Shown here: positions 1 to 64,000 of the stretch, one piece after another
How positions within the stretch are numbered: position 1 is the first letter of the stretch
Layout: each line of letters begins with the position of its first letter
NCBI RefSeq assembly: GCF_937863155.1
Contig: NZ_CALMFB010000054.1
Coordinates: 29,975 to 93,974, forward strand
Length of the DNA stretch: 64,000 nt
Direction of reading: 5' to 3'
From: an uncultured Brevundimonas sp.
GTDB taxonomy: Bacteria > Pseudomonadota > Alphaproteobacteria > Caulobacterales > Caulobacteraceae
The notes under the pieces: model-generated
Databases searched by the model: none
What the model saw: only the letters and a program-made list of their open reading frames with translations
Told to the model about the DNA's origin: nothing
Program-made: the position numbers and the translations under genes

Positions 1-34
1 CGGGATTTCCCCCGGCGCACTCAATCCTCAGCTT
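1..34 (-). ncRNA. Probable group I intron (IC3-like), 5' end only
   Basis: After GGACUU the sequence is AAGCUGAGGAUUGAGUGCGCCGGGGGAAAUCCCG rather than the tRNA 3' half. GAGU can pair with exon ACUU with a U.G pair at the splice site (P1), followed by a GAAA-capped P2-like stem. Truncated by the window edge. Confidence 0.65.
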
Positions 35-69
35 AAGTCCGTTGCGTCTACCAGTTTCGCCACGCCCGC
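33..69. repeat. att direct repeat, left copy
   Basis: ttaagtccgttgcgtctaccagtttcgccacgcccgc. Confidence 0.92.
35..69 (-). tRNA. trnL: tRNA-Leu(UAA) 5' exon (35 nt); remainder lies beyond the left window edge
   Basis: Minus strand reads GCGGGCGTGGCGAAACTGGTAGACGCAACGGACTT: acceptor 5' strand, Leu-type D arm, anticodon 5' stem and loop up to the first anticodon base. Confidence 0.85.
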
Positions 70-82
70 CAGCCGAGCGGGC

Positions 83-112
83 TCTATACCTGCGTTCGTG
101 CCCGCGCGCCAA
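83..112 (-). promoter_or_regulatory. Putative sigma70 promoter for tRNA-Leu, located inside the element
   Basis: TTGGCG (112-107), 18 nt, TATAGA (88-83), then a GC-rich discriminator-like stretch before the tRNA start at 69. Confidence 0.5.
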
Positions 113-258
113 GGCGGCGGGCATTCTTCAACCACCGGGACGCGGCGACCCGTCTCCGGGCGCGATTACCCCCAAAGCGCGCGCGGCTCTCGCATAGGCG
201 CAGGCGCTCCCTATATCGGCGATATGCCGACGCTTCGCCGCCGTTCCTAGGTCCACCC

Positions 259-1185
259 TTGAGCTTTCTCGTTCCGCTGTCGCCCGCGCCTCCAGTGCCC
301 CCGCCCGGGTGGATGTTCGTTGAGCAGCGCTTCTCGGCCTTCATGCAGGGGCTGGGGATCACAGAGCAACAGGCGGTCGACGGTACACGTAAGCAGACGG
401 GCGTTCGGGCAGCCCTGAATCGCTGGTACTACGGCCATGGCGAGGCGACGCAGAACAGTCTGTTGATCGGGTCCTGGGCCAAAACGCTGAGAGTGGCCCC
501 GCCGCGCGACATCGACGTCCTGTTCTGCATGCCTGTCGATATCTTCCATCGCTACGAGGCCCGCGTCGGCAACCGCCAGTCCCAACTGCTGCAGGAAGTC
601 CGCTCGGCGCTGTCGCAGACCTACCCTCAAACGGCGATCCGTGGAGATGGCCAGGTCGTGGTCGTGCCCTTCGCGACCATGCCCGTCGAGGTCATCCCGG
701 CCTTCCGCCTCGACACCGGCCAATATCTGATCGCCGATGCGAATGGCGGCGGTTCGTACCGCAAGACCGATCCGTGGGCTGAGCTCTCGGTGCTCGAAGC
801 GTCGGATCGCGCAACCTTCGGCTCCACGCGTCGCCTGATCCGGATGGCCAAGCAGTGGCAGCGTCATGCCCATGCGCCGATCAAGTCGTTCATGCTCGAG
901 CGCCTGGCCGTGGCCTTCCTTGAAACCTGGCAGCACGCGACCGCAGGCTATGAGGACTGGATGGTCCGCGACTTCTTCGAGTTCATGCTCCGGTATGTCG
1001 GCGGCTCGGTCCAGATGCCTGGAACCGGTGAGTGGGTATCGATCGGCGACGCCTGGGCGCCGCGAGCGCGAACGGCCTTGGCCACCGCCCAGCGCGCCTG
1101 CCAATATGAGGCGGTAAACGCCGATCGGCGTGCGGGCGCGGAATGGCGCTCGCTGTTCGGCTCCGCGATTGGACCCATGTCATGA
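259..1185 (+). CDS. SMODS-family nucleotidyltransferase (CD-NTase-like cyclic oligonucleotide synthase)
   Basis: GSWAK...PPRDIDV catalytic motif, QSQLLQEVR, RGDGQVVVVPF, third acidic residue in VEVIPAF. Start may be TTG 259 or ATG 313. Confidence 0.85.
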   Translation: MSFLVPLSPAPPVPPPGWMFVEQRFSAFMQGLGITEQQAVDGTRKQTGVRAALNRWYYGHGEATQNSLLIGSWAKTLRVAPPRDIDVLFCMPVDIFHRYEARVGNRQSQLLQEVRSALSQTYPQTAIRGDGQVVVVPFATMPVEVIPAFRLDTGQYLIADANGGGSYRKTDPWAELSVLEASDRATFGSTRRLIRMAKQWQRHAHAPIKSFMLERLAVAFLETWQHATAGYEDWMVRDFFEFMLRYVGGSVQMPGTGEWVSIGDAWAPRARTALATAQRACQYEAVNADRRAGAEWRSLFGSAIGPMS

Positions 1186-1718
1186 CCGATACTGTCAGCC
1201 CGGCTGAAACCGACTCCCGAGACGCCATTCTGGCGGAGGCCCGCCGGCTGGCTGTGGACGCCCTCTATTCGGAGAAGGGTCATTTCGAGGCTGCCAGCGC
1301 CTGGCGCGGCCGCACCTACTCGCTTGGCATTCCCGCAGCGCTCATCAGCGCTACCGCCGGCGCCACCATTCTGGCGGATATGGACCCTGCCATCGGCGGT
1401 TCGCTCGCGCTTGTCGGCGCTGCCATCACAGCCCTGATGACCTTTCTCAATCCTTCCGAACGGGCGTCGCAACACCACCGCAGCGGCGTCTCCTACGGCG
1501 GCCTCCGGCGCGCTCTGCGCCAGTTCGTCCAGATCGACGTCGGCATTATGGACGTTGCGGCGCTCCGGTCGCGCCTGACCGAGCTGACGGAGAAGATCGG
1601 GGCCTTGCAATCCGAGTCGCTGCCGATCCCGTCCGCGGCTCACAAGAAGGCGTTCAAGTCGATCCAGGGCGGATCGGCGGAATACACCCCACAGGAACTG
1701 GCGCTCGCAGGAGGCTAG
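1182..1718 (+). CDS. SLATT-domain 2TM effector
   Basis: ATGA overlap with the synthase stop; two hydrophobic helices followed by FLNPSERASQHHRSGVSY; HFEAA upstream motif. Confidence 0.75.
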   Translation: MTDTVSPAETDSRDAILAEARRLAVDALYSEKGHFEAASAWRGRTYSLGIPAALISATAGATILADMDPAIGGSLALVGAAITALMTFLNPSERASQHHRSGVSYGGLRRALRQFVQIDVGIMDVAALRSRLTELTEKIGALQSESLPIPSAAHKKAFKSIQGGSAEYTPQELALAGG

Positions 1719-2572
1719 AGCCCGAGCGCATCCACGAAGGCTCGGACCTGCCCATAGGCGTCCGTCTGCCACTGCTCCGGAGTACGGTCGCCCAAGGCCG
1801 CGCTTGTCTCTACGAACTCGCGAACGCAGGCAGGTCCGTGGTCATCGACATCCCTGAACTTGCTGGCGATCTTCTCATAGCCCTGAAGAGCGCTAGCCCG
1901 TTCCAGGAGGGGCCGGCAGGCGTCGGCCAGGGCTTCGGGCCCGCCCGGGTAGTTTCGGACGCAATAATAGATGTCGTAGGCGTCCTTGCGCTTGAAGCGG
2001 CCGACGAGGGCGTGGCCTTTCATGCCGAGAAGCGCCGGGATCGAGGCCACTGCGATCTTTACGCGATTGGTCCCCGACCGTCCCGGCATCCGGTCCTCAA
2101 TCTCGACCAAAGCCTGGAAGTCAATCGCCAGATCGGCCCCGTCCGCCTTCTGGACGGCGAAGTCCTCCACGAGCGGCCGCTCCCGCTTCGGCACCTCCGC
2201 GTCCCGCGGCATCAGGAAGTCGACGACAACCTTGATCGGGGGACCGCCATCTTCGGCAGGAACTTCCCGGGTCAGCTGGAACGCCCGATCCTCGGGGCCG
2301 CGCTCGTAGCCATGGGCCTGAAGCGCGTGAACCAGGTCTGCGTATTCGGTATCCGCGAGCGCGACCGGGTCGAGTGCGAGATCGATGTCGAACGTCCCGA
2401 CGTGAATCATGTCGTCCGGCTCGAGCAACAGCCACGGCACAGCGCCGCCGACCACGGCGAACTTGCCTTCATAACTGCCGAGGATCTGGCCGATCTCGAC
2501 GAGGGTCTGGCGGACGGCGGCGGTGCTGCGCGCGGGATAGTCCGCCGCGCTCTGCGGTTCCGGCTTCACCAC
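1715..2572 (-). CDS. AbiEii-like nucleotidyltransferase toxin (type IV TA)
   Basis: VVGGAV...GTFDIDL N-terminal motif and K...R..RKDAYDIY C-terminal motif; coupled to the upstream AbiEi-like gene. Confidence 0.7.
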   Translation of the reverse strand: MVKPEPQSAADYPARSTAAVRQTLVEIGQILGSYEGKFAVVGGAVPWLLLEPDDMIHVGTFDIDLALDPVALADTEYADLVHALQAHGYERGPEDRAFQLTREVPAEDGGPPIKVVVDFLMPRDAEVPKRERPLVEDFAVQKADGADLAIDFQALVEIEDRMPGRSGTNRVKIAVASIPALLGMKGHALVGRFKRKDAYDIYYCVRNYPGGPEALADACRPLLERASALQGYEKIASKFRDVDDHGPACVREFVETSAALGDRTPEQWQTDAYGQVRAFVDALGL

Positions 2573-3642
2573 TGGGACACGCTGGCGAGCAGATGGTCTG
2601 CCGCCTCCTGCCCGCGTTCGCCGCCGGTCCCGAGATCAAGGAAGGTCTGCAGCGGGCTGGTCGTCCAGAGGTCTGGAGCCGGCTGACGCAGATCGTCGAA
2701 CAGCTCGGCCTCGTCGGGGATCAGGATCTCGACATTGGCCCCGCTTTCGGCGGGCTTGAGCTGCAGATGATCGACCAAGGCCGGCAGGGCGCTGGGTTCG
2801 GCGATGAGGTAGGTCATCGGCACGCGTGCGTAAGGCGCCCACCAATCGGCGGCCGTGAAGGACATCGCCGCGGCCCGGCCTGAGGACTGAGCCTCACGCA
2901 GGGCGTATCGCAGCGCCACATCCAGCCGCTTCCCGTGCAGGGTCGTATAGTAGCGCCGCCGCTCCCCAACGGGTGCCTCGTAGGCCTCTCGCCAGCCGCG
3001 CAGGAGACCTTCGCGATCGGTCAGCTGCAGGCCCTCGGAATCGGCCGAGGCCCATTCACGGTCGATCAGCGCGCGCCGCACGTTGCTGACCTGGCCCAGG
3101 CTCACTTGCGCGGCTTCGGCGAGGTCCGTCACCTTCCAGGCCCGACCGGGCGTCTGAAGGAGACAACGGAGAACGCGCGCTGATTTCGGTGCGAACGGCG
3201 ACTTCAGCTCGCGCGCGACTGCCTTGGGCTTCTCGGCCGTCTGCCGGTCGATATAGAGGCCCGGGCCGACGATGCGGACGTTGCCCGCGAGATCGAGCCA
3301 GCCCACGCCGGCCTCGTCACACAGGCGCCGGGCGGCATCCGCCATATAGGGGGCTCCCACGAGCACGATGGACTTCATTCCGAGGTTCGCGGCAGCTTGA
3401 AGCGCCTGATCGACGGCGCTGCGGATCACCCGCGGTTGTCCGGAACTCTTCACCTCCATCAATATCGTGAAGCTTCTGGAGGCGATCGAGACATCGGCGA
3501 TGATATCGACGCGTGGGGCGTCGCCCGGTCCCTCGATATCGAGAGACCGTACCTCTACGGTCGGGACGACGGCGAGTATGTCCCGCAGCTCCCCGGCGAG
3601 AGCGCGTTCAGTCTCTTTCACTGAAAGTTCCATTTTCATCAT
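2566..3642 (-). CDS. AbiEi-like antitoxin/transcription regulator with N-terminal PD-(D/E)xK-like region and wHTH
   Basis: VDIIAD...MEVKSSGQPR; wHTH WKVTDLAEAAQVSLGQVSNV; C-terminal TSPLQTFLDL...ERGQEAA. Start uncertain (3660, 3642 or 3633). Confidence 0.7.
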   Translation of the reverse strand: MMKMELSVKETERALAGELRDILAVVPTVEVRSLDIEGPGDAPRVDIIADVSIASRSFTILMEVKSSGQPRVIRSAVDQALQAAANLGMKSIVLVGAPYMADAARRLCDEAGVGWLDLAGNVRIVGPGLYIDRQTAEKPKAVARELKSPFAPKSARVLRCLLQTPGRAWKVTDLAEAAQVSLGQVSNVRRALIDREWASADSEGLQLTDREGLLRGWREAYEAPVGERRRYYTTLHGKRLDVALRYALREAQSSGRAAAMSFTAADWWAPYARVPMTYLIAEPSALPALVDHLQLKPAESGANVEILIPDEAELFDDLRQPAPDLWTTSPLQTFLDLGTGGERGQEAADHLLASVSQW

Positions 3643-3656
3643 TACGTTGAAATAGG

Positions 3657-3673
3657 CCATTTCACTGAAATGG
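3657..3673. promoter_or_regulatory. Palindromic operator between -35 and -10 of the TA promoter
   Basis: CCATTTCA-C-TGAAATGG; minus strand TTGACC, 17 nt, TATTTC. Second copy CTTTCA-C-TGAAAG at 3615-3627. Confidence 0.65.
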
Positions 3674-3699
3674 TCAAGTTCGCTGGCTGATCGCCGCGA

Positions 3700-4995
3700 T
3701 CAGGCACCATTCGAATCCACTGTTTGTCGCTTCGCCGGCTTGGGCTTTCGGACATTGATGGCCGAGGCGTCGAGCACGTTCTTGATGTGAGAGGCGTAGT
3801 ATTTCTCGATCATCTCCACGCTGGTCCGGCAGTTCTTGGCGACCTGATAAATGTCGGCGCCCTCCATGAGCCGCATGGAGATGTAGGTGTGCCGCAGGCT
3901 GTAGGCGGTACGAGGCCTTCCATCCCGGTCCTTCTTCAGGCCGAGTTCGTCCAGGATGGCGTTCAACAGTTCGCGCTGCACCAGACCGAAGACGAGATCG
4001 GTTGGCTGGCCGTTCTTGCGCTTGAGCACCCGTTCGAACGGACGGACGGCTCCGGGCATGCTCTTGCAGTACCCTACCCCACGCTTGCCCCGCACCTCGA
4101 TCTCGAGGATGCGTTCGCCGGTCGCGTCATCCTCAACGATCGAGACGTCTCTGAACTCGAGGCGCTGCGCCTCGTCGGGACGCAGCCCGGTGTTGACCAT
4201 GAACAGCACGAAGTCGTGGAACTGCTCGCACTCGTCGCGCCAGCGCTCCTTTTTCGGGTTCTTCGCGCGCTCGCGCGTCGCTTCGTAGAGGCGCTTGTAC
4301 TCTTCAGGTGAGAACCAAGCCCTGTGGCTCACCTTGCCGGATGCCCGGTACGGGTTGCTCATGTCCGGAAGTGCGGAAATCCACCCTTTCCGGTTCGCGG
4401 TTTTCAGGATCTGCCTAAGACAGACCATCTCGTTATGGAGCGTCTGCCGGCTCGGCCGCTTCCAGATCTTCGCCTTTCCGATCCGTTCTTGCCCCTCCGA
4501 GACGAACCGCACGCGCTGCGGCTCGTCAGGTGGCGTGACACGGTGAAGCCGGTAATCCTGGATCCGGCCGGCGGAGACTTCGGTGATCGGCAAATCGCCG
4601 AAGAACGGGTTGAGGTAGAGACGGATCACCCGCCCCTTCCCAGCGACGTAGTGAGCGTTCCGCTCACCCAACGTCATCGCTTCGAACTCCTTTTCGAAGA
4701 CAGCGGCCGCCTCACGGAAGGTCTTCTCCCCCGGCCGCTTCGGCGTCACACGCTCCGGGACGACGACAGGCATCTCCGGCATCGACGGGAGCTTCCCGGA
4801 CTTGCGGAGACGATCTTCAGCGAGCCGATCGAGATACCAATCGCGCGCGAACTCTCGCGCAAAGGCGACGTTCGTCTCCTTCGTCGACTGACGGTAGTTG
4901 CGGCCGCTCAGATAGGTCGCGCACTGCCAGTATGGGCTGTTTTCGCGACGATAGACGTGGAGCTTGCCCTCCATGAGCGAGTGAGACTCCGACAC
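3700..4995 (-). CDS. Tyrosine recombinase / site-specific integrase
   Basis: TGLRPDEA (Arg), GKRG (Lys), YSLRHTY (H-x-x-R position), MIEKYY (Tyr); adjacent to att. Confidence 0.93.
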   Translation of the reverse strand: MSESHSLMEGKLHVYRRENSPYWQCATYLSGRNYRQSTKETNVAFAREFARDWYLDRLAEDRLRKSGKLPSMPEMPVVVPERVTPKRPGEKTFREAAAVFEKEFEAMTLGERNAHYVAGKGRVIRLYLNPFFGDLPITEVSAGRIQDYRLHRVTPPDEPQRVRFVSEGQERIGKAKIWKRPSRQTLHNEMVCLRQILKTANRKGWISALPDMSNPYRASGKVSHRAWFSPEEYKRLYEATRERAKNPKKERWRDECEQFHDFVLFMVNTGLRPDEAQRLEFRDVSIVEDDATGERILEIEVRGKRGVGYCKSMPGAVRPFERVLKRKNGQPTDLVFGLVQRELLNAILDELGLKKDRDGRPRTAYSLRHTYISMRLMEGADIYQVAKNCRTSVEMIEKYYASHIKNVLDASAINVRKPKPAKRQTVDSNGA

Positions 4996-5021
4996 ATGAC
5001 CTCCTTGCCGCTCGCGGCAAA

Positions 5022-5041
5022 TGTGTAAGTCGTGTGTAAGT
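5022..5041. repeat. Tandem TGTGTAAGT repeats, candidate integrase arm-type sites
   Basis: TGTGTAAGT at 5022-5030 and 5033-5041 between the integrase start and att; inverted repeat GATTTA-N6-TAAATC at 5063-5080. Confidence 0.5.
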
Positions 5042-5089
5042 GTCTACCCGCTCTAACCGATTGATTTAGATACGTAAATCTACGGTAGT

Positions 5090-5131
5090 GGATTTTAAGT
5101 CCGTTGCGTCTACCAGTTTCGCCACGCTCGC
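5090..5131 (-). repeat. att direct repeat, right copy (displaced tRNA-Leu 5' half ending GGACTTAAAATCC)
   Basis: ttaagtccgttgcgtctaccagtttcgccacgctcgc at 5095-5131; continues as an intron-less anticodon loop, then non-tRNA sequence. Confidence 0.92.
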
Positions 5132-5137
5132 GGCGGG

Positions 5138-6583
5138 TCAGTGCGCCTGAGTAGCCGCCGGGCGCGTGGCGCGGAAGTCCACGTCGGAATCGGCGATCAG
5201 CATCACCAGGGCGGCCCAGGCGGCGACGTTCTGGGTCATCTGGGCCGGGTCGATCTTATCCAGGGTGTCGTCGGCCGTGTGGTGCAGGTCGAAATAGCGC
5301 GTCCCGTCCTGGCGCAGGCCGAAGACCGGCACGCCCGCCTGGGCCAGCGGCCCGATATCGACGCCGCCATGCAGCTCCGGCTCGCCCGGCAGCACGCCCA
5401 GCGGGCGCAGCACACGCGCGGCGATGCGGCCGAAATCGGTGTCGGCCGATCCGGGCGGCAGGCCCAGGGCGTAGATGCGGTCGGCGCCGAAATCGCTTTC
5501 GCCGGCGATGATGTGCCGTTCCACGCCCTCAGCGCCGATTTCGGCCAGATAGGATGCGCCGCCATAGGCGCGGTCGGTCGGCTGGTTCACCTCTTCGGAG
5601 CCGTACAGGACGACGCGAAGGGTGCGCGCCGGGCGACGGCCGCTGTCCATGATGGCCTTGGCCGCCGCGATGGTGATGGCGCCGCCCGCCGCATCGTCAA
5701 AGGCGCCGGTGCCCAGATCCCAGCTATCCATGTGCGAACCCAGCACGATGATCTCGTTCGGACGCGACCGGCCCGGAACCTCGGCGATCAGATTGTGGGA
5801 CACGGTCTCATAGGTGCGGGCGGTCGAATGCAGGCGCAGCCGCACCGTCTCGCCCAGGGCGACCAGGCGCGACACCTGGTCGGCGTCGGGGGCGCTGAGG
5901 GAGAAGCCGGGAATGGGCACGCGGCCGTCGACATAGCGGGTGGTGCCGGTGTGGGGCATGCGGTGTTCGTCCGTGCCGGCCGAGCGCATGATGAAGGCCA
6001 CCGCCCCCTTGGCCGCCGCCGCCGCCGGACCCGCGCCCCGGATGCGCGACAGCGAGCCATAGCCCGAACCGTCCTGCATCCGCACCATCTGGCCGCCGTC
6101 GACATAGGCGATCTTGCCAGTCAGCGACCCGGCCGGGGCGGCGTTCAGGGCGTCCAGACTGTCGAACCGCACCACCTCGGCCTCGATCCCGCCTTCGGGC
6201 GTGGCGGGCGAATGACCCAGGGCCGCGGCGGCCAGCATCTGGGGGCGGTCGCCGACGATGGCGGCGCTTTCCTGGCCCCGGTCCCAGCCGACCAAGGGAA
6301 ATTCCTGAAGCCGCACATTCTGGAAGCCCAGGCCGCGCAGATAGTCGGCGGCCCAGCGGAAGGCCGCCGTTTCCGCCTCTGACCCCGCCGGGCGGGCGCC
6401 GAAACGGGTGGTGACCTGGGTGACATAGTCCAGCGCCACATTGGCGTTCAGGGCGTCATCGCGCACCTGTTCGGCGGCGCGCACGACGGCGGAGTCCTGG
6501 GCCGCGGCCGGCAGGGCGGTTGCGGCGACGCCGAAGGCCAGGACGACGGACAGGACGGCGGACTGGCGACGAATGCGATTCAC
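5138..6583 (-). CDS. M28 family exported peptidase (carboxypeptidase Q-like)
   Basis: Signal peptide; GSHMDSWD, GAFDDAAG, GSEE and HHTADD zinc motifs; PA-domain insert. Confidence 0.88.
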   Translation of the reverse strand: MNRIRRQSAVLSVVLAFGVAATALPAAAQDSAVVRAAEQVRDDALNANVALDYVTQVTTRFGARPAGSEAETAAFRWAADYLRGLGFQNVRLQEFPLVGWDRGQESAAIVGDRPQMLAAAALGHSPATPEGGIEAEVVRFDSLDALNAAPAGSLTGKIAYVDGGQMVRMQDGSGYGSLSRIRGAGPAAAAAKGAVAFIMRSAGTDEHRMPHTGTTRYVDGRVPIPGFSLSAPDADQVSRLVALGETVRLRLHSTARTYETVSHNLIAEVPGRSRPNEIIVLGSHMDSWDLGTGAFDDAAGGAITIAAAKAIMDSGRRPARTLRVVLYGSEEVNQPTDRAYGGASYLAEIGAEGVERHIIAGESDFGADRIYALGLPPGSADTDFGRIAARVLRPLGVLPGEPELHGGVDIGPLAQAGVPVFGLRQDGTRYFDLHHTADDTLDKIDPAQMTQNVAAWAALVMLIADSDVDFRATRPAATQAH

Positions 6584-6647
6584 GGCTTCAACCCCAAGCA
6601 ATGGAAGGGGCGAAGCCTATCGGGCGGCATGCGCGAAGGTAAGGGCC

Positions 6648-6905
6648 TTATTCGCCCTGGAGATAGGGCTCGACCGGGCCTTGCAGCTTGACGGTCAGGG
6701 CCTTGCCGCGACGATCGACGCGATTGCCCAGCGCCAGGCGCACCCAGCCTTCGGACACGCAGTATTCCTCGACATTGGTCTTGTCCTCGCCCTTGAAGCG
6801 CACGCCCACGCCGCGCGCCAGAAGGTCGGCGTCGTAGTAGGGGCTGGCGGGATCGACCGACAGACGGTCGGGCATGGACGGAGCGGGTTGGGCGGCGTCG
6901 GACAT
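6648..6905 (-). CDS. DUF3297 family protein
   Basis: PDRLSVDPASPYY...VGVRFKGEDKTNVEEYCVSEGWVR. Confidence 0.8.
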   Translation of the reverse strand: MSDAAQPAPSMPDRLSVDPASPYYDADLLARGVGVRFKGEDKTNVEEYCVSEGWVRLALGNRVDRRGKALTVKLQGPVEPYLQGE

Positions 6906-6988
6906 GTCGGATCAGGCTCGGCGGATCGGGAAGCGCGGTTGATAGCGGGCCGATGGCCCGGCGCCAACCACGCGCTGTGGGCCGTGCG

Positions 6989-7915
6989 TTACTGAACCGT
7001 CTGGCGCGGCTGGGCGCCGGGCGCGCGACCGGCGCCGTCCGCGCCGCCCGAATAGGGCTGAGGTCCGGGGGCTTCGGCGGCGGCCTGTTGCGGGGCCGGA
7101 CGGGCGGCGGCGGGCCGGGCGGCCGGGCGGCGCTGGGGCGTGCGGGCGGCGGGGCGCGGACGCGGCGCGGCGGCCTCCCCGCCTTCACCGGCGGTCGGCG
7201 TCGCCGTCGTCTCGGTCGGAGCGGGGGTTGGGGCCGGCGCGGGGGCGGGCGCCTCGGGGTTGGCGGCGGCGGCGACGGCGGCCTGGGCGGCGGCCTGCTG
7301 GCGTTCGAACCGACGAGCCAGTTTTTCGGTCAGGTCGCGCGCGCCGGACGGCTCCATCTGGGCCATGACGGCGGCCAGGGATCGCGGACGCATGGCGGCG
7401 GCGACCGGCAGGCGCACCCGGTCGTCCAGAGTGGCGAAGACCCGCGCGGCCTCTTTCGGACGCATGGCGGAATAGACGGCGACCAGGCGGTCGATCTCGG
7501 CCTGTTCACGCTCGCCCACCTGACCCAGCAGGGCCTGAAGTTCGCCGCGCAGCGTGGTCAGGGCCTGGGTCTTAGCGTCCAGCTTCTGCTCGGCGGCGGC
7601 CATCAGCGGCAGCATGGTGGCGAAGTCGTGATCGCGCACGTCCAGTTCGGCGCGGCGGTCCTTCAGCGACTGGATGACGCGCAGTTCCGCCGGTGACAGG
7701 CCCGCCTGCTGGGCCAGCTGTTCGGGGCTGAGGGCGCAGACCGCCGGGGCCGCGCGCGGGGCGGCGGCGCCTTCGGCCGCAGCGGCGGGAACGGCTTCCT
7801 CGGCCCAGGCGCGGGCGCCCTCGAACAGGCCCGGCGCGACGCCGATGGCGCGCACCACCACCACGCCTCCGATGGCGATGGCGACGAGCGGCAGGATGCG
7901 AGGCAGACGAGCCAT
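6989..7915 (-). CDS. MotE-family flagellar protein
   Basis: N-terminal TM, coiled coil, RLVAVYSAMRPKEAARVF; syntenic downstream of fliM. Confidence 0.75.
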   Translation of the reverse strand: MARLPRILPLVAIAIGGVVVVRAIGVAPGLFEGARAWAEEAVPAAAAEGAAAPRAAPAVCALSPEQLAQQAGLSPAELRVIQSLKDRRAELDVRDHDFATMLPLMAAAEQKLDAKTQALTTLRGELQALLGQVGEREQAEIDRLVAVYSAMRPKEAARVFATLDDRVRLPVAAAMRPRSLAAVMAQMEPSGARDLTEKLARRFERQQAAAQAAVAAAANPEAPAPAPAPTPAPTETTATPTAGEGGEAAAPRPRPAARTPQRRPAARPAAARPAPQQAAAEAPGPQPYSGGADGAGRAPGAQPRQTVQ

Positions 7916-7986
7916 GGTTTACTCACTCGATCTCGCCCCTCAAGTCGTCCGTCGCCGCGCGACGGACATAGGGGCGTCAAAAAGGG

Positions 7987-8478
7987 TCAGGCGGCGAACA
8001 GGTCTTCGTCCAGGCTACGCCGGGCGCGGTTGAGGCTTTGCTTAGCGGCCTGGTTAGCGGCCAGGGCCTGAAGCACGGGTTGGAAGGTCTCCACCTGTTC
8101 GGGGCTCAGCAGACCGCCAGAGCGCGAGGGGGCGGTGGCGGGTTCGGGCCGGACCGTCGGCGCTTCGGCCATCGGAGGGGCGACCATGCGCGGGGCGGCG
8201 ACGACGGGCGCGCGGTCCATCAGGGCCTCCAGCTCGGCCTTCAGGGCGCGGGCCTTGACGATGCGGTCGTGCAGCAGGTCGGTTTCCTGGTTCGAGGCCC
8301 GCAGCGACCCCAGGGCCGCCTCGGCCCGGGCGGCGGCGGTGTTCAGTTCGCTGACCGCACCGGCGAAGGCCAACTGTCCCTCGCGCAGGGTCTTCAGCCG
8401 CCGATCCAGCCGCACCCCATAGGCCAGGGCGGCCGCCAGCAGCATCATCAGCAGGGCGTCCATGATCACGCCGATCAT
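7987..8478 (-). CDS. DUF6468-like flagellar-locus membrane protein
   Basis: N-terminal TM then RLDRRLKTLR coiled coil; overlaps the fliM stop. Confidence 0.6.
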   Translation of the reverse strand: MIGVIMDALLMMLLAAALAYGVRLDRRLKTLREGQLAFAGAVSELNTAAARAEAALGSLRASNQETDLLHDRIVKARALKAELEALMDRAPVVAAPRMVAPPMAEAPTVRPEPATAPSRSGGLLSPEQVETFQPVLQALAANQAAKQSLNRARRSLDEDLFAA

Positions 8479-9536
8479 CCGTGTCTCCCCTTGGCGATGG
8501 AGCCGGCGGCCTCGGGGCTGATCGGCCCTTCGACGCGCACGGCGATGAACTGGCCCTTGCGGCCCATCTTGCCGGTGGTCAGCGGGATGGACCCGGCCCG
8601 GATCGAGATGTCGCTGTCGGGCGTGGCGTTCAGCATGAAGGTGTCGCCGACCTTCAGGTTCAGCACGGTCGACAGGGGCGCCTGCTGTTCGTCCAGCACG
8701 GCGCGGACCTCGGTGTCGGTGGTCCAGAGTTCGGTGGCCAGGTGGCCTTCCCAGATGTTGTCGCGGCCGAATTTCTCGCCCATGAACTGCTGCAGCAGCA
8801 TCTTGCGGATCGGCTCCAGCGTCGCATACGGCAGCAGCAGCTCGATCCGTCCGCCCCGGTCCTCCATGTCGATCCGCAGCTTGACCAGGATGGCGGCGTT
8901 GGCCGGGCGCGCGATGGCGGCGAAGCGGGGGTTGGTCTCCAGCCGGTCCAGGTTGAAATGCACCGGCGTCAGCGGCTCGAACGCCGCCGAGGCGTCCTGA
9001 AGCACCACCTCGACCATCCGCTGGACCAGCACCCGCTCGATGGTGGTGTAGGGCCGGCCTTCGATGCGCAGGGCCGCCGTGCCGCGCCGTCCGCCCAGCA
9101 GCACGTCGACGATGGAATAGATCAGGTTGGAATCGACCGTCAGCAGGCCGTAGTTGTCCAGCTCCTCGGCCCGGAACACCGCCAGGATGGCGGGCAGGGG
9201 GATGGAGTTCAGATAGTCGCCGAAGCGGATGGAGCTGATGTTGTCCAGCGACACCTCGACGTTGTCCGAGGTGAAGTTGCGCAAGCTGGTCGTCATCAGC
9301 CGCACCAGGCGGTCGAACACGATTTCCAGCATCGGCAGGCGTTCATAGGACACCAGGGCCGAGTTGATGATGGCGCGGATGCCGGTGCGTTCGCTGTCGT
9401 CGCCTTCGCCCAGGTCGAAGCCCAGAAGGCTGTCGATCTCATCCTGGTTCAGGACGCGTTCGGACAGGCCCGTGGCGCGAACCTCGTCGTCGTTCAGACC
9501 GGCCAGCGGATCCCTGTCCTGAAGCGTGTCGGCCAT
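8475..9536 (-). CDS. fliM: Flagellar motor switch protein FliM
   Basis: LNQDEIDSLLGF, YERLPMLEIVFDRLVR, C-terminal SpoA domain. Confidence 0.97.
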   Translation of the reverse strand: MADTLQDRDPLAGLNDDEVRATGLSERVLNQDEIDSLLGFDLGEGDDSERTGIRAIINSALVSYERLPMLEIVFDRLVRLMTTSLRNFTSDNVEVSLDNISSIRFGDYLNSIPLPAILAVFRAEELDNYGLLTVDSNLIYSIVDVLLGGRRGTAALRIEGRPYTTIERVLVQRMVEVVLQDASAAFEPLTPVHFNLDRLETNPRFAAIARPANAAILVKLRIDMEDRGGRIELLLPYATLEPIRKMLLQQFMGEKFGRDNIWEGHLATELWTTDTEVRAVLDEQQAPLSTVLNLKVGDTFMLNATPDSDISIRAGSIPLTTGKMGRKGQFIAVRVEGPISPEAAGSIAKGRHG

Positions 9537-9539
9537 GGC

Positions 9540-10193
9540 CTATTGCACCAGCATTTCTTCGATCAGCACGGCGTCGACCTTGCCCGGCGCGGCGATCAGA
9601 TTGATGCGGCGCAAGAGTTCGGCCTTCAGCTGATAGGTGGCGGCCGAGCCCTGCATCTCTTCGGGGCGCAGCTCGCGCAGGAAGCTTTGGAACATGTCCT
9701 GCATGCGCGGGGCCTCGGCCTGGAGGTGTTCGGCCAGGGCCGCGTCCTTCATCTCCAACGTGAGTTTGAGTTTCAGGAAGGTGGGCCGGCCGTCAGCCGA
9801 CTGCACGTTCACGACCATGTCCGGCAGGGTGTAGAAGGTCACGCCGTCCGGGCCTTCGGCGATCTTGCCGGCGGCGGGGTCGGCCTCGCCGCCTTCCTTG
9901 CCATGGCCGCCGCCCTTCTTCTCGGCCTTGCCGTGGCCGCCGCCCTTCTTTTCGCCATGGCCTTCGTCGGCCTTTTCCTCGCCGTGGGCGGCGGCGGGCT
10001 TAGGCTGCATCAGCATGAAGGCGGCCGCGCCGCCCCCGCCCAGCACCACCAGGGCGGCCGGGATGATGATGAACAGAAGGGGCAGCTTCTTCTTGGCGGG
10101 CGCCGCGTCCTCGGCCCCGGCCTCGCCGTCCGCGACGGCCGGCACGGCGGCGTCATCGGCCGGTTTGTCCTTCTTCTTGCCCAGCTTCAGCAT
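9540..10193 (-). CDS. fliL: Flagellar basal body protein FliL
   Basis: Single TM, FYTLPDMVVNV, FLRELRPEEMQGSA; start at MLKLGKKK. Confidence 0.93.
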   Translation of the reverse strand: MLKLGKKKDKPADDAAVPAVADGEAGAEDAAPAKKKLPLLFIIIPAALVVLGGGGAAAFMLMQPKPAAAHGEEKADEGHGEKKGGGHGKAEKKGGGHGKEGGEADPAAGKIAEGPDGVTFYTLPDMVVNVQSADGRPTFLKLKLTLEMKDAALAEHLQAEAPRMQDMFQSFLRELRPEEMQGSAATYQLKAELLRRINLIAAPGKVDAVLIEEMLVQ

Positions 10194-10242
10194 GCGCGCA
10201 CGACGCCCCGGATGATCCCAGGGGTCAGTTGGGGCCGGTTTG

Positions 10243-10258
10243 GTTAACGGGACGTTTA
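10243..10258 (-). promoter_or_regulatory. CtrA-type site of the class II fliLM promoter
   Basis: Minus strand TAAA-N7-TTAAC, close to the TTAA-N7-TTAA consensus. Confidence 0.6.
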
Positions 10259-10262
10259 GAAA

Positions 10263-10277
10263 CGGCAAATCCTGCCG
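10263..10277. promoter_or_regulatory. ftr-like (FlbD) enhancer
   Basis: CGGCA-AATCC-TGCCG inverted repeat about 55 bp upstream of the sigma54 promoter. Confidence 0.55.
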
Positions 10278-10332
10278 GGCGCCGATGGGGTCGGATCGGC
10301 CCAAACCCAGGCGGGGCCTGCGTTAACCCTGT

Positions 10333-10347
10333 TGGCACGAGGGTTGC
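10333..10347 (+). promoter_or_regulatory. sigma54 -24/-12 promoter of flgFGAH
   Basis: TGGCAC-GAGGG-TTGC. Confidence 0.88.
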
Positions 10348-10375
10348 GAGAGCAGGGACGAAGGAGCCATGCCCC

Positions 10376-11113
10376 GTGGAAAACGCCGCCTACATCGGAC
10401 TGTCCCGCCAGATGACGCTGCGTCGCGAACTGGATATCGCGGCCAACAACATCGCCAATGCGGACACCACCGGCTTCAAGGTCGAACAGTTGCTGCTGGG
10501 CACCGAGGTCGGCGAGCGGGCGCGCAACCACGCGGTGCGACCGGGCGTCAGCTTCGTGCTGGATAACGGCGTGGGCCGCGACTACGGCCAGGGCGCCCTG
10601 AGCCAGACGGGCCGGCCGCTGGACTTCGCCATCGAGGGCGAGGGGGTGTTCTTCGAGCTGGAGACGGCGCAAGGCCCCGCCTACACCCGCGACGGCGCCT
10701 TCACGGTCGATCCCGAAGGCCGTCTGGTCACCGAGGCCGGTCACGCGGTCCAGGGCGAGGGCGGCGAGATCATCCTGGACCCCGCGCGCGGCCAGGCCTC
10801 GGTCGCCGCCGACGGCACCATCACCCAGGACGGCCAGCCGGTCGGCCACCTGAAGCTGGTGCGGTTCGACGCCCTGGCGGCCCTGTCCAAGGGCGGCGAC
10901 GGCCTTTACCGCAACGCCTCGAACGCCGCCGCCATGGACGCCGCCGACGCCCGCGTGCGCCAGGGGATGCTGGAAGGCTCGAACGTCAATCCGATCCTGG
11001 AAGTCACCAATCTGATCGAGATCAGCCGCGCCTATGAGCGGATCACGCGGATGATCGAAAACACCAACGACCTGTCCCGGCGCGCCGTCGAGCGCCTGGG
11101 CCGGGCGAACTAA
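10376..11113 (+). CDS. flgF: Flagellar basal-body rod protein FlgF
   Basis: GTG start after AAGGAG; YIGLSRQ...ANNIANADTTGFK; LEGSNVNPI. Confidence 0.95.
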   Translation: MENAAYIGLSRQMTLRRELDIAANNIANADTTGFKVEQLLLGTEVGERARNHAVRPGVSFVLDNGVGRDYGQGALSQTGRPLDFAIEGEGVFFELETAQGPAYTRDGAFTVDPEGRLVTEAGHAVQGEGGEIILDPARGQASVAADGTITQDGQPVGHLKLVRFDALAALSKGGDGLYRNASNAAAMDAADARVRQGMLEGSNVNPILEVTNLIEISRAYERITRMIENTNDLSRRAVERLGRAN

Positions 11114-11125
11114 GGAGGCCCCGAC

Positions 11126-11914
11126 ATGCGCGCTCTCAGAACCGCCGCCTCGGGCATGCTGGCCCAGCAGCTGAACGTGGAGGTCATCTCCAACAACATC
11201 GCCAACATGAACACGGTCGGCTTCAAGCGTCAGCGGGCCGAGTTTCAAGACCTACTGTACCAGAACGTCGAACGCATGGGCGCCCAGTCGTCCAGCCAGG
11301 GCACGGTGGTGCCGACCGGCATCCAGATCGGCGCGGGCGTCAAGGCCGGCAGCGTCTATCGCATCACCGAACAGGGCAGCCCGACCCGCACCGGCAACAC
11401 CTATGACATGGCCATCGACGGCCGGGGCTATTTCCAGGTGACCCTGCCGTCGGGCGAACTGGCCTATACGCGGGCCGGCAATTTCTCGCCCAATGGCGAG
11501 GGCCAGCTGGTGACCGACGACGGCTATCTGGTCGAGCCGGCCATCTCCATCCCGCAGGACGCGGTGGACGTGACCGTGTCCAAGACCGGCCAGGTGCAGG
11601 TCACCACCCAGGGCGCGACCGAACCGCAGATCGTGGGCCAGCTGGAGCTGGCGACCTTCTTCAACGAGGCGGGCCTGGAAGCCATCGGCGACAATCTGCT
11701 GCTGGAGACCGCCGCCTCGGGACCGGCCGTGGTCGGCGCCCCGGGCGAGCCGGGTTTCGGCCAGATCCTGCATCGCTTCACCGAGGCGTCGAATGTCGAT
11801 GCGGTCAGCGAGATCAGCGCCCTGATCGTGGCCCAGCGCGCCTATGAGATGAACTCCAAAGTCATTTCGACCGCCGACAACATGCTGTCCGTCGCCGCCC
11901 AGGTGAAGAGCTGA
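11126..11914 (+). CDS. flgG: Flagellar distal rod protein FlgG
   Basis: MRALRTAASGMLAQQLNVEVISNNIANMNTVGFK; AQRAYEMNSK. Confidence 0.97.
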   Translation: MRALRTAASGMLAQQLNVEVISNNIANMNTVGFKRQRAEFQDLLYQNVERMGAQSSSQGTVVPTGIQIGAGVKAGSVYRITEQGSPTRTGNTYDMAIDGRGYFQVTLPSGELAYTRAGNFSPNGEGQLVTDDGYLVEPAISIPQDAVDVTVSKTGQVQVTTQGATEPQIVGQLELATFFNEAGLEAIGDNLLLETAASGPAVVGAPGEPGFGQILHRFTEASNVDAVSEISALIVAQRAYEMNSKVISTADNMLSVAAQVKS

Positions 11915-12585
11915 TGAGCATCCTGTTTCCCCTGAATCCGCCGCCTCGACCGCCGCTGTTCAGCCGCCGCGCGCGCTGGACGGCCGCCTGGGTCGCCGCC
12001 GTCGCCGCGGTGCTGGCGGCCACGCCTGCGCTCAGCGGGCCGGTCACCCTGAAGGCCCAGCCGGTCGATTCCGACGGGCGGGTGACGCTGGGCGATCTGT
12101 TCGACGGGGCGGGGGCCGCCGCCGATGTGCAGGTGGCGACCCGCGCCGGGCCGTCCGTGGTGCTGGAGGCCGGTCAGCTGCAGATGCTGGCGCGCCAGTC
12201 GGGCCTGGAGTGGAGCAATCCCCAGGGCCTGCGCCGCGTCGTGGTGCGCAACGCCGCCCTGTCGCCGGGCGCCGCCGCCGCCCAGCCGGCCGAGGCGTCG
12301 GCCACGCCCGCCGCCGCCACGATGACGCCGTCGCGCGCCGTCGCCGCCGAACGGGTGATCGCCCGCAACGACGTGGTCTCGGTCGCCTATCAGGTCGGGG
12401 GCGTGACCCTGACCGTCATGGGCCGCGCCCAGAGGAACGCCGCCGTGGGCGAGCCGGTCGCCATTCTGAACCCGACCTCGGGCCGGATGATCGACGCCGT
12501 CGCCATCGGGCCGGGCCAGGCCATGGCCGGACCCGCCGCCCAGGCCGCCCGCACCGCCGCCTTGCAACAGTTCGCCGCCCGCTGA
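11914..12585 (+). CDS. flgA: P-ring formation chaperone FlgA
   Basis: Signal peptide, VTLGDLF, C-terminal RNDVVSV...LNPTSGRMI; position in operon. Confidence 0.85.
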   Translation: MSILFPLNPPPRPPLFSRRARWTAAWVAAVAAVLAATPALSGPVTLKAQPVDSDGRVTLGDLFDGAGAAADVQVATRAGPSVVLEAGQLQMLARQSGLEWSNPQGLRRVVVRNAALSPGAAAAQPAEASATPAAATMTPSRAVAAERVIARNDVVSVAYQVGGVTLTVMGRAQRNAAVGEPVAILNPTSGRMIDAVAIGPGQAMAGPAAQAARTAALQQFAAR

Positions 12586-12597
12586 GGACCGTTCGTC

Positions 12598-13332
12598 ATG
12601 CGTAAGATCCTGATCGTTTCCGCCGCCGCCCTGATCTTGGGAGCCTGCTCGACCGTCGCCGAAACGGTGCGCGGACCCGAACTGGCGCCCATCGGCTATC
12701 CGGCGGCCCTGGTCCCGGTGCAGCAGGCCTATCTGCCGGCGCCTCAGGCCCGGCCCGAAGCCTCGGCCGCCAGCGCCAACAGCTTGTGGCGCGCGGGCGC
12801 CCGCACCTTCTTCGGCGATCAGCGCGCGCGTCAGGTCGGCGACATCCTGACGGTCAACATCAACATCGACGACCGCGCACAGACCCAGAATTCGACCACC
12901 CGCAACCGCTCGAACGAGATTTCCGGCGGGGTCAGCAATTTCTTCGGCCTGGAGAACAGCCTGGGCCGCGCCTTCCCCGGCGGGTTCGATCCGCAGAACA
13001 TGGTCGGGTTGGAAGGCCAGTCCAGCGCCGCCGGCTCCGGCTCGGTCAACCGTGCCGAACGGGTCAATCTCACCATCGCCGCCGTGGTCACCGACGTGCT
13101 GTCGAACGGCAATCTGATCATCCAGGGTCGGCAAGAAGTGCGCACCAACCGCGAGGTGCGCGAACTGACCGTCGCCGGTATCGTGCGGCCCGAGGACATC
13201 TCGGCCGGCAACACCATCAGCCACACCCAGATCGCCGAGGCGCGCATCAGCTATGGCGGGCGCGGCGACATCAGCCGGGTCCAGTCCACCCCGGCGGCCC
13301 AGAGCCTGGTCGAGCGGTTCAGTCCTTTTTAG
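12598..13332 (+). CDS. flgH: Flagellar L-ring protein FlgH
   Basis: Lipobox LGAC; FFGDQRARQVGDILTV; IAEARISYGGRG. Confidence 0.97.
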   Translation: MRKILIVSAAALILGACSTVAETVRGPELAPIGYPAALVPVQQAYLPAPQARPEASAASANSLWRAGARTFFGDQRARQVGDILTVNINIDDRAQTQNSTTRNRSNEISGGVSNFFGLENSLGRAFPGGFDPQNMVGLEGQSSAAGSGSVNRAERVNLTIAAVVTDVLSNGNLIIQGRQEVRTNREVRELTVAGIVRPEDISAGNTISHTQIAEARISYGGRGDISRVQSTPAAQSLVERFSPF

Positions 13333-13500
13333 GCGCCCTAACGCTCCCGACGCGGTCGGTCGCTGCTTGAGGGCGGACGAGGGCGTGGCCGTTGGCTGCT
13401 TGAGCGTGAAACGGCCGTGTCCTGAACATCACGGGTCTGTCAGGCCCAAAGCTTCGCCGTGAACCGTTAACGGACGCCCGCGTTTGCCTGTCAGACGCGA

Positions 13501-13980
13501 GTGTTTGTGATGTTCAAGGTTCTGATTCCCGCCGCCGCCGCCCTGGGCCTGGTCGCCTTCGCCGCCCAGTCGCGCGAAGTTGTGGCCCCCGTCGCCGAGC
13601 ATGCGCCGATGGGCTGGCATCTGAGCCATGAAGGCGCGATGGCCAAGCTGGCCTACGGCGTGGCGAACTCCGACATGGTGGCGCTGATGCTGACCTGCAG
13701 TCCCGGGGACCAGGAGGCGGCGGCCTATGGTCCGGCCCTGCCGGCGGGTGCGCGTTTGGTGCGGGCGTCGCTGTCGGCGCCGGCCGAGATCGACCCCATG
13801 ACCGGCGACCTGATGCGCGAAACCAAGGTGTCCCTGGGTGATCCCGCCCTGGCCGGTCTGGTGCGTCATGGCCGTCTGGCGGTTCAGAGCGAGGGCGACG
13901 CGGGCGTGCTGAAGGCCACCGCCGCCGAGCGGCGAATGATCGGCGACGTCCTGGCCTATTGCGCGGCGCATCGTATCTGA
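13501..13980 (+). CDS. Exported hypothetical protein, paralog 1 of 3
   Basis: Signal peptide; GWHLSHEGAMAKLAYGVANSDMVALMLTC. Confidence 0.7.
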   Translation: MFVMFKVLIPAAAALGLVAFAAQSREVVAPVAEHAPMGWHLSHEGAMAKLAYGVANSDMVALMLTCSPGDQEAAAYGPALPAGARLVRASLSAPAEIDPMTGDLMRETKVSLGDPALAGLVRHGRLAVQSEGDAGVLKATAAERRMIGDVLAYCAAHRI

Positions 13981-14007
13981 CCCAATCTGGGTCGAACGGG
14001 CGGGGGC

Positions 14008-14445
14008 TTGACCGACATGATGATGCTGATGGCGGCCGTCGCCGGCCTGATGATGCAGGCGGGCGAACCGGCCTGGACCTGGAGCCTGTACGAAGGCGAG
14101 GGGCCGGTGGTCCTGGCCAATGACGTGCCGGACACCGCGCGCCTGCGCGCCACTCTGGAATGCGAGACGGGTCAGGGCGCCGCGCGCGTCACCGCCTATG
14201 GCGCCGGTTCGGCCGCTGGGGGCATGGCCACATTGCGGGCGGGCGCGGCGACGGCGGCGGCCGAGGGGCGGGCGGGCCGCGACGGTCGGCTGTCGGCCAT
14301 GGTGCGCACCGAACACCCGGTTTTCGCCGCCTTCGTCGAGACGGGCCGGCTGACCCTGACCGTGGGATCGACCGAGCGGATGGTCGAGGTGCAGGCCGAA
14401 CATCTTGCCAAATTGCGCCGCTTCGCAGAGCTTTGCGGGGGCTGA
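14008..14445 (+). CDS. Exported hypothetical protein, paralog 2 of 3
   Basis: Signal-like N-terminus; WTWSLYEGEGPVVLANDVPDTARLRATLEC. Confidence 0.7.
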   Translation: MTDMMMLMAAVAGLMMQAGEPAWTWSLYEGEGPVVLANDVPDTARLRATLECETGQGAARVTAYGAGSAAGGMATLRAGAATAAAEGRAGRDGRLSAMVRTEHPVFAAFVETGRLTLTVGSTERMVEVQAEHLAKLRRFAELCGG

Positions 14446-14462
14446 GGACAGGAACGGGCACG

Positions 14463-14987
14463 ATGGGGTCGCAAGCGAAGATCAGGGCGGGCGCCGTGGG
14501 CCTGGCGGGCGCGGCCTTTCTGGGCGCCTGTGCGACCGGAACCCCGCATTCGGCCTCGCTGACGGCGGCGGGCGGCGCAGGCGGCGCGCCGGCGCCCCTG
14601 GCCGGTTACGACTGGTTCCTGAACACCGAAGGCCCCGCGGCTCAGCTGGTCTATGGGCTGGAGGAAAGCGACGATGTGAAGCTGAGCCTGGGGTGCGAGC
14701 GCAAGGATGGACGGATCGAGGTTTCGGCCCACGGTCCTGACGGCGGCCCGGCGGAAATCCATCTGGAATCCGGCGGCGAGACCGAGCGCCTGCGGGCCAC
14801 GGCCGAGCCGATGGAGGTCAGCGACGGCGAATGGCTGACCGCCATGGCCCGCACCAGCGACCCGGTGTTCCAGCGCTTCCGCCAGGTCGGCTGGCTGGCC
14901 GTGTGGCAAGGAAATGAGCGTCATGCCTATGCCCCGCATCCGGGATCGCAGGATCGGGTGGAGCAGTTCTTCGGCCGCTGCGGCTGA
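14463..14987 (+). CDS. Lipoprotein, paralog 3 of 3
   Basis: Lipobox LGAC; YDWFLNTEGPAAQLVYGLEESDDVKLSLGC. Confidence 0.72.
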   Translation: MGSQAKIRAGAVGLAGAAFLGACATGTPHSASLTAAGGAGGAPAPLAGYDWFLNTEGPAAQLVYGLEESDDVKLSLGCERKDGRIEVSAHGPDGGPAEIHLESGGETERLRATAEPMEVSDGEWLTAMARTSDPVFQRFRQVGWLAVWQGNERHAYAPHPGSQDRVEQFFGRCG

Positions 14988-15008
14988 GACCGATCCGGGG
15001 GGATTGAG

Positions 15009-16799
15009 ATGAAACGCACGACCGCGGCCCTGGCGGCCCTGATGCTGGCTTGCGCCACGGCGCCCGCCAGCGTGGCGATGGGGCAAACGCCCGCGGTGGC
15101 GGTCCAGACGGCGTCGGCGCGACTGGCGGCGGTGATCGCCGACTATGAGGCCTATCGGATGCGGGTCGATCCGATGACGGCGGCGGCCGAGGGGGACGAC
15201 ACAGCCTTCGCCCGCCTGCCCGATGTCAGCCGCGCGTTCGAGCTGGCCCAGGCGGCGCCCATGCAGACCCTGCTGGACCGGCTGGACGCCATCGCGCCCG
15301 AGGGACTGACGGCGGCCGAACGGATCAATCACGCCTTTCTGGCGGGCATGCTGCGGCGCGAGATCGCGGGGATTGCGCTGGACGCCGGGCGGCTGTCGTT
15401 CGATTCCGAAGGCGGGCCGGGCAATTTCGCCGGCTATATGGCGCGTTCGACCCGCCTGGGTTCGGCGGTCGAGGCCGAACGCTACATCCAGCGGCTGCGG
15501 GCGTTGGGCCGCACCTATGACGACACCATCGCCAACGCCCGGCGCGGCCTTGAGACCGGCCTGGTCCAGCCGCGTTCGGTGGTCGAAAGCGCCATCGCCC
15601 TGGCGCGCAACGACGTGGCCCTGACGGCGGCGGACGATCCGCTGCTGGCGGCGTTCGACACCCTGCCCGCCGCTATGCCCGCCGAAGAACGCGCGGCGCT
15701 GAAACGCCAGGGGCAGGCGGTGATCGAGGCGGTTGCGGCCCCCAGCCGCCGCGCCTGGCTGGCCTTTTTGACCGACGATTATCTGCCCCAGGCGCCCGAG
15801 GCGCCGGGCCTGGCCCACCGGCCGGGCGGACGCGACCTGTACGCCTATCTGGTCGGCGCCTACACCACCACCGACCTGACGCCCGATCAGGTGCATCAAC
15901 TGGGTCAGCAGGAAGTGGCCCGCATCCGTGCGCGCATGCAGACCGAGATGCGCGCCGCCGGCTGGACCGGCGATTTCGCGGGTTTCCTGACCTTCCTGCG
16001 CAGCGATCCGCAATTTTACGCCGCCTCGCGCGAGGGGCTGCTGGAGAAGGCCTCGGAAATGGCCAAGCGCGCCGATGACGGTCTGCCGGCCCTGTTCGGA
16101 ACCCTGCCGCGCCTGACCTATGGCGTGCGGCCCGTCGCGCGCGAGATCGAGGAGAATTACACCACCGGCCGCTACAGCCCCGGCTCGCTGCGCAACGGAG
16201 TGGCGGGCGGCTATCTGGTCAACACTTCGCGCCTGGACCAGCGGCCGCTGTATGAACTGCCGGCCCTGACGCTGCACGAGGCCGTGCCGGGCCATCATCT
16301 GCAGATCGCCCTGCAGCAGGAGGCCGACGCCCAGCCGATGTTCCGCCGCCGCGCCGGGGTCACCGCCTTCACCGAAGGCTGGGGCCTTTACGCCGAATTC
16401 CTGGGCGAGGAGATGGGCTTCTACCGCACGCCGTATGAGCGGTTCGGACGGCTGAGCTATGAGATGTGGCGCGCCTGTCGGCTGGTGGCCGACACCGGCC
16501 TGCACTGGCTGGGCTGGACCACCGAACAGGCGCGGGCCTGTTTCCGCGACAACTCGGCCCTGGCGGCGCACAATATCGAGACCGAACTGCAGCGCTACAT
16601 CGGCTGGCCCGGCCAGGCGACGGCCTACAAGATCGGCGAGATCCGTCTGCGCCAGATCCGCCAGCGCGCCGAGGCGGCGCTGGGCCTGGGGTTCGACATC
16701 CGCGCCTTCCACGACGCCCTGCTGGTCGAAGGCGCTCTGCCGCTGGACCTGCTGGACGTCCGCATGGACGCCTGGATCGCCGAACAGGCGGCGCCCTAA
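15009..16799 (+). CDS. DUF885 family exported protein (zincin-like)
   Basis: LHEAVPGHHLQ, FTEGWGLYAE, PGQATAYKIG. Confidence 0.9.
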   Translation: MKRTTAALAALMLACATAPASVAMGQTPAVAVQTASARLAAVIADYEAYRMRVDPMTAAAEGDDTAFARLPDVSRAFELAQAAPMQTLLDRLDAIAPEGLTAAERINHAFLAGMLRREIAGIALDAGRLSFDSEGGPGNFAGYMARSTRLGSAVEAERYIQRLRALGRTYDDTIANARRGLETGLVQPRSVVESAIALARNDVALTAADDPLLAAFDTLPAAMPAEERAALKRQGQAVIEAVAAPSRRAWLAFLTDDYLPQAPEAPGLAHRPGGRDLYAYLVGAYTTTDLTPDQVHQLGQQEVARIRARMQTEMRAAGWTGDFAGFLTFLRSDPQFYAASREGLLEKASEMAKRADDGLPALFGTLPRLTYGVRPVAREIEENYTTGRYSPGSLRNGVAGGYLVNTSRLDQRPLYELPALTLHEAVPGHHLQIALQQEADAQPMFRRRAGVTAFTEGWGLYAEFLGEEMGFYRTPYERFGRLSYEMWRACRLVADTGLHWLGWTTEQARACFRDNSALAAHNIETELQRYIGWPGQATAYKIGEIRLRQIRQRAEAALGLGFDIRAFHDALLVEGALPLDLLDVRMDAWIAEQAAP

Positions 16800-17140
16800 T
16801 CCAGCGCCAGGGCGTCGCGCATCTTGCGGGTCAGCTTCGCGCCGATCAGGCGGCGCGCGATGGCGAAATGTTCGATCAGTTCATCCTGGGGCCAGGCGGC
16901 GGGGTCGGGCAGGTTCACCCATTTGGCCCGCGCCAGATACGGCGCCGGCAGCGCCCGCCCGTCCTCGGTCAGCACCGCATAGGCGATGTCCGACACCTTG
17001 AACGACACGCCGCCGGTCTCGCCCACGATCACGAACATCTTGCCGCCGATGCGATAGGCGTCGTTGTGAGGGCCGAACGGATGATCCATCGTCACATGCG
17101 GCAGCGCCAGACAGGCTGCGCGGATGGCGTCTCTGTCCAT
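16796..17140 (-). CDS. MmcQ/YjbR family protein
   Basis: YRIGGKMF...SFKV...[11 protein letters not shown]. Confidence 0.85.
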
Positions 17141-17144
17141 GGCG

Positions 17145-17798
17145 TCAGGCCCCGACGCCGACGCCGATGGGGCAGGTGACCCCCGTGCCGGCGATGCCGC
17201 AGTAGCCGCCGGGGTTCTTGGCCAGATACCCCTGGTGATAGCCCTCGGCGAAATAATAGGGGCCGGCCGGGGTGATCTGCGTGGTGATGGGTTCCACGCG
17301 GCCCGCCGTGATCAGGGCCGCCTGATAGGCGTCGCGCGACGCCTCGGCCTCGGCCCGCTGGGCGTCGTCCAGCCAGTACAGGGCCGAGCGATACTGGGTT
17401 CCGCGATCATTGCCCTGGCGCATGCCCTGGGTCGGATCGTGGTTCTCCCAGAAGGCTTTCAGCAGATCGCCATAAGAGGTCTGGGCCGGGTCGAACACCA
17501 CCTGCACCACCTCGGCGTGACCGGTGCGGCCGCTGCACACTTCTTCATAGGTGGGATTGGGCGTCACGCCGCCCGCATAGCCGACCGAAGTCACCCACAC
17601 GCCGGGCAGTTTCCAGAACACCCGCTCCACGCCCCAGAAACAGCCCATGCCGAAGATCGCCGTCTGGAACCCTTCGGGGTGCGGCCCTTTCAGCGGACGG
17701 CCGTTGACCACATGCACTTCGTCGGTCGGCAGGGGTTCGGCGCGGCCGGGCAGGGCGGTTTCACGGGTCGGCAGGTCGGCGGTCGGCGCGTGGGCCAC
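17145..17798 (-). CDS. msrA: Peptide-methionine (S)-S-oxide reductase
   Basis: [45 protein letters not shown]. Confidence 0.97.
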
Positions 17799-17910
17799 GG
17801 GCGGTCTCCCTGAATCTATGTGGACGCCCGCACATATGGGGATGCCGCGAGCGCTTGCCGAGGGGGGGCGTCTGGTCTATCTGCCCCGTCTTCCGCGACT
17901 GCGTGGAAAC

Positions 17911-18000
17911 GGACAGGTGGCCGAGTGGTTGAAGGCGCACGCCTGGAACGCGTGTATAGGGGAAACTCTATCGGGGGTTCGAATCCCCCTCTGTCCGCCA
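17911..18000 (+). tRNA. tRNA-Ser(GGA)
   Basis: GGACAGG...CCTGGAAC anticodon loop, long variable arm, GGTTCGAATCC, ends CTGTCCGCCA; 90 nt. Confidence 0.97.
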
Positions 18001-18148
18001 CGCCAATTTATTGAAATTGTATCAGAAAATATCGCCACCCCCCTTGGGGGCGGCGCGCAATTCCAAGACTGTAGCGGCGGGTCTCCGGGGCTCGCTCAAG
18101 CACGATTTAGCGAAACGTCGCCGTCTGTTGGCAGACCGACAGCGCCCA

Positions 18149-18460
18149 TCACTGATGCGGGCAGCGCGACGAAATCTTCGTTCGGCTTAGCCAGGTGATC
18201 TGATGAAAGGTGCAACAGGCGATCAATCCCTGCCAGATCGGCCCTGCGATGGCGGGCGAAAGACCGGCCGCCGCCGCCGTCGCGTGAACTTTCTCAAACA
18301 CCTGGGCGACGCGAACCGGGTCGTGAACGGCGTCCGGCAGGCCCTTTATGGCCGCCGCCTGCTCCACCAGCCTCTGCCGTTCCGCCAGCAGCCGGACAAG
18401 CCGGCGATCCACGGCGTCGATCTGAACACGCACGTCGGCCAGGGTGACAGGCGGCGTCAT
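18149..18460 (-). CDS. AroQ/PchB-type chorismate mutase
   Basis: LADVRVQIDAVDRRLVRLLAERQRLVEQAAAIK...HDPVRVAQV; overlaps the ubiV stop. Confidence 0.75.
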   Translation of the reverse strand: MTPPVTLADVRVQIDAVDRRLVRLLAERQRLVEQAAAIKGLPDAVHDPVRVAQVFEKVHATAAAAGLSPAIAGPIWQGLIACCTFHQITWLSRTKISSRCPHQ

Positions 18461-19362
18461 GACGGCACAGGTTCGACGCCGGCCTGGCCGCGCAGATAGC
18501 CGCCGATGAAAGGGGCCGGCGGCTTTGCCTGCGCCACGGCTTCATGCAGGCCTGCGGCGTCCATCCGGCCGTCCAGAAAGCCGCGAAACGCCTCCGCGAC
18601 CTGAGCCATGTCCATATGATGCGGCGACAGGCGAAGGGCCGTGACGCCCGCTGTACGCAGATCGTCGGGCGGAAGATCGGCAAGCTGAACTCCATGCGAC
18701 AGGGTCTGGACGCCGTTCACCGCCAGGAAGGCGCGGCCGTCCAGGGTCCGCAGGTCCATGCCGTCCGGGTCCTGGTCGCAGACGAAACGGCAGGCGTCCT
18801 TGTGCAGGCCGTGGCTGCGGGCATGGTAGCAGCGCCCCGACAGGGCCAGGGGCAGGCGGCCGAAGGCGAACAGCTCGATCTCCAGCCCAGGACAGGCGGC
18901 GGCGATGGCGCCGACAGCCGCCAGCGACAGCTCGACATTGGCGCACAGACGCACGCAGCCGCGCGCGATCAGTTCCTGGGCCGCCCCTTCGTTGTAGATG
19001 TTCAGCAGGGGGCCGGCCACGAACGGGCCGACGCGGTCCTTCAGGGCCGAGACGTCGTTGATCTCGATCAGGGCGTCCGTTTCGGCGGACAGGACCTTGA
19101 TCGCTTTGCGGTCACGCAGCGTCGCCGGCAGGGCCAGGCCCGACCAGACCACCGTCTTGCCCGCCTCGGTCAGTCGTTCTGCGGCTTCGGCCAGCGCATG
19201 ATCGACCAGGGGCGCGCGCTTTCCGCACACCACCTCGCCCAGATAGACGCGGTCCACCGCCGCGCAATCGGCCATGCGGGCGTAGAAATCGCGGATGCGA
19301 TCGGCGGGCCAGTGAAACAGCAAAGGGCCCAGGGCGATCTCGATACGGGTCGGATCGGTCAT
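18457..19362 (-). CDS. ubiV: O2-independent ubiquinone biosynthesis protein UbiV (U32 family)
   Basis: IALGPLLFHW...YLGEVVCGKR; LSGRCYHAR...CRFVC Fe-S cysteines; true start 19362. Confidence 0.9.
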   Translation of the reverse strand: MTDPTRIEIALGPLLFHWPADRIRDFYARMADCAAVDRVYLGEVVCGKRAPLVDHALAEAAERLTEAGKTVVWSGLALPATLRDRKAIKVLSAETDALIEINDVSALKDRVGPFVAGPLLNIYNEGAAQELIARGCVRLCANVELSLAAVGAIAAACPGLEIELFAFGRLPLALSGRCYHARSHGLHKDACRFVCDQDPDGMDLRTLDGRAFLAVNGVQTLSHGVQLADLPPDDLRTAGVTALRLSPHHMDMAQVAEAFRGFLDGRMDAAGLHEAVAQAKPPAPFIGGYLRGQAGVEPVPS

Positions 19363-20351
19363 CGCCACCTCTTGCGATAGGCGCCGGTGGTCTCGCGCCC
19401 GCCCTCGGCCAGGTCGGTCAGCAGATGCTCGTAGGCGTCGGGCGATTCCCCCCGGTCGATGGCGTCGATGGCGGCGCGGAAGGCGGCGGCGACGCGGGCG
19501 ACATAGGCCTTGCCGCGCTGGCGCCCCTCGATCTTGACCGCCGTCACGCCGGCGCGTTTCAGCCCGCCCAGCAGGCTCATGGCGTTCAGGCTGACCGGAT
19601 CCTCGAACAGATAGGACAGGACGCCCCGCGCCTCGAACCGGCCCTTGCACAAGGTGGGGTAGCCCGCCGGGTCGCCGGGGGCGTAGCGATCCATGGCGAA
19701 GCCCGCCAGGCGCGACACCAGGGCGTCTTCCTCTTCGCTGTAGGACACGGCTTCGGGCGGCGAGCAGACGCCGCACAGGTTGGGCGAACGGCCCGCCGCA
19801 TAGGAGGACAGGGCGCACCGTCCCTCGGCCATGACGCACAGGCCGCCGAAGACGAAGGCCTCGGTCTCGACCTCGATCTCGCGCATCAGGGCGGCGATCT
19901 CCTCCACGCTCAGCACACGCGGCAGGACCACACGTTTCACACCATAGGCCTGGGCGTAGAAGGCGATGGCTTCGGGCGATCCGGCCGCGGCCTGAACCGA
20001 CAGATGCAGACGAAGATGCGGCCACGCCTCGCGCGCATAGGCCAGGACGCCCAGATCGGCCACGATCACCGCATCGGCGCCCGAAGCGGCGGCGGCGTCC
20101 AGCGACCGTCGCCAGCGATCGCTGCCGCCCGCCTGGGCGAAGGTGTTCACGGCCAACAACACCCTGGCCCCGTGACGGTGCGCCCAGGCCACGCTGTCCG
20201 ACAGCTCCTGGGGTGAGAAATTCAGGCCGGGGAAATTGCGCGCATTGGTGTCGTCGCGCAGGCCGCAATAGACGCTGTCGGCGCCCGCCTCGATCGCCGC
20301 GCGCAGCATGGCGGGCGACCCGGCCGGACAGACCAGTTCGATCGAACCCAC
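19359..20351 (-). CDS. ubiU: O2-independent ubiquinone biosynthesis protein UbiU (U32 family)
   Basis: ELVCPAG...TNARNFPGLNF; GLCVMAEGRCALSSY...CS; TLCKGRF; KIEGRQR. Confidence 0.92.
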   Translation of the reverse strand: MGSIELVCPAGSPAMLRAAIEAGADSVYCGLRDDTNARNFPGLNFSPQELSDSVAWAHRHGARVLLAVNTFAQAGGSDRWRRSLDAAAASGADAVIVADLGVLAYAREAWPHLRLHLSVQAAAGSPEAIAFYAQAYGVKRVVLPRVLSVEEIAALMREIEVETEAFVFGGLCVMAEGRCALSSYAAGRSPNLCGVCSPPEAVSYSEEEDALVSRLAGFAMDRYAPGDPAGYPTLCKGRFEARGVLSYLFEDPVSLNAMSLLGGLKRAGVTAVKIEGRQRGKAYVARVAAAFRAAIDAIDRGESPDAYEHLLTDLAEGGRETTGAYRKRWR

Positions 20352-20355
20352 GCCC

Positions 20356-20889
20356 TTACCCCTCTCTTGCGCGCAGCCGCGCCAATCCCGCCGACAGCAG
20401 GGCGCCGGTCCAGCGCCGCAGCGGATCCGGCAGGGGTAACAGGTCGGCGGTCGTCAGTTCGGCCGCCTCCAGCGTATTGTGCAGGGCGACCACAGCCTGG
20501 GTGTCGCCGGTGATGCGAATGCGCCGGGCGAAGAAGGCGGCGTCGGCGTCACAGGCGCCGTCGAACAAACCGATCAGAGTGGCCAGAGGCCCCGTGATCC
20601 GCGCGGCGGAGGGCCGCGCCGCATCATGACGCTCGACCTCCACCCGGCCCGCGCCGTGACCCGGACGCAGCCGAAAGGCGACGGGAAAGTCGGACGGGGC
20701 GACCACCAGATCGACGTCATTGGCCACGCCCAGTCGCTCGAACACCTCGGGCCGGCGCCGGCCCAGCGCACGCAGGGCGGCGGTCAGCATCCGTTCCGGT
20801 GGGTGGCGCAGGGTCATCAGCACCGTGACAGCCAGGCGTTCGCCGCGACCGCGCCCGTCAGACTTTGATCGACGCCGCCAGCCGCTCAC
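20356..20889 (-). CDS. ubiT: SCP2-domain accessory factor UbiT
   Basis: RRPEVFERLG...DADAAFFARRIRITGDTQAVVALHNTLE; GTGA overlap with the upstream stop; start uncertain. Confidence 0.82.
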   Translation of the reverse strand: MSGWRRRSKSDGRGRGERLAVTVLMTLRHPPERMLTAALRALGRRRPEVFERLGVANDVDLVVAPSDFPVAFRLRPGHGAGRVEVERHDAARPSAARITGPLATLIGLFDGACDADAAFFARRIRITGDTQAVVALHNTLEAAELTTADLLPLPDPLRRWTGALLSAGLARLRAREG

Positions 20890-22655
20890 GCCGCCGCCTC
20901 CAGGCCGGGGGCGATCTGACGCGCAATCAGATCGGCGAACTCCTGGAACAGGGTGTCGCGCGCGGCGGGGGCCGCCCAATAGGGGGTCATGAAGACGCAT
21001 CGGATCAGCACCAGGCCCGAGGCGTCGACTGTCCCGTTCCATCCCGCGACGTGCCGGGCGATGGCCGCCTTGCTGGTCGCGCCCAGGGTGGTCCGGGACA
21101 CCGAAAAGGTCGGCGACCTGTGAATGTCGTCGAACAGGGCCAGGGTCTGCTGATTGACGACCGACAGAGGCTGTCCCTCGGCCGCGATGCAGAAACAGGC
21201 GATGTTGCTGTCGACCGGGGCCAGGAAACGGGCCTGGGGAACCCGCGATCCGATGGCGGCCTGGAAGGCGCGGCGCACGGCGATCGTCTCGGCCAGGACC
21301 GCGCCCAGGCCCTCGGCGCAGAAGCCCAGGGTGCGCCCGGTCAGCCAGGTCGCCGCCGCCCCCGCCGCCGACCGCGATCCCTCCAGCGTCGAGGACCATT
21401 TGCCGTCGCCCAGCTCGGGGCGGTCCAGATAGGGCGCATCGAAGGTCGACACGGCATAGGCGACCGCATCGCGGGTCAGAAAGGCCCCGCAGGCATAGGG
21501 GGTATAGCCCAGCTTGTGCGGGTCGATGGTCAGGGACTCGGCCCGGCCCATGGCCGCCAGGGCCGTGCGGGTGCGGTCGTCGAAGGCCGCGCCGTCCAGG
21601 TCGATGGCCCGAAGGAAGCCGCCATAGGCCGCGTCCACGTGGCTCCAGACATGCAGGCCGTGTTCGCGCCGCAGGTCGTCCAGACGCGCCTGCCACCGGT
21701 CCATGGGGTCGATCTGGCCCGTCTCGGTCGTCCCGGCCACGGCGACCGTCATCAGGATCGGCCGGGCCTCGTCGCGGGCGCGCTGGATCAGCCGGTCCAG
21801 ATCGTCCAGGTCCATGCGGCCTTGGTCGTCCAGGGCGACGCTCCACAGCGAATCCTCGCCCAGCCCGAAGATGTTGACCGCCTTGCGCCACGAATAATGC
21901 GCCGCGCCGGGCGCCAGCAGCACCGGCCCGCGCCACGGCTGGGGCGTCAGACGGTCGATCCGTCGCCAGATGTCCATGGGGTTGCCCGCCGCCGCGCGTT
22001 CCGGGCGCAGGATGTCCTCGCTCAGGTCGTGCGCGGCCCACAGGCGGCGGAACGCGCCCCATCCCATGTGGGCGTCGGCGAACACGTCCAGCGGGCGGCC
22101 CTTCGTCTCGGCCAGGTGAAGCGCCAGTCCCAGCCACAGGTCCATGCGGTGCCGCGCGCGCCAGACGGCCTCCAGATTGGCGACCGTGCCGCCCGAGGTG
22201 AAATGCCCCTGGGCCGCGTCGGGATCGTAGCCCAGCATGCGCGCCAGCATGGCGATGGCCTCGGTCTCGATCACCGTGCCGACGCGGCTGGCCTCGCGCG
22301 AGGTGTTGTTGGGATTGTGCAGCATGGCCGCCAGCCAGCCCATCAGGGCCGGGGTCGAGATGTCGGCCTTCATGTGGCTGATGTACCGGGGGGTGCAGGT
22401 GGGCGTCTCGCTGGTCATCGCCCGGCACAGGGCGTCCAGTTCCACCGCCAGCTTGTCGCGCTGGGCGCCGGCGGCCGGGGAAACCGTCGTGGTGATGGCC
22501 GCGTCCTGGGGGAACAGGCTGCGCCGCCAGTTGAACCAGGCGTCCAGGACATGCCCCAGCGACGTCCGCATCCAGGCTTCGTTCTCGCCGTGCGGGCCTG
22601 GAAAATAGGCGCCGGCCAGATCCAGCGGCGAAGGGGCGGCGGGCGATGCGGTCAT
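20886..22655 (-). CDS. Group II PLP-dependent amino-acid decarboxylase
   Basis: RYISHM...NPNN..REAS, GHFTSGGTVAN, HYSWRK, AGTTETGQID, HVDAAYGG, SLTIDPHKLGY (PLP lysine). Confidence 0.88.
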   Translation of the reverse strand: MTASPAAPSPLDLAGAYFPGPHGENEAWMRTSLGHVLDAWFNWRRSLFPQDAAITTTVSPAAGAQRDKLAVELDALCRAMTSETPTCTPRYISHMKADISTPALMGWLAAMLHNPNNTSREASRVGTVIETEAIAMLARMLGYDPDAAQGHFTSGGTVANLEAVWRARHRMDLWLGLALHLAETKGRPLDVFADAHMGWGAFRRLWAAHDLSEDILRPERAAAGNPMDIWRRIDRLTPQPWRGPVLLAPGAAHYSWRKAVNIFGLGEDSLWSVALDDQGRMDLDDLDRLIQRARDEARPILMTVAVAGTTETGQIDPMDRWQARLDDLRREHGLHVWSHVDAAYGGFLRAIDLDGAAFDDRTRTALAAMGRAESLTIDPHKLGYTPYACGAFLTRDAVAYAVSTFDAPYLDRPELGDGKWSSTLEGSRSAAGAAATWLTGRTLGFCAEGLGAVLAETIAVRRAFQAAIGSRVPQARFLAPVDSNIACFCIAAEGQPLSVVNQQTLALFDDIHRSPTFSVSRTTLGATSKAAIARHVAGWNGTVDASGLVLIRCVFMTPYWAAPAARDTLFQEFADLIARQIAPGLEAAA

Positions 22656-22687
22656 GGGCGGTGCGTTCTCTGGCGTCGGTTGGGGGA

Positions 22688-23131
22688 TCACTGGGGCCGG
22701 GTGACGATCCAGGCGCCGACGCCGGTCAGGATCGGCGCAACACCGGCCAGGACCAGGACGGGCAGGCCCAGCCCCGCCATCGTCAGCCAGCTGCACGCCA
22801 GGCTGGCGACCGCGATCTGTTTGGCGCGGCGCGGAATGGCGCGACGGGCGCGCCAGTCGGCGATCAGCGGCCCCAGCCAGCGGTGGCCGCGCAGCCAGGC
22901 CTCCAGGCGGGGCGAAGACCGGGCGAAGGCCCAGACGGCGACCAGGGCGAACGGCGTCGCCGGCAACAGCGGCAGCATCACCCCCAGGATCGCCAGGGCG
23001 GCGGCGATCCAGCCCAGCAGCAACAGCATCACCCGGCCGCTGTGCGCCTGGCGCGCGCCGGGCCGACAATGACACTCGCTAAAGCCGCACAGGTCGTAGG
23101 GCGCGTCGCGTTCAACGGAGTCGTGGCTCAT
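22688..23131 (-). CDS. YbaN/DUF454 inner membrane protein
   Basis: GVMLPLLPATPFALVA.WAFARSSPRLEAWL..HRWLGPLIADW; start 23131 or 23029. Confidence 0.85.
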   Translation of the reverse strand: MSHDSVERDAPYDLCGFSECHCRPGARQAHSGRVMLLLLGWIAAALAILGVMLPLLPATPFALVAVWAFARSSPRLEAWLRGHRWLGPLIADWRARRAIPRRAKQIAVASLACSWLTMAGLGLPVLVLAGVAPILTGVGAWIVTRPQ

Positions 23132-23168
23132 CACCGCCAAAGGATCAGGCCGCGCGCGCCGGAACGCT

Positions 23169-23182
23169 TTGCGACGCATCAA
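23169..23182. promoter_or_regulatory. FNR/FixK-type box upstream of the ybaN-ubi operon
   Basis: TTGCG-ACGC-ATCAA (one perfect half site). Confidence 0.6.
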
Positions 23183-23304
23183 TTGCGACTGCGTGAAAGG
23201 GTCGCAGGACGGCTGGCGAAAGGCCGCGCCGTCTCGTACGATTCCCGACGGAGGCCGTTTTGCAGATCACCGCTCTAACAGGCGTCCGGCATGAGTGGAT
23301 ACGC

Positions 23305-24777
23305 ATGCTGGATCGAAGGCGGCCCTATGCGGCTCTGGCCGTGGCGGGCGTCGGCGCGCTTCTGGGCCTGCTCGTGCGGCTGGCGATGTCGGGCTATCTG
23401 GCCGACCGGGTCGCCTTTCTGTTCTTCATTCCGGGGATGCTGGCGGCGGCGGCGCTGGGCGGCGTCTTTCCGGGATTCGCCGCCACGATCCTGGGCGCCG
23501 CCGGGGCCGCCTTCATCACCTGGCGGATGGGATCGCATGGGGCGGGCGACGCGGCGGCGGTGCTGGTCTTCGTCATGCTGGGCATGGGCATCAGCGCGGC
23601 CGGCGAGGTGTTCCAGAGACTGCGCGACCAGGGGCTGGCGGCCCGGCGCGATCTGCACGCGAGAGAGGCGCACCTGCGTTCGATCCTGGACACGGTGCCG
23701 GACGCCATGGTCGTGATCGACGAGCGCGGCCTGATGCAGTCCTTCAGCCCCGCCGCCGAACGGATGTTCGGCTGGACCGCGGCGGAAATGATCGGCCGCA
23801 ACGTCAAGGTGCTGATGCCAGACCCGTACCGCACGGCGCACGACGGTTTCCTGACGCGTTATCTGACCACGGGCGAGCGCCGCATCATCGGCATCGGGCG
23901 CGTGGTGGTGGGCGAACGCAAGGACGGCTCGACCTTCCCGCTGGAGCTGGCGGTCGGCGAAATGGTGTCCGAGGGCCAGCGCTTCTTCACCGGCTTCATC
24001 CGCGACCTGACCGAACGGCAGAAGACCGAGACGCGGCTGCAGGAACTGCAGACCGAGCTGATCCATATCTCGCGCCTGACGGCCATGGGGGAAATGGCCT
24101 CGGCCCTGGCGCACGAACTGAACCAGCCCCTGTCGGCCACGGCCAACTATCTGAAGGGGTCCGTCAGGTTGCTGGACCAGGCCGACCTGCCCCGCGACCG
24201 GCTGGAGGACGCCCTGACCAAGGCCGGCGAACAGGTGCTGCGCGCCGGCGACATCATCCGGCGGCTGCGCGATTTCGTCTCGCGCGGCGAAACCGAACGG
24301 CGTCAGGAGAGCCTGGGCAAGCTGATCGAGGAAGCCGCCGCCCTGGCTCTTGTCGGGGCCAAGGATCATGGCGTGCACGTGCGGTTCGCGCTGGACCCCT
24401 CGGTGGATCGGGCGCTGGTCGATCGCGTGCAGATCCAGCAGGTGATGCTGAACCTGATCCGCAACGCCATCGAGGCCATGGACGAGGTGCAGGGGCCACG
24501 GTCCCTGTCGATCCATCTGGAACCCGGACCGCCCGGAATGGCGCAGGTCATGGTAGCCGATACCGGCCCCGGCGTCAGCGAGGCCGTGACCGCCCAGCTG
24601 TTCCAGCCCTTCATCACCAGCAAGCCGACCGGCATGGGCGTCGGGCTGTCGATCAGCCGCACCATAATCGAGGCCCACGGTGGGCGAATCTGGGTCGAGA
24701 CGCCTAGTGAAGGCGGGGCGCGTTTCTGCTTCACCCTGCCGATGAGCCGAGAGGAGGATTTGGGCGATGACCGATAG
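23305..24777 (+). CDS. fixL: Heme-PAS oxygen sensor kinase FixL
   Basis: N-terminal TMs; PAS ...[37 protein letters not shown]; H-box LAHELNQPL; [18 protein letters not shown]. Confidence 0.93.
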
Positions 24778-25381
24778 GCCGGTGATCCATGTCGTCGACG
24801 ACGATCCGGCCATGCGCGACTCGCTGGCCTTCCTGCTGGAAGCCGCCGGACTGCAACCCCGGCTTTATGAATCCGGTCTGGCGCTGTTGGGGTCCGTGGC
24901 CGAAGGCGAGCTTGAGGACGGGTGCATCCTGACCGACGTCCGCATGCCGGGCATGGACGGGCTGGATCTGGTGCGACGCCTGATCCAGCGCGGCGTCCCC
25001 CAGCCGATCATCGTCATGACGGGCCATGCCGACGTGCCCCTGGCGGTCGAGGCGATGCGGGCGGGGGTGGCGGATTTCATCGAGAAGCCGTTCGACGACG
25101 TGACGCTGATGGCCGCCATCGAGCGAGCCATGAACGGTGTCGGCGCGCCGCCTCCCACCCGCGTCGATCAGGACGTGCGCGCGCGCCTGGACGCCCTGTC
25201 GTCGCGCGAACGTCAGGTGCTGGACGGACTGGTGGCCGGTCAGGCGAACAAGGCCATCGCCTTCGACCTGGGCATCAGCGCACGCACGGTCGAAGTCTAT
25301 CGCGCCAATGTCATGACCAAGATGCAGGCCCGCAGCCTGCCCGAGCTGATCCGCATGGCCTTGCTGGGCCGCCGGTCATAG
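24767..25381 (+). CDS. fixJ: Response regulator FixJ
   Basis: REC plus LuxR HTH; [11 protein letters not shown]; [19 protein letters not shown]. Confidence 0.93.
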
Positions 25382-25765
25382 GCGCGGCTGCAGCGCCCGC
25401 CGCACCGCCGTCAGCAGGGCGTCGCTGAGCAGGGGCTTTTCGACGATCGGCGTCCCGCAGGCCGCCGCCCGCGCGCGCAGGGCCGGACCGGGATTGCTGG
25501 TCACCAATATGGCCGGAAGACGCACCGCCGCCGCGCGAAGACGGCCCAGCAGGCTGAGCCCGTCCATGCCGGGCAGGTGATGGTCCAGCACCAGACAGCC
25601 GTGTTCGGGAAGCGCCCCCGCCGCCAGCAGCGTCTCGGCGTCGCCATAGGCGCGGACATCCAGACCCTCCAGCCCGAACGAAAACGCCAGCGCGTGCGCC
25701 AGGGCTTCGTCGTCATCCACCAGGATGACGATGGGACGCACGGGCACGGGCGCGGGCGCGCTCAT
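25376..25765 (-). CDS. Single-domain receiver protein (FixT-like)
   Basis: LVDDDE...CLVLDHHLPGMDG...IVEKP; ATGA-coupled to fixK. Confidence 0.8.
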   Translation of the reverse strand: MSAPAPVPVRPIVILVDDDEALAHALAFSFGLEGLDVRAYGDAETLLAAGALPEHGCLVLDHHLPGMDGLSLLGRLRAAAVRLPAILVTSNPGPALRARAAACGTPIVEKPLLSDALLTAVRRALQPRL

Positions 25766-26457
25766 TCCCGCAGCGCTTCGAGACGGTCGCGACGCAGCAG
25801 GCGCACATGCCGGCTGGACCGCGCCGCGATCAGCCCCTCGGCCTGCAACTGCGACAGGGTGCGCGAGACGGTGTGAATGGTCAGGCCCAGATGGTCGGCG
25901 ATGTCCTGGCGGCTCATGGGCAGGTCGATCACATCGGCCGCCTCGACCCGGTCGGCATAGTCCAGCAGGAAGGTGGCGACCCGCTCGGTCGCGCCCTGGC
26001 GCGCCAGGATCATGGCGTGGTCCTCGCTGCGCTGGAAGGCGCGCAGCGACATCCGCCACAGCGCGCGCGTCAGCCCGCCATCGATCGCCGCCAGGGCCGA
26101 CAGCCGGGCGCGACGCAGCACCGAGGCCGTCACCGGCCCCAGCGCCTGGGCATGGGTGCGATAGTCGACGCTGGCCTCCAGCCCCAGGAAATCACCCGGC
26201 AGATAGAAGCCCGTCACCTGCCGGCGCCCATCGGCGTACAGCCGATAGGTGATCACCGCGCCCTCGCTGATGCGATAGACGAAGGACGCCGGCTCGCCGG
26301 GGCTGAAGATATCCTCGCCGGCGGCGAAATGCGCGTGGGCGGCCGAACGATCCATGAAGGCCGCCGCCAGCTCGCACGGCTTGTGCGCAGCATTGATGCT
26401 GGGCGCGGCGGGTGGCGCATAGGTCGGACGGTAAGCGACGGATTGAACGCCAGCCAT
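25762..26457 (-). CDS. fixK: Crp/Fnr regulator, FixK-like (no N-terminal Cys cluster)
   Basis: DGRRQVTGFYLPGDFLG; LPMSRQDIADHLGLTIHTVSR; adjacent to fixLJ. Confidence 0.8.
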   Translation of the reverse strand: MAGVQSVAYRPTYAPPAAPSINAAHKPCELAAAFMDRSAAHAHFAAGEDIFSPGEPASFVYRISEGAVITYRLYADGRRQVTGFYLPGDFLGLEASVDYRTHAQALGPVTASVLRRARLSALAAIDGGLTRALWRMSLRAFQRSEDHAMILARQGATERVATFLLDYADRVEAADVIDLPMSRQDIADHLGLTIHTVSRTLSQLQAEGLIAARSSRHVRLLRRDRLEALRE

Positions 26458-26532
26458 GGGTTTTCTCCAGCGGCGGAAACGATGCCGCTGACCCTAGGGC
26501 TGCGCGCCCGGCAGACCATTCGGGAATGGCGC

Positions 26533-26546
26533 CTAAGGGATTTCCC
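26533..26546. promoter_or_regulatory. Possible FixJ-binding site upstream of fixK
   Basis: CTAAGGGATTTCCC resembles the rhizobial fixK-promoter FixJ site as recalled; not verified. Confidence 0.35.
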
Positions 26547-26559
26547 GGAGGCGGCCGGC

Positions 26560-27024
26560 CTAGCCCAACTGATCCAGCAGGGCGTTGAACCGCCGACGCG
26601 CCAGGACCGGCGTCCGGGCGACCGCGGCGCGCATGGCCGCCAGATTGGGCCACGACCGTCCCACCGCGATCACCGCCACCATGCCCATGCCGTAGTGGGG
26701 CGCGCATTTGATCCCATAGACGCCCGGCCGGTCGACCCTCAGCTCGAACACGGCGTTGATGGCGCCGCGCCCGCCGGTGGCGCCGTCGGGCAGCATGGTC
26801 GCCAGGGTCTCGGCGTTGTGGCTGGGATCGGTCGGTACGAAACGGATCACGTCGCCCGGCTGGGCGCGGATCAGGGCCGGCTCGAACACCATGGCGCCGG
26901 CCGCCCCGCGGCTCAGCATCCTGACCTCGCGCACGGCGGCGCGCGCGGCGGATGCCACGCCCAGGGCGGGCGCAAGCATAAGGCCGCCCAGCGAAAGCAG
27001 GGCGTGACGACGATGCCAGGACAT
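26560..27024 (-). CDS. paz: Pseudoazurin (type 1 copper protein)
   Basis: MVFEPA...PGD..RFVPTDPSHN; KCAPHYGMGM (His/Cys/His/Met ligands); RR signal peptide. Confidence 0.88.
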   Translation of the reverse strand: MSWHRRHALLSLGGLMLAPALGVASAARAAVREVRMLSRGAAGAMVFEPALIRAQPGDVIRFVPTDPSHNAETLATMLPDGATGGRGAINAVFELRVDRPGVYGIKCAPHYGMGMVAVIAVGRSWPNLAAMRAAVARTPVLARRRFNALLDQLG

Positions 27025-27105
27025 GGTGATTTCTCCGGGAAGGAACAGCGCCAGACAGTCTGGCCGTCCGTGCGTCCCATGGCTTTGAGACGCCGCAAGA
27101 CCGGC

Positions 27106-27735
27106 TCAGCCGCTCGGAATTATTTCGACGACCGACCGCGCCAGGCGGTCCACCTCGTTGCGATCATGGCTGACGTAGAGAATGGGCAAGCCCAACTGGT
27201 CGCGCAGCCTTTCGATCAGCGCCAGCACGCCTTCGCGGCGGGCCGGATCGACCCCCGACAGAGGCTCGTCCATCAGCAGGGCGCGAGGGTGGCGCAACAG
27301 GGCGCGCCCGATGGCCACGCGACGCGCCTCGCCGCCCGACAGGCCCTGGGGCCGCCGCGCCAGAAGAGGGCCGACACCCAGGATGTCGACGATCTCGTCG
27401 AACGCCACGGGGCCGGCGACGTCGCCGAGCCGGCGGCCGTACAGCAGGTTGTCGCGCACGGTCAGGTGCGGGAACAGGCGGCCGTCCTGAAACACATAGC
27501 CCAGGCGGCGGTGTTCGGGCGCCAGGTCGATCCCGGCGTCGGCGTCGAACAGAACCTGGCCGGCCACGACGATGCGTCCCCGGTCGGGTTTCAGCAGGCC
27601 GGCGATCATGTTCAGCACACTGGACTTGCCCACGCCGGACGGTCCGTAAAGCGCGGTCAGACCGGCCGAGGCCGAGAAGCGGACCTCAACACGGACGTCG
27701 CCCAGCCGGCGCTGCACATCGACGTCAAACGACAT
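27106..27735 (-). CDS. modC: Molybdate ABC transporter ATPase
   Basis: GPSGVGKS, GYVFQDGRLFPHL, LSGGE, LLMDEP. Confidence 0.9.
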   Translation of the reverse strand: MSFDVDVQRRLGDVRVEVRFSASAGLTALYGPSGVGKSSVLNMIAGLLKPDRGRIVVAGQVLFDADAGIDLAPEHRRLGYVFQDGRLFPHLTVRDNLLYGRRLGDVAGPVAFDEIVDILGVGPLLARRPQGLSGGEARRVAIGRALLRHPRALLMDEPLSGVDPARREGVLALIERLRDQLGLPILYVSHDRNEVDRLARSVVEIIPSG

Positions 27736-28420
27736 CGCGCGCCTCCTGACGGTGAGAACGCCGCGTCAGATATTCGGACACGGCCAGGGCCACCAGCGAC
27801 AATCCGACCGAGAACAGCGCCAGCCGCATGGCCGCGCCGTCGCCGCCCGGCGTCTGCAAGGCCGTGTAGATGGCCAGGGACAGGGTCCGCGTCTCGCCGG
27901 GGATGTTCGACACGAAGGCGATGGTGGCCCCGAACTCGCCGATGGATCGGGCGAAGCCCAGCACCACGCCCGCCAACACGCCCGGCAGGGCCAGCGGCAG
28001 GCTGATGGTCCAGAAGGTTCGCGTCCGCGAGGCGCCCAGGGTGCGCGCCGCATTCTCCAACCGCCGATCCACCGCCTCGATCGACAGGCGCATGGCCCGC
28101 ACCATCAGCGGCAGGGCCATGACCCCGGCGGCCACAGCGGCGCCGGTCCAACGGAACATCAGGCTGACGCCGAACAGGTCAGCCAGCAGCCGGCCGATCG
28201 GTCCCGCGGGGCCGAAGGCGCTCAACAGCAGCCAGCCGATCACCACCGGCGGCGCCACCAGCGGCAGATGGATCACGCCGTCCAGCAGGAACCGCCCCGG
28301 AAACCGCCAGCGCGCCAGCGCCCAGGCCAGGGCGAAGGCGATGGGCAGGCCCAGGCCCGTCGCCACCAGGCTGACCTTCAGCGACAGACCGATCACGGCC
28401 CATTCGGCGGGCGTCAGCAT
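27725..28420 (-). CDS. modB: Molybdate ABC transporter permease
   Basis: IHLPLVAPPVVIG, FARSIGEFGATI; start overlaps the modA stop. Confidence 0.92.
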   Translation of the reverse strand: MLTPAEWAVIGLSLKVSLVATGLGLPIAFALAWALARWRFPGRFLLDGVIHLPLVAPPVVIGWLLLSAFGPAGPIGRLLADLFGVSLMFRWTGAAVAAGVMALPLMVRAMRLSIEAVDRRLENAARTLGASRTRTFWTISLPLALPGVLAGVVLGFARSIGEFGATIAFVSNIPGETRTLSLAIYTALQTPGGDGAAMRLALFSVGLSLVALAVSEYLTRRSHRQEARDVV

Positions 28421-29214
28421 CAGGGCGCCGCCGCGGGACTGAAGCCGTGGCGCGCCAGAACGTCCTGGGCCGGCACGGATAAAAGGAACTGGCGCAGCGG
28501 CTCGGCCTGGTCCTGTTTCGACGCCGCGACCACGGCGATCGGATAGACGATGGGCGGATGGCTGTTCTCGGGAAAGACGCCGACCACGCGCACGCCCGAC
28601 GACGCCCGCGCATCGGTCGCATAGACGACGCCCAGGGGCGCGGCCCCACGCTCGACCAACGCCAGGGCCGCCCGCACGTTCTCGGCCGGAGCGACGCGGT
28701 TCGCGACCGCCGTCCAGGCGCCCAGCGCCGTCAGGGCCGCCTTGCCGTAGCGTCCGGCGGGCACCGCCTCCGGGTCGGCCATGGCCAGCCGACCGTCGTC
28801 CAGCAGGGCCGCCACATCCATGCCGGGCCTGATGTCCAGTTGCGCCGTCGAAGCCGCCGGGGCGATCAGGACCAGCCGATTGCCCACCAGGGCCGCGCGG
28901 CTGTCCGGGCGGATCAGCTGCTTCCGCGCCAGCGCATCCATCCAGGCCTCGTCGGCCGAGATGAACAGATCGGTCGGAGCGCCCGCCTCGACCTGGCGCG
29001 CCAGGGCCGAAGACCCGGCATAGGAGACGACCGGCGCGGGATGCCCCTGGGCCGCCCACAGGGCCAGCGCCTCGTCCAGCGGGCCTTGCAGGCTGGCGGC
29101 GGCCAGGATGACCGGCGGCGTCTCGGGCGCCGGACGCGAACAACCGGCCAGCGCCGCCAGACCCAGCGCCAGGCCCGCGAGACCGGCGATCAGGCGGCGA
29201 CGATCAGTGGGCAT
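28420..29214 (-). CDS. modA: Molybdate-binding periplasmic lipoprotein
   Basis: AAASL, AGSSALARQ..GAP.DLFISAD, VPAGRYG, ENVRAAL, VYATDA. Confidence 0.93.
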   Translation of the reverse strand: MPTDRRRLIAGLAGLALGLAALAGCSRPAPETPPVILAAASLQGPLDEALALWAAQGHPAPVVSYAGSSALARQVEAGAPTDLFISADEAWMDALARKQLIRPDSRAALVGNRLVLIAPAASTAQLDIRPGMDVAALLDDGRLAMADPEAVPAGRYGKAALTALGAWTAVANRVAPAENVRAALALVERGAAPLGVVYATDARASSGVRVVGVFPENSHPPIVYPIAVVAASKQDQAEPLRQFLLSVPAQDVLARHGFSPAAAP

Positions 29215-29731
29215 GGCCGCCCTTGCGCTGAACCGTCGCGTCGGCCAGGTCGATCAGCTCGATCCGCACCACCTGACGGGTGGAGCGCGCCGGGCGGATA
29301 TCGTCTTCGATGATGACGCGGAACGGCCCGGTCCCGTCGTTCAGCGGCGCGCCGTCGGCGGCGTCGGCCAGGATGATGCGATTGGGCCGGATGCCGGGAT
29401 CGGCCTCGCCCAGGCCGATGACCACCTGATAGCCGTCCTCGGCGACGATCCGCACCACCTTGGCCAGCTCCAGCCCGTGCATGGCGTCGGTGGCGGGCGC
29501 GCCAACGCGGTTCAGCACCTCGAACAGCAACGGGCCTTCGTAGGTGTGGGTTTCCCCATGGATCTCCATGGTGATCTGTTCGCGCGCCAAGGTCGAAAGA
29601 TCGGCGGCGGTGACGACCTGTTCGCGGCCATCCACACCCTTCAGGGTCACGGACTGGGCGAAGGCGGGCGCGGCGATCAGCAGCGCGGCGGCGGTCAGGC
29701 AGGTGGAGGCGAGGCGGGCCAGGGGGCGCAT
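29204..29731 (-). CDS. Exported protein with molybdopterin-oxidoreductase-like fold (uncharacterised)
   Basis: Signal peptide; HTYEGPLLFEVL, IVAEDGYQV, GPFRVII, RSTRQVVRIE resemble the MsrP/sulfite-oxidase Moco-binding domain; no Cys in the mature part. Confidence 0.55.
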   Translation of the reverse strand: MRPLARLASTCLTAAALLIAAPAFAQSVTLKGVDGREQVVTAADLSTLAREQITMEIHGETHTYEGPLLFEVLNRVGAPATDAMHGLELAKVVRIVAEDGYQVVIGLGEADPGIRPNRIILADAADGAPLNDGTGPFRVIIEDDIRPARSTRQVVRIELIDLADATVQRKGGHAH

Positions 29732-29742
29732 GGGGCGTGTTC

Positions 29743-30537
29743 CTATTCGACGGCCAGGATGACGTGGGGCGCCTTGACCAGGGCGGTGACGGCGTCGCCG
29801 ACGGCCAGCTCCAGGGTGTTGGCGCTTTCGATGGTGATGGTGGCGGTCAGGGTCTTGCCGCCGCCGATGTCGACGGCGATCTCGCTGTTGACGGCGCCGT
29901 CCTCGCGCCCGGCGACGGTTCCGGCGATCTGGTTGCGGGCCGAGGTGCGCAGGTTTTCGCCCTTGGCCAGGACGACGAAGCTGGACTTGATCAGGGCGAT
30001 GGCCGGGCGGCCGACGTCCAGTTGCAAATCCTCGATGCTGCGCCGGGTCAGGATGGCGACGATCTCGACCCCGTCGGCGAGGCTCAGAACCACCTCGCTG
30101 TTGACGGCGCCGGGGACGACGCGGGTGACGACGCCGCGCAGGGCGTTGCGTGCGCTGGTTCTCATGCCCAGGCTCCAGAAAAGGTCGCGGGAGAATTCCC
30201 CCGCGAGCGTGGCGTCCATCTTGGACAGGGCGGCGTCCAGTTCGGACTGGATACGGCGAAAGGCGACGATGGCGGCGCGGCCGCGCGGGGTGACCTGGGC
30301 CGCCCCCCCGCCCTTGCCGCCGGGCGCCGCCTCGACCAGGGGGGTGTCGAACAGATTGTTCAACGCCTGGATGACGTCCCAGGCCCCCTTGTAGCTGAGG
30401 CCCTGGGTCTTGGCCGCCGCGCTGATGGAGCCCAGCTCGCCGACCGCCTCGATCAGGGCGATGCGGTCCAGCCGCAGCCGCCCGCCGTCGCCCCGCGTGA
30501 CCGTCAGAAGGGCGCCCAGGTCCGCCTCGTCGCTCAT
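29743..30537 (-). CDS. modE: Molybdate-responsive regulator ModE (HTH + 2 TOBE)
   Basis: LIEAVGELGSISAAAK..GLSYKGAWD; TSARNALRG and TSARNQIAG mop repeats. Confidence 0.93.
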   Translation of the reverse strand: MSDEADLGALLTVTRGDGGRLRLDRIALIEAVGELGSISAAAKTQGLSYKGAWDVIQALNNLFDTPLVEAAPGGKGGGAAQVTPRGRAAIVAFRRIQSELDAALSKMDATLAGEFSRDLFWSLGMRTSARNALRGVVTRVVPGAVNSEVVLSLADGVEIVAILTRRSIEDLQLDVGRPAIALIKSSFVVLAKGENLRTSARNQIAGTVAGREDGAVNSEIAVDIGGGKTLTATITIESANTLELAVGDAVTALVKAPHVILAVE

Positions 30538-30553
30538 CCGCCTGTCCCCATGC

Positions 30554-32617
30554 CTAGAACCGCATCCGCAGGTCGAGCCGGAAGTTTCGGCCTTCCTCCG
30601 GGAAGCCATCGGTCAGGACATAGGTCTCGTCCAGCAGATTCCGAACGCCGCCGATCAGGTCGATGCGCGGCGTCAGGGCGAACTGTCCCGACAGATGCGC
30701 CAGGATGACCGAGTCCGCCTTGTAATAGCCGACGGGCGCGACCGACCGGTAAGTCCAGCGGTCCGAGGTCGCCTCGAGACTGGGGGTGACGGTCAGGCGC
30801 GGCGTGACGTCCCAGTCGGCCCAGGCGAACAGTTTGTGCTCAGGCGCGCCGGTCGCGCGATAGGCCGGATCGCCAGGCACGTCGAAATCACGCCTCAGCC
30901 AGGTATAGTTGGCGCCCAGCCGCAGGGTCGGCGACGCCTGGCCCGTGATCGCGGCCTCGAAACCATAGTTGGCGCCCGAACCGGCGTTGCGCGTCTGGTT
31001 GGTCACGCCGAAGGGCGGGCCCAGATCCACCGGAATCTGGATCAAGGCGTCCTGAATGTCGGCATAGAAGATCGCGCCTTCGACCTGGAGACCCGAGGCG
31101 ATCCGGCGTCGGCCGCCGATCTCGAAATTCAGCGCCCGTTCGGCGGTGATGTCGGGGTTGGGAATGGCCGTTCCGAAGCGCGAGCTGAAACGCTCGAACA
31201 GGGTCGGGAACCGCGTGCGGGACGAGACGCTGGCATAGACTTGGCTATCGACGTCCGGCCGCCAGACCAGCATGGCCTGAGCGTTCAGGGCGCTGTCGTC
31301 GGTCAGGGGGTGATAGACGAATTTGTTGTCGTTGAAGTCCTCGGCCCGCTGCAGGTCGCGGTAGTCCCAGGACACGCCCACGATCAGATCGACCGCCTCG
31401 CCGAACGCATGGGTGTTCTCGACGGCGATGGACCATGTGTCTTCGGTCGTGGTGTGTGGCGGCTCGATGAACGGCGTCGGGGCGAAGCTCTGCTGCCACT
31501 CCACATGCTCGTCGCGGCGATAGAAGACGGCGGCGCGCAGGGTGTCGTTCGGGCTGATCCGCAGGCCCAGTTCGATGTTCCCGCCATAGGCCTCGTCCTC
31601 ATAGTAGGAGTTGAAGGCCCGGCGCTGGGTCTGGCTGGTCTGGGCGGCGTTGTCGAACGAGGACAGCAGGTTCTCGAAGGTGTTGCGATACAGCCGCGTC
31701 TTCAGCCAGGCGTCCTGGCCCAGTTGCGTCCGCGACAGGAAGGCCAGGCTGTCGATGTTCCAGTAGGGCCAGCTCCAGTAGCGGGTGCTGGCCGTGTCGG
31801 TGACGTGATAGGGCGCGTTCTTGGACCCTTCCTGGCGGGTATAGGTCAGAGAGTATTCGTCGGTCGCGTTTGGGGTGAAGCCGGCCTTCAGATTGATGCG
31901 CCAGTCCTCGGTCGCCGACAGCTCGCGTTCGTCGCCGTCTTCCAGCGTCGTCGGTTTGAAGTCGTCGGGCAGGGACCAGTGGTCGCGGTCGCTCAGCGCC
32001 CCGCTGATCTGGGCGTAGAAACGGTCCGTGGCGCCGCCGATGCGGCCCGAGACCGTGTGGCTGTTGATCCCGCCATCGGCGTCGAAACCGGCGCCGACCC
32101 GCAGTTCGCCCTCGAACGGCCGACTGGGCCGCCGGGTCACCAGATTGATGGCCCCGCCCATGCCGCCGGGACCATCCAGCACCGAGACATAGCCCTTGGA
32201 CACCTGCACCTGCGACAGGTCGGCGGTCAGGAAGCGAGCGAAGTCGATGCGATTGTCCGCCGGCAGGAACACCCGCACCCCGTCGATCGACAGGGTGGTC
32301 TGGAACCGGTCGAAGCCGCGGATGAACACCAGACGCTCGTTGCGCGAGCCGCCCGACGACCCAGCCGCCGCGCCGGGGATCAGGTCCAGCGCCTGATCGA
32401 CGCTGGCCTTGTCGAAGCGGCGCATGTCGTCGCTACGGATCACGGCGCCGCCGACGATCTGACCGTCGCGGTCGCGCGCCGTCACCACCAGTTCGCCCAG
32501 ATCATAGGCGTCGTCGGGACGGTCGGCCGGCGCCGATTGCGCCAGGGCAACGCCTGCCGACGCCAGGGCTGCGAAACCGGCGGCGCCGGCCAGAAGGAGA
32601 GCACGGAAGGTCATCAT
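30554..32617 (-). CDS. TonB-dependent outer-membrane receptor
   Basis: Signal peptide, TonB-box-like ELVVTAR, plug IRGF...IDGV...GGAINLVTR, C-terminal VRNLLDETY...EGRNFRLDLRMRF. Confidence 0.92.
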   Translation of the reverse strand: MMTFRALLLAGAAGFAALASAGVALAQSAPADRPDDAYDLGELVVTARDRDGQIVGGAVIRSDDMRRFDKASVDQALDLIPGAAAGSSGGSRNERLVFIRGFDRFQTTLSIDGVRVFLPADNRIDFARFLTADLSQVQVSKGYVSVLDGPGGMGGAINLVTRRPSRPFEGELRVGAGFDADGGINSHTVSGRIGGATDRFYAQISGALSDRDHWSLPDDFKPTTLEDGDERELSATEDWRINLKAGFTPNATDEYSLTYTRQEGSKNAPYHVTDTASTRYWSWPYWNIDSLAFLSRTQLGQDAWLKTRLYRNTFENLLSSFDNAAQTSQTQRRAFNSYYEDEAYGGNIELGLRISPNDTLRAAVFYRRDEHVEWQQSFAPTPFIEPPHTTTEDTWSIAVENTHAFGEAVDLIVGVSWDYRDLQRAEDFNDNKFVYHPLTDDSALNAQAMLVWRPDVDSQVYASVSSRTRFPTLFERFSSRFGTAIPNPDITAERALNFEIGGRRRIASGLQVEGAIFYADIQDALIQIPVDLGPPFGVTNQTRNAGSGANYGFEAAITGQASPTLRLGANYTWLRRDFDVPGDPAYRATGAPEHKLFAWADWDVTPRLTVTPSLEATSDRWTYRSVAPVGYYKADSVILAHLSGQFALTPRIDLIGGVRNLLDETYVLTDGFPEEGRNFRLDLRMRF

Positions 32618-32621
32618 CCAC

Positions 32622-32650
32622 CTCGTTATGTAGTAGAACTACATAACGAG
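32622..32650. promoter_or_regulatory. ModE box
   Basis: Perfect inverted repeat CTCGTTATGTAG-TAGAA-CTACATAACGAG, similar to the CGnTATATA-Nx-TATATAnCG consensus, 5 bp from the receptor start codon. Confidence 0.85.
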
Positions 32651-32673
32651 AACCCGGTCCATGTGGCGAGGCG

Positions 32674-33270
32674 TCATCCTGTCGCAGTCGGGGCCATCAG
32701 GCGTTCCGCCAGATCCAGATCCGCGGACGAATTGATGTTGGCGAACGGGTCGCGATGCGTAACCGGCCAGTCGACCACCACCGGACCGGCGCGTTCGACC
32801 AGGGCCGTCAGGGACAGGCGCCCCTGCCCCACCACCTCGTCCAGCAATGGCCGCACCGAGGTGCGCCACACGGCGCAGACGGGATGCAGCCGTCCCGCGC
32901 TGGCGGCGACCGCGACGCCGTCGTCCGGTCCCAGATTGGCCGCCAGCCGCCCGGCCAGGTCGTCGGGCAGGAAGGGCATGTCGCACGGCACGACCAGCAC
33001 GCGGTCGCCGCCCTGCTGGACCGCCCAGTCCAGAGCCGCGGCCAGCCCGGCCAGCGGCCCTTCTATTTCAGGGGTGTCGATCAGCAGCCGCAAGCCGTCG
33101 ATCCCGGCCTGTTCGGGCGACCGAACGCCCACGGCGATACAGGCCGACCAACCCCGTGCCCTGATCAGCGCATGGTCCAGAAGGGTCCGCCCGCCCAGGC
33201 GGCGCCGGGGCTTGTCGCCGCCGATGCGCCGCCCCTGCCCGCCGGCCAGAATGACCACCGGCAAAGTCAT
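32674..33270 (-). CDS. mobA: Molybdenum cofactor guanylyltransferase
   Basis: VILAGGQGRRIGGDK, GPLAGL, VPCDMPFLP, NIN. Confidence 0.9.
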   Translation of the reverse strand: MTLPVVILAGGQGRRIGGDKPRRRLGGRTLLDHALIRARGWSACIAVGVRSPEQAGIDGLRLLIDTPEIEGPLAGLAAALDWAVQQGGDRVLVVPCDMPFLPDDLAGRLAANLGPDDGVAVAASAGRLHPVCAVWRTSVRPLLDEVVGQGRLSLTALVERAGPVVVDWPVTHRDPFANINSSADLDLAERLMAPTATG

Positions 33271-33887
33271 GGAGTCTTTCGGGCGCGGCGGCCCGGCGGG
33301 CCGGACACGCTGACTTCCAGATCGCGCACCAGGCCGTCCTGGATCGAATAGATCCAGCCGTGGACGGTCAGCGACTGCCCCCGGCTCCAGGCGTCGCGGA
33401 TGAAGGGATTGGCGGCCAGAAGCTCGACCTGGCGCACCACATTGCATTCGCACAGGCGGTTCACCCGCGCATCGGCGTCGATGATGCGGTTCAGTTCGCC
33501 GCGCCTTTCGTCGGCCAGGCGCCGCACCGGCTGCAGCCAGTGGTCGATCAGCCCGTGCCGGTCCTCCGACAGGGCGGTGCGGACCCCGCCGCAACCATAG
33601 TGGCCGCAGACGATCACATGGCGGACGCGCAGAACCTCGGCCGCATACTGCAGCACCGACAGGAAGTTGATGTCCTGGGACGGGGTCAGATTGGCGACGT
33701 TGCGGTGCACGAACAGTTCGCCCGGATCCAGGCCGACGATCTCATTGGCCGGGACGCGGCTGTCGGAACAGCCGACCCACAGGTATTCGGGGTCCTGCTG
33801 GACCGCCAGGCGGCGAAAGAACTCCGGGTCGATGCGCGCCTTGGCCGCCGCCCAGTGCAGGTTCGCGTCCAGCAGCGGGCCGATCAT
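33267..33887 (-). CDS. beta-class carbonic anhydrase
   Basis: WVGCSDSRV, ELFVHRNVAN, VCGHYGCGG. Confidence 0.93.
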   Translation of the reverse strand: MIGPLLDANLHWAAAKARIDPEFFRRLAVQQDPEYLWVGCSDSRVPANEIVGLDPGELFVHRNVANLTPSQDINFLSVLQYAAEVLRVRHVIVCGHYGCGGVRTALSEDRHGLIDHWLQPVRRLADERRGELNRIIDADARVNRLCECNVVRQVELLAANPFIRDAWSRGQSLTVHGWIYSIQDGLVRDLEVSVSGPPGRRARKTP

Positions 33888-34465
33888 GACGCGGCCGGCA
33901 CCGCGGGCGACGGCCCATTGGCGGCCAGAGGCGGCAGGACGACCCCGCGCCGCGCCGCCAGTCTGAGCGCCAGATTGCGCAGGTCTTCGGGCCGCAGCCT
34001 CAGCCGCGCGATCGGCAGGATGACGGCGTTCTCAAGCGCGATATGGCGCCGTTCGCCGCTGGCGAAGGCGGTCATCAGGCGCCGGTTGTCCGGCTGCCCG
34101 CCGGGCGGCACGCCCGTCTGCTGGGCGGTCTCCAGCAGGGCGCGCAATTGGGCGGCGTTGACCATATCGGCCTTGTGGTCGGCCGACAGCACGCCCAGGA
34201 TCTTGTCCAGCTCGTCCTCGGGCAGGGCGCGACGGCGCAGCAGGGGGAACAGGTCCTCCTCTTCGTCGATGACATGCAGCGGCAGCTCGAACCGCAGAAA
34301 GTCCAGGATCTCGGCGATCTCGTCGCGCAACGGCACGGTGGCGGTCGCGACCCGTTCGATCAGGGCGCACAGCTGGCGGTGGCGATAGTGTTCGGCGAAC
34401 AGCCACTCCAGCGGCTCGTGCATCAGCGTCACGGGCATGGGTTCGATATGCCGTTCGCGGGTCAT
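33884..34465 (-). CDS. Hemerythrin-like (HHE) protein
   Basis: EHYRHRQLC, LHVIDEEEDLFPLL, DH, HIALEN. Confidence 0.82.
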   Translation of the reverse strand: MTRERHIEPMPVTLMHEPLEWLFAEHYRHRQLCALIERVATATVPLRDEIAEILDFLRFELPLHVIDEEEDLFPLLRRRALPEDELDKILGVLSADHKADMVNAAQLRALLETAQQTGVPPGGQPDNRRLMTAFASGERRHIALENAVILPIARLRLRPEDLRNLALRLAARRGVVLPPLAANGPSPAVPAAS

Positions 34466-34508
34466 ACGCCGGGTCCTTTCAGCCGCTGCGAATGAGCCGG
34501 GCGTCTCA

Positions 34509-35744
34509 TCAGAAGCTGTGCTCCAGCGAGACCCAGACCTTGGTGCGGTCGGCGAAGGCCGGTCGGGCGCCGTCGAAACGGGCGACCTTGGCCTCGACCG
34601 CCCAGCGCGCATCGACAACCAGCCGGGCCGAGGCGTCGAACTCGCGGCCATAGCGGATGTCGCCGTCGGCGTCATGGAACTCGCGCGCCGACAGGCTCAG
34701 AACCGCCGACCGGCCCACGGGCGGTTGACGCACCGTCCAGGCCGCGGTGGCCGAGCGATCACGCAGACCCGCCGCCGGCGTGGTCAGGAAGACATCGGCC
34801 CAGCCCTGGAAGACATGCAGGGTGGCCAGAGGCGTCTGGAACGCCTGCCCCTTGTCCGTACCCAGACGTTCATGGGCCAGGGTGGCGGTGAAGGGGCCAT
34901 GCGACACGCCGCCGGAGATCAGGGTGTAGTCCACATCGAACCGCACCGGATTGCGGCCATGGTCCGACTGGCGCGCCTGTTCCAGGGTCCAGTGCGCCGT
35001 GAGGGCGGGTGAAACGGGCCGCGATCCGGCCAGGCGCACGCCAACCGTCGCCGACGACTGGGCCGGCGCATTGTCGAAATCCAGCCAGTAGCCATAGCCC
35101 GTCAGCTTGCCGATCGGCGTGGGGACCGACAGGTTCAGCAGATGGCTGTCCGATCGCCATTCGCCCACCGGACTGTCGTCGCCGAACACGCGATGCACGC
35201 GGTCGATATAGGCATAGGTCGCCTCTACCGGCTTGAAGGCGCGGGTGCGCACGGTGACGGCGTCAAAAGTCTGTTCGTTCTGGCGGAAGCCGACGTTGCC
35301 GACGAACCGGGCGTTGTCCAGCACCAGACGCTGGCGGCCCAGGATCACTTCGGTGTCCGGCAGGCCGGTCCAGGATAGCTGCAGCCGGTTCAGTTCGACC
35401 GTCTCGGGATCGGCCACCACCGGATAGCGGGCCGGGCCGTGGATGGTGTCGTTATAGTCGTCGACCAGGGCGCCGATCGCCTCGCCCTCGATCAGGAACT
35501 GCAGGTTCGCGCGCCGTTCGCTGCGCCAGCCCAGCCGCGCCCGGACGGTCAGGGCGGAGGCGCGGTCCAGGCCGTCCTGATCGACGCTCTCGTACCGCAC
35601 GCGGCTGTCGAAGATGACCTTGGCGCTGTCGGCGGCGGTCTGGGCGGTCTGGGCGGTCTGGGTGGTCTGGGCGGCGGCGCCTGTCGCGACGGCCGTGGTC
35701 ACAAGGAAGGTCGCCAGGGCGGCGGGCGAAGTGATGCGACGCAT
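34509..35744 (-). CDS. Alginate-export-family (AlgE-like) outer-membrane beta-barrel
   Basis: Signal peptide; RVRYESV, LGRQRLVLDNARFVGNVGFRQNEQTFDA, TPLATLH.FQGWAD.F; terminal Phe. Confidence 0.8.
   Translation of the reverse strand: MRRITSPAALATFLVTTAVATGAAAQTTQTAQTAQTAADSAKVIFDSRVRYESVDQDGLDRASALTVRARLGWRSERRANLQFLIEGEAIGALVDDYNDTIHGPARYPVVADPETVELNRLQLSWTGLPDTEVILGRQRLVLDNARFVGNVGFRQNEQTFDAVTVRTRAFKPVEATYAYIDRVHRVFGDDSPVGEWRSDSHLLNLSVPTPIGKLTGYGYWLDFDNAPAQSSATVGVRLAGSRPVSPALTAHWTLEQARQSDHGRNPVRFDVDYTLISGGVSHGPFTATLAHERLGTDKGQAFQTPLATLHVFQGWADVFLTTPAAGLRDRSATAAWTVRQPPVGRSAVLSLSAREFHDADGDIRYGREFDASARLVVDARWAVEAKVARFDGARPAFADRTKVWVSLEHSF
35635..35670. repeat. 4 x 9-bp tandem repeat (Q-T-A) after the signal peptide
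   Basis: gcggtctgg x3 plus gtggtctgg. Confidence 0.8.
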
Positions 35745-35746
35745 CG

Positions 35747-36868
35747 TCAACGTCTCCGTATCAGGGTGAAGGTCTTGGCCGGCGGGGCCAGGGTCTGGCG
35801 CAGGATCGACTGGGCGCAGGCCAGCGCCGGGTCGTCGGCGCCCTGGGCGACCGAGATCAGGCGGGTCCAGACCTCGTCGTCGGCCTGGGCCAGGAAGGCG
35901 GCCAGGGTCTCGCGCACGAAGGCGGCCATGGGCTGTGATCGACGCTCGGCCTCGGACCGCGCCAGCTCGGCCAGTTCCGGGTCCGCCGACGCCAGCCAGC
36001 GTTCGGACCGCAGGGCCAGAGCTTCGCCGTCGCCCATCAGATCGCCGAACGACAGGGCGCCGGGCGCGACCTGTCCGGCCTCGTCCAGCGTCAGGGCCAC
36101 GCCGGTCTCGCGCGCATCGTCGGCCAGGGCGGCGACATAGCGGGCGGCCGCGCCGGCCCAGGCGCGATGGCGAAGACGCTCGGCGATATCGGCCTGGACG
36201 TGCTCGAACGGCAGGCGTCGGCCGGGCTGGCGCCGGTCCAGCCGCAGGACGTGCCAGCCGAAACGCGAACGCACCGGCCGGTCGCCGATCTGGCCGGGCG
36301 CAAGGTCGGTCAGGGCGCGTTCGACCTCGGGCGTCAGGTCGCCAGGGAACAGCTGGCCCAGGGCGCCGCCGACGTCGCGTGACGAACACTGAGACAGTTC
36401 TCGCGCCAGGTCGGCGAACAGGCCCGGCTGCGCGGACAGGCGTTCGATCAGAACGTTCGCCTGGGCCTCGGTTTCGCTCCAGTCGGCGTCGTCTTCTCCG
36501 GGCGGCTGCAACAGGATGTGCGACGCCTCGATCATGGTCGGGGTCATGAAGCGGTCGGGCGCGGCGTCATAGACGCGCCGCCGTTCGTCTTGCGTCGGTT
36601 CGTCCACCTGGACTTCCTGGTCCAGCAGAACGCGGATCAGGGCCTCGTCACGGGTTTCCTCACGGCCGTCGTCATCGACCTGAGGGTTGGCGTCCAGGTC
36701 CAGGCCCCGCGCCCGGTTCAGCAGCAGGGCGCGGATGGCCAGGGCGCGGGCCGCCTCGATGCGGGCCTCGGCCAGGCTGGCGGCGGGATGGTGGCTGATC
36801 TCCTGGGCGATCAGCTTTTCGGGCACCGCGACGCCGTCGATGACCACGGATGGACCGGCGGCGGTCAT
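35747..36868 (-). CDS. PpiC/parvulin-type peptidyl-prolyl isomerase (NifM-like, nar-associated)
   Basis: ASHILL, FADLARELSQCSS...GGALG, PVRSRFGWHV; about 90-aa C-terminal extension. Confidence 0.85.
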   Translation of the reverse strand: MTAAGPSVVIDGVAVPEKLIAQEISHHPAASLAEARIEAARALAIRALLLNRARGLDLDANPQVDDDGREETRDEALIRVLLDQEVQVDEPTQDERRRVYDAAPDRFMTPTMIEASHILLQPPGEDDADWSETEAQANVLIERLSAQPGLFADLARELSQCSSRDVGGALGQLFPGDLTPEVERALTDLAPGQIGDRPVRSRFGWHVLRLDRRQPGRRLPFEHVQADIAERLRHRAWAGAAARYVAALADDARETGVALTLDEAGQVAPGALSFGDLMGDGEALALRSERWLASADPELAELARSEAERRSQPMAAFVRETLAAFLAQADDEVWTRLISVAQGADDPALACAQSILRQTLAPPAKTFTLIRRR

Positions 36869-37605
36869 CAGGGACGCCCCCGCAGGTGCGGCGGGGCCTT
36901 GGACTTGCGGTCCAGCGGCAGGATGCGCTTGCTGCGCACCAGCTGCCAGCCGCGCCGGTTCAGATACCAGACCGGCGCCGACAGCATGTGCACCAGCCGG
37001 GTGAAGGGGAAGACCAGGAAGATGGTCAGGCCCAGCACGATGTGCGCCTTGAAGATCCAGTGCACGTCCGCAATGTGGTTGGCCACGCCGGGCTGGAAGG
37101 TGAAAACCCCCTGGGCCCAGCTCATGAATTTCACCATCTCGTGGCCGTCCATATGCTCCATGGACACGAAGATGCTGGACAGGCCCAGGCACAGCTGGAG
37201 CATCAGCACGATCAGGATCGCCGTGTCGCCAAAGCTGGAGTTGCGCCGGATGCGCGCGTCGAACAGGCGACGGTGCAGCAGCAGCAGGCCGCCGATCAGG
37301 CACAGGGTTCCGGCGAAACCGCCCGCCACCATGGCGATCAACTGTTTGACGCTGTGCGGAACGCCCAGGGTGTCCCACACGATCACCGGCGTCAGCAGGC
37401 CGACGAAATGGCCGCCGAAGATCATCAGCACGCCGACGTGGAACAGGATCGATCCCATCACCAGCTGCTTGCGCCGCAGAAGCTGGGACGAGCCGGTGCG
37501 CCAGGAATAGGGTTCGCGGTCGAAACGCACGATCGAGCCGATCGCCAGCACCGCCAGGGCGATGTAGGGATAGACGCCGAAAAGGATCTGGTTGAGGTCA
37601 AGCAT
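36868..37605 (-). CDS. narI: Respiratory nitrate reductase gamma subunit
   Basis: YPYIAL...RFDREPYSWRTGSSQLL, FHVG...GH, HIVLG...FPFTRLVH. Confidence 0.96.
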   Translation of the reverse strand: MLDLNQILFGVYPYIALAVLAIGSIVRFDREPYSWRTGSSQLLRRKQLVMGSILFHVGVLMIFGGHFVGLLTPVIVWDTLGVPHSVKQLIAMVAGGFAGTLCLIGGLLLLHRRLFDARIRRNSSFGDTAILIVLMLQLCLGLSSIFVSMEHMDGHEMVKFMSWAQGVFTFQPGVANHIADVHWIFKAHIVLGLTIFLVFPFTRLVHMLSAPVWYLNRRGWQLVRSKRILPLDRKSKAPPHLRGRP

Positions 37606-37616
37606 CTCTCGTCTCC

Positions 37617-38321
37617 TCAGGCGCGCCGTTTCAGGGTTTCAGCGGCCGGGTCAGGCCCGGCCCTCATGGCCGCGACCAGGGCCTCGGCCTTGGGACAGCC
37701 GGCGTCGCCAGGGCCGAAGGTGACGGCCGTCTCCTCCCAGGCCTTGTCGATGGCTTCCAGGTCGTCGGGATTGTCGTCCGGCTCGCTGAGCAGGGCGGCC
37801 ACCGCCTCGCGGTCGGCGCCGCCGGCCAGGGCGCACAGGGCGCCGAAGACCCCGCGATAGGGGCTGTCGCGCTTCTTCAGCCGCTCGCCCATGGCGTCCA
37901 GCACATGCGCCGCCTCGCCCAACAGGGACGCCGCCTCGGCGTCCGGGCGGGTGGACAGATAGTCCAGGAACACCGGCAGGAAGTCCGGCAGTTCGTTGGC
38001 GTCCAGCTCCAGCCCGTTCTGCTGATACAGCTCGACCAGATCGGCCATGGCCTGACCCCGGTCGCGGCTTTCGCCGTGCACATGTTCGTACAGGTTCAGC
38101 GACAGCGAGCGGGTGCGGTCGAACAGCTGAACGTAGTTTTCCTGAAGCGCATAAATGTCTTCGCGCGCCAGTTCGTCCGCCAGCTTCGACAGGGCGCGCA
38201 CCAGCGGATCGGACACCAGGCCCTCGGCGCGGATGGCGGCCAGATAGTCATGGGCGCCGGTCTTCAGCCCCTCGGTCGGATAGGTCAGGAACAGGGCCAG
38301 GGCCCGATAGGTGACGGCCAT
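37617..38321 (-). CDS. narJ: Nitrate reductase chaperone
   Basis: YVQLFDRTRSLSLNLYEHVHGESRDRGQAM, ELPDFLP. Confidence 0.96.
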   Translation of the reverse strand: MAVTYRALALFLTYPTEGLKTGAHDYLAAIRAEGLVSDPLVRALSKLADELAREDIYALQENYVQLFDRTRSLSLNLYEHVHGESRDRGQAMADLVELYQQNGLELDANELPDFLPVFLDYLSTRPDAEAASLLGEAAHVLDAMGERLKKRDSPYRGVFGALCALAGGADREAVAALLSEPDDNPDDLEAIDKAWEETAVTFGPGDAGCPKAEALVAAMRAGPDPAAETLKRRA

Positions 38322-38334
38322 TATTCGACCTCCC

Positions 38335-39858
38335 TCATTTCACTTCCATGGGGGTGCGGGGCCGCGAACGGTCCTTGCGGCCGAACAGGCCGACCTCGGT
38401 CGTGCCTCCCGAACAGCCGTTGCCGAAGGTGAAGCCGCACGAGCCGCGCAGGTCATAGGCGTCCTCGACCGTCTCGCGGTGGGTCGTCGGGATGACGAAC
38501 CGGTCCTCGAAATCGGCGATGGCCATGATCTTGTACATGTCGTCGATCTGGGCGGCGGTCAGGCCCACGCGCTCGGCCAGCGGATGGTCGATGCGTCCGT
38601 CGATGGTCTTGGTCCGCATGTAGCCGCGCATGGCCAGCATCCGCTCCAGGGCGGTGACGACCGGGGCCTCGACCCCCGCCGTCAGCAGGTTGGCCAGATA
38701 TTTTACCGGGATGCGCAGCGAGCGGACGTCGGGCATGTCGCCGTCGGTCCCGATGGCGCCGACCGAGGCCGCCGACTGGATCGGCGACAGCGGCGGCACA
38801 TACCAGACCATCGGCAGGGTGCGGTATTCGGGATGCAGCGGGAAGGCGACCTTCCAGTCCATCGCCATCTTCCACACCGGGCTGCGTTTCGCCGCCTCCA
38901 GCCAGGCCTCCGGCACGCCATCGGCGCGGGCCTGGGCGATCACCGCCGGGTCGTTGGGGTCCAGGAAGACGTCGAGCTGGGCCTGATACAGGTCTTCCTC
39001 GGCCACGCTGGCCGCCGCCTCGATGCGGTCGGCGTCATACAGCATGACCCCCAGGTAGCGGATGCGACCGACGCAGGTTTCCGAACACACGGTCGGCAAC
39101 CCGGATTCGATGCGCGGATAGCAGAAGGTGCATTTCTCCGACTTCCCGGATTCCCAGTTGTAGTAGATCTTCTTGTAGGGGCAGGCCGAGACGCACATGC
39201 GCCAGCCGCGGCATTTCTCCTGGTCGATCAGGACGACGCCGTCTTCTTCGCGTTTGTAGATGGCGCCCGACGGACAGGCGGCGACGCAGGTCGGGTTCAG
39301 GCAGTGTTCGCACAGCCTGGGCAGGTACATCATGAAGGTGTTTTCGAAGGCTCCGTAGATCTCCTTCTCGACGCCCTCGAAATTATAGTCCTGCGACCGC
39401 TTGGCGAATTCGCCGCCCAGGATCTCCTCCCAGTTCGGCCCCCATTCGATCTTCTCCATCCGCTGGCCGCTGACCTTCGAGCGGGGGCGGGCGGTGGGGA
39501 AATGCTTCATCTCCGGCGCTTCCTGGAGATGGGCGTAGTCGAAGTCGAACGGCTCGTAATAGTCGTCGATCTCGGGCAGGTCGGGGTTGGCGAAGATCTT
39601 GGCCAGGATGCGCCACTTCGGCCCCATCTTTGGCTGGATGCGGCCGTTGGCCTTGCGCTCCCATCCGCCGTTCCAGCGTTTCTGGTTTTCCCAGTCCTTG
39701 GGATAGCCGACGCCGGGCTTGGTCTCGACGTTGTTGAACCAGGCGTATTCGACGCCTTCGCGGTTGGTCCACACGTTCTTGCAGGTGACGGAGCAGGTGT
39801 GACACCCGATGCATTTATCGAGGTTCAGCACCATGCCGATCTGGGCGCGGACCTTCAT
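38335..39858 (-). CDS. narH: Respiratory nitrate reductase beta subunit
   Basis: MKVRAQIGMVLNLDKCIGCHTCSVTCK and further Fe-S motifs. Confidence 0.98.
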   Translation of the reverse strand: MKVRAQIGMVLNLDKCIGCHTCSVTCKNVWTNREGVEYAWFNNVETKPGVGYPKDWENQKRWNGGWERKANGRIQPKMGPKWRILAKIFANPDLPEIDDYYEPFDFDYAHLQEAPEMKHFPTARPRSKVSGQRMEKIEWGPNWEEILGGEFAKRSQDYNFEGVEKEIYGAFENTFMMYLPRLCEHCLNPTCVAACPSGAIYKREEDGVVLIDQEKCRGWRMCVSACPYKKIYYNWESGKSEKCTFCYPRIESGLPTVCSETCVGRIRYLGVMLYDADRIEAAASVAEEDLYQAQLDVFLDPNDPAVIAQARADGVPEAWLEAAKRSPVWKMAMDWKVAFPLHPEYRTLPMVWYVPPLSPIQSAASVGAIGTDGDMPDVRSLRIPVKYLANLLTAGVEAPVVTALERMLAMRGYMRTKTIDGRIDHPLAERVGLTAAQIDDMYKIMAIADFEDRFVIPTTHRETVEDAYDLRGSCGFTFGNGCSGGTTEVGLFGRKDRSRPRTPMEVK

Positions 39859-42800
39859 CGGGCGGTCTCCTTGGCGTTGAGGGGTTCGTCCAGCCAGTCG
39901 ACCTTGTTCATCTTGCGCACGACCACGAATTCATCGCGGTTCGAGCCGACCGTGCCGTAGTAGTTGAAGCCGTAGGCCAGCTGGACGTAGCCGCCGATCA
40001 TGTGCGTCGGCTTGGGCACGATGCGGGTGACCGAGTTGTGGATGCCGCCGCGCCGGCCGGTGATCTGCGACCCCGGCGTGTTCACGATCTTCTCCTGGGC
40101 GTGGTACATGAAGGTCGTCCCCTCACGCATCCGCTGCGACACCACCGCCCGCGCCGAGATGGCGCCGTTGGCGTTGAACAGCTCGACCCAGTCGTTGTCG
40201 ATGATGCCGGCCTTCTGGGCGTCCGTCTCCGAGATCCAGATGACCGGCCCGCCACGGTTCAGCGTCAGCATCATCAGATTGTCGGAATAGGTGGAGTGGA
40301 TGCCCCACTTCTGGTGCGGGGTGATGAAGTTCAGGACGATCTCGGTCTCGCCATTGGGCTTCATGCCCTTGACCCAGGTGGTCTTGAGATCCAGCGGCGG
40401 GCGATAGACGCACAGCGCCTCGCCGAAGGCGCGCATCCACAGGTGGTCCTGATACAGCTGCTGGCGGCCCGTCAGGGTGCGCCACGGGATCAGCTCGTGC
40501 ACGTTGGTATAGTTGGCCGTGTAGCAGACATGCTCGGACTCCAGCCCCGACCAGATCGGCGACGAGATGATCTTGCGCGGCTGGGCCACGATGTCGCGGA
40601 AGCGGATCTTCTCCTCTTCCTTGGGCAGGGCCAGGTGGGTGTGATCGCGCCCCGTGACCCGCGACAGCGACGCCCACGACTTGACCGCCACCTCGCCGTT
40701 GGTTTCCGGCGCCATCATCAGCACCGCCTCGCAGGCGTCGATGGCGCTCTCCATCTTGGGCAGGCCCTTGGACACGCCTTCGTCCAGCACTTCGCCGTTC
40801 AGGGCGCGCAGCAGGTCGATCTCGTGCTCGGTGTTCCAGGCCAGGCCCTTGCCGCCGTTGCCGATCTTGGTCATCAGCGGGCCGATAGAGGTGAACTGCT
40901 TGTAGAGGTTGGGATAATCCCGCTCGACCACCGTGATCTGGGGCATGGTGCGGTTGGGGATGGGATCGCATTCCCCGTGCCACCAGTCCTTCACGTCGAA
41001 CGGCTGGGCCAGTTCGCCGGGGCTGTCGTGCTGGATCGGGGTCAGCACCACGTCCTTCTCGACGCCCAGAACCTCGGGACAGATGTCCGAGAAGGTCTTG
41101 GCCAGGCCGCGGAAGATGTCCCAGTCGGACCGCGACTCCCACGCCGGGTCCACGGCCGCCGTCAGCGGGTGGATGAAGGGGTGCATGTCCGAGGTGTTGA
41201 GGTCGTTCTTCTCGTACCAGGTGGCGGTCGGCAGAACGATGTCCGAATAGACGGCGGTGGTGGACATGCGGAAGTCCAGCGTCACCAGGAGGTCCAGCTT
41301 CCCTTCGGGGGCGTCGTCATGCCACGCCACCTCATTGGGCTTGGCCTTGCCGGCTTCGCCCAGATCCTGACCCTGCACCCCGTGGGCGGCGCCCAGAAGG
41401 TGCTTCAGGAAATACTCGTGGCCCTTGCCCGAGGACCCCAGCAGGTTCGAGCGCCAGACGAACATGTTGCGCGGCCAGTTGGCCGGATCGTCCGGGTCCA
41501 TGCAGGACATTTCCAGCGACCGGTCCTTCAGCCGCTGGACGGCGTAATCCTTGGGATCGACGCCCGCTTCGACGGCCTGACGCGCCACCTCCAGCGGATT
41601 GGTCTTCAGCGCCGGGGCCGAGGGCAGCCAGCCCAGGCGTTCCGCCTTGGCGTTGAAGTCGATCAGCGAGCCGGACCAGTCTCCGTCCGGCGCCGTGGGC
41701 GACAGGATTTCGTCCGCCGAGACGGTCTCGTACCGCCACTGGTCGGTGTGGGCGTAGAAGAAGGAGGTCGAGTTCTGCTGACGCGGCGGACGCAGCCAGT
41801 CCAGCGCAAAGGCCACCGGCGCCCAGCCCGACTGGGGCCGCAGCTTCTCCTGACCGACATAGTGGGCCCAGCCCCCGCCCGACTGACCCACGCAGCCGCA
41901 CATCACCAGCATGTTGATGACGGCGCGATAGTTCATGTCCATGTGGAACCAGTGGTTCATCGCCGCGCCGATGATGACCATGGACTTGCCGTTGGTCTTT
42001 TCGGCGTTGGTCGCGAACCCGCGCGCCGTGGCGATGATCTGGTCGCGCGGCACCGAGGTGATGGCCTCGGCCCAGGCGGGCGAATAGGGCTGGGCGTCGT
42101 CGTAGTCGGTCGGCATGGCCTCGCCGCCGAAGCCTTGATCGACGCCGTAGTTGGCCAGGAACAGATCATAGACGCTGGCCACCAGGGCCTCGCCCTCGAC
42201 CAGTTTCATCCGCTTGACCGGCACATTGCGCACCAGGACGTCGGGGTGGTCGGTTGAGGCGAAGCCGTTGGAGGCGGTGTTGGCGAAATAGGGGAAACGG
42301 ACGCCCGCCACCTCGTCATGCACGCCCTTCAGGCCCAGGCGCAGTTTCGTCTCGCGTCCGTCGGCGGCTTTCTCCTCCAGGTTCCAGCGGCCCTGCTCGC
42401 CCCAGCGGAAGCCGACCGAGCCGTTCGGCACGACCACCTCGCCTGTGGTCTCGTCGAGGGCGACGGTCTTCCATTCGGGATTGTTGGCCTGGTCCAGTGA
42501 GCCGTCGAAGTCCGACGCGCGCAGCAGGCGTTCGGGAACCAGTCCGCCGTCCTGCGGCACCAGCCGCACCAGCATGGGCAGGTCCGAATACTGGCGCACA
42601 TAGTCGCGGAAGTAGGGCACTTCCCGGTCGACGTGGAATTCCTTCAGGATCACGTGGCCGAACGCCATGCCCAGGGCCGCGTCCGTGCCCTGTTTCACCG
42701 CCAGCCACAGGTCGCCGAATTTCGAGGCTTCGGAATAGTCGGGGCAGATGACCACCGACTTGGCCCCGCGATAGCGCGCCTCGGTATAGAAGTGGGCGTC

Positions 42801-43586
42801 CGGCGTGCGGGTCTGGGGCACGTTCGAGCCCCAGAGCAGCATGAAGCCCGAGTTGTACCAGTCGGCCGATTCCGGCACGTCGGTCTGCTCGCCCCAGGTC
42901 TGGGGCGAGGCGGGCGGCAGGTCGCAATACCAGTCGTAGAATGAGCCGCAGACCCCGCCCAGCAGCTGCAGGTAACGGGCGCCGGCCGCATAGGACAGCA
43001 TCGACATGGCCGGGATGGGCGAGAAGCCGAACACCCGGTCCGGGCCCCAGCGCTGGATCGTGTGGGCGTTGGCGGCCGCGATCAGCTCGTTCACCTCGTC
43101 CCAGGTGGCGCGCACGAAGCCGCCCGAGCCGCGCATCTGCACATAGTCGGCGCGCGCGGCCGGATCGTCCTGGATCGAGGCCCAGGCCGCGACCGGCGTC
43201 AGGGTCGCCCGCGCCGCGCGCCAGCGCTTCAGCAGACGGCCGCGGATGAGCGGGTATTTCACCCGGTTGGCGGAATACAGATACCAGCTGTAGCTGGCGC
43301 CGCGCGCGCAACCGCGCGGCTCATGGTTCGGCAGTTCGGGCCGGGTGCGCGGATAGTCGGTCTGCTGCGTCTCCCAGGTGACGATGCCGCCCTTGACGTA
43401 GATCTTCCACGAGCACGAGCCGGTGCAGTTCACCCCGTGGGTCGAGCGCACGATCTTGTCGTGGCGCCAGCGGTTTCGATAGGACTCTTCCCAGCTGCGG
43501 TCGTCGTCGTTCATGACGCCGTGGCGGTCGGAGAAGAGTTCGGTCTTGCGCTTGAAGAAGGCCAGACGGTCCAGGGTGTTGCTCAT
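39855..43586 (-). CDS. narG: Respiratory nitrate reductase alpha subunit
   Basis: HDKIVRSTHGVNCTGSC, SFYDWYCDLP, TPHQKWGIHSTY. Confidence 0.98.
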   Translation of the reverse strand: MSNTLDRLAFFKRKTELFSDRHGVMNDDDRSWEESYRNRWRHDKIVRSTHGVNCTGSCSWKIYVKGGIVTWETQQTDYPRTRPELPNHEPRGCARGASYSWYLYSANRVKYPLIRGRLLKRWRAARATLTPVAAWASIQDDPAARADYVQMRGSGGFVRATWDEVNELIAAANAHTIQRWGPDRVFGFSPIPAMSMLSYAAGARYLQLLGGVCGSFYDWYCDLPPASPQTWGEQTDVPESADWYNSGFMLLWGSNVPQTRTPDAHFYTEARYRGAKSVVICPDYSEASKFGDLWLAVKQGTDAALGMAFGHVILKEFHVDREVPYFRDYVRQYSDLPMLVRLVPQDGGLVPERLLRASDFDGSLDQANNPEWKTVALDETTGEVVVPNGSVGFRWGEQGRWNLEEKAADGRETKLRLGLKGVHDEVAGVRFPYFANTASNGFASTDHPDVLVRNVPVKRMKLVEGEALVASVYDLFLANYGVDQGFGGEAMPTDYDDAQPYSPAWAEAITSVPRDQIIATARGFATNAEKTNGKSMVIIGAAMNHWFHMDMNYRAVINMLVMCGCVGQSGGGWAHYVGQEKLRPQSGWAPVAFALDWLRPPRQQNSTSFFYAHTDQWRYETVSADEILSPTAPDGDWSGSLIDFNAKAERLGWLPSAPALKTNPLEVARQAVEAGVDPKDYAVQRLKDRSLEMSCMDPDDPANWPRNMFVWRSNLLGSSGKGHEYFLKHLLGAAHGVQGQDLGEAGKAKPNEVAWHDDAPEGKLDLLVTLDFRMSTTAVYSDIVLPTATWYEKNDLNTSDMHPFIHPLTAAVDPAWESRSDWDIFRGLAKTFSDICPEVLGVEKDVVLTPIQHDSPGELAQPFDVKDWWHGECDPIPNRTMPQITVVERDYPNLYKQFTSIGPLMTKIGNGGKGLAWNTEHEIDLLRALNGEVLDEGVSKGLPKMESAIDACEAVLMMAPETNGEVAVKSWASLSRVTGRDHTHLALPKEEEKIRFRDIVAQPRKIISSPIWSGLESEHVCYTANYTNVHELIPWRTLTGRQQLYQDHLWMRAFGEALCVYRPPLDLKTTWVKGMKPNGETEIVLNFITPHQKWGIHSTYSDNLMMLTLNRGGPVIWISETDAQKAGIIDNDWVELFNANGAISARAVVSQRMREGTTFMYHAQEKIVNTPGSQITGRRGGIHNSVTRIVPKPTHMIGGYVQLAYGFNYYGTVGSNRDEFVVVRKMNKVDWLDEPLNAKETAR

Positions 43587-43589
43587 GGG

Positions 43590-44984
43590 TCAGGCCGCCG
43601 TGCTGTGGGAAACATTCAGGAGCGAGCCGCGCCGGGCGTAGTACAGCCAGTTGATCACCGCGCAGCTCAGGTAGAAGCCGAGGAAGATGTAGAGGGCCAG
43701 GGCGGGGTCGCCGGTCGCCTTCATCGAGTTGGCGAAGGCCAGGGGAATGAAGAAGCCGCCATAGGCGCCGATGGCCGACGAGAAGCCGACGATGGCCGCC
43801 GATTCCCGCTCTGACGCCTTCAACCGCTCTTCCGACGTGGCGCCGGGCATCAGGCGCGGCATGTCCGCCCGCACCAGGGCCGGGATCATCTGGAAGGTCG
43901 AGGCGTTGCCCACGCCGGTCCAGAAGAACAGCCAGAGGAAGCTGGCGAAGAACAGGCCGAAGGTCGCCTCTGCGCCAAACACGCCGATGCTGTAAAGCAC
44001 GCCCAAGACGCCGATCAGCAGGGCGCCGAAGACGATCTGGGTGACATTGTGCCCGCCCCACCGGTCCGAGACCCAGCCCGTCAGCGCCCGCGACGCGGCG
44101 CCGACCAGCGGCCCCAGGAAGGCGATCTGCAGGATGTTCACGTCCGGGAACAGGGTCTTGCCCAGCAGGGGAAAGGCCGCCGAGAAGCCGATGAACGAGC
44201 CGAAGGTGCCGATGTAGAGGTAGCACATCAGCCAGTTGTGCTTGCGCTTGAACACCACGGCCTGCTCGCGGAACGAGGACTTGGCCGAGGCCACGTCGTT
44301 CATGCCGAACCAGGCGGCGACGGCGGCGATCAGGATGAAGGGAACCCAGAAGAAGCCCGCGTTCTGCAACCAGACCTGGGTCTCGACGCCGTTGGCGACA
44401 GCGGTCTGGGGCGCGCCGGCGATCGATCCGAACACGGCCAGGCCGGTGACCAGAGGCGCGGCGAACTGCAGGGCGCTGACCCCCAGATTGCCGAAGCCGG
44501 CGTTCAGGGCCAGGGCGTTGCCCTTCTCGCTCTTGGGAAAGAAGAAGCCGATGTTGGCCATGGACGAGGCGAAGGCCCCGCCGCCCAGGCCGCAAAGCAG
44601 CGCCAGGACGATGAACACCGAATAGGGCGTCGTCACATCCTGCACCGCCATGCCGATGCCGATGGCCGGGATCAGCAGCGACAGGGTCGACAGCGTCGTC
44701 CACAGCCGCCCGCCGACGATCGGCGGCATGAAGCCGTAGAAGATGCGCAAGGTGGCGCCCGACAGGGCCGGCAGGGCCGTCAGCCAGAACAGTTCGGACG
44801 TCGAGAACTGGAAGCCGATGCTGTTCAGCCGCGTGGCCGCCGTGGACCACAGCATCCAGACCGAAAAGGCCAAGAGCAGGTTGGGGATCGAGATCCACAG
44901 GTTGCGCCGGGCGATCCGGCGGCCGGTGGCGCGCCAGAAGTCGGGGTCTTCGGGGCGCCAGTCATGAAGCACGTGTCGGGACAT
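43590..44984 (-). CDS. narK: Nitrate/nitrite antiporter, NarK2-type
   Basis: WRPEDP.FW...ARRNLWIS, GGAFASSM, GNASTFQMI. Confidence 0.93.
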   Translation of the reverse strand: MSRHVLHDWRPEDPDFWRATGRRIARRNLWISIPNLLLAFSVWMLWSTAATRLNSIGFQFSTSELFWLTALPALSGATLRIFYGFMPPIVGGRLWTTLSTLSLLIPAIGIGMAVQDVTTPYSVFIVLALLCGLGGGAFASSMANIGFFFPKSEKGNALALNAGFGNLGVSALQFAAPLVTGLAVFGSIAGAPQTAVANGVETQVWLQNAGFFWVPFILIAAVAAWFGMNDVASAKSSFREQAVVFKRKHNWLMCYLYIGTFGSFIGFSAAFPLLGKTLFPDVNILQIAFLGPLVGAASRALTGWVSDRWGGHNVTQIVFGALLIGVLGVLYSIGVFGAEATFGLFFASFLWLFFWTGVGNASTFQMIPALVRADMPRLMPGATSEERLKASERESAAIVGFSSAIGAYGGFFIPLAFANSMKATGDPALALYIFLGFYLSCAVINWLYYARRGSLLNVSHSTAA

Positions 44985-45003
44985 GGGCAGAAGCGTCCTT
45001 GCG

Positions 45004-46362
45004 CTAGCGAGCGTCGCGTCCTGCCGTCGGCAGGCCGTGCAGTTCGGGGAATTCAGGCAGTTGCGAGAGAGCCGGGACGTGGGCGCGCTCCATCCGGCCG
45101 ATGGCCAGGTGCATCCACAGCAGCGCCGCGCCGACCAGGACGAACAGCAGCATGAAGCAGCTGGTGGCGACACCGGTCAGGTCGTTCAGCATCCCGAAGG
45201 TGATCGGCAGCACGAACCCGCCCAGGCCGCCGATCATGCCGACCAGGCCGCCGACCGAACCGATATGGCCGGGATAATAGACGGGGATGTGCTTGTAGAC
45301 CGCCGCCTTGCCCAGGCTCATGGCGAAGCCCAGCACGAACACCAGCACCACGAACAGCGGCAGGCCGATGGCCATGTGGAAGGCGATGGGGCCCTTGGTT
45401 CCCTCGACCACATAGCTGGTGGCCGGATAGGACAGGATGAAGGTGCAGAGCACGCTGACGACAAAGGTCAGATACATGACCTTGCGCGCGCCGATGCGGT
45501 CGGACAGCCAGCCGCCGAAGATGCGGAACACCGAGCCGGGCACCGAATAGGCGGCGGCCAGCATGCCGGCGGTCTTGATGTCCAGATCATAGACGCCGGT
45601 CAGATAGCGCGGCAGCCACAGCGCCAGGGCGACAAAGCCGCCGAAGACGAAGAAGTAATAGAGCGAGAACCGCCACACCCGCAGATCCTTCAGCGGGGTC
45701 AGCTGCAGCCAGGCCGCCTGGGGCTTCTGGCCCGTGGCCCGGCGCGCGACCAGATCGGGATCGTCGCGCGTCAGCAGGAAGACCAGCACGCCGATGACCA
45801 GCAGGGCCGCCGCCCAGATCTGGGCCACCGCTTCCCAGCCCATGGCGATCATGACGAAGGGGGCGGCGAATTTGGTCACGGCCGAGCCGACGTTGCCCGC
45901 CCCGAACACGCCCAGGGCCGTGCCCTGTTTTTCCTTGGGGAAGAATTTCGACACATAGGTCACGCCGACCGAAAAGGCCCCGCCGGCGATGCCGACGCCC
46001 AGGGCGGCGATCAGAAACTGCGGATAGGTTTCGGCATAGGTCAGCAGGAAGGTGGCCCCGGCCGCCAGGATCATGACGATCAGATTGACCACCCGTCCGC
46101 CGTACTGTTCGGCCCAGACGCCCAGGATCACCCGGATCAGCGACCCGGTCAGAATGGGGGTGCCGACCAGCAGTCCGAACTGGGTTTCGTTCAGCCCCAG
46201 CTCGGCCTTGATCTGGACGCCGATGATCGAAAAGATCGTCCAGACCGCAAAACAGGCGGTGAAGGCGAAGGTGCTGAGCCACAGGGCCGTCTGCGCGCCC
46301 TTGTGTTGAAGCGGGGCCCCGCCTGCATTCGCCCCGACACCGCCGTTCGCGCCCGTCGCCAT
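45004..46362 (-). CDS. narK: Nitrate transporter, NarK1-type
   Basis: AFTACFAVWTIFSIIG, GTALGVFGAGNVG, GKAAVYKHIP. Confidence 0.92.
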   Translation of the reverse strand: MATGANGGVGANAGGAPLQHKGAQTALWLSTFAFTACFAVWTIFSIIGVQIKAELGLNETQFGLLVGTPILTGSLIRVILGVWAEQYGGRVVNLIVMILAAGATFLLTYAETYPQFLIAALGVGIAGGAFSVGVTYVSKFFPKEKQGTALGVFGAGNVGSAVTKFAAPFVMIAMGWEAVAQIWAAALLVIGVLVFLLTRDDPDLVARRATGQKPQAAWLQLTPLKDLRVWRFSLYYFFVFGGFVALALWLPRYLTGVYDLDIKTAGMLAAAYSVPGSVFRIFGGWLSDRIGARKVMYLTFVVSVLCTFILSYPATSYVVEGTKGPIAFHMAIGLPLFVVLVFVLGFAMSLGKAAVYKHIPVYYPGHIGSVGGLVGMIGGLGGFVLPITFGMLNDLTGVATSCFMLLFVLVGAALLWMHLAIGRMERAHVPALSQLPEFPELHGLPTAGRDAR

Positions 46363-46432
46363 CTCGCGACCTCCCGAAACCTGGAGATTGTCTCCGTCGG
46401 GAAGGATGTGCGCCGTGCGTGATCAGTACGGC

Positions 46433-46446
46433 TTGCTGTTTATCAA
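46433..46446. promoter_or_regulatory. FNR-type box upstream of narK1
   Basis: TTGCT-GTTT-ATCAA. Confidence 0.65.
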
Positions 46447-46589
46447 GCGCACCCTAGACGCCGGTCCAGAATTCAAAACCAGTTGCGCGATGACAGGGAT
46501 TTTATTGAGAGCGAAAATCAATAGCTAAACTAGACGGCGATGAGTTGTCTTGACGCAAAGCGCTGTCGCGCCGGGGCGGACACACTGGC

Positions 46590-46603
46590 TTGATGAAAGT
46601 TAA
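46590..46603. promoter_or_regulatory. FNR-type box upstream of the divergent Crp/Fnr gene
   Basis: TTGAT-GAAA-GTTAA. Confidence 0.5.
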
Positions 46604-46630
46604 CCGCCAGAATCGGCCGGAGGGCGTCCG

Positions 46631-47416
46631 ATGACCATGCGAACGTCTGATCTGAACCGGATCAAGGCGCTGCCGTTGTTCGCCAGCCTGCCCGACGAGA
46701 CGTTCCGCGACGCGACCGCCGGATCGTTTCTGCAGCGTTTCCCCGCCGGCACCACCTTGCTGATGGAAGGGGATCCGGTCGACTTCCTGTATGTGCTGCT
46801 GGACGGCATCGTCGAACTTCAGGGGTCTTGGAAGGACAAGGAAACCACCCTGGCCGTGCTGCGGCCCGTGTCGACCTTCATCCTGGCGGCGGTCATGCTG
46901 GACGCCCCGGCCTTGATGTCGGCGCGGACGCTGGAGCGGTCCGAGATTCTGATGCTGTCGGGCGAGGCCCTGCGACGCACGGCGCGGATGGACGCCGGCT
47001 TCGGCTATGCCGTCGCGCGCGAACTGGCGGGTTGCTATCGGGGTCTGGTGCGGTCGGTGAAGAACCAGAAGCTGCGCGGCGGGACCGAGCGGCTGGCCAA
47101 CTATCTGCTGACCCAGCGGGTGCGCCAGAACGGTCGCGCGACCATCGTCCTACCGCACGAAAAGCGGGTGCTGGCCTCTTTGCTGGGCATGACGCCCGAG
47201 AACCTGTCGCGGGCCTTTGCGGGGCTGGCCGGGCACGGCGTGTCGGTCAATGGTCCCGAAGTGACCATCGCCAAGCCCCAGTTGCTGGAGCGACTGGCCC
47301 GTCCCTCGCCGCTGATCGACAATCATATGCCGCCGCCCAAGCAACCGCTGGGCAAGGCCGAAATCGAAAGCTGGCCGCCGGACCCCAAACAGCCGGTCGC
47401 GCCCTTCGGCGGATAA
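46631..47416 (+). CDS. Crp/Fnr regulator (FtrB/NarR/DNR-like)
   Basis: cNMP-like domain; ERLANYLL; HEKRVLASLLGMTPENLSRAF; divergent from the nar operon. Confidence 0.85.
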   Translation: MTMRTSDLNRIKALPLFASLPDETFRDATAGSFLQRFPAGTTLLMEGDPVDFLYVLLDGIVELQGSWKDKETTLAVLRPVSTFILAAVMLDAPALMSARTLERSEILMLSGEALRRTARMDAGFGYAVARELAGCYRGLVRSVKNQKLRGGTERLANYLLTQRVRQNGRATIVLPHEKRVLASLLGMTPENLSRAFAGLAGHGVSVNGPEVTIAKPQLLERLARPSPLIDNHMPPPKQPLGKAEIESWPPDPKQPVAPFGG

Positions 47417-47431
47417 GGCGAGCGCCGCGGA

Positions 47432-48424
47432 TCAGCCGCCGAACTGCGCCAGGTTGCGGGTGTCGCCCGGTCGGGCCAGATGCAGGTCGTGGCCCGACGC
47501 CTTGCCGGTCAGGGCCGAACGCACCGCCGCCTGCAGGGCCTCGCGCTGGTCGTCGTCTGACAGGAAGGGGCGCAGATCCACGCCGCCCTGGCCGAACAGG
47601 CACAGACGCAACCGTCCCCGCGCCGTGACCCGCAGCCGGTTGCAGCTGTCGCAGAAGCCCGGCGCATAGGGCGCGATCAGGCCGATGGCGCCGCGATGGT
47701 CGGGATGCCGGTACTCGATCGCCGGCCCGGCGTCGCCCGAACGCGGCGCCGGCGTCCATCCCCGCTGGTCCAGCCAGTCGCGCAGGACGCCGCCGCCGAC
47801 ATGATGGTCCGCGAAATAGTCGGCGTTGTCGCCGGTCCGCATCAGTTCGATGAACCGCGCCGACACCGGCCGGTCGCGCACGAAATCGGCCCAGGCCTGG
47901 AAGCCCGCCTCGGCGGTCTCCTTCAGCAGAACGGCGTTGACCTTCACTGCCTGATACCCGGCGTCCAGCGCCGCCTCGATCCCGTCCAGAACCATCGGCA
48001 GGCGGTCGTGACCGGTGATCCGGGCGAAGGTTTCCCGCTCCAGGCTGTCGATGCTGACGTTCAGATGCGACAGGCCCGCCGCGCGCCAGCGATCGACGTG
48101 CCGCACCAGATTCCAGCCGTTGGTCGTGACCGCCACCTTGCCGACGCCCGGCTGGGCCGCGACGCGGGCGACGATGTCGGTGAAGTCCCTGCGCACCGTC
48201 GGCTCGCCGCCGGTCAGCCGCACCTTGCCCAGGCCCAGATCGGCGAAGGCGCCGACCAGGCGGCCGATCTCGTCCACGTCCAGATAGGACATCGGCCCGG
48301 TCTTCTTGAAGCCATCGGGCAGGCAGTAGGTGCAGCGGAAATTGCACACCTCCGTCACCGACAGGCGCAGATAGCGGAAACGCCGGCCGAAGCCGTCGAC
48401 GGCGGCGTGGCCTTCAAAGGCCAT
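47432..48424 (-). CDS. moaA: GTP 3',8-cyclase MoaA
   Basis: YLRLSVTEVCNFRCTYC, KVRLTGGEP, FCDSCNRLR...LRLCLF, C-terminal GG. Confidence 0.97.
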   Translation of the reverse strand: MAFEGHAAVDGFGRRFRYLRLSVTEVCNFRCTYCLPDGFKKTGPMSYLDVDEIGRLVGAFADLGLGKVRLTGGEPTVRRDFTDIVARVAAQPGVGKVAVTTNGWNLVRHVDRWRAAGLSHLNVSIDSLERETFARITGHDRLPMVLDGIEAALDAGYQAVKVNAVLLKETAEAGFQAWADFVRDRPVSARFIELMRTGDNADYFADHHVGGGVLRDWLDQRGWTPAPRSGDAGPAIEYRHPDHRGAIGLIAPYAPGFCDSCNRLRVTARGRLRLCLFGQGGVDLRPFLSDDDQREALQAAVRSALTGKASGHDLHLARPGDTRNLAQFGG

Positions 48425-48430
48425 TTGGAA

Positions 48431-48546
48431 GCTCCTTTCCAAACACGGGAGGCGAAGCGGTTTCCCGCCGCGCCCTCGGCCCCTTTCGGAGCCCGGCCGG
48501 CCGACCCTGGCGCATGGCGTTAGGTCGGACGGCTCGGAGCGAACTC
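48431..48546 (-). ncRNA. Moco RNA motif (molybdenum cofactor riboswitch)
   Basis: CUCCGAGC...ACCUAA...GGGAAACC...GCCUCCCGUGUUUGGAAAGGAG immediately 5' of moaA, covering its SD. Confidence 0.85.
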
Positions 48547-48602
48547 AGCGACAGTCTAGGGCGTGGCGCGCCGGACGCTGTTGACCCCGGCCGCCACAGG
48601 GC

Positions 48603-48616
48603 TTGATGAAGATCAA
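48603..48616. promoter_or_regulatory. Perfect FNR box upstream of the Moco riboswitch/moaA
   Basis: (GC)TTGAT-GAAG-ATCAA(GC); overlaps the nnrS stop. Confidence 0.85.
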
Positions 48617-49806
48617 GCCGGGCGCAGATCGGGCCGGGGTTTCAGCAGCATGGGGCCATAGATCAGGGCGAACCCGCCAAAGGCCGCGCTCCACAGCACG
48701 GTCGAGACGATCAGGCCGGGGACGTGCAGATCGGGAACCAGGCCGGCCGTCACGCGCGCCATCGCCGCCAGATTGACCGCGACATAAAGCAGGCTGGTGC
48801 CCCAACCTGCGGCCAGGGGGCGCCCCGTATGCCCGCGGCTGGCGCGGGTGGTCATGGCCAGGATCATCACCCCCATGGCGCCGGCGGTCAGGGCGTGTAT
48901 CCCGGCCGAAATGGGAACGCTTGCCCCCACCGCCGACAGGCCCATCAGGATCAACGCCACCGGCAGCCACAGATATCCCATGTGCAGGATCAGCACGAGC
49001 GGCTCGGCCCCCGTGCGCCACCCGCGCCAGCGCGCCAGCCGCACCAGATGCAGCGCACCGACCCCCGCCAGCAGGGCGCCGACCGCCCCCGCTTCGGGCG
49101 ACATGACCCAGGCCCCCAGGGTCACGACCGTGGCGATCAGCACGGCCTGGTCGAACCGACCGGCCGGCGGCGCGGGCAGAGGACCGCCCCTGCGCACCAG
49201 CCAGTTGCGCGTGAAACTGGGCGTCACCCGCCCGCCGATCAGCGCCAGCAGCATGGCCACCGCCGCCAGGGCCAGGCGCAGGAACAGGTCCAGACCGGCC
49301 GGCTCGACGCGCAGATGAACCCCGACATCGGCCAGGGCGAACAGGCTGGCCAGGACGGCGACCGGCAGGTTGCGCCAGTTGCGCCCGGCCAGAACCTCGC
49401 GCCAGATCACGCCCGCGAAGACGACCAGGAAGACCGCGTCGATGCTGGCGACCCAGGCGGGCAGGCCCAGCATCGGCGCCGCCAGCATGGCCGCCCGTCC
49501 CGCCAGCCACAGCAGAAACAGCCCCGCCAGCGGCGCCCCGACCACCGGCAGACGCCCGGTCCAGTTCGGCACGGCAGTCAGCAAGAAACCCGCCACGATG
49601 GCCCCGACGAAGCCGAACAGCATCTCGTGAATGTGCCAGTCCAGCCCGATCCCCGCCTGGGCCAGGGCGCCGCCATGGGCATAGGCGGTCAGCCAGATCG
49701 GCGTGGCCACGGCGGCCCAGACGGCGCCGAACAGGAAGAAGGGCCGGAAGCCGAAACAGAACAAGGCGGGGCCGCGATAGGCCCGCATGGCGGCGGCGGT
49801 GGACAT
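48613..49806 (-). CDS. nnrS: NnrS family membrane protein
   Basis: GFRPFFL, WHIHEMLFG...GFLLTAVPNWTG, GGRVTPSFTRNWL, HALTAG, RASRGHTGRPL. Confidence 0.93.
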   Translation of the reverse strand: MSTAAAMRAYRGPALFCFGFRPFFLFGAVWAAVATPIWLTAYAHGGALAQAGIGLDWHIHEMLFGFVGAIVAGFLLTAVPNWTGRLPVVGAPLAGLFLLWLAGRAAMLAAPMLGLPAWVASIDAVFLVVFAGVIWREVLAGRNWRNLPVAVLASLFALADVGVHLRVEPAGLDLFLRLALAAVAMLLALIGGRVTPSFTRNWLVRRGGPLPAPPAGRFDQAVLIATVVTLGAWVMSPEAGAVGALLAGVGALHLVRLARWRGWRTGAEPLVLILHMGYLWLPVALILMGLSAVGASVPISAGIHALTAGAMGVMILAMTTRASRGHTGRPLAAGWGTSLLYVAVNLAAMARVTAGLVPDLHVPGLIVSTVLWSAAFGGFALIYGPMLLKPRPDLRPA

Positions 49807-49885
49807 CGACCGTCCTTCCTTTGATCAACTGTCTGTCTAGCGCCGCGCCGCGCCGGACAGGTTGCGGCCGCGCAAACGGGCGGCG

Positions 49886-50533
49886 TCAGACGGTCGCAGG
49901 CCGGCGCAGACGGTCCAGCGCCGCCAGGGCGTCGGGCGTGCAGCCCTGGGGCCGGAACGCCTGATGCGTCCAGCCGACGACGCCCATCTGGTCCAACTCG
50001 GCCTGCATCCGCGCCAGGGCCGCCGCGTCCAGCAGGCCGGGATGAACCGTGGTGCGGACCTGATAGGCCACGCCGCTGGCCAGCAGCAGACGCAGGCTGT
50101 CGCGCGCCCGGCGGCCGCTGCCGGGAACAGCGGTGGTGTCGGCATAGGCGTCGAACGGCGCCTTCACGTCGAAGCCGACCCAGTCGACCAGAGGCAGCAC
50201 CGCCGCCAGGCGCGCGGGATAGGGGCCGCCGGTATGCAGGCCGATGCGAAAGCCCATCTCGCGCACCTGGCGCATGGCGACGGGCAAGGCGGTCTGAAGC
50301 GTCGGCTCGCCGCCCGAAAACACCACCGCGTCCAGCAGGCCGCGCCGCCCCGACAGAAAGGCCAGCGCCGCCTGCCAGTCCAGACCCGTTTCCGCGCGTG
50401 GCGGGATCAGGTGCGGGTTGTGGCAATAGCCGCAGCTCCAGGGACAGCCCTGAAGAAACAGGGTCGCCACCAGTTCGCCGGGCCAGTCGCACAGCGACAG
50501 CCGCTCCAGCCCGCCGATGCGGATCTCAGCCAA
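49886..50533 (-). CDS. nrdG: Class III RNR activating radical SAM enzyme
   Basis: DWPGELVATLFLQGCPWSCGYCHNP, AVVFSGGEPTLQ. Confidence 0.92.
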   Translation of the reverse strand: MAEIRIGGLERLSLCDWPGELVATLFLQGCPWSCGYCHNPHLIPPRAETGLDWQAALAFLSGRRGLLDAVVFSGGEPTLQTALPVAMRQVREMGFRIGLHTGGPYPARLAAVLPLVDWVGFDVKAPFDAYADTTAVPGSGRRARDSLRLLLASGVAYQVRTTVHPGLLDAAALARMQAELDQMGVVGWTHQAFRPQGCTPDALAALDRLRRPATV

Positions 50534-50717
50534 GCCCGGCCTGCCGCTCGTCGAAACAGGTGCGTTCGGCGAACTCGCCCTTCTTGCCGCGGTTGAAGGA
50601 CGAGACGGGCCGGTGATAGCCCATCACCCGGGTCCAGATTTCGCACGGCTGACGCTCGTCGTCGGTCAGGGTCAGGGCGGCGGGGGCGGCGCCCCCGGCG
50701 GGCGTGGCGTCGAACAT
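50526..50717 (-). CDS. Stand-alone glycyl-radical domain of class III RNR (NrdD C-terminus, 63 aa)
   Basis: QPCEIWTRVMGYHRPVSSFNRGKKGEFAER; own SD (GAAAGGA). Confidence 0.85.
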   Translation of the reverse strand: MFDATPAGGAAPAALTLTDDERQPCEIWTRVMGYHRPVSSFNRGKKGEFAERTCFDERQAGLG

Positions 50718-50731
50718 GGTGGTTCCTTTCG

Positions 50732-52507
50732 TCAGGCTTGGGCGGCGGCCAGCCGCTTTTGGGACAGGCGTTCCTCGTCGCAGCGCGGACAGAAGGCGTG
50801 CTCGCCCTCCAGGTATCCGTGCGTCGGGCAGACCGAGAAGGTCGGGGTGATGGTGATGTAGGGCAGGCCGAACCGGGTCAGCGCCCGCTGGACCAGACGG
50901 CGACACGCCTCGGTCGAGGACAGTCGCGTGCCCATGTACAGATGCAGCACCGTGCCGCCGGTGTATTTCCGCTGCAGCACCTCTTGCCGCTCCAGCGCCT
51001 CGAACGGATCGTCGGTGAAGGCCACCGGCAGCTGGCTGGAGTTGGTGTAATAGGGCTGGTCGTCGGTCCCGGCCTGCAGGATGTCGGGGAAGCGTTTGCG
51101 GTCTTCCTTGGCGAAGCGATAGGTCGTGCCCTCGGCCGGCGTGGCTTCCAGATTGTACATGTGGCCGGTCGCGGCCTGGTATTCGACGATGCGCGCGCGC
51201 ACGTGATCCAGCAGACGCACCGCGAAGGCGTGGCCCCAGTCGGTGGTGATGTCGTGGGCGTCGTCGGTGAAGTTGCGGATCATCTCGTTGACCCCGTTCA
51301 CCCCCAGGGTCGAGAAGTGGTTTCTCAGCGTGCCCAGATAGCGTTTCGTATAGGGGAACAGGCCGTCGTCCATCAGCCGCTGGATCACGCCCCGCTTGAT
51401 CTCCAGACTGTCGCGGCCCAGGTCCATCAGCGCATCCAGCCGCGCCAGCAGCCCCGCCTCGTCCCCTTTGTAAAGGTACCCCAGGCGCGCGCAGTTCAGG
51501 GTGACCACGCCCAGGGATCCGGTCTGCTCGGCGCTGCCGAACAAGCCGTTGCCGCGTTTCAGCAGCTCGGTCAGGTCCAGCTGCAGCCGACAGCACATGG
51601 ACCGCACCATGTTGGGCTTCAGGTCCGAGTTCACGAAATTCTGGAAATAGGGCAGGCCGTATTTGGCCGTCATCTCGAACAGTCGTTCGGCGTTCTCGCT
51701 CTCCCAGGGGAAGTCGGGCGTGATGTTGTAGGTGGGGATGGGAAAGGTGAAGACCCGGCCCTTTTCGTCGCCCTTGCACATCACCTCGATGTAGGCGCGG
51801 TTGATCATGTCCATCTCGGCCTGAAGATCGCCGTAGGTGAAGTCGGCGGCCTCTCCGCCGATGATCGGGATCTCGTCGCGCAGATCTTCGGGACAAACCC
51901 AGTCGAAGGTCAGGTTGGTGAAGGGCGTCTGGGTGCCCCAGCGCGAGGGGACGTTCAGGTTGAAGATCAGCTCCTGAATATACTGGCGCACCTCGGCATA
52001 GGTCAGTCCGCCCTTGCGGATGAACGGCGCCATATAGGTGTCGAACGAGCTGAAGGCCTGGGCGCCGGCCCATTCGTTCTGAAGCGTGCCCAGGAAGTTG
52101 ACGATCTGGCCGATGGCGCTGGACATGTGGCGCGGCGGGCCGGATTCGACCTTGCCCGGCACGCCGTTGAACCCCTCGGTCAGCAGGGTGCGCAGCGACC
52201 AGCCGGCGCAATAACCCGCCAGCATGTCCAGGTCGTGGATATGCAGGTCGCCCTCGCGGTGCGCCCGCCCGACCGCCGCCGGATAGACCTGGGACAGCCA
52301 GTAGTTGGCGATGACCTTGCCCGAGACGTTCAGGATCAGCCCGCCCAGCGAATAGCCCTGGTTGGCGTTGGCGTTCACCCGCCAGTCGGCCCGCATCAGA
52401 TATTCGTTGATCGAGGACGTCACATCGACGGTGACGTCCCGTTCCGGCCCGGCCAGGGCGAAGCCCAGGTCGGGAGCCGCGGGAGCAAGAACGGTATGTT
52501 TCGTCAT
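50732..52507 (-). CDS. nrdD: Class III ribonucleoside-triphosphate reductase catalytic subunit (no ATP cone, no glycyl-radical loop)
   Basis: HIHDL...GYCAGWS, FTFPIPT, RSMCCRL, EATPAEG, YYTNS, CPTHG...CPRC followed by a stop. Confidence 0.92.
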   Translation of the reverse strand: MTKHTVLAPAAPDLGFALAGPERDVTVDVTSSINEYLMRADWRVNANANQGYSLGGLILNVSGKVIANYWLSQVYPAAVGRAHREGDLHIHDLDMLAGYCAGWSLRTLLTEGFNGVPGKVESGPPRHMSSAIGQIVNFLGTLQNEWAGAQAFSSFDTYMAPFIRKGGLTYAEVRQYIQELIFNLNVPSRWGTQTPFTNLTFDWVCPEDLRDEIPIIGGEAADFTYGDLQAEMDMINRAYIEVMCKGDEKGRVFTFPIPTYNITPDFPWESENAERLFEMTAKYGLPYFQNFVNSDLKPNMVRSMCCRLQLDLTELLKRGNGLFGSAEQTGSLGVVTLNCARLGYLYKGDEAGLLARLDALMDLGRDSLEIKRGVIQRLMDDGLFPYTKRYLGTLRNHFSTLGVNGVNEMIRNFTDDAHDITTDWGHAFAVRLLDHVRARIVEYQAATGHMYNLEATPAEGTTYRFAKEDRKRFPDILQAGTDDQPYYTNSSQLPVAFTDDPFEALERQEVLQRKYTGGTVLHLYMGTRLSSTEACRRLVQRALTRFGLPYITITPTFSVCPTHGYLEGEHAFCPRCDEERLSQKRLAAAQA

Positions 52508-52650
52508 GACGCGCATCCTGGCGATGGGACGGGCCGTCTGGCGGCCGGAACGAAACGCTAGGTGATTCGGTGCGGCGCCCCGGCCTGCGCGTCGCCGCGC
52601 CCTCTGCCGACGAAGGTTTGTCGCCTGAAGACGGACCATCAAGGTTCGCC

Positions 52651-52664
52651 TTGACCGCCATCAA
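52651..52664. promoter_or_regulatory. FNR-type box between divergent nrdD and ric
   Basis: TTGAC-CGCC-ATCAA. Confidence 0.75.
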
Positions 52665-52718
52665 GCCGGCCGGCGCGCGTCGGGCCTAAGGAAAGGGTCG
52701 CCCAACAGGAGCGCGGCC

Positions 52719-53222
52719 ATGACCCTGGAAGCCACAGCGCCGGACCGACCGGACACGATGTCCGAAGCGTCGATGCCGACGCCGGCGCTGATCGCGCACA
52801 TCCTGGAACGCTATCATCAGACCCATAGGCGCGAGCTGCCCGAACTGATCGAACTGGCGCGCAAGGTCGAACGCGTCCACCGCCGGCATCCGCAGGCGCC
52901 GCTGGGGATGGGCGACCTGCTGGCCCTGATCGCGGACGATCTGGAAATGCACCAGCAGAAGGAGGAGCAGATTCTGTTCCCGATGATGCTGAACGCGGCC
53001 GGTCCGATGGTGCATCACCCCATCGCCCGCATGATGATCGAGCACGAGGACGTCGAGGCCCAGCTGGCGGTGCTGGACGAGATGAGCGACGGCCTGACCC
53101 CGCCCGCCAACGCCTGCGGTTCGTGGCGCAGGCTGTACGAAGGATGTCGGAAATTCCGCGAAGACCTGCGCGCTCACATCCGCATCGAGGACACGGTTCT
53201 GTTCCCGCGTTTCCTCGATTGA
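52719..53222 (+). CDS. Ric/YtfE-like di-iron hemerythrin protein (no N-terminal ScdA domain)
   Basis: LIAHILERYHQTHRRELP, HQQKEEQILFP, MMIEHE, HIRIED.VLFP. Confidence 0.85.
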   Translation: MTLEATAPDRPDTMSEASMPTPALIAHILERYHQTHRRELPELIELARKVERVHRRHPQAPLGMGDLLALIADDLEMHQQKEEQILFPMMLNAAGPMVHHPIARMMIEHEDVEAQLAVLDEMSDGLTPPANACGSWRRLYEGCRKFREDLRAHIRIEDTVLFPRFLD

Positions 53223-53307
53223 GCCTGCAGGGTTCGCCGGCGGCCCTTTCCCAGACCAGCGTTCCCGACGAACGCGAAGGGGCCGGGCGAAGGCGAAGGA
53301 GCCGGGG

Positions 53308-54504
53308 TTAAAGGGCGAGCACTTCGACCCTCTCGCCCGCCCCGGCTCCGGAGTCTCCGGCGCGGCGGCGGATCAGGACATCGCTGTCGGCCAGTGTCTT
53401 CTGGGCGCCCGAATCCTGATTGCTCGCCGGCATGACCCGGCCATCGGCCAGGCGCCGTCCACGCAGGAATGTCTCGCGCTCGCCGGTCGCCGGGACATCG
53501 CCCGCCAGTTCGGCCCAGGCCCAGGCCAGGGCGGTGCGCGGCTCGCCGCCCGCCAGGCCGTGCAAAAGCGGGGCCAGAAACAGCCGCGCCGTCACCAGGG
53601 CCGAGGTCGGATTGCCCGGCAGGCCGACCACCAGCCGCCCCCCTGCCCGGCCGATCCACACCGGCTTGCCCGGCTTGATGGCGACCTTGGAGAAGACCAG
53701 GTCCAGACCGGACGGCCCGAACATGGCCCGCGCGTGATCGCGTTCCCCCACCGAGGCGCCGCCGGTCACCACCACCACATCGGCCAGCGACAGGGCCTGG
53801 GCCGCGACGGCTTCCAGGGCGGCGGGATCGTCGGGCGCGCGGCGACGGCCCACGACCTCGGCGCCCCATTGGCGAGCCAGGGCCATGACCCCGAACGACA
53901 CGCTTTCGGGAATGGCGCCCAGCGTCTGGCGGGCCCTGCCCGGTTCGGCCAGTTCGTCGCCGGTGCCCACGACCATCAGACGGGGGCGGCGCACCACATT
54001 CACCCGATCTTGGTCGGCCGAGGCGGCGGCGACCATTGCCTGGGGCGTCAGCGTCGCGCCGGCTTTCAACAGCACATCCCCAGCCCGGAAGTCCGAACCG
54101 CGCTCGCGCACATGGCGGCCCTTGCCCGGCGCGGTCGAAAAGACCGCGTGACCGTCATCCTGGGTCACCTGTTCCTGCACCACGACCCGGTCGGCCCCCT
54201 CGGGCGTCGGGGCGCCGGTGAAGATGCGTGCGCAGGTTCCCGGAAGAAGAGGCGCAGGATCGGCGCGCCCGGCGTAGATCGTATCGACGATCGGCAGCCG
54301 CGCCGGCAGGACCGCCAGATCGGCGTCCCGGACCGCATAGCCGTCCATGGCCGAAACCGCGCGCCACGGTGCATCCGCGAACGCCGTCACGGGGGCGGCC
54401 AGCACCCGGCCGCAGGCGTCGGCCAGAAGCGCATCTTCGGCCTCCAGCGGTTGCGCCAGCCCCAGCACCAGAGCGGCGGCGTCATCGAAATCGATCATGG
54501 CCAA
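53308..54504 (-). CDS. moeA: Molybdopterin molybdotransferase
   Basis: [43 protein letters not shown]. Confidence 0.95.
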
Positions 54505-54986
54505 ACCTCATCCGGCGCCCGCCATTCGCCCGACCGGCCGCCGGACTTCAGCACCAGCCGCACCTGATCCAGACGCATGGCGCGGTCCACGGCTTTCAGC
54601 ATGTCGTACAGGGTCAGGCCCGCGACCGAGGCGGCCGTCAGGGCCTCCATCTCGACCCCCGTGACGCCCACGGTGACCGTCTCCGCCTCGATGCGGAAAC
54701 CGGGCAGGTCGCGGTCGGGCGTGATCGTGACCGCCGCCTTGGACAACGGCAGGGGATGACACAGGGGGATCAGGTCGGCGGTGCGCTTGGCCGCCATAAC
54801 GCCCGCCAGCTCGGCGGTCTGTATCACCGCCCCCTTGGGCGCGCGGCCTTCCAGAACCAGGGCCAGGGTCTCGGGGCGGCAATGCAGATCGGCGCGGGCG
54901 ACGGCGCGGCGCGCGCTGGGCGCCTTGGCCGAGACATCGACCATCCGCGCCCGCCCCTCGGTGTCCAGATGCGTCAGGCCGCTCAT
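54495..54986 (-). CDS. moaC: cPMP synthase
   Basis: [47 protein letters not shown]. Confidence 0.96.
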
Positions 54987-55519
54987 GGGCAGATGCCCCG
55001 ACAGCGCGGGATCTGGCCAACCAGCGAACAGGGGCGGAAGCGGCTGTCCAGTTCGGCGTCCAGCACCAGATCCCAGGCGTCGCGACAGGCGCCGGTCGAA
55101 CCGGGCACGCAGAAGATGAAGGTCTCGCCCGCCTGGCCGGCCAGGGCCCGTGATTGCAGGGTGGCGACGCCGACGGTGGTCTGGCTGGCCTGATGGAACA
55201 CCACCGAAAAGCCGTCCATCACCCGGTCCAGCAGCGGGCGCACCGCCTCGGGCGTCACATCACGCGGGGCGAACCCCGTGCCGCCGGTGGTCAGGATCAC
55301 ATCCACGCCCGGATCGGCGATCCAGTCGCGCAGCCGGGCCTGGATGGCCGGAACCTCGTCCTTGACGATGGCGCGGTCGGCCAGGGCATGGCCCGCCCCC
55401 GTCAGCCGGTCGATCAGCAGACCGCCCGAGGTGTCGGTGCTTTCGTCCCGCGTGTCCGAAATCGTCATCACCGCGATGTTCAGCGGCAGGAAGTCAAAGC
55501 GGTCGTCGATGCCGGCCAT
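54983..55519 (-). CDS. moaB: Molybdenum cofactor biosynthesis protein B
   Basis: [44 protein letters not shown]. Confidence 0.93.
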
Positions 55520-55520
55520 G

Positions 55521-55991
55521 TCAGTCGCTCCAGCGGGCCAGCGCGGCCCCATCTTGCTCAGTGGGTTCGATCCAGCGGCCGCCATCGGGGCCGCTTTCGT
55601 GTTTCCAGAACACCGCCTCGCTCTTGAGCCGGTCCATCAGGTAATCGGCCGCCTGGAAGGCCTCGCGCCGGTGCGGCGATGCGGCGGCGGCGAAGACGAT
55701 GGTGTCGCCCGGCGCCATGCAGCCACAGCGATGCACCACATAGACCGCCGTGACGGGGAACCGGTCCAGCGCATCCTGGGCGATCCGCTGCAAAGACTGT
55801 TCGGTCAGGCGCGGATGCCAGTCCAGCCGCAGTTCATCGACGCGCGCGCCATCCTTGGCCCGGTCACGCGCCAGTCCGGTGAAGGCGACGATGGCCCCAT
55901 CGACCCCGCGCGCGGCGCAGGTCTGGGTGAAGTCGTTCAGTTCGTCGCCCGCATCCAGAAAGCGGTGCTCCAGCCTGGAAACCGCCGCCAT
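55521..55991 (-). CDS. moaE: Molybdopterin synthase catalytic subunit
   Basis: GAIVAFTG.AR, VVHRCG, HRREAFQAADYLMDRLKSEAVFWKHE. Confidence 0.93.
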   Translation of the reverse strand: MAAVSRLEHRFLDAGDELNDFTQTCAARGVDGAIVAFTGLARDRAKDGARVDELRLDWHPRLTEQSLQRIAQDALDRFPVTAVYVVHRCGCMAPGDTIVFAAAASPHRREAFQAADYLMDRLKSEAVFWKHESGPDGGRWIEPTEQDGAALARWSD

Positions 55992-55992
55992 C

Positions 55993-56277
55993 TCAGCCCC
56001 CCGAAAAGGTCGAGAAAAACAGGACGGTCTGGCCCGGCTTCACCGTGGCGCTGTCGGCAAACACCTGGTCGTCGACGCCGCCGCGTACGGAGGGGTCCAG
56101 CAGGATTTCACCGCCTTCGCCGGCCAGGCTCTGCGCTAGCCGCTGCCGCAGGGCGCCCAGGGTCAGCCCCTGGGCGGGCGCCGCGCAAAGCTGTTCGGCG
56201 CCGAAGACATCGGACGGGCGACCAAAGAACTGGACCCGGATGCCCGGCCCCGCCTGTTCCGTTTCCGACTTGCGCAT
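55993..56277 (-). CDS. moaD: Molybdopterin synthase sulfur carrier
   Basis: Ubiquitin-like; VQFFG; C-terminal FSGG. Confidence 0.88.
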   Translation of the reverse strand: MRKSETEQAGPGIRVQFFGRPSDVFGAEQLCAAPAQGLTLGALRQRLAQSLAGEGGEILLDPSVRGGVDDQVFADSATVKPGQTVLFFSTFSGG

Positions 56278-56340
56278 AGCGACGCCCCTGATCTGGTCGA
56301 TCCTTGCTGGACCGGCTTGTATCGGGTTTGCCGCACGGCC

Positions 56341-56358
56341 TTTTGCGCCACCGCAAAA
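56341..56358. promoter_or_regulatory. Crp/Fnr-spaced palindrome upstream of moaDEBC-moeA
   Basis: TTTTGCG-CCAC-CGCAAAA. Confidence 0.55.
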
Positions 56359-56471
56359 TCAGGTGCGCTAAATTGGCGCCGCCCCTGTGGGCGGGCCCAG
56401 CGTCGCCAGGGTGCATTTGGGCTGGATTGGCGATTATGGGGGGCAGCGCTGTCAGGTCAGACGCTCATTCT

Positions 56472-57536
56472 TCAAGCGCCCTGACCCTGAAAAATTTTGA
56501 TGTTCGAAGGCAACTCGGCCGGCACTGTGAACGCGGCGTCCCGGACGCCTTGGGTGCGGCAAGCCGTCAATGCGCGGGACCGGCACTGCGAGGGCGTCAC
56601 GCCGTAGGCCGCACGAAAGGCGCGTCCCGCTGCGGTGTGGCTTTCAAGGCCCCACCGACCGAGAACACTGGCGATCTTTTCGTGCGCCAGCGTCGGATCG
56701 GAGAGATCCCGGTACGCGCCCGTCAGCCGCCGCGTAAGGATGTATTTCCCGATCCCGCCATGAGATTCGAACATCCGGTACAGGGTCGGCCGCGTGATGA
56801 AGAACTGGTCCACCAGCGCGGCCGGGGCAAGGCGAGGGTCGCCCAGGTCGCGTTCGATCCGACGACAGATGGCGCGGAACTGGCTCTTGCGCATTTCGGC
56901 CCGGCTGGCGGCGCGGTGCTGGCTGCCCGCCTTGACCACGGCGGCCAGGAGGGCGGCCGTCGATCGGCTCCATTCCAGCCCCTCTGCGACGGTCAGGTCT
57001 GGGCCCTGGCTCCACATGTCTTCGATATGTTCGCGCACGGTGACGCCGTCTTCCGTATCCCGGCGCAGGATCAGCCCGTGCAGGTCGCTGACGTCGGCCA
57101 GCAGCGGCTCCAGCAGACCGCGCTCGACGATGACCGACAGGTTGTCGATTCCCTCGGTGCGGATGGCGACGGGCCGGGCCAGATCCAGCATGCAGACATC
57201 GCCGGGGGCCACCGAATGCTCGGCGCCGTCAAGGGTCATGACGAAGCCGTGGTTTAGATAGAACTGGACATGGAAGTGATCGACCCCGGTCCGCGCGATG
57301 GTCTGGGGGCTGCGGGTCATGATCGAGGCGGACGACCGGGATTGGCCCAGCTTGATCGGGCCATAATCATAGACGGCGAAGTCCATGACGTAGTTCGCGC
57401 GCACCTCGGGCGTCGGGGCCTCCAGGTCGAACATCGCCGCCATCACCTCGCGACAGGCAGCGAAACTGTCGGCGTAATCGGCGCCGATATAGGCCGTCAG
57501 ATACGGCAGCCGGTCAGTTCTGGAGCCTGTCGTCAT
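56472..57536 (-). CDS. AraC family transcription regulator
   Basis: AraC-binding-like N-terminus; C-terminal double HTH (FITRPTLYRMFE; GRAFRAAYGVTPSQ). Confidence 0.9.
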   Translation of the reverse strand: MTTGSRTDRLPYLTAYIGADYADSFAACREVMAAMFDLEAPTPEVRANYVMDFAVYDYGPIKLGQSRSSASIMTRSPQTIARTGVDHFHVQFYLNHGFVMTLDGAEHSVAPGDVCMLDLARPVAIRTEGIDNLSVIVERGLLEPLLADVSDLHGLILRRDTEDGVTVREHIEDMWSQGPDLTVAEGLEWSRSTAALLAAVVKAGSQHRAASRAEMRKSQFRAICRRIERDLGDPRLAPAALVDQFFITRPTLYRMFESHGGIGKYILTRRLTGAYRDLSDPTLAHEKIASVLGRWGLESHTAAGRAFRAAYGVTPSQCRSRALTACRTQGVRDAAFTVPAELPSNIKIFQGQGA

Positions 57537-57736
57537 GGGCCGGTTCCGATGGTCTGAAGGATGATCTGTAGGCGTTCGAGAAACGGCTAAGGCGAGAATC
57601 TTTCCACCCAGCGTCTCAAAATGATGCGTTCGCGACCTGGGCGCCTTGCGGCCGATCTCGAAGACGAGACTAAGCGGTTTCGAGCGGGGCGGGGAGCCGC
57701 CGCGAAGAGCGTGCGCGTCACGTGGGGGGATTGGCC

Positions 57737-60700
57737 ATGGCGGGTCGGGAATGTGAAACGGTGCGCGCGCGCCGCAATGCCTGTCGGGCGGCCCGTTGGC
57801 TGGGGGCTGTGCTCGCCAGGAGCTCGCGCGCCACGTGCGGGGCGATCTTCAATGGGCTTGTGGCGCTGGCGCTTGTCGCGGGTGTCTTGATGGCCGGTTC
57901 TCCCGCCCAGGCTCAGACCGAGACGTTCGACCAGGATGGACGGACCATCGAATACTCCACCGGGCACTATGGCTCCGTGGGCATGGGGCATTATCTGATT
58001 CAGGACGGTTCCGGCGAATACGTCATGATGTTCTACAAGCCGGTGAATGTTCCCGCCGGCAGAACATACACGTCGGCCAGCGTCAGCTATCGCTATGACG
58101 TCGGCCATGGCGCCGGAAACGCCGTGAACATCACATTGATGAGCACTGAGGCGACGTACGATGCGGCGGGGTTCAGTCTGATCAGAACCAGCCCCTCTGT
58201 CGGCGGGTTCATATTGCAGTCGGGCAGCGGCGTGGCGACGACCAGCCTGTCCAACACCGTGGTCAACGAGATGAACCGCCTGTCCGCCGACGGCGGCGGG
58301 TGGCTGTATCTGGGCGTCTCCATGGCCAGCCCGAGCGCCAGCGTGTCCGCTTCGGCCTATCCGTTCGACGTGGTCGCCGAATTCGCCGTTCCACAGCCGA
58401 CGATCTCGTCCATCTCGCCCAACAGCGGCCCCACCTCCGGCGGCGCGACCGTCACCATCACGGGGACCAACCTCGCCGACGCCAGCGCCGTGACCTTCGG
58501 CGGCAATGCGGCGACCCATTTCACGGCGACCGCCACCAGCATCAGCGCCGAGGTTCCCGCCCGCGCCGCCGGGGCTGTGGCCGTGGTCGTCACCACGCCG
58601 GGAGGGACCGCGACAGGCGCCTATACCTATGTCGGTGCGCCCACGATCTCGACGATCTCTCCGAACAGCGGTCCCGCCACCGGCTTGCAGACGGTCGTCA
58701 TCACGGGAACGAACCTGGCGACCACGACGGCCGTGGCCTTCAACGGCGCTGCGGCGGCGATAATCAGCCGCAGCGATACGGAACTGCGGGTCACCAGTCC
58801 GGCCCAGGCGGCAGGCGCGGTGACCGTGACCGTCACGACGCCCGGCGGCAGCGCGACCGGCGGCTACACCTATGTCGCGGCGCCCACGATCACGACCATT
58901 TCGCCCGATGTCGGCCCCACAAGCGGGGTCTATACGGTCACCGTAACCGGAACGAACCTGGAGGGCGCGACGAGCATCACCTTCGGCGGCGTGACGGGGG
59001 CCATCATGGGGCGCAGCGCCACCCAGCTCCAGGTCGCGGGACCGGCGCTCTATACGCCCAGAACCGTGGACGTGGTCGTCACCACGCCCGGCGGAACCGC
59101 CACGGCTGTCAACGGCTTCACAGCGGCGGACAAGCCGGTGGCCGGGGACGTCACCTATGGCCCGCTGATCCCCTACAACACCGGCACGGCGACGCCGACG
59201 ATCTTCAGCCTGGCCGCGAATGTGACCAACAATCCGACGCGCTATGCGGTCGGATCGACGACGACGGCGCAAGGCGGGACGGTGGGCATCGATGACGCCG
59301 GACAGGTCAGCTACACGCCTCCGGTCGGCTATCGCGACGCGACCGACACCTTCACCTACACGGCCTCCAATGCCATCGGTGCGTCCGATCCGGCGACCGT
59401 GACGGTGCGGATCGGCAACCCGGCCTTCACCATCGCCCTGCCTGCGGCCAGCGGGAGGGTAGGCGAGCCCTACAACAGCGCGGGCGCACCGCTGACGGTC
59501 ACAGGCGGCCGGGCGCCCTACGTCGACTTCTCGGCGACCGGCTTGCCGGACGGGCTGAGCATGAACAGCGCGGGCGTGATCTCCGGCACGCCGACGGGCC
59601 TTGCCAATGCGAGCATCCTGATCACCCTCAACGACAGTTCGACAGGCAGTGGGCCGGCGACCGCGTTTTCGCTGCGTTACCTGACCATCGACCCGCCGAA
59701 CCTGACCCTGTCTCCGGCCGCGGGCGCCTTGCCCGGCGCTCTGCAGCACGCCGCCTACAGCCAGACCTTCTCCGCCGCCGGCGGCACGCCGGACTACAGC
59801 TATACGCTGCGTGGCGGAGCTTTGCCGGCCGGCCTGACCCTGTCGGCCGGTGGAGTCCTGTCGGGGACGCCGACCCAGCGGGGTACGTTCACTTTCACGA
59901 TCCGGGCGACGGACTCATCGAGAGGCGGCGTATTCCACATCGACAACGCCTACAGCCTGGAGGTGGTCCTGCCTGCGCCGCCGACGGCGGGGGCGGTGGC
60001 CACGACCGTCGCAGCGAACAGCAGCGGCAATAGACTAACGCCGGTCCTTGGCGGACCGCAGGCCGACAGCATCGCGGTGGCTCAAGGGCCGGCACATGGT
60101 GTGGTCACCGTGTCCGGCCTGACCTTCCTCTATACGCCGACGGCGGGTTACTCGGGCGACGACAGCTTCACCTATGTCGCGACCAATGCGGGCGGCGATT
60201 CCGTCTCCGCGACGGTCACGGTGACGGTGACGCCGCCGGTTCTGGCCCTGGGCGATCTGTCGCCTGCAACCGCCGAGGCGACGACGCCGTATGGGGCGAT
60301 CCTGACCGCCTCGCTCGGGACGGGGCCCTACAGTTTCGCGGTTTCGAACGGCGCCTTGCCGCGAGACGTGACTCTGTCGCCCGACGGCGTCCTGTCAGGC
60401 GCGCCGACCGTGGCGGGCGCCTTCAGCTTCGAGGTGCGGGCGACGGACGTTCATGGCGCGACCGGAACCCGCGCCTACACCTTGCAGGTCGACGCGCCGA
60501 GCGTGAGGCCCGCGCCCGCCGAGGGGGCCCTGCCGGGTGGCCTTCTGACCATGGCCTACAGCCAGACATTAACCGCCACGGGCGGCGTCGGACCCTATAG
60601 CTGGGCGGTGACCGGCGGCCAGCTTCCGGCCGGTCTGACGCTGGCCACGGGTGGCGGCCTGACCGGCACGCCGACCCTGGCGGGAAGCCACAGCTTCACC

Positions 60701-62548
60701 GTGACGGCGACCGACGTCTTCGGTTTCACCGGGACGGCCGTCTATGCGCTGGAGATCGGCGTCCCGGTCCCGACGGTTCAGCCGCAGACGGCCACGGCCG
60801 TGGGCGGCCAGAGCGTGACCCTGGACGTCACCCATGGCGTGGTAGGGGTGGATATCACCTCGGTGTCGGTGGTCTCGCCGCCGGCGCATGGGACCGCCGT
60901 CGTCCAGGGAATGAGCATCGTCTATACGGCTCGCGGCGACTTCTCCGGGACCGACAGTTTCACCTACACGGTCAACAATGCGGGCGGGGCCTCGGCGCCC
61001 GGCACGGTGACCATCACCGTCCGTCCCGCCGTGGCGACCGGTCCTGAAAAGACGGTCACCATCCTGGCCGGTCGGACCGCGACGGTGGAGCTGACCGCAG
61101 GCGCCGGCGGCGCGCCCTTCACTGGCGCCGCAGTGGTTTCGGTGGGGCCGGGTCAGGCGGGAACGGCGCGGATCGTATCGCGCACCGGCCAAGGCGGGAT
61201 TCAACTCTATGATCTGGTCTTTACCCCGGCGGACGGCTTCACCGGTGAGGCGACTGTACTTTACACCTTGAGCAACGCCTTCGCGGTCAGCGCTCCAGGC
61301 ACGGTGACCATCACGGTGGAACGCCGTCCAGACGCGGGCGTCGATCCCGAGGTGCGGGGCGTGGCGACCAGCCAGGTGACCGCGGCCGGCCGTTTCGCCG
61401 GCGCCCAGATCAGCAATTTCCAGCGCCGTATGCAGGCCCTGCGCGATGGGACCAATGGCTCGTCCAACGGCCTGAGCCTGAACCTTGTCGGCTCCAGCCG
61501 CGACCGCGACCCACGCATGGCCCTGCGCCGTGAACTGGGACAGCCGGTGACCTCTCTGGATCGAGATGCCCTGAACGACGACCGGGATCGGGAGATGCTG
61601 GTGCTGAATCGGTGGGCCGACCGCCGATCGACCGGTACGACCGGTCCGTCCAGATTCGGCGATCGTCTGAACGCCGCGCCGACGACGACAGATCAGACGC
61701 GCGGCCATTCCATCGGCTTCTGGACGGCCGGTTCGGTCGACTGGGGTCGGGAGGCCGCGGATGGTCAGGACGACAGTCGCTTCACCACTCAAGGGGTGAG
61801 CGCAGGTCTGGATGTTCGGGTCAGCGACCGGCTTATCCTGGGCGGCGGCCTAGGCTACGGCGAGGACCGGACCAGGATCGGGGATCAGGGCGCCCTCAGC
61901 GAAGGCTCGGCCGTCACCGGCGCCCTATACGCCAGCTGGCGTCCGGCCGAGGCCTTTTATATCGACGGCGTGATAGGCTACGCCGACCTGGCCTTCTCTT
62001 CTCGGCGCTGGGTCCAGGGTCTGGGCGGCGATCCTTCAGGCTATGCCTATGGGGACCGTTCGGGCGACATCCTGTTCGCCTCGGCCGCCTTCGGGCGGGT
62101 CATCCGGCGCGCCGCCCTGACCAGCGAAATCTATGCTGGGGTCGATGCGCGCGAGATGACGCTGGATGCTTTCACCGAGACGGGCGCCGGGCTGTCGGCC
62201 CTGGCCTGGGACGCGCTGAAGCAGAGCGGTCTGTCGGCCAATCTGGGCGCGACCCTGCGCTGGAGCCTCGATACCCGGCGCCACGGTCAGATCTGGCCCA
62301 GCGCGCGGGTGGAATGGTCGCATGAACTGGAGCGCATGGGCGACCAGGGGGTCCGCTACGCCGATTGGGCGGGCAGCCCCAGGTATCTGATTCCGCTGGA
62401 TGAATGGTCGCGCAATGCGGTCAATCTGGATCTGGGGCTGGAGTGGTCGCTGAATGAACGGCTGATGCTCAACTTCGGCTACCGGGCGATGTACGGCGAC
62501 GCCAGTTCCAGCCACGGCGGCCAGTTCGGGCTGAAGTACGGATGGTGA
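57737..62548 (+). CDS. Large autotransporter adhesin with IPT/TIG, putative-Ig and Big/cadherin-like repeats
   Basis: Extended signal peptide; PTIS.ISP..GP..G repeats (x3), G.LP.GL.L..G.LSG.PT repeats, G.DSFTY repeats, C-terminal beta-barrel ending in W. Confidence 0.9.
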   Translation: MAGRECETVRARRNACRAARWLGAVLARSSRATCGAIFNGLVALALVAGVLMAGSPAQAQTETFDQDGRTIEYSTGHYGSVGMGHYLIQDGSGEYVMMFYKPVNVPAGRTYTSASVSYRYDVGHGAGNAVNITLMSTEATYDAAGFSLIRTSPSVGGFILQSGSGVATTSLSNTVVNEMNRLSADGGGWLYLGVSMASPSASVSASAYPFDVVAEFAVPQPTISSISPNSGPTSGGATVTITGTNLADASAVTFGGNAATHFTATATSISAEVPARAAGAVAVVVTTPGGTATGAYTYVGAPTISTISPNSGPATGLQTVVITGTNLATTTAVAFNGAAAAIISRSDTELRVTSPAQAAGAVTVTVTTPGGSATGGYTYVAAPTITTISPDVGPTSGVYTVTVTGTNLEGATSITFGGVTGAIMGRSATQLQVAGPALYTPRTVDVVVTTPGGTATAVNGFTAADKPVAGDVTYGPLIPYNTGTATPTIFSLAANVTNNPTRYAVGSTTTAQGGTVGIDDAGQVSYTPPVGYRDATDTFTYTASNAIGASDPATVTVRIGNPAFTIALPAASGRVGEPYNSAGAPLTVTGGRAPYVDFSATGLPDGLSMNSAGVISGTPTGLANASILITLNDSSTGSGPATAFSLRYLTIDPPNLTLSPAAGALPGALQHAAYSQTFSAAGGTPDYSYTLRGGALPAGLTLSAGGVLSGTPTQRGTFTFTIRATDSSRGGVFHIDNAYSLEVVLPAPPTAGAVATTVAANSSGNRLTPVLGGPQADSIAVAQGPAHGVVTVSGLTFLYTPTAGYSGDDSFTYVATNAGGDSVSATVTVTVTPPVLALGDLSPATAEATTPYGAILTASLGTGPYSFAVSNGALPRDVTLSPDGVLSGAPTVAGAFSFEVRATDVHGATGTRAYTLQVDAPSVRPAPAEGALPGGLLTMAYSQTLTATGGVGPYSWAVTGGQLPAGLTLATGGGLTGTPTLAGSHSFTVTATDVFGFTGTAVYALEIGVPVPTVQPQTATAVGGQSVTLDVTHGVVGVDITSVSVVSPPAHGTAVVQGMSIVYTARGDFSGTDSFTYTVNNAGGASAPGTVTITVRPAVATGPEKTVTILAGRTATVELTAGAGGAPFTGAAVVSVGPGQAGTARIVSRTGQGGIQLYDLVFTPADGFTGEATVLYTLSNAFAVSAPGTVTITVERRPDAGVDPEVRGVATSQVTAAGRFAGAQISNFQRRMQALRDGTNGSSNGLSLNLVGSSRDRDPRMALRRELGQPVTSLDRDALNDDRDREMLVLNRWADRRSTGTTGPSRFGDRLNAAPTTTDQTRGHSIGFWTAGSVDWGREAADGQDDSRFTTQGVSAGLDVRVSDRLILGGGLGYGEDRTRIGDQGALSEGSAVTGALYASWRPAEAFYIDGVIGYADLAFSSRRWVQGLGGDPSGYAYGDRSGDILFASAAFGRVIRRAALTSEIYAGVDAREMTLDAFTETGAGLSALAWDALKQSGLSANLGATLRWSLDTRRHGQIWPSARVEWSHELERMGDQGVRYADWAGSPRYLIPLDEWSRNAVNLDLGLEWSLNERLMLNFGYRAMYGDASSSHGGQFGLKYGW

Positions 62549-62757
62549 TGGCGCCGGCGCGTGGATTCGGCGTCTTGTCAGCCCGAGGCGACCGGAAAAC
62601 CGATCGTCAGCACGACAATCGCGTCGACAACTCAGACCTGTCTCCCGACGATCCGCGTGGCCTGAGATCGGAACGGAAATAGAGCCGATCCGCCTGTCCG
62701 GTATGCGGCCCGAACCGCGTTTTCGTGTTCGGGGCTGTATCTTGAGAGGATCGGAAC

Positions 62758-63597
62758 ATGAAACGATGGATTGCGGGGCTGTCGGCCTTGGTGGTGCTGG
62801 CGGGCGGCGCGACGGGGGCTGCGATGGCCCTGGCGCAGGGGGGACCGTCCCTGACCCTGTATGAGGGCGAGGGCTATGGCGGTCAGTCCAAACGGATCGA
62901 CCGCGCCGTGCGCGACCTGAACAGCGTGCGGTTCAACGACATGGCGCGCAGCCTGGTCGCCGAAGGTCGGTGGGAAGTCTGTCTGGACGCCGCCTTCCGG
63001 GGCCAGTGCCGGATCGTCCAGGGCCAGGTCAGCGACATGGGCGACTGGAACGGCTCCATCTCGTCCGTCCGCTATCTGGGACCGGCCGACTGGGGCGCGG
63101 CGGGCGGATCGGCCGTCGGCGGCGGATCGACTGTGGCTGCGACGCAAGGGCAACAGGTTCCCGCCGCACAGCCTCAGGAGGAGTGGCGGCCCATGCAGCG
63201 GACCGATCTTTTCGGCAGCGACTATCATGAGTTCGACCTGAACTCGGGCCAGGACTGGCGCGCCTGCAAGTCGGCCTGCGACGCCGATGGCCGGTGCCAG
63301 TCGTGGACCATGACCATCCCCGGCTCGACCCTCTATGGTCGGTGCTATCTGAAGAACACGGTGCCGACCCCGACCGAGGCCGAATGCTGCATTTCGGGCA
63401 TCAAGGGCGCGCCCAGCGCCGGCGGCCCCGGTGCGGGCGGTCAGGCGGCCAGCGGCGGCTATGCTGGCGCTCAAGGGTCATCGCGCGGGCCCAATGCGGC
63501 CGAAACCGCGGCCCAGCGCGCGGCCCGTGTGGCGGCCGAGGAAGCCGAACGTCGGACGCACGACCGCATCCGCGAAGGCATCGGCCGGATCTTCTGA
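62758..63597 (+). CDS. Exported beta/gamma-crystallin + PAN/apple domain protein
   Basis: LYEGEGYGG..., NDMARS, NGSISSVR; DLFGSDY...CKSACDADGRCQSWT...CYLK...CCISG. Confidence 0.85.
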   Translation: MKRWIAGLSALVVLAGGATGAAMALAQGGPSLTLYEGEGYGGQSKRIDRAVRDLNSVRFNDMARSLVAEGRWEVCLDAAFRGQCRIVQGQVSDMGDWNGSISSVRYLGPADWGAAGGSAVGGGSTVAATQGQQVPAAQPQEEWRPMQRTDLFGSDYHEFDLNSGQDWRACKSACDADGRCQSWTMTIPGSTLYGRCYLKNTVPTPTEAECCISGIKGAPSAGGPGAGGQAASGGYAGAQGSSRGPNAAETAAQRAARVAAEEAERRTHDRIREGIGRIF

Positions 63598-63612
63598 TCG
63601 GATGAAGCCTTG

Positions 63613-63645
63613 TCGGCCGGTCGGTCTGCGCGACCGGCCGGCCGA
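63613..63645. terminator. GC-rich hairpin after the crystallin-PAN gene (no clear U tract)
   Basis: tcggccggtcggtc-tgcgc-gaccggccggccga. Confidence 0.3.
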
Positions 63646-63670
63646 TCCTGCGTAAATGGGAGACAGACCG

Positions 63671-64000
63671 ATGCGAGCACTGTTGAAATTGGCGTTGGCG
63701 GCGACCCTGGTCATGGCCGGTCCCGCGTGCAGCCAGACCCCGCCCTCCGCCGCTCCCGCTGACGGCGGCGAGGATGCAGGCGCGCTCAGCGCGGCGGGCG
63801 CGTTTCAGGGGAACTGGCGCGTCACGCGCCTGGACGACCCGGACGATGCGGCCCTGATGGCGCTGCAACTGCGCCACGACGGGGATCTGCTGGAGGGTGA
63901 ATATGTGCTGCACCAGCCGTTCTGCGATGTGGACCAGCCTCTGCCTCTGCCGTCGAACCTGGATTGCGAATTCACGGGCCTTTCCGCGTCGTTCGACGAT
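63671..64000 (+). CDS. Exported hypothetical protein, truncated by the window edge
   Basis: MRALLKLALAATLVMAGPACSQ signal; open to the end of the window. Confidence 0.65.
   Translation, partial: MRALLKLALAATLVMAGPACSQTPPSAAPADGGEDAGALSAAGAFQGNWRVTRLDDPDDAALMALQLRHDGDLLEGEYVLHQPFCDVDQPLPLPSNLDCEFTGLSASFDD

What the first reader, a model, noticed from the sequence alone, without database searches (positions are those of the whole stretch)
1..38. Probable group I intron in an alphaproteobacterial tRNA-Leu(UAA), with the integration site next to the splice junction
Seen: the tRNA sequence breaks exactly after the first anticodon U (35-nt exon). The next bases offer GAGU to pair with exon ACUU (U.G at the junction) and a GAAA-capped stem. 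Established: this is the insertion point and P1/P2 layout of IC3 introns in cyanobacterial and plastid trnL(UAA); the tRNA introns reported in proteobacteria are mostly in other tRNAs. Inference: an attP modelled on an intron-less tRNA can only match this gene through the 5' exon plus 2 nt, which may explain the unusual 5'-half duplication. Only 34 nt are visible.
Basis: partly seen in the sequence, partly recalled or inferred. Interest (0 to 1): 0.72.

Follow-up and report, generated by a model that had tools for sequence, protein, structure and literature searches.

The report
Intron-split spare tRNA-Leu on a conjugative element
The group I (self-splicing type) intron is real, but the leucine tRNA gene that holds it is a spare copy carried by an ~80-kb conjugative element that cut the host's own intron-less copy in two; both halves of this design are known, their combination is little described.

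Summary
Observation confirmed. On the minus strand, a tRNA-Leu(UAA) gene breaks after U34 (5' exon, window 69-35). Rfam's group I model matches end to end (E 1.6e-8, below its curated cut-off). Across 76 related pre-tRNAs, P1-P9 form 96% standard pairs, with 22 compensated pairs. The U.G splice-site pair and the terminal G never vary.

The integration reading is not supported. The second "5' half" (window 5131-5090) is not a duplication of this gene. It is the orphaned 5' half of a different, resident, intron-less tRNA-Leu(UAA) allele. Its 3' half lies on contig C73. Joining the halves at the shared 12-bp core GACTTAAAATCC gives exactly a relative's tRNA (85/85). Between them lies an ~80-kb conjugative element (tyrosine integrase, defence cargo, ArdC, DnaE2/ImuB, type IV secretion). 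The intron-bearing gene is its spare and the genome's only tRNA-Leu(UAA).

In a class-wide sample, all 8 integrase homologues behind an orphan Leu(UAA) half had an intron-bearing spare. The intron class and disrupt-and-replace integration are both in print. Whether the intron shields the spare from the integrase is untested.

The parts
1..34 (-). First 34 nt of the 222-nt group I intron: P1 3' strand (internal guide UUGAGU) and most of P2 with its GAAA loop. The remaining 188 nt lie left of the window (C54:29974-29787), followed by the 3' exon C54:29786-29736.
35..69 (-). 5' exon (35 nt) of the element-borne tRNA-Leu(UAA), ending at anticodon U34.
70..112 (-). Upstream region of the spare gene, with a promoter-like TATAGA about 20 nt before the tRNA start. 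It is conserved upstream of the intron-bearing genes of relatives G020, G003 and G021. A promoter role is inferred.
   Evidence: upstream 40 nt aligned by eye; inference
259..1185 (+). Cargo between integrase and spare tRNA: SMODS nucleotidyltransferase.
   Evidence: PF18144, E 2.3e-28
1143..1718 (+). Cargo: SLATT-domain protein, overlapping the SMODS gene.
   Evidence: NF033632, E 5e-34
1715..2572 (-). Cargo: AbiEii-like nucleotidyltransferase toxin.
   Evidence: PF08843, E 5.9e-8
2566..3660 (-). Cargo: AbiEi-like antitoxin/regulator.
   Evidence: PF09952, E 5.6e-6
3700..4995 (-). Divergent tyrosine integrase of the element, single copy in the genome.
   Evidence: PF00589, 24.6 bits, below the cut-off of 27.1; 5 of 8 homologues match PF00589, 4 match SAM-like N domains; invariant R271, K303, R367, H368, Y399
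5090..5131 (-). attL: orphaned 5' half (42 nt) of the resident intron-less tRNA-Leu(UAA), allele GCGAGCG.... Window 5090-5101 is the 12-bp core GACTTAAAATCC shared with attR (own genome C73:14795-14731).
5138..6601 (-). Chromosomal flank: M28-family peptidase gene. It lies upstream of tRNA-Leu(UAA) in relatives with and without the element.

Best explanation
Window 69..1 (minus strand) is the start of a complete tRNA-Leu(UAA) gene interrupted between U34 and A35 by a 222-nt group I intron of the IC3 kind. The intron has no reading frame of its own.

Inferred splicing: the transcript folds into P1-P9. Guanosine attacks after the U of the U.G pair in P1. The terminal G then takes the same site, and the exons are joined into a normal 86-nt tRNA.

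The gene does not belong to the chromosome. It is the spare carried by an ~80-kb integrative conjugative element, about 5 kb from the element's integrase end. The tyrosine integrase recombined a 12-bp core (GACTTAAAATCC, the anticodon loop plus flanking bases) with the resident intron-less tRNA-Leu(UAA). The resident gene was cut in two and not rebuilt, which is shown directly by the sequence. The cell's reading of UUA codons should therefore depend on the spliced spare (inferred).

The intron most likely travels as an inherited passenger of the integrase-tRNA cassette. When such elements decay, the intron-bearing gene stays behind. That would explain its patchy occurrence in this genus.
For: Intron:
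- ARAGORN with introns gives a canonical cloverleaf after removing 222 nt.
- Rfam RF00028 matches model positions 1-253 with E 1.6e-8.
- On 76 pre-tRNAs, the structure I wrote gives 96.1% standard pairs against 26-41% when slid, 22 pairs with changes on both sides, and 0 of 500 shuffles as high. U.G is present in 76 of 76.

Cargo status:
- The orphan 5' half (window 5131-5090) and the orphan 3' half (C73:14795-14731) join at the core into a tRNA identical (85/85) to relative G015's gene.
- Codon third-position G+C drops from about 0.87 to about 0.75 at the C73 junction.
- In G019 the same layout lies on one contig: attL, integrase (90% identical), intron gene and attR span 89.8 kb. It is syntenic with C54:35068-1 followed by C73:59592-14796.
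- G013 has a 20-kb version.
- Element genes include ArdC, ImuB/DnaE2, a ParB-like protein, VirB4/TrbE, TrbL, TrbI and VirD4.
- No other tRNA-Leu(UAA) is present in the assembly. UUA occurs in about 10% of long reading frames.

Recurrence:
- 8 of 8 integrase homologues that lie behind an orphan Leu(UAA) half are followed by an intron-bearing spare.
- G020, G003 and G037 keep only scars.

Expression: RNA-library contigs hold the whole precursor, ending within 1 nt of both tRNA ends.
Against: - Splicing was not seen. Only unspliced precursors appear in the assembled RNA contigs, and no spliced joint of this allele was found.
- The Rfam score (41.3 bits) is below the curated cut-off of 50.
- The element is split over two contigs in this draft, so its continuity rests on synteny with G019.
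- The chromosomal flank beyond attR (C73:1-14730) is not next to tRNA-Leu in the relatives I fetched. The empty site is therefore shown by the tRNA halves and the upstream flank only.
- No relaxase was identified.
- Most intron-bearing Leu(UAA) genes elsewhere show neither an integrase nor an orphan half nearby. In the pattern scan, 12 of 69 had an integrase homologue and 9 of 69 an orphan half.
Confidence: 0.85

Rival explanations
1. Shield reading. The intron is kept in the spare because it splits the integrase's crossover core (GACTT|AAAATCC) at the DNA level. The element's own tRNA gene then cannot act as a second attB for its own or a sister integrase, while the RNA still gives a normal tRNA.
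For: - The splice site lies inside the 12-bp core.
- All 8 Leu(UAA)-targeting cassettes in an even sample of 401 alphaproteobacterial genomes carry the intron.
- A relative aimed at tRNA-Leu(CAA) has an intron-less spare whose stem next to the loop differs from its target's (CA-loop-TG against GA-loop-TC).
Against: - The 8 cassettes share ancestry (integrases 57-93% identical), so they may amount to one event.
- The CAA relative keeps the identical 7-nt loop without any intron.
- Most intron-bearing Leu(UAA) genes have no integrase nearby.
That is a lead, not evidence.
- No recombination assay exists.
Confidence: 0.15
2. First reader's model. A 5-kb defence island integrated into the 5' exon of the chromosomal intron-bearing gene and duplicated its 5' half, because its attP copies an intron-less tRNA.
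For: A 37-nt repeat with one mismatch flanks the integrase and the defence genes. The distal copy reads through an intron-less loop.
Against: - The distal copy is another allele, and its partner 3' half lies on C73 behind 45 kb of element DNA.
- DNA downstream of the intron gene is syntenic with G019's element.
- The orphan halves vary with the genome, while the spare does not.
- The 40 nt upstream of the spare are conserved in G020, which has no integrase.
Confidence: 0.03
3. The intron-bearing gene is a decayed or inactive copy, and UUA is read by some other means.
For: No spliced product was seen. The Rfam score is below its cut-off.
Against: - All core helices, the U.G pair and the terminal G are kept, with compensatory changes across 76 genes.
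- It is the only tRNA-Leu(UAA) in a 99.6%-complete assembly.
- The decayed copy on C43 shows what decay looks like.
Confidence: 0.04

Closest known systems
Group I intron of tRNA-Leu(UAA), class 'Leu.3Ug' (classical in cyanobacteria and plastids; catalogued across bacterial phyla by Williams 2020, bioRxiv 10.1101/2020.01.27.920355), subgroup IC3 like the Azoarcus tRNA-Ile intron
   Same: - Same insertion point (CUU/intron/AAAA), U at -1 and G at the intron end.
- Small size and no reading frame.
- P1-P9 core with GAAA loops on P2 and P9b and a CCUAAG...UAUGG-type receptor in P8.
   Different: The gene sits on a conjugative element rather than being a chromosomal housekeeping gene.
tRNA-dependent lysogeny of actinobacteriophages (Guerrero-Bustamante and Hatfull 2024, PMC10865867)
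   Same: A tyrosine integrase recombines a short (~10 bp) core inside a tRNA gene. [quoted passage not shown]
   Different: Here the carrier is an ~80-kb conjugative element, not a phage, and the spare tRNA is interrupted by a group I intron at the core. Whether the spare is required has not been tested.
ICEMh1/ICEPmu1-like elements of Pasteurellaceae (PMC6861422)
   Same: Conjugative elements with an 11-bp direct repeat (GATTCAAAATC) that is the anticodon loop of a tRNA-Leu. Disrupted and full-length copies lie at the ends.
   Different: Their target is tRNA-Leu(CAA), and no intron is reported. The integrase family was not compared.
Archaeal tRNA gene disruption by integrating elements (Caldiarchaeum tRNA-Thr, PMC3293823), and the Randau-Soll idea that tRNA introns guard against integration (cited in PMC4390854)
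   Same: A 5' tRNA fragment, then a recombinase gene, then an intron-containing tRNA 1.8 kb downstream. Also the proposal that interrupted tRNA genes are poor integration targets.
   Different: Archaeal introns are cut by a protein endonuclease, not by a ribozyme, and the case is in a different domain of life.

Membership tests
Group I intron (Rfam RF00028) | 5' splice site after a U that forms a U.G wobble in P1 with an internal guide sequence | tested here: met
   ACUU|AA pairs with UUGAGU. The U.G pair is present in 76 of 76 aligned genes.
Group I intron (Rfam RF00028) | Terminal G before the 3' splice site, with exons that join into a functional RNA | tested here: met
   The intron ends ...GGUACG|AAAAUCCGU. 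The G is invariant in alignment A2. The joined exons give a canonical tRNA-Leu cloverleaf.
Group I intron (Rfam RF00028) | Conserved core P3-P9 with the P3/P7 pseudoknot, supported by covariation | tested here: met
   54 pairs form 96.1% standard pairs, and 22 pairs change on both sides. Slid controls give 26-41%, and 0 of 500 shuffles score as high. P4 and P7 are invariant, so they are uninformative.
Group I intron (Rfam RF00028) | Score at or above Rfam's gathering cut-off | tested here: not met
   41.3 bits against 50. The match is full-length with E 1.6e-8. Williams 2020 notes that the Rfam seed holds no bacterial tRNA introns and used 18-20 bits. This is a curated threshold, not a biological feature.
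Group I intron (Rfam RF00028) | Guanosine-dependent self-splicing; spliced product in vivo | tested here: inconclusive
   RNA-library contigs show only the unspliced, end-trimmed precursor. Short, modified mature tRNA is not expected in such contigs. The biochemistry cannot be tested here.
IC3 subgroup / 'Leu.3Ug' class | Insertion between anticodon-loop positions 3 and 4 of tRNA-Leu(UAA); no P5abc; GAAA loops docking to 11-nt-type receptors | tested here: met
   Position 35/36 of the gene. P5 is short, P2 and P9b are GAAA-capped, and P8 carries (C/U)CUAAG...UAUG(G/A). The subgroup criteria are taken from my own knowledge of the Azoarcus and Anabaena introns.
Disrupt-and-replace integrative elements (tRNA-dependent lysogeny type) | Tyrosine integrase next to the attachment site | tested here: met
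   PF00589 E 2.5e-5, though below the cut-off. 5 of 8 homologues match it, and R-K-R-H-Y residues are invariant. No NCBIfam or PDB sequence match was found.
Disrupt-and-replace integrative elements (tRNA-dependent lysogeny type) | Short common core inside a tRNA gene; the gene is not rebuilt at either junction | tested here: met
   The 12-bp core is GACTTAAAATCC. attL holds only tRNA positions 1-42 and attR only the 3' part. Joined, they give an intact tRNA.
Disrupt-and-replace integrative elements (tRNA-dependent lysogeny type) | The element encodes a tRNA with the same anticodon as the one destroyed | tested here: met
   The intron-bearing tRNA-Leu(UAA) lies inside the element in G000, G019 and G013.
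Disrupt-and-replace integrative elements (tRNA-dependent lysogeny type) | The spare tRNA is required for survival of cells that carry the element | not testable with these tools
   Indirect only: there is no other tRNA-Leu(UAA) in the assembly, and 243 UUA codons occur in 221 of 2207 long reading frames.
Integrative conjugative element | Type IV secretion genes, coupling protein and relaxase within the att-bounded DNA | tested here: inconclusive
   VirB4/TrbE, TrbL, TrbI and VirD4/TraG were found on the C73 part, and ArdC on the C54 part. No relaxase was identified among the proteins scanned, and not all reading frames were scanned.

The most novel reading that the evidence does not exclude
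The intron is more than a passenger. By splitting the integrase's crossover core, it would make the element's spare tRNA gene invisible to its own and to sister integrases.

Integrase-driven replacement of intron-less resident genes, followed by decay of the element, would then be a main route by which endonuclease-less group I introns spread among bacterial tRNA-Leu(UAA) genes. This genus shows the whole series: a complete 80-90-kb element, a 20-kb element, then an orphan half alone, then only the old promoter.
Probability: 0.15. Interest if true: 0.8.

Novelty: new variant of a known kind. Interest (0 to 1): 0.55.

Why it matters
- Standard annotation misses both the intron and the tRNA. Default ARAGORN finds nothing, and the Rfam score is below its cut-off. 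Genomes with this element therefore seem to lack tRNA-Leu(UAA).
- If the reading is right, decoding of UUA in this bacterium depends on a ribozyme delivered by a conjugative element.
- The genus-level series of intact and decayed elements gives a concrete, testable route for the patchy, horizontal distribution of group I introns that have no homing endonuclease. That question has been open since the 1990s.
- The exact coincidence of splice site and crossover core makes the old 'introns guard tRNA genes from integration' idea testable in bacteria with a simple recombination assay.

Tried and rejected
- Default ARAGORN on the window and on the extended locus found no tRNA there. ARAGORN with introns over the whole genome gives dozens of false intron calls, so only the Leu(taa) call, which Rfam supports, was used.
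- RNA evidence for splicing: two run searches and two layings gave only assembled contigs. These held unspliced precursors and other organisms' intron-less tRNAs. The one 'skip' joint came from another organism's intron-less gene.
Both fell once the two alleles and the C73 half were seen.
- The empty-site test on the downstream flank failed. C73:10001-14731 has no match next to tRNA-Leu in the fetched relatives, and G015's downstream flank maps to C25.
- Literature: I could not retrieve the 2002 report of a gammaproteobacterial tRNA-Leu(UAA) intron that I recall, Vepritskiy et al., J Bacteriol. Searches for group I intron with integrase/attB, and for tmrB with intron, gave nothing relevant.
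- The integrase has no NCBIfam match and no PDB sequence match, even with a profile.
- I did not build a covariance model, because the MAFFT alignment was already good enough for pair counting.

Full report
**1. What is at the coordinates**

The minus strand of window 69..35 is the first 35 nt of a tRNA-Leu gene, ending at the first anticodon base. Window 34..1 is not tRNA. The window is C54:29975-93974 of a 77-contig assembly.

Reading leftwards, ARAGORN with introns allowed finds one gene. It is tRNA-Leu(taa), with a 35-nt 5' exon, a 222-nt intron and the 3' exon AAAATCCGTCGGGCATTGCCCATGCCGGTTCGACCCCGGCCGCCCGCACCA. Default ARAGORN sees nothing there.

**2. Is it a group I intron?**

Rfam's Intron_gpI model matches over its full length (positions 1-253). 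The E-value is 1.6e-8 and the score 41.3 bits, below the curated cut-off of 50. Williams 2020 notes that this model's seed has no bacterial tRNA introns, and he worked at 18-20 bits.

I wrote the helices by hand from the sequence:
- P1: ACUUAA/UUGAGU, with U.G at the splice site.
- P2: capped by GAAA.
- P3: 79-84/159-164.
- P4, a short P5, and P6.
- P7: GACUA/UAGUC, with the bulged A.
- P8: carries a UCUAAG...UAUGA receptor-type internal loop.
- P9, and P9b capped by GAAA.

I counted these helices on an alignment of 76 pre-tRNA-Leu(UAA) genes.
- 96.1% of cells form standard pairs, against 26-41% when the partners are slid.
- 22 of 54 pairs change on both sides.
- None of 500 shuffles reaches the observed values.
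- The U.G pair is present in 76 of 76 genes, and the terminal G never varies.
- P4 and P7 never vary, so they say nothing either way.

The intron has no room for a protein. This is an ordinary IC3-type tRNA-Leu(UAA) intron, of the class Williams calls Leu.3Ug.

**3. Expression**

Contigs from RNA libraries contain the whole unspliced precursor and stop within 1 nt of both tRNA ends.
- In X24, a 364-nt contig is flanked by a T-run (poly(A) in the RNA sense) and by letters that I recognise from memory as a template-switch adapter.
- X29 (a metatranscriptome) and X31 (an oligo-dT library) hold 286-288-nt contigs that start at the tRNA 3' end.

The gene is therefore transcribed and end-trimmed. 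No spliced joint of this allele was visible, which is expected for short, modified tRNA in assembled contigs. Splicing remains inferred.

**4. The second '5' half' is another gene**

The 37-nt exon word recurs at window 5131..5095 with one mismatch. It reads on through an intron-less anticodon loop, GGACTTAAAATCC, before turning into unrelated, A+T-richer DNA next to an integrase gene.

The genus has two tRNA-Leu(UAA) alleles:
- Allele I: GCGGGCG...GCCGGTTCGACCCCGGCCGCCCGC.
- Allele II: GCGAGCG...GCGGGTTCGACCCCCGCCGCTCGC.

The intron-bearing gene is allele I at both ends. The upstream copy is allele II.

The missing allele-II 3' half lies on another contig. C73:14795..14731 reads GACTTAAAATCCGTCGACTTCGGTCATGCGGGTTCGACCCCCGCCGCTCGCACCA and is preceded by A+T-richer DNA. 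Joining the two halves at the shared 12-bp core GACTTAAAATCC gives a tRNA identical, 85 of 85, to the intact gene of relative G015.

G015 and other relatives have the same M28 peptidase gene upstream of their tRNA-Leu(UAA). The resident intron-less gene was therefore cut in its anticodon loop and not rebuilt.

**5. What cut it**

In relative G019, everything lies on one contig. In order it holds the peptidase flank, an orphan 5' half, the integrase (90% identical), the intron-bearing gene, about 87 kb of further DNA, and an orphan 3' half. Its orphan halves are G019's own allele (stem GCAGA/TCTGC), and they also join into a perfect tRNA.

The element arms next to the core are homologous in the two genomes. 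At attL they read ACTACCGTAGATTTACGTAT. At attR they read ...AGTATCAGTGGTTTGATGCTGGCGTGTGT. CTTACACA repeats lie near both.

G019's 89.8-kb element is syntenic with C54:35068->1 followed by C73:59592->14796. The element here is thus at least 79.9 kb, and about 82 kb if the gap matches G019.

Genes found on the element:
- Between integrase and tRNA: AbiEi/AbiEii and a SMODS-SLATT pair.
- On the C54 part: a Shedu-type nuclease, a HEPN/nucleotidyltransferase protein, a ParB-like protein, DnaE2 with ImuB, and ArdC.
- On the C73 part: an RND pump, a P-type ATPase, and VirB4/TrbE, TrbL, TrbI and VirD4.

Third-position G+C falls from about 0.87 to about 0.75 at the C73 junction. This is an integrative conjugative element, and the intron-bearing tRNA is one of its genes. 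No relaxase was identified.

**6.

The intron call is right. The integration idea is not. There is no 37-bp duplication produced by integration into the intron-bearing gene. The similarity is simply that of two alleles of one tRNA. The true repeat is the 12-bp core, and the target was the intron-less gene.

**7. Distribution**

Within the genus:
- 6 of 25 genomes have the intron-bearing gene, at 79-100% identity. The others have intron-less genes.
- G000 and G019 hold complete elements.
- G013 holds a 20-kb element with a 50%-identical integrase.
- G021 has an orphan half plus an integrase.
- G003 has a truncated orphan half and no integrase.
- G020 keeps only the resident gene's old promoter, followed by the intron-bearing gene.
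- G037, from another family of the order, has an orphan half 194 nt upstream.

More widely:
By ARAGORN, 69 of them are tRNA-Leu(UAA) genes. They come from many Alphaproteobacteria, some Gammaproteobacteria and Acidobacteriota.
- Of those 69, 12 have a homologue or remnant of this integrase just upstream, and 9 have an orphan intron-less half. Most show neither.
- In an even sample of 401 alphaproteobacterial genomes, 19 have an integrase homologue. All 8 that lie behind an orphan Leu(UAA) half are followed by an intron-bearing Leu(UAA) gene.
- Relatives lie next to tRNA-Met. One, aimed at tRNA-Leu(CAA), carries an intron-less spare with the same 7-nt loop but a different stem.

**8. How it most likely works**

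Shown:
- The gene structure and the conserved ribozyme fold.
- The cut resident gene and the 12-bp core.
- The element's content, and the spare as the only tRNA-Leu(UAA) in the assembly.

Inferred:
- Self-splicing.
- Dependence of UUA decoding on the spare. There are 243 UUA codons in 221 of 2207 long reading frames.
- Restoration of the resident gene on excision.
- Spread of the intron by element-driven gene replacement followed by element decay.

The splice site lies inside the crossover core. The intron-bearing DNA therefore offers only GACTTAA... on one side and ...AAAATCC on the other. It is attractive to think that this shields the spare from the integrase. My data cannot separate that from simple shared descent of one cassette, and the CAA relative manages without an intron. 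I give the shield reading about 15%.

**9. Comparison with what is known**

- The intron class is catalogued (Williams 2020). Reviews list tRNA group I introns in cyanobacteria and in a few alpha- and beta-proteobacteria.
- Integration that breaks a tRNA gene at a ~10-bp core and brings a same-isotype tRNA is described for actinobacteriophages (PMC10865867).
- ICEMh1-like elements use an 11-bp anticodon-loop repeat in tRNA-Leu(CAA) (PMC6861422).
- An archaeal parallel exists: a 5' fragment, a recombinase, then an intron-containing tRNA (PMC3293823). So does the integration-guard idea (PMC4390854).
- I found no paper that describes a ribozyme-interrupted spare on a conjugative element.
- Earlier notes of this scan report the same design in other genomes. 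I reached my reading before reading them.

**10. Verdict**

The intron interpretation is supported, and the integration interpretation is replaced. The intron is a new member of a known class. Its setting as the spare of a disrupt-and-replace conjugative element is a variant of a known strategy. Interest is moderate.

Noticed in passing
PLSDB plasmids, e.g. NC_004464.2 (pCTX-M3) 61823-62120 = L190:4001-4298: A complete, unannotated, intron-bearing tRNA-Leu(UAA) gene about 78% identical to this one lies beside the aac(3)-IId / AAA-ATPase (tmrB-like) module. It occurs on 1283 plasmid records (Escherichia 486, Klebsiella 357, Salmonella 114, Acinetobacter 78, and others). Rfam gives 36.8 bits (E 1e-7), and P7 shows a compensated A-U to G-C change. 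About 160 nt upstream, CCAGCGGACTTAAAAAGTC looks like a decayed orphan-half scar. Earlier notes of this scan report the same.
   Followed up: partly
own genome C43:45518-45633 (outside the window): A decayed partial copy of the intron's 3' part (P8 3' strand to P9) plus the 3' exon. It is 83-92% identical to the spare, with a damaged acceptor end (…CGCCCCCACCG). It is probably the remnant of an older intron-bearing gene. No integrase homologue is nearby.
   Followed up: partly
window 259-3660: A SMODS-SLATT pair and an AbiEi/AbiEii pair are inserted between the integrase and the spare tRNA. In most relatives the tRNA follows the integrase within about 100 nt, so this is a cargo slot inside the cassette.
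   Followed up: partly
L002:1500-1809 (own pre-tRNA) in run X24: A 364-nt RNA-library contig holds the unspliced precursor with both ends trimmed to within 1 nt of the tRNA ends. It is followed by a poly(A)-like run, so an end-matured, polyadenylated, unspliced precursor exists in that sample.
   Followed up: partly
loci L022-L140 (pattern scan): The same P7/P3' core word also occurs inside genes that ARAGORN calls tRNA-Arg(CCU), tRNA-Ser (several anticodons), tRNA-Phe and tRNA-Thr. These calls come from Alphaproteobacteria and Acidobacteriota. The anticodon calls were not checked.
   Followed up: no
L172, L173, L178, L180-L185 (integrase homologues in other Alphaproteobacteria): Many relatives of this integrase lie just behind a tRNA-Met(CAT) gene. 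In one genome (L185) a second tRNA-Met follows the integrase. The integrase-plus-tRNA cassette design may therefore extend to other tRNAs.
   Followed up: no
own genome C54:1-29735 and C73:14796-59592: Cargo of the element includes ImuB-DnaE2 (error-prone polymerase genes), ArdC, a Shedu SduA-like protein, a HEPN/nucleotidyltransferase protein, DUF3800, DUF4238, an RND efflux pump, a P-type ATPase and a TonB-dependent receptor.
   Followed up: partly
NZ_CP094524.1 6503-6792 (Bradyrhizobium conjugative plasmid), L191: A complete intron-bearing tRNA-Leu(UAA) gene (204-nt intron) lies on 317-kb Bradyrhizobium plasmids, about 750 nt from trbI. No feature is annotated there.
   Followed up: no

What the first reader, a model, noticed from the sequence alone, without database searches (positions are those of the whole stretch)
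259..1718. Minimal two-gene CD-NTase + SLATT system (type I CBASS-like)
Seen: an intact SMODS nucleotidyltransferase motif set, ATGA-coupled to a 2TM SLATT protein, with no Cap2/Cap3 or HORMA genes. Established: SMODS-SLATT pairs are predicted nucleotide second-messenger defence systems; SLATT effectors are much less characterised than phospholipase, SAVED or STING effectors. Inference: phage-triggered cyclic nucleotide synthesis activates a membrane-disrupting effector. The signal identity cannot be read from the sequence.
Basis: partly seen in the sequence, partly recalled or inferred. Interest (0 to 1): 0.7.

Follow-up and report, generated by a model that had tools for sequence, protein, structure and literature searches.

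The report
Ordinary two-gene CBASS on mini-island
The two genes are a standard minimal (type I) CBASS anti-phage system, a cGAS-like nucleotide cyclase plus a small two-helix SLATT membrane effector. It is ordinary in kind, but it rides with an AbiE pair and an integrase on a 5.1-kb mobile island inserted into an intron-containing tRNA-Leu gene.

Summary
ORF 259-1185 is a CD-NTase: Pfam SMODS 2e-28, PADLOC CBASS cyclase 7.5e-113. It has G71-S72, D84xD86 and an invariant E144. The AF2 model has pLDDT 94 and its best solved match is P. aeruginosa CdnD (TM 0.82). ORF 1182-1718 overlaps it by ATGA and is a SLATT_4 effector with two membrane helices (NCBIfam 4e-34, PADLOC CBASS "2TM" 5.5e-41).

A SLATT_4-type gene sits directly downstream in 74 of 80 related loci; a 4-nt overlap is the commonest junction. 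Both genes are under purifying selection (dN/dS about 0.1). No Cap2/Cap3 or HORMA genes are present.

The pair shares a five-gene, 5.1-kb island with AbiEii, AbiEi and a tyrosine integrase. Perfect 33-bp direct repeats bound the island. It sits in the 5' exon of a tRNA-Leu(UAA) gene split by a 222-nt group I intron. Same-genus relatives have empty or differently filled sites.

Type I CBASS with SLATT effectors is described and shown to defend E. coli, so this is a new member of a known kind.

Open points:
- The cyclase lacks the internal protease-sensing loop.
- It has an uncharged Leu/Pro-rich N-terminal tail.
- Its specificity residues (Ile-GS-Trp, lid Glu) fit no published product rule.

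Trigger and signal remain unknown.

The parts
259..1185 (+). CD-NTase (SMODS-family cGAS/DncV-like nucleotidyltransferase), 308 aa from TTG 259. Alternative starts are GTG 295 (296 aa) and ATG 313 (290 aa). Residues 1-18 form an uncharged Leu/Pro-rich tail that ends at a conserved Trp.
   Evidence: Pfam and PADLOC matches. NCBIfam CBASS_cyclase_b scores 106 bits, below its 200-bit equivalog cut-off. Catalytic G71-S72, D84, D86 and E144. AF2 model pLDDT 93.9; Foldseek top hit PaCdnD, TM 0.82. TTG 259 and the tail are conserved in L002 with synonymous changes and an in-frame indel.
1182..1718 (+). SLATT_4 two-transmembrane-helix effector, 178 aa, with ATGA overlap on the CD-NTase stop. An upstream ATG at 1143 is possible but less likely.
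   Evidence: NCBIfam SLATT_4 4.2e-34, above cut-off. PADLOC CBASS 2TM effector 5.5e-41. Hydrophobic helices at residues 46-66 and 70-90. All-helical AF2 model, pLDDT 89.5. No solved structural relative.
1715..2572 (-). AbiEii-type nucleotidyltransferase toxin, convergent with the SLATT gene. A co-cargo of the island, not part of CBASS.
   Evidence: Pfam AbiEii 5.9e-08, above cut-off. dN/dS 0.04 against L002.
2566..3660 (-). AbiEi-type antitoxin/regulator, 364 aa.
   Evidence: Pfam AbiEi_2 5.6e-06, above cut-off. dN/dS 0.08.
3700..4995 (-). Tyrosine recombinase (integrase) of the island.
   Evidence: Pfam Phage_integrase 2.5e-05; at 24.6 bits it is just below the 27.1 cut-off. Orthologue in L002 at 2e-273. 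dN/dS 0.06.
33..65 (.). Left copy of the 33-bp att core (TTAAGTCCGTTGCGTCTACCAGTTTCGCCACGC). It is part of the working tRNA-Leu(UAA) 5' exon.
   Evidence: Perfect direct repeat with 5095-5127. Both copies are also present in L002.
5095..5127 (.). Right copy of the 33-bp att core: a displaced remnant of the tRNA 5' half, next to the M28 peptidase gene.
   Evidence: Metagenome contigs are near-identical up to 5131 and diverge beyond it.
35..69 (-). 5' exon of tRNA-Leu(UAA). The 222-nt group I intron starts at window 34 and runs leftwards out of the window; the 3' exon lies about 188-238 nt before the window start.
   Evidence: Rfam Intron_gpI 41.3 bits, E 1.2e-08, below the gathering score of 50.

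Best explanation
This is a functional type I CBASS abortive-infection system.

The enzyme. The first gene encodes a compact CD-NTase. Among solved enzymes it is nearest to clade D. On phage infection it is expected to switch on and make a cyclic oligonucleotide from NTPs, using the G71-S72 / D84 / D86 / E144 active site.

The effector. The second gene is translationally coupled to the first. It encodes a SLATT_4 protein whose two-helix hairpin sits in the inner membrane, with both termini in the cytoplasm. Binding of the signal to its cytoplasmic helical part is inferred to drive oligomerisation and membrane breaching. Conserved R113 and the K155/K156 region are candidate binding residues. The infected cell would die before phage release.

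The carrier. The pair is cargo of a 5.1-kb integrase-borne island that also carries an AbiE pair. The island moves between Brevundimonas-like hosts by inserting into the tRNA-Leu(UAA) gene.

Shown here: gene identities, fold, catalytic residues, conserved gene pairing, purifying selection, island boundaries, and empty or differently filled sites in relatives.

Inferred from the families: nucleotide synthesis, ligand-gated membrane damage, and phage defence.

Unknown: the trigger and the identity of the signal.
For: - Family matches.
- Catalytic residues and their invariance.
- Fold: the AF2 model has pLDDT 93.9, and all top Foldseek hits are CD-NTases, led by PaCdnD at TM 0.82.
- Profile search of PDB: it ranks PaCdnD (4e-22), BcCdnD, EcCdnD02 and SeCdnD first. 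CdnC and CdnE come in only at about 1e-3.
- Gene pairing: a SLATT_4-type gene lies directly downstream in 74 of 80 related loci across many phyla, usually with a 4-nt overlap.
- Selection: dN/dS is 0.10 for the cyclase and 0.12 for SLATT between the two island copies.
- SLATT topology: two uncharged hydrophobic helices, a short acidic loop, and basic flanks.
- Island: 33-bp repeats bracket five genes, and the same island occupies the same site in a Brevundimonas MAG at 85% nucleotide identity.
- Distribution: only 1 of 40 relatives has any CD-NTase hit, a 27%-identical one at another locus, and many have the tRNA directly beside the peptidase gene.
- Recent spread: island copies in metagenomes differ at only 7-20 of 5131 positions, while 165 bp of the right flank carries 20 differences, about 12%.
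- Literature: type I CBASS with SLATT6 effectors restricts phages at least 10,000-fold in E. coli (10.1101/2023.05.21.541620). SLATT effectors are thought to form membrane-breaching oligomers (10.64898/2025.12.03.692087).
Against: - No experiment exists on this subfamily or on any SLATT_4 effector that I could find.
- No SLATT structure is solved, so ligand binding and pore formation are inferences.
- NCBIfam's CBASS cyclase equivalog models score below their cut-offs, 106 against 200 bits.
- Pfam SLATT_4 is below its gathering score for this sequence.
- The enzyme has no disordered internal loop. The one activation mechanism reconstituted for clade A, D and G enzymes, phage-protease cleavage (PMC12991175), probably does not apply, so the trigger is open.
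- No sigma-70-type promoter was found by the simple scan.
Confidence: 0.85

Rival explanations
1. The pair mainly serves the island rather than the host. It would act as an addiction or competition module that kills cells losing the island or acquiring a rival element. Phage defence would be incidental.
For: It is carried, together with a toxin-antitoxin-type AbiE pair, on a very small integrase island. The island is near-identical across hosts whose flanks differ.
Against: The same cyclase-SLATT pair occurs in 74 of 80 loci, and only 4 of the 80 show any gene like this island's AbiE pair or integrase within about 5 kb: the full set in L002, AbiE genes in L004 and L005, and a distant integrase in L067. 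No antitoxin-like partner exists for SLATT. CBASS operons of this architecture do defend against phages.
Confidence: 0.06
2. CBASS and AbiE work as one composite four-gene system, for example with the AbiEii nucleotidyltransferase modifying or sensing the CBASS signal.
For: The genes converge with overlapping stops. AbiE genes accompany the nearest CBASS relatives L002, L004 and L005.
Against: AbiE is absent next to the other 76 related CBASS loci, including L003 at 65% identity. AbiE is a self-contained two-gene system, and here it is on the opposite strand with its own regulator.
Confidence: 0.05
3. The genes are an inactive relic.
For: No promoter-like site was found by the scan. There is no direct expression data.
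Against: Reading frames are intact, catalytic residues are invariant, and dN/dS is about 0.1 for both genes. The island is near-identical in many environmental samples.
Confidence: 0.03

Closest known systems
Type I CBASS operons with SLATT effectors (EcCdnF04-SLATT6 and EcCdnF05-SLATT6; Richmond-Buccola et al., bioRxiv 10.1101/2023.05.21.541620)
   Same: Two-gene operon of a CD-NTase plus a small SLATT membrane effector, with no Cap2/Cap3 or HORMA genes. This architecture is the commonest among type I systems and is proven to restrict phages.
   Different: The effector here is SLATT_4, not SLATT6. The cyclase is nearest to clade D enzymes among solved structures, not the clade F enzymes that were tested. 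No member of this subfamily has been tested.
P. aeruginosa CdnD (PDB 6P82, 6P8J, 6P8U), the cAAA synthase of a type III CBASS
   Same: It is the best sequence hit (profile E 4e-22) and the best structural hit (TM 0.82). It is similar in size and has the same GS / DxD core.
   Different: Identity is only 23%. PaCdnD needs HORMA2 and is paired with the nuclease NucC. It has TGSY and a His at Lid 2, and Asp as the third acid. The window enzyme has IGSW, Glu at Lid 2, Glu as the third acid and an N-terminal Leu/Pro-rich tail.
Protease-activated CD-NTases (EcCdnG, DncV, E. cloacae CdnD; PMC12991175)
   Same: Same enzyme superfamily and the same general logic: an inactive cyclase is switched on late in infection.
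   Different: Those enzymes carry a disordered internal activation loop of about 30 aa. The model here has no residue below pLDDT 50 and no such loop.
ThsH, the SLATT effector of type VII Thoeris (bioRxiv 10.64898/2025.12.03.692087)
   Same: A small SLATT membrane protein used as a nucleotide-signal-activated killing effector. It is predicted to oligomerise, with basic cytoplasmic pockets.
   Different: It is partnered with a TIR enzyme that makes cADPR, not with a CD-NTase.

Membership tests
CBASS (type I) | CD-NTase/SMODS nucleotidyltransferase with the GS motif, the [DE]x[DE] pair and a third acidic residue | tested here: met
   Pfam SMODS 2.3e-28; PADLOC cyclase 7.5e-113. G71-S72, D84, D86 and E144 are all invariant in 28 homologues.
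CBASS (type I) | CD-NTase (Pol-beta-like, bilobed) fold | tested here: met
   AF2 pLDDT 93.9. All 50 listed Foldseek PDB hits are CD-NTases; PaCdnD scores TM 0.82.
CBASS (type I) | Effector gene adjacent and co-directional with the cyclase | tested here: met
   ATGA overlap. The pair is conserved in 74 of 80 related loci.
CBASS (type I) | No ancillary genes: Cap2/Cap3 (type II), HORMA/TRIP13 (type III), or type IV genes | tested here: met
   The island holds only five genes. The neighbours are AbiEii, AbiEi and an integrase. Upstream ORFs have no CBASS hits in PADLOC or Pfam.
CBASS (type I) | Synthesis of a cyclic oligonucleotide that activates the effector, and phage defence by abortive infection | not testable with these tools
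   Needs biochemistry and phage challenge.
SLATT_4 effector family | Match to the curated family model above its cut-off | tested here: met
   NCBIfam NF033632 scores 117.6 bits against a cut-off of 55, and 36 of 37 aligned relatives match it. Pfam PF18186 gives only E = 0.017, 15.3 bits against 27, for this sequence, although 8 relatives match it strongly.
SLATT_4 effector family | Two transmembrane helices as a hairpin between cytoplasmic helical segments | tested here: met
   Uncharged hydrophobic stretches at residues 46-66 and 70-90, joined by the short acidic stretch D66-M-D-P69, with basic flanks. The AF2 model is all-helical, pLDDT 89.5. Membrane insertion itself was not tested.
SLATT_4 effector family | Genomic association with SMODS or SLOG enzymes | tested here: met
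CD-NTase clade D | Groups with clade D reference enzymes rather than other clades | tested here: inconclusive
   The profile search ranks four clade D enzymes first, from 4e-22 to 7e-6. CdnC and CdnE follow at about 1e-3. No tree against the Whiteley 2019 reference set could be built because the table is not held. I saw no clade F structure among the PDB hits.
CD-NTase clade D | Clade D specificity positions that predict cAAA or cAAG: XGSX beginning with S, T or Q, and His or Gln at Lid 2 | tested here: not met
   The family has IGSW and an invariant Glu at Lid 2 (E175). Thr at Lid 1 is kept. No product can therefore be predicted.

The most novel reading that the evidence does not exclude
This CD-NTase subfamily may be switched on by a mechanism not yet described, and may make a signal outside the known clade C/D products.

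- It lacks the internal protease-sensing loop.
- It carries a variable-length (11-97 aa), almost charge-free Leu/Pro/Ala/Gly/Ser-rich N-terminal tail with recurring '(S/T/N)LL(G/S)...P' motifs. The tail ends at a nearly invariant Trp just before the core.
- Its nucleotide-selecting positions (Ile-GS-Trp, invariant Glu at Lid 2, Glu as third acid) fit no published rule.

The tail could be the sensor or an autoinhibitory handle: a tripwire, a degron, or a docking site for a phage or membrane partner.
Probability: 0.15. Interest if true: 0.6.

Novelty: new member of a known kind. Interest (0 to 1): 0.28.

Why it matters
As a CBASS system it adds little. PADLOC-type annotation would call it type I CBASS automatically.

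Three things give it modest value.

1. It is a clean, minimal SLATT_4 example from a subfamily found in many phyla, and no SLATT effector has a solved structure or a defined ligand.
2. The cyclase has no known activation element, so the subfamily is a candidate for finding how loop-less type I cyclases sense phage.
3. The 5.1-kb island (integrase, CBASS and AbiE) is a very compact, recently spreading defence cassette. It rebuilds the 5' half of the genome's only detected UUA-decoding tRNA gene.

Tried and rejected
- Pfam alone is not enough for the effector: SLATT_4 scores E = 0.017. NCBIfam and PADLOC settle it.
- Rfam and ARAGORN on the window alone found nothing at the left edge. The intron lies mostly outside the window and ARAGORN's default ignores introns. 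The upstream contig had to be fetched.
- Formal clade placement failed. The Whiteley 2019 and Millman 2020 tables are not held, and a search for homologue accession WP_076729707 found no paper.
- Foldseek of the SLATT model against PDB gave no significant match; the best E was 0.26.
- I considered D160 ('LIAD') as the third catalytic residue and rejected it. The alignment to PaCdnD D132 and the spacing point to the invariant E144.
- I considered ATG 313 as the start, as in some 290-aa gene calls. I now favour TTG 259, because the conserved Trp and tail lie upstream of 313.
- I considered the tail as a beta-clamp-binding (QLSLF-like) motif. Only 5 of 75 tails have such a pentamer, and the patterns were chosen after looking at the data, so the idea is not supported.
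- A literature search for the Pfam '8xMP' family, which weakly hits 3 SLATT relatives, gave nothing relevant.

Full report
**What is at 259-1718**

Two co-directional ORFs lie on the + strand.

The first ORF (259-1185) matches Pfam SMODS (2.3e-28) and the PADLOC CBASS cyclase model PDLC00814 over its whole length (7.5e-113, 375 bits).
- In the alignment to P. aeruginosa CdnD, the third acidic residue (PaCdnD D132) corresponds to E144. E144 is invariant in an alignment of 28 homologues, as are G71, D84 and D86; S72 is kept in at least 90% of them.
- An AlphaFold2 model built on that alignment is confident: mean pLDDT 93.9, pTM 0.89, no residue below 50.
- All 50 listed Foldseek hits in PDB are CD-NTases. 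PaCdnD leads at TM 0.82 and 23% identity.

The second ORF (1182-1718) starts at the ATG that overlaps the first gene's TGA, giving ATGA.
- It encodes 178 aa with two uncharged hydrophobic helices at about residues 46-66 and 70-90. A short acidic turn joins them, and the flanks are basic. This fits a membrane hairpin with both termini in the cytoplasm.
- It matches NCBIfam SLATT_4 above cut-off (117.6 bits against 55) and the PADLOC CBASS '2TM' effector models (5.5e-41).
- Pfam's SLATT_4 model is sub-threshold for this sequence (E = 0.017).
- The AF2 model is all-helical (pLDDT 89.5).
- It has no significant relative among solved structures, by sequence or by fold.

**Is the pairing real?**

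A scan of one genome per species gave 80 loci encoding relatives of the cyclase at 41-87% identity. They come from Alphaproteobacteria, Acidobacteriota, Planctomycetota, Verrucomicrobiota, CPR bacteria and other groups.
- An iterated profile of the downstream ORF found a homologue directly downstream in 74 of 80 loci.
- Of the six exceptions, two are cut off by contig ends, L079 has an interrupted cyclase reading frame, L067 was not resolved, and L005 and L006 carry a larger 4TM-type effector instead.
- The commonest junction is a 4-nt overlap, 33 of 76, and nearly all others lie within a few nucleotides.
- 36 of 37 aligned partners match NCBIfam SLATT_4.
- The window's SLATT is only 14-22% identical to most of these partners, while the cyclases are 41-55% identical. 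This fits the fast divergence or exchange of effectors reported for type I CBASS.
- Between the window and its closest relative (L002, a Brevundimonas MAG), dN/dS is 0.10 for the cyclase and 0.12 for SLATT. Both genes are maintained.

**Accessory genes and setting**

Nothing resembling Cap2/Cap3, HORMA or TRIP13 lies on either side.

The right-hand neighbours, all on the - strand, are:
- an AbiEii toxin (1715-2572);
- an AbiEi regulator (2566-3660);
- a tyrosine integrase (3700-4995).

A perfect 33-bp direct repeat at 33-65 and 5095-5127 brackets exactly these five genes.

I fetched the contig upstream of the window. The left repeat lies inside a tRNA-Leu(UAA) gene on the - strand.
- Its 5' exon (window 69 to 35) is followed by a 222-nt group I intron. 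Rfam RF00028 scores 41.3 bits, E 1.2e-08, below the gathering score of 50.
- A 3' exon follows the intron.
- The repeat covers tRNA nucleotides 5-35 plus the first two intron bases. The island therefore duplicated the 5' half of the gene and now supplies its first four nucleotides and upstream region.
- ARAGORN's default run on the whole genome finds tRNA-Leu genes only for the CAA, TAG, CAG and GAG anticodons. This intron-containing gene is therefore the only UUA decoder detected.

**The island is mobile**

- The same island sits in the same site in L002 at 85% nucleotide identity, with both att copies.
- Among 40 relatives, none has this cyclase. One has a 27%-identical cyclase at another locus.
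- Many same-genus genomes have an intron-less tRNA-Leu(UAA) directly next to the M28 peptidase gene. Others have the intron, and several have inserts of different sizes between two core copies.
- In metagenome contigs from air, marine, sludge and freshwater samples, the island differs at only 7-20 of 5131 positions. The 165 bp of chromosomal flank beyond 5131 carries 20 differences, about 12%. One contig joins the two flanks without the island.

**How it most likely works**

By family membership it is a type I CBASS.
1. Phage infection activates the cyclase.
2. The cyclase makes a cyclic oligonucleotide.
3. The SLATT protein binds it on the cytoplasmic side and oligomerises.
4. The oligomer breaches the inner membrane, aborting the infection.

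Literature held here supports each family-level step.
- Type I operons with clade D, E and F cyclases and 2TM or 4TM effectors are the commonest. SLATT6 operons give at least 10,000-fold restriction in E. coli (10.1101/2023.05.21.541620).
- Membrane proteins, including SLATT4 and SLATT6, make up more than 40% of CBASS effectors (PMC12480259).
- SLATT effectors are thought to form membrane-breaching assemblies (10.64898/2025.12.03.692087).

Residues kept across both divergent SLATT_4 lineages are E19, Y29, R113, P150, A157 and G164. Together with the basic K155/K156 region, they are candidates for ligand binding or gating. This is inference.

**What cannot be read**

The trigger.
- Phage prohead proteases activate clade A and G cyclases, and about 18% of clade D cyclases, by cutting a disordered internal loop of about 30 aa (PMC12991175).
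- The model here has no such loop.
- Instead, the family has an N-terminal tail of 11-97 aa. It is almost charge-free: Leu 14%, Pro 13%, Ala 12.5%, Gly 10%, Ser 9.5%, and D+E+K+R about 6%. It carries recurring short Leu-rich motifs and ends at a nearly invariant Trp two residues before the [YF][VL]xxRF start of the core.
- In the window the tail is MSFLVPLSPAPPVPPPGW.
- Its conservation in L002, with synonymous changes and an in-frame indel, argues that TTG 259 is the true start.
- Its role is unknown.

The signal.
- The published rules for clade C and D enzymes use the first residue of XGSX and a Gln or His at Lid 2 (PMC13424991).
- This family has IGSW and an invariant Glu at Lid 2 (E175); Thr at Lid 1 (T170) is kept.

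**Clade**

A profile search of PDB sequences ranks the hits as follows:
- PaCdnD, 4e-22;
- BcCdnD, 2e-7;
- E. cloacae CdnD02, 2e-6;
- S. enterica CdnD, 7e-6;
- CdnC, 2e-3;
- CdnE, 3e-3.

The enzyme is therefore clade D-like among solved structures. A formal placement needs the reference table, which is not held.

**Verdict**

The system is an ordinary member of the commonest type I CBASS architecture, and current annotation models already capture it.

Two things lift it slightly. One is the compact mobile island that carries it. The other is a set of untested peculiarities of the cyclase subfamily: no activation loop, the N-terminal tail, and unusual specificity residues.

Earlier notes of this scan list the island, the intron, a promoter-like site and the AbiE pair as separate findings. 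I had reached the island and the intron independently before reading them.

Noticed in passing
window 33-5127: The CBASS pair, an AbiE pair and a tyrosine integrase form a 5.1-kb island bounded by perfect 33-bp direct repeats. The island is near-identical in many metagenomes whose chromosomal flank differs by about 12%, and it is absent from 40 relatives.
   Followed up: yes
It is the only UUA decoder detected in the genome. The intron is present in some same-genus genomes and absent in others. The att core is the 5' half of the tRNA plus two intron bases, which is unusual because integrases normally duplicate the 3' part.
   Followed up: partly
window 5060-5134: The right att copy continues on the island side as ...CTTAAAATCCAC, resembling an intron-less anticodon loop. 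On the chromosomal side it has GCGA instead of GCGG at tRNA positions 1-4 (A4 would mispair with C69). The displaced 5' half looks like a decaying remnant, or comes from a different donor tRNA.
   Followed up: no
window 70-112 (- strand): TTGGCG-N18-TATAGA lies 13 nt upstream of the rebuilt tRNA 5' end, inside the island. It is a weak promoter-like site that the consensus scan did not call (8 of 12 matches).
   Followed up: partly
window 259-312: The cyclase family has a variable (11-97 aa), nearly charge-free Leu/Pro/Ala/Gly/Ser-rich N-terminal tail with recurring short Leu-rich motifs, ending at a nearly invariant Trp. Its function is unknown. Many gene calls (290 aa) cut it off.
   Followed up: partly
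L001 10015-11421 (- strand), about 3.6-5 kb left of the window start: A 468-aa protein matches the PADLOC defence candidate PD-T7-1 (5.6e-65). Nearby are a 731-aa ParB-HTH protein and an endonuclease/exonuclease/phosphatase-family protein. The region left of the tRNA 3' end also looks like variable mobile or defence DNA; its flank is not conserved in most relatives.
   Followed up: no
genome contig C43:45518-45633: An 83%-identical copy of the tRNA-Leu(UAA) 3' exon plus the 3' part of the intron, without a complete tRNA. It may be the distal att repeat of another element that targeted the tRNA's 3' end.
   Followed up: partly
L005 and L006 (Caulobacter and alphaproteobacterial MAGs): Cyclases 54-55% identical to the window's are paired with a roughly 300-aa 4TM-type effector instead of SLATT_4, and have a different N-terminal tail (IIGHNSG...). 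This is an example of effector exchange within the subfamily.
   Followed up: partly
window 2566-3660: The AbiEi partner is long (364 aa). The AbiEi_2 match covers only residues 212-356, and weak wHTH hits lie around 159-207. The N-terminal 150 aa or so are unassigned.
   Followed up: no

Follow-up and report, generated by a model that had tools for sequence, protein, structure and literature searches.

An accessory nitrate-respiration supercluster next to tRNA-Ser in Brevundimonas, probably a mosaic of modules exchanged between species

Does the DNA that follows a tRNA-Ser gene in an uncultured Brevundimonas constitute a self-contained, portable kit for anaerobic life, as a preliminary description of the sequence had proposed, or does it have a more composite history? 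The question was addressed in a stretch of 64,000 nucleotides of this genome (hereafter, the window). The same description had spoken of a lineage usually described as aerobic. This is not borne out for Brevundimonas, for which "aerobic or facultative anaerobic" is the published description and from which one strain has been obtained under strictly anaerobic conditions (PMC6687913).

Gene content and borders of the block

Thirty-nine genes fill positions 18,149-56,240 of the window (~38 kb) nearly without gaps. When all ORFs were scanned, about 95% of the block was coding, with genes of assigned families, and the intergenic share was 4.6%. The left border is tRNA-Ser(GGA) (17911-18000, plus strand), and an AT-rich stretch of ~35 nt lies directly 3' of its end at 18000, just as had been noted. 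The msrA-tRNA-Ser pair is kept in relatives, and the DNA downstream of it is different in each genome. The right flank (56472-64000), which is outside the anaerobic kit, is genome-specific accessory DNA with an AraC regulator, a 1608-aa autotransporter and a PAN/crystallin protein; the sister species becomes syntenic again only ~7 kb past the window end. The suggested check of GC and tetranucleotide profile showed a composition native to the Brevundimonas host genome, with a tetranucleotide distance of 0.062 (0.069 +/- 0.029 for random segments) and a GC content of about 0.69 versus 0.686 for the genome. Profile scores and domain matches located every gene class named in the preliminary description at its reported place. 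Genes additional to that listing are those for the CM_2 protein, a PLP enzyme, pseudoazurin, a TonB-dependent receptor, beta-carbonic anhydrase, PpiC and the barrel protein, and the minus-strand frames of fixT and mobA are concealed in simple ORF lists.

The nitrate reductase genes, all on the minus strand, are narG (39855-43586; 2128 bits against a cut-off of 1084), narH (38335-39858; 973 against 524), narJ (37617-38321; 103 against 59) and narI (36868-37605; 257 against 106). All four exceed their equivalog cut-offs and form one predicted operon with two upstream genes of the NarK family, narK1 (45004-46362) and narK2 (43590-45173). The tail of this operon, also on the minus strand, encodes a PpiC foldase (35747-36868), an unclassified outer-membrane barrel without Pfam match (34509-35744), a hemerythrin (33884-34501) and a beta-carbonic anhydrase (33267-33887), and ends with mobA (32674-33264). 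The minus strand further carries the molybdenum genes modC (27106-27735), modB (27725-28423), modA (28420-29214), a small Oxidored_molyb-like ORF (29204-29731) and modE (29743-30609), followed by the gene for the TonB-dependent receptor (30554-32617), and the cofactor genes moaA (47432-48442), moeA (53308-54504), moaC (54495-54986), moaB (54983-55585), moaE (55521-55991) and moaD (55993-56240, a weak ThiS match). A pseudoazurin gene (26560-27024, minus strand) lies in the same stretch as fixT and fixK, and is an orphan because this genome has no NirK. The block is thus not fully self-contained, as NirK is absent and hemN is located off the block on contig C61, while relatives have hemN inside or beside the cluster.

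The genes predicted to support O2-independent ubiquinone hydroxylation are ubiT (20356-20883; SCP2 match, E 1e-8), ubiU (19359-20351; NF047963, 505 bits against a cut-off of 440) and ubiV (18457-19362; Peptidase_U32 match, E 7e-11). These three constituents in one locus are followed, 3' of ubiV, by a CM_2 chorismate mutase gene (18149-18460), and preceded by the gene for a 729-aa PLP-dependent decarboxylase of the tyrosine/aromatic-amino-acid decarboxylase type (20886-23075), the first of the ubi operon here; all five are on the minus strand. The decarboxylase gene is kept in all cluster versions, and the order ubiTUV-CM_2 is maintained in relatives. As prephenate is the oxygen donor in the O2-independent pathway (PMC10990095), the adjacent chorismate mutase is likely to supply prephenate for the hydroxylation. 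The text of that paper makes no mention of operon, synteny, adjacency, genomic context, neighbourhood or co-occurrence, and the joining of a chorismate mutase to ubiTUV is genomic evidence, of an independent kind, for the prephenate-dependent hydroxylation proposed recently.

A class III ribonucleotide reductase is encoded on the minus strand by the adjacent genes nrdG (49886-50533; TIGR02495, 186 bits against 131) and nrdD (50732-52642; NF006126, 1044 bits against 548). They are located between nnrS (48613-49806, minus strand) and ytfE, the gene of a YtfE/RIC di-iron Fe-S repair protein (52719-53222, plus strand, divergent from nrdD), in the stretch where canonical relatives have ubiTUV-CM2 and the class II gene nrdJ. 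The latter is found inside the clusters of relatives and is absent from this genome. The exchange of B12-dependent class II NrdJ for class III NrdDG represents a natural experiment, pointing to an O2-independent ribonucleotide reductase as a required part of the kit. The earlier proposal of a joint supply of respiration and DNA precursors gains from the relatives, which also carry an O2-independent ribonucleotide reductase and hemN within the cluster.

Predicted oxygen-responsive regulation and proposed working

The regulators are fixL (23260-24777, plus strand), fixJ (24767-25381, plus strand; 291 bits against a cut-off of 255), fixT (25376-25759, minus strand; a receiver domain only), fixK (25762-26457, minus strand) and ftrB, a second Crp/Fnr-type activator (46631-47416, plus strand; 354 bits against 211 and 324 against 300). 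FixJ and FtrB exceed curated cut-offs, whereas FixL (576 bits, cut-off 850) and FixK (217 bits, cut-off 300) are below their NCBIfam equivalog cut-offs; both assignments are nevertheless the best matches by a wide margin, and the best model for FixK is the Caulobacter type. FixL contains the heme-PAS stretch HDGFLTRY...RKDGSTFP.

Predicted FNR/FixK-type boxes lie ahead of nearly every operon in the block, including the candidate target promoters. Two are found at 46433 and 46545 between the divergent genes ftrB and narK1, a perfect TTGAT-N4-ATCAA box at 48603-48616 in the moaA/nnrS stretch, one at 52651-52664 between nrdD and ytfE, and one at 56343 on the moaD-moeA side. The block holds 10 TTG-N8-CAA boxes at five times the genome density; eight of them are intergenic, against the 4.6% of intergenic bases (binomial p 8e-10).

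The working proposed here, like the operon structure, binding by FixK and anaerobic growth, is inferred from family roles and promoter boxes. Upon a drop in O2, the heme-PAS protein FixL would phosphorylate FixJ, which would turn on fixK and the feedback inhibitor gene fixT, and FixK and FtrB would then bind the TTG-N8-CAA boxes ahead of almost all operons of the block. NarK1 and NarK2 may exchange nitrate and nitrite, while NarGHI, assembled by NarJ, would oxidise ubiquinol and reduce nitrate with the bis-MGD cofactor furnished by ModABC/ModE and MoaABCDE-MoeA-MobA. UbiTUV are expected to make ubiquinone without O2, the oxygen donor prephenate probably coming from the adjacent chorismate mutase, and NrdDG to make dNTPs without O2. 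NnrS, YtfE and the hemerythrin may handle NO and nitrite damage. As there is no NirK, respiration probably ends at nitrite.

Distribution, gene trees and origin

Among 151 species genomes of the genus, many of which are drafts or MAGs so that absences in incomplete ones are soft, narG was found in 26, ubiU in 25 (20 of them also with narG), nrdD in three and fixL in 55; the cluster is present in only 17% of the genus. A canonical cluster of ~31 kb has the same order at different sites in seven genomes (G064, G072, G160, G066, G102, G008 and G118), and G089 and G098, which lack narG altogether, have a fix-ubi module. G164 has a near-equivalent composite of ~40 kb, and G022 a similar kit. Four clusters adjoin tRNA-Ser genes, at two loci. 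The preliminary description would have been overturned by a genus-wide, syntenic block of vertical phylogeny, which is not what this distribution and the trees show.

Incongruence of narG and ubiU, which had been suggested for testing, was borne out: the trees of NarG and UbiU disagree with that of RpoB and also with one another (AU p 5e-5 to 3e-58, with part of the tested clades named only after the trees were seen, and with the species tree represented by RpoB and a few flank genes). RpoB pairs this genome (G000) with G015 at 97% identity; NarG rejects this pairing (p 5e-5) and puts G015 beside G158. UbiU and UbiV fall into two deep clades cutting across those of NarG, and UbiU rejects the NarG grouping (AU p 3e-58). 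The ratio of NarG to RpoB distances ranges from 0.12 to 18. The conflicting trees and the spread of this ratio indicate horizontal movement of the modules among members of the genus and a mosaic make-up of the present copy. The type-1 NarG sequences of Brevundimonas form a single clade, sister to NarG of Hyphomonas/Hyphomonadaceae, which would allow for a large share of vertical inheritance, and a second NarG type (G033, G096) clusters with Sphingomonas.

We consider it probable that the locus is an accessory chromosomal supercluster for anaerobic nitrate respiration, an old resident that became a rearranged mosaic of modules exchanged between species. The modules would be nar-moa-mod, fix-ubi, and nrdDG in place of the nrdJ of relatives; their separate or reordered occurrence in other Brevundimonas would reflect repeated interspecies exchange, with the DNA beside tRNA-Ser genes as a place where modules repeatedly land or are rearranged. 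Recombination after DNA transfer is the most likely route, because the block lacks integration and transfer genes. The notion of a portable kit holds as regards a coherent functional kit with shared FNR/FixK boxes, but not as regards a single discrete portable element, since at least two modules have different histories.

Purely vertical descent, in which most lineages lost a cluster inherited from the ancestor of Brevundimonas or Caulobacterales and rearrangements produced the different orders and sites, appears very improbable. The monophyly and sister group of type-1 NarG, the strong conservation of gene order, the native composition and the agreement of the NarG subclades G072/G066/G102 and G082/G078/G099/G160 with RpoB clades would fit it, but it is contradicted by the AU tests, which reject congruence both ways (p 5e-5 to 5e-40), and by the distances. 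G064 and G160 are 0.6% apart in NarG and 4.7% in RpoB, with 25.5 kb in common at 94.6% nucleotide identity, while G066 and G102 differ by only 0.3% in RpoB and 5.4% in NarG, with their clusters at different loci. The G158-like cluster in the sister species G015 and the Sphingomonas-related NarG type are also at odds with it.

A single integrative island, that is, a discrete ~38-kb element that inserted with site specificity into the tRNA-Ser 3' end, can move as a unit and either has lost its integrase or relies on one acting in trans, would explain why the block begins 1 nt past tRNA-Ser(GGA) and the canonical cluster of G064 490 nt past the same tRNA, why different cluster versions of G102 and G164 occupy the same tRNA-Ser(CGA)-nrtR site, and why the non-sister species G164 has a nearly identical composite gene set, and would account for the patchy distribution and the incongruent trees. 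Against it, a scan of all ORFs found no integrase, excisionase, transposase, conjugation or secretion gene in the block, its right flank or the tRNA-proximal junctions of relatives (G064, G102, G164 and G015). No second copy of the tRNA 3' end was found in the window at <=3 mismatches, the only match being the tRNA itself, nor any att-like repeat in 18 cluster loci of relatives; for the window, the absence of integrase and second att copy agrees with the earlier account. None of the relatives compared had a clean empty site with the right flank of the window, the composition is native, the nar and ubi parts have differing phylogenies, and the gene adjoining the tRNA varies (CM2 in G000, PLPdc in G064 and G102, nrdJ in G164). 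We regard such an island as quite unlikely. A looser version seems unlikely too, namely a portable anaerobiosis cassette targeting tRNA-Ser genes through a recombinase that is encoded elsewhere or unrecognised, with the decarboxylase and chorismate mutase as overlooked parts of O2-independent ubiquinone synthesis. If it were true, one ~40-kb transfer would carry nar, Moco synthesis, Mo uptake, ubiTUV with CM, an O2-independent ribonucleotide reductase, hemN and fixLJK, and would suffice to make a nitrate-respiring facultative anaerobe of a strictly aerobic Brevundimonas. That tRNA-Ser genes recur beside the clusters is a hint of site-specific integration, for which the mosaic explanation gives no mechanism.

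Taken as an exchanged mosaic, the block exemplifies how a mostly aerobic genus may gain an anaerobic lifestyle through a co-regulated package that goes beyond the respiratory enzyme and covers hidden O2 dependencies in cofactor, quinone, heme and DNA-precursor synthesis. Its patchy, exchanged distribution may help to explain Brevundimonas in anoxic subsurface and wastewater habitats, and the cluster is a defined ~40-kb fragment suited to gain-of-function tests.

Comparison with known systems

The hypoxia network of Caulobacter crescentus (PMC7078487; bioRxiv 10.1101/2024.02.05.579008) has the regulator set FixLJ-FixK-FixT-FtrB in common with the block, along with a receiver-only FixT and FNR-type boxes ahead of target operons. 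In Caulobacter, an obligate aerobe, its role is in microaerobic respiration and heme synthesis, whereas the Brevundimonas regulators sit physically within a nitrate-respiration cluster and are patchy (55 of 151 genomes). FixT of this block lacks the 4-Cys Fe-S motif, called unique to Caulobacter in the cited work.

As in the published UbiUVT pathway (PMC10470549), the ubi genes co-occur with genes of anaerobic respiration. They differ from it in that a stand-alone CM_2 gene, fused into the operon, follows ubiV in both ubi lineages of Brevundimonas, and in that ubiT is preceded by a tyrosine-decarboxylase-like gene.

With tRNA-linked integrative islands the block shares its position at a tRNA 3' end, a variable locus, patchy distribution and incongruent gene trees, but it has neither an integrase nor flanking direct repeats, does not deviate in composition, and is made up of modules with histories of their own. 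The conjugative element for nitrate respiration (NCE) of Thermus thermophilus, located in a mobile region of demonstrated transfer and using DnrST (PMC5748679, PMC6282519), is likewise a strain-variable, horizontally spread cluster that gives an otherwise aerobic bacterium nitrate respiration, and in both cases the nar operon adjoins its own oxygen-responsive regulators. Unlike the NCE, the Brevundimonas block and its adjacent DNA contain no transfer or integration genes linked to nar, and FixLJ-FixK/FtrB stand in place of DnrST; the block also has genes for Moco synthesis and Mo uptake, for ubiquinone synthesis without O2 and for an O2-independent ribonucleotide reductase.

Gene content and predicted regulation of the block

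The draft genome of the uncultured Brevundimonas sp. (G000) comprised 2.79 Mb with a GC content of 68.6%. As naive ORF lists are unreliable at such GC content, reading frames were picked by third-position GC; at rpoB, for example, the longest ORF proved to be an antisense frame, a high-GC artefact. ARAGORN identified tRNA-Ser(GGA) at 17911-18000 as the sole tRNA in the window, which corresponded to C54:29975-93974 of the assembly. The 38-kb nitrate-respiration block (18,149-56,240) showed a coding share of 95%, and its genes were named with NCBIfam and Pfam. First in order were a CM_2 chorismate mutase gene, ubiV, ubiU, ubiT and the gene for a 729-aa PLP decarboxylase, all on the reverse strand, followed by fixL and fixJ on the forward strand. 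The reverse strand then carried fixT, fixK and pseudoazurin; modC, modB, modA, a small Oxidored_molyb-like ORF, modE and a TonB-dependent receptor; mobA, beta-carbonic anhydrase, hemerythrin, an outer-membrane barrel without Pfam match and PpiC; and narI, narJ, narH, narG, narK2 and narK1. These were followed by ftrB (forward), moaA, nnrS, nrdG and nrdD (reverse), ytfE (forward), and finally moeA, moaC, moaB, moaE and moaD (reverse). NarGHJI, UbiU, FixJ, FtrB, NrdD, NrdG, MoaA/B/C and ModA/B scored above the curated cut-offs; FixL and FixK were clear best hits, yet under the equivalog cut-offs. This naming confirmed the gene inventory of the preliminary description, which had been made from sequence alone. 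The 175-aa ORF between modE and modA (29204-29731, reverse) matched Oxidored_molyb weakly (E 0.002) and was conserved in the relatives G164 and G158. No published description of this Brevundimonas cluster was found in a literature search.

The palindrome TTGAT-N4-ATCAA, with one mismatch at most, was seen four times against 0.5 expected. Ten TTG-N8-CAA boxes were present in the block, eight of them in intergenic DNA, which made up only 4.6% of the bases (binomial p 8e-10), and the box density was 5-fold that of the genome. Boxes were located ahead of the PLP-decarboxylase-ubiTUV-chorismate mutase operon, divergent from fixL, and ahead of pseudoazurin, moaA, nnrS, nrdD together with ytfE, and moaD, with two boxes ahead of narK1 and ftrB. 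This arrangement supports one FixK/FtrB-type regulon across the block, with binding predicted from the boxes.

Cluster architecture and location in relatives

Seven other Brevundimonas genomes (G064, G072, G160, G066, G102, G008 and G118) shared a canonical order of about 31 kb: PLP decarboxylase, moaDEBC-moeA, ytfE, a 3-kb slot, ubiTUV-chorismate mutase, nnrS, modCBA, moaA, ftrB, narK1K2GHJI, ppiC, the outer-membrane barrel, hemerythrin, carbonic anhydrase and mobA. The 3-kb slot contained the class II RNR gene nrdJ, which lay inside the relatives' clusters at, for example, G160:C1:2194537-2196192, G102:C2:250343-251998 and G015:C5:42502-44130. G000 had no nrdJ and instead carried class III nrdDG between nnrS and ytfE (49886-52642). 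Across Brevundimonas clusters the RNR slot is occupied by class II or class III, nrdDG and nrdJ representing a non-orthologous swap within the cluster. The class I RNR large-subunit gene nrdA of G000 was apparently cut by a contig break (C32:7407-8156 and C49:42-851).

The closest equivalent of the G000 block was found in G164, on contigs C90 and C52 apparently joining at fixJ, with the order moaDEBC-moeA, ytfE, nnrS, moaA, ftrB, nar through mobA, fixJL, modE-modABC, pseudoazurin-fixK, hemN, ubiTUV-chorismate mutase, PLP decarboxylase, nrdJ and tRNA-Ser(CGA). G022 carried the same kit including nrdDG, scattered over about 60 kb. A second module, fixJL followed further on by nnrS-PLP decarboxylase-ubiTUV-chorismate mutase and often accompanied by NirK, was present in G033 and in the narG-less G089 and G098. 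The hemN gene was located after mobA or in the part with fix and ubi genes in G160, G072, G008, G164, G089, G022 and G033, and on a separate contig (C61) in G000.

The segment flgH-DUF885-msrA-tRNA-Ser(GGA) was conserved in G015, G072, G066, G008 and G064, and the DNA beyond the tRNA was different in each. In G064 the canonical cluster started 490 nt past tRNA-Ser(GGA), and G015, the sister species, had its cluster inverted and 27 kb from this tRNA; one tRNA-Ser(CGA)-nrtR site adjoined the clusters of both G102 and G164. Adjacency to tRNA-Ser was thus seen in four clusters, that of G000 included, and recurred at two loci. The genes to the right of the block encoded an AraC regulator, an autotransporter, an ECF sigma factor and a Ser/Thr kinase, and no relative had counterparts of them around this locus. 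Only near C54:101 kb did synteny with G015 restart, and in each of the 11 relatives examined the right-side genes of the window were either on a different contig or hundreds of kb distant. With such divergent DNA after the tRNA and right-side genes elsewhere, no clean empty site could be defined and no insertion borders could be drawn. The autotransporter (57722-62548, forward, 1608 aa), in a genome-specific accessory stretch, contained TIG, He_PIG, Big_9 and cadherin-like repeats, with 267-nt and 800-nt internal DNA repeats. Beyond the window, a Ser/Thr kinase-TPR gene (C54:95295-97679, reverse) was apparently split into adjacent ORFs of 159 aa and 634 aa, a possible frameshift or pseudogene.

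Distribution and exchange within the genus

Among 151 Brevundimonas species genomes, many of them drafts or MAGs, distribution was patchy: narG was detected in 26, ubiU in 25 (20 of these with narG), nrdD in three, all with narG, and fixL in 55. The nearest NarG among named genomes was that of a Brevundimonas MAG (85%), followed by those of Hyphomonas and Hyphomonadaceae (79-81%). Type-1 NarG of Brevundimonas was monophyletic with Hyphomonadaceae NarG as sister; within it G015 grouped with G158, G134 and G118, G008 and G022 formed part of a second subclade, and G064 was almost identical to G160. A second NarG type in G033 (C181) and G096 (C232), about 69% identical to that of the window, grouped with Sphingomonas NarG and lay in a different, shorter nar-moa arrangement. 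NrdD identity was 80-83% within the genus and at most 78% elsewhere in the class.

In the species tree, based on the single marker RpoB, G000 paired with G015 (97% identity, support 99), other congeners being at 91-93%. The gene trees were incongruent with it. In AU tests, for which some groups were designated on inspection of the finished trees, NarG rejected G000+G015 (p 5e-5) and RpoB rejected G015+G158 (p 5e-40). UbiU and UbiV formed two deep clades, with G000 beside G022, G164 and the genomes with the fix-ubi module, and the NarG grouping was rejected by the UbiU data (p 3e-58). The NarG/RpoB distance ratio ranged from 0.12 (G064-G160) to 18 (G066-G102), and was 4.5 for G000-G015. G064:C81:9792-35299 and G160:C1:2187346-2212884 formed a single 25.5-kb alignment of 94.6% nucleotide identity reaching the contig end. 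As RpoB protein differed by 4.7% between these genomes but NarG by only 0.6%, the cluster indicates a recent transfer. Conversely, G066 and G102 were 0.3% apart in RpoB and 5.4% in NarG, with clusters at different loci (tRNA-Ser(CGA) in G102, elsewhere in G066), which points to independent acquisition or replacement. G008 and G022, far apart in core genes, were 91-96% identical in NarG, NarH, NarI and carbonic anhydrase, among others. The cluster proteins of G000 were equidistant from those of G015, G008 and G022, the faster-evolving ones at about 50-65%.

Horizontal exchange within the genus is thus well supported. The block had earlier been proposed as a portable anaerobiosis kit beside tRNA-Ser, and a self-mobile island is not supported by our results. 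The tRNA-Ser 3' end (att) did not recur in the window, nor was it found in the cluster loci of 18 relatives. Neither integrase nor transposase was found in the block, in the right flank as far as C54:101 kb, in the variable 27-kb region of G015 or where the clusters of G064, G102 and G164 meet the tRNA; the absence already noticed in the window extended to flank and relatives. GC and tetranucleotide composition of the whole block and of seven sub-modules was native, within the genome's own spread. With this composition and a best NarG identity of 89%, the G000 copy is old, and it is also mosaic.

Individual genes and comparison with known systems

The PLP enzyme (20886-23075, reverse) had tyrosine/aromatic-amino-acid decarboxylases (6ebn, 5hsi and 7cwx) as closest solved structures, and was kept in every cluster version, beside ubiT or moaD. 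The candidate outer-membrane beta-barrel (34509-35744, reverse) possessed a signal peptide and the C-terminus ...SLEHSF, with no match in Pfam, NCBIfam or PDB; its gene was conserved after ppiC, towards the end of the nar operon, in most relatives and was absent in G164. The predicted barrel may be a nitrate/nitrite porin. Pseudoazurin (26560-27024, reverse) had its own FNR-type box, but G000 lacked a copper nitrite reductase, and NirK-based denitrification was rejected for this genome. In G022, G089 and G033, NirK belonged to the same module; the pseudoazurin of G000 is probably left over from a lost nirK.

The genus has been described as 'aerobic or facultative anaerobic', and one strain with nitrate-reduction genes was isolated under strict anaerobiosis (PMC6687913). 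The functional side of the earlier proposal was strengthened here: Brevundimonas clusters repeatedly combine ways to respire and to supply cofactors, quinone, heme and dNTPs, all under a single predicted oxygen-responsive regulon. For quinone synthesis, prephenate has been proposed as the oxygen donor for UbiU/UbiV, in a paper whose text gave no match to terms for gene neighbourhood (PMC10990095). The stand-alone chorismate mutase gene (18149-18460, reverse) directly followed ubiV in both Brevundimonas ubiTUV lineages, adjoining it also in the seven canonical genomes and in G089, G098, G033 and G164, a position that fits the prephenate-donor idea.
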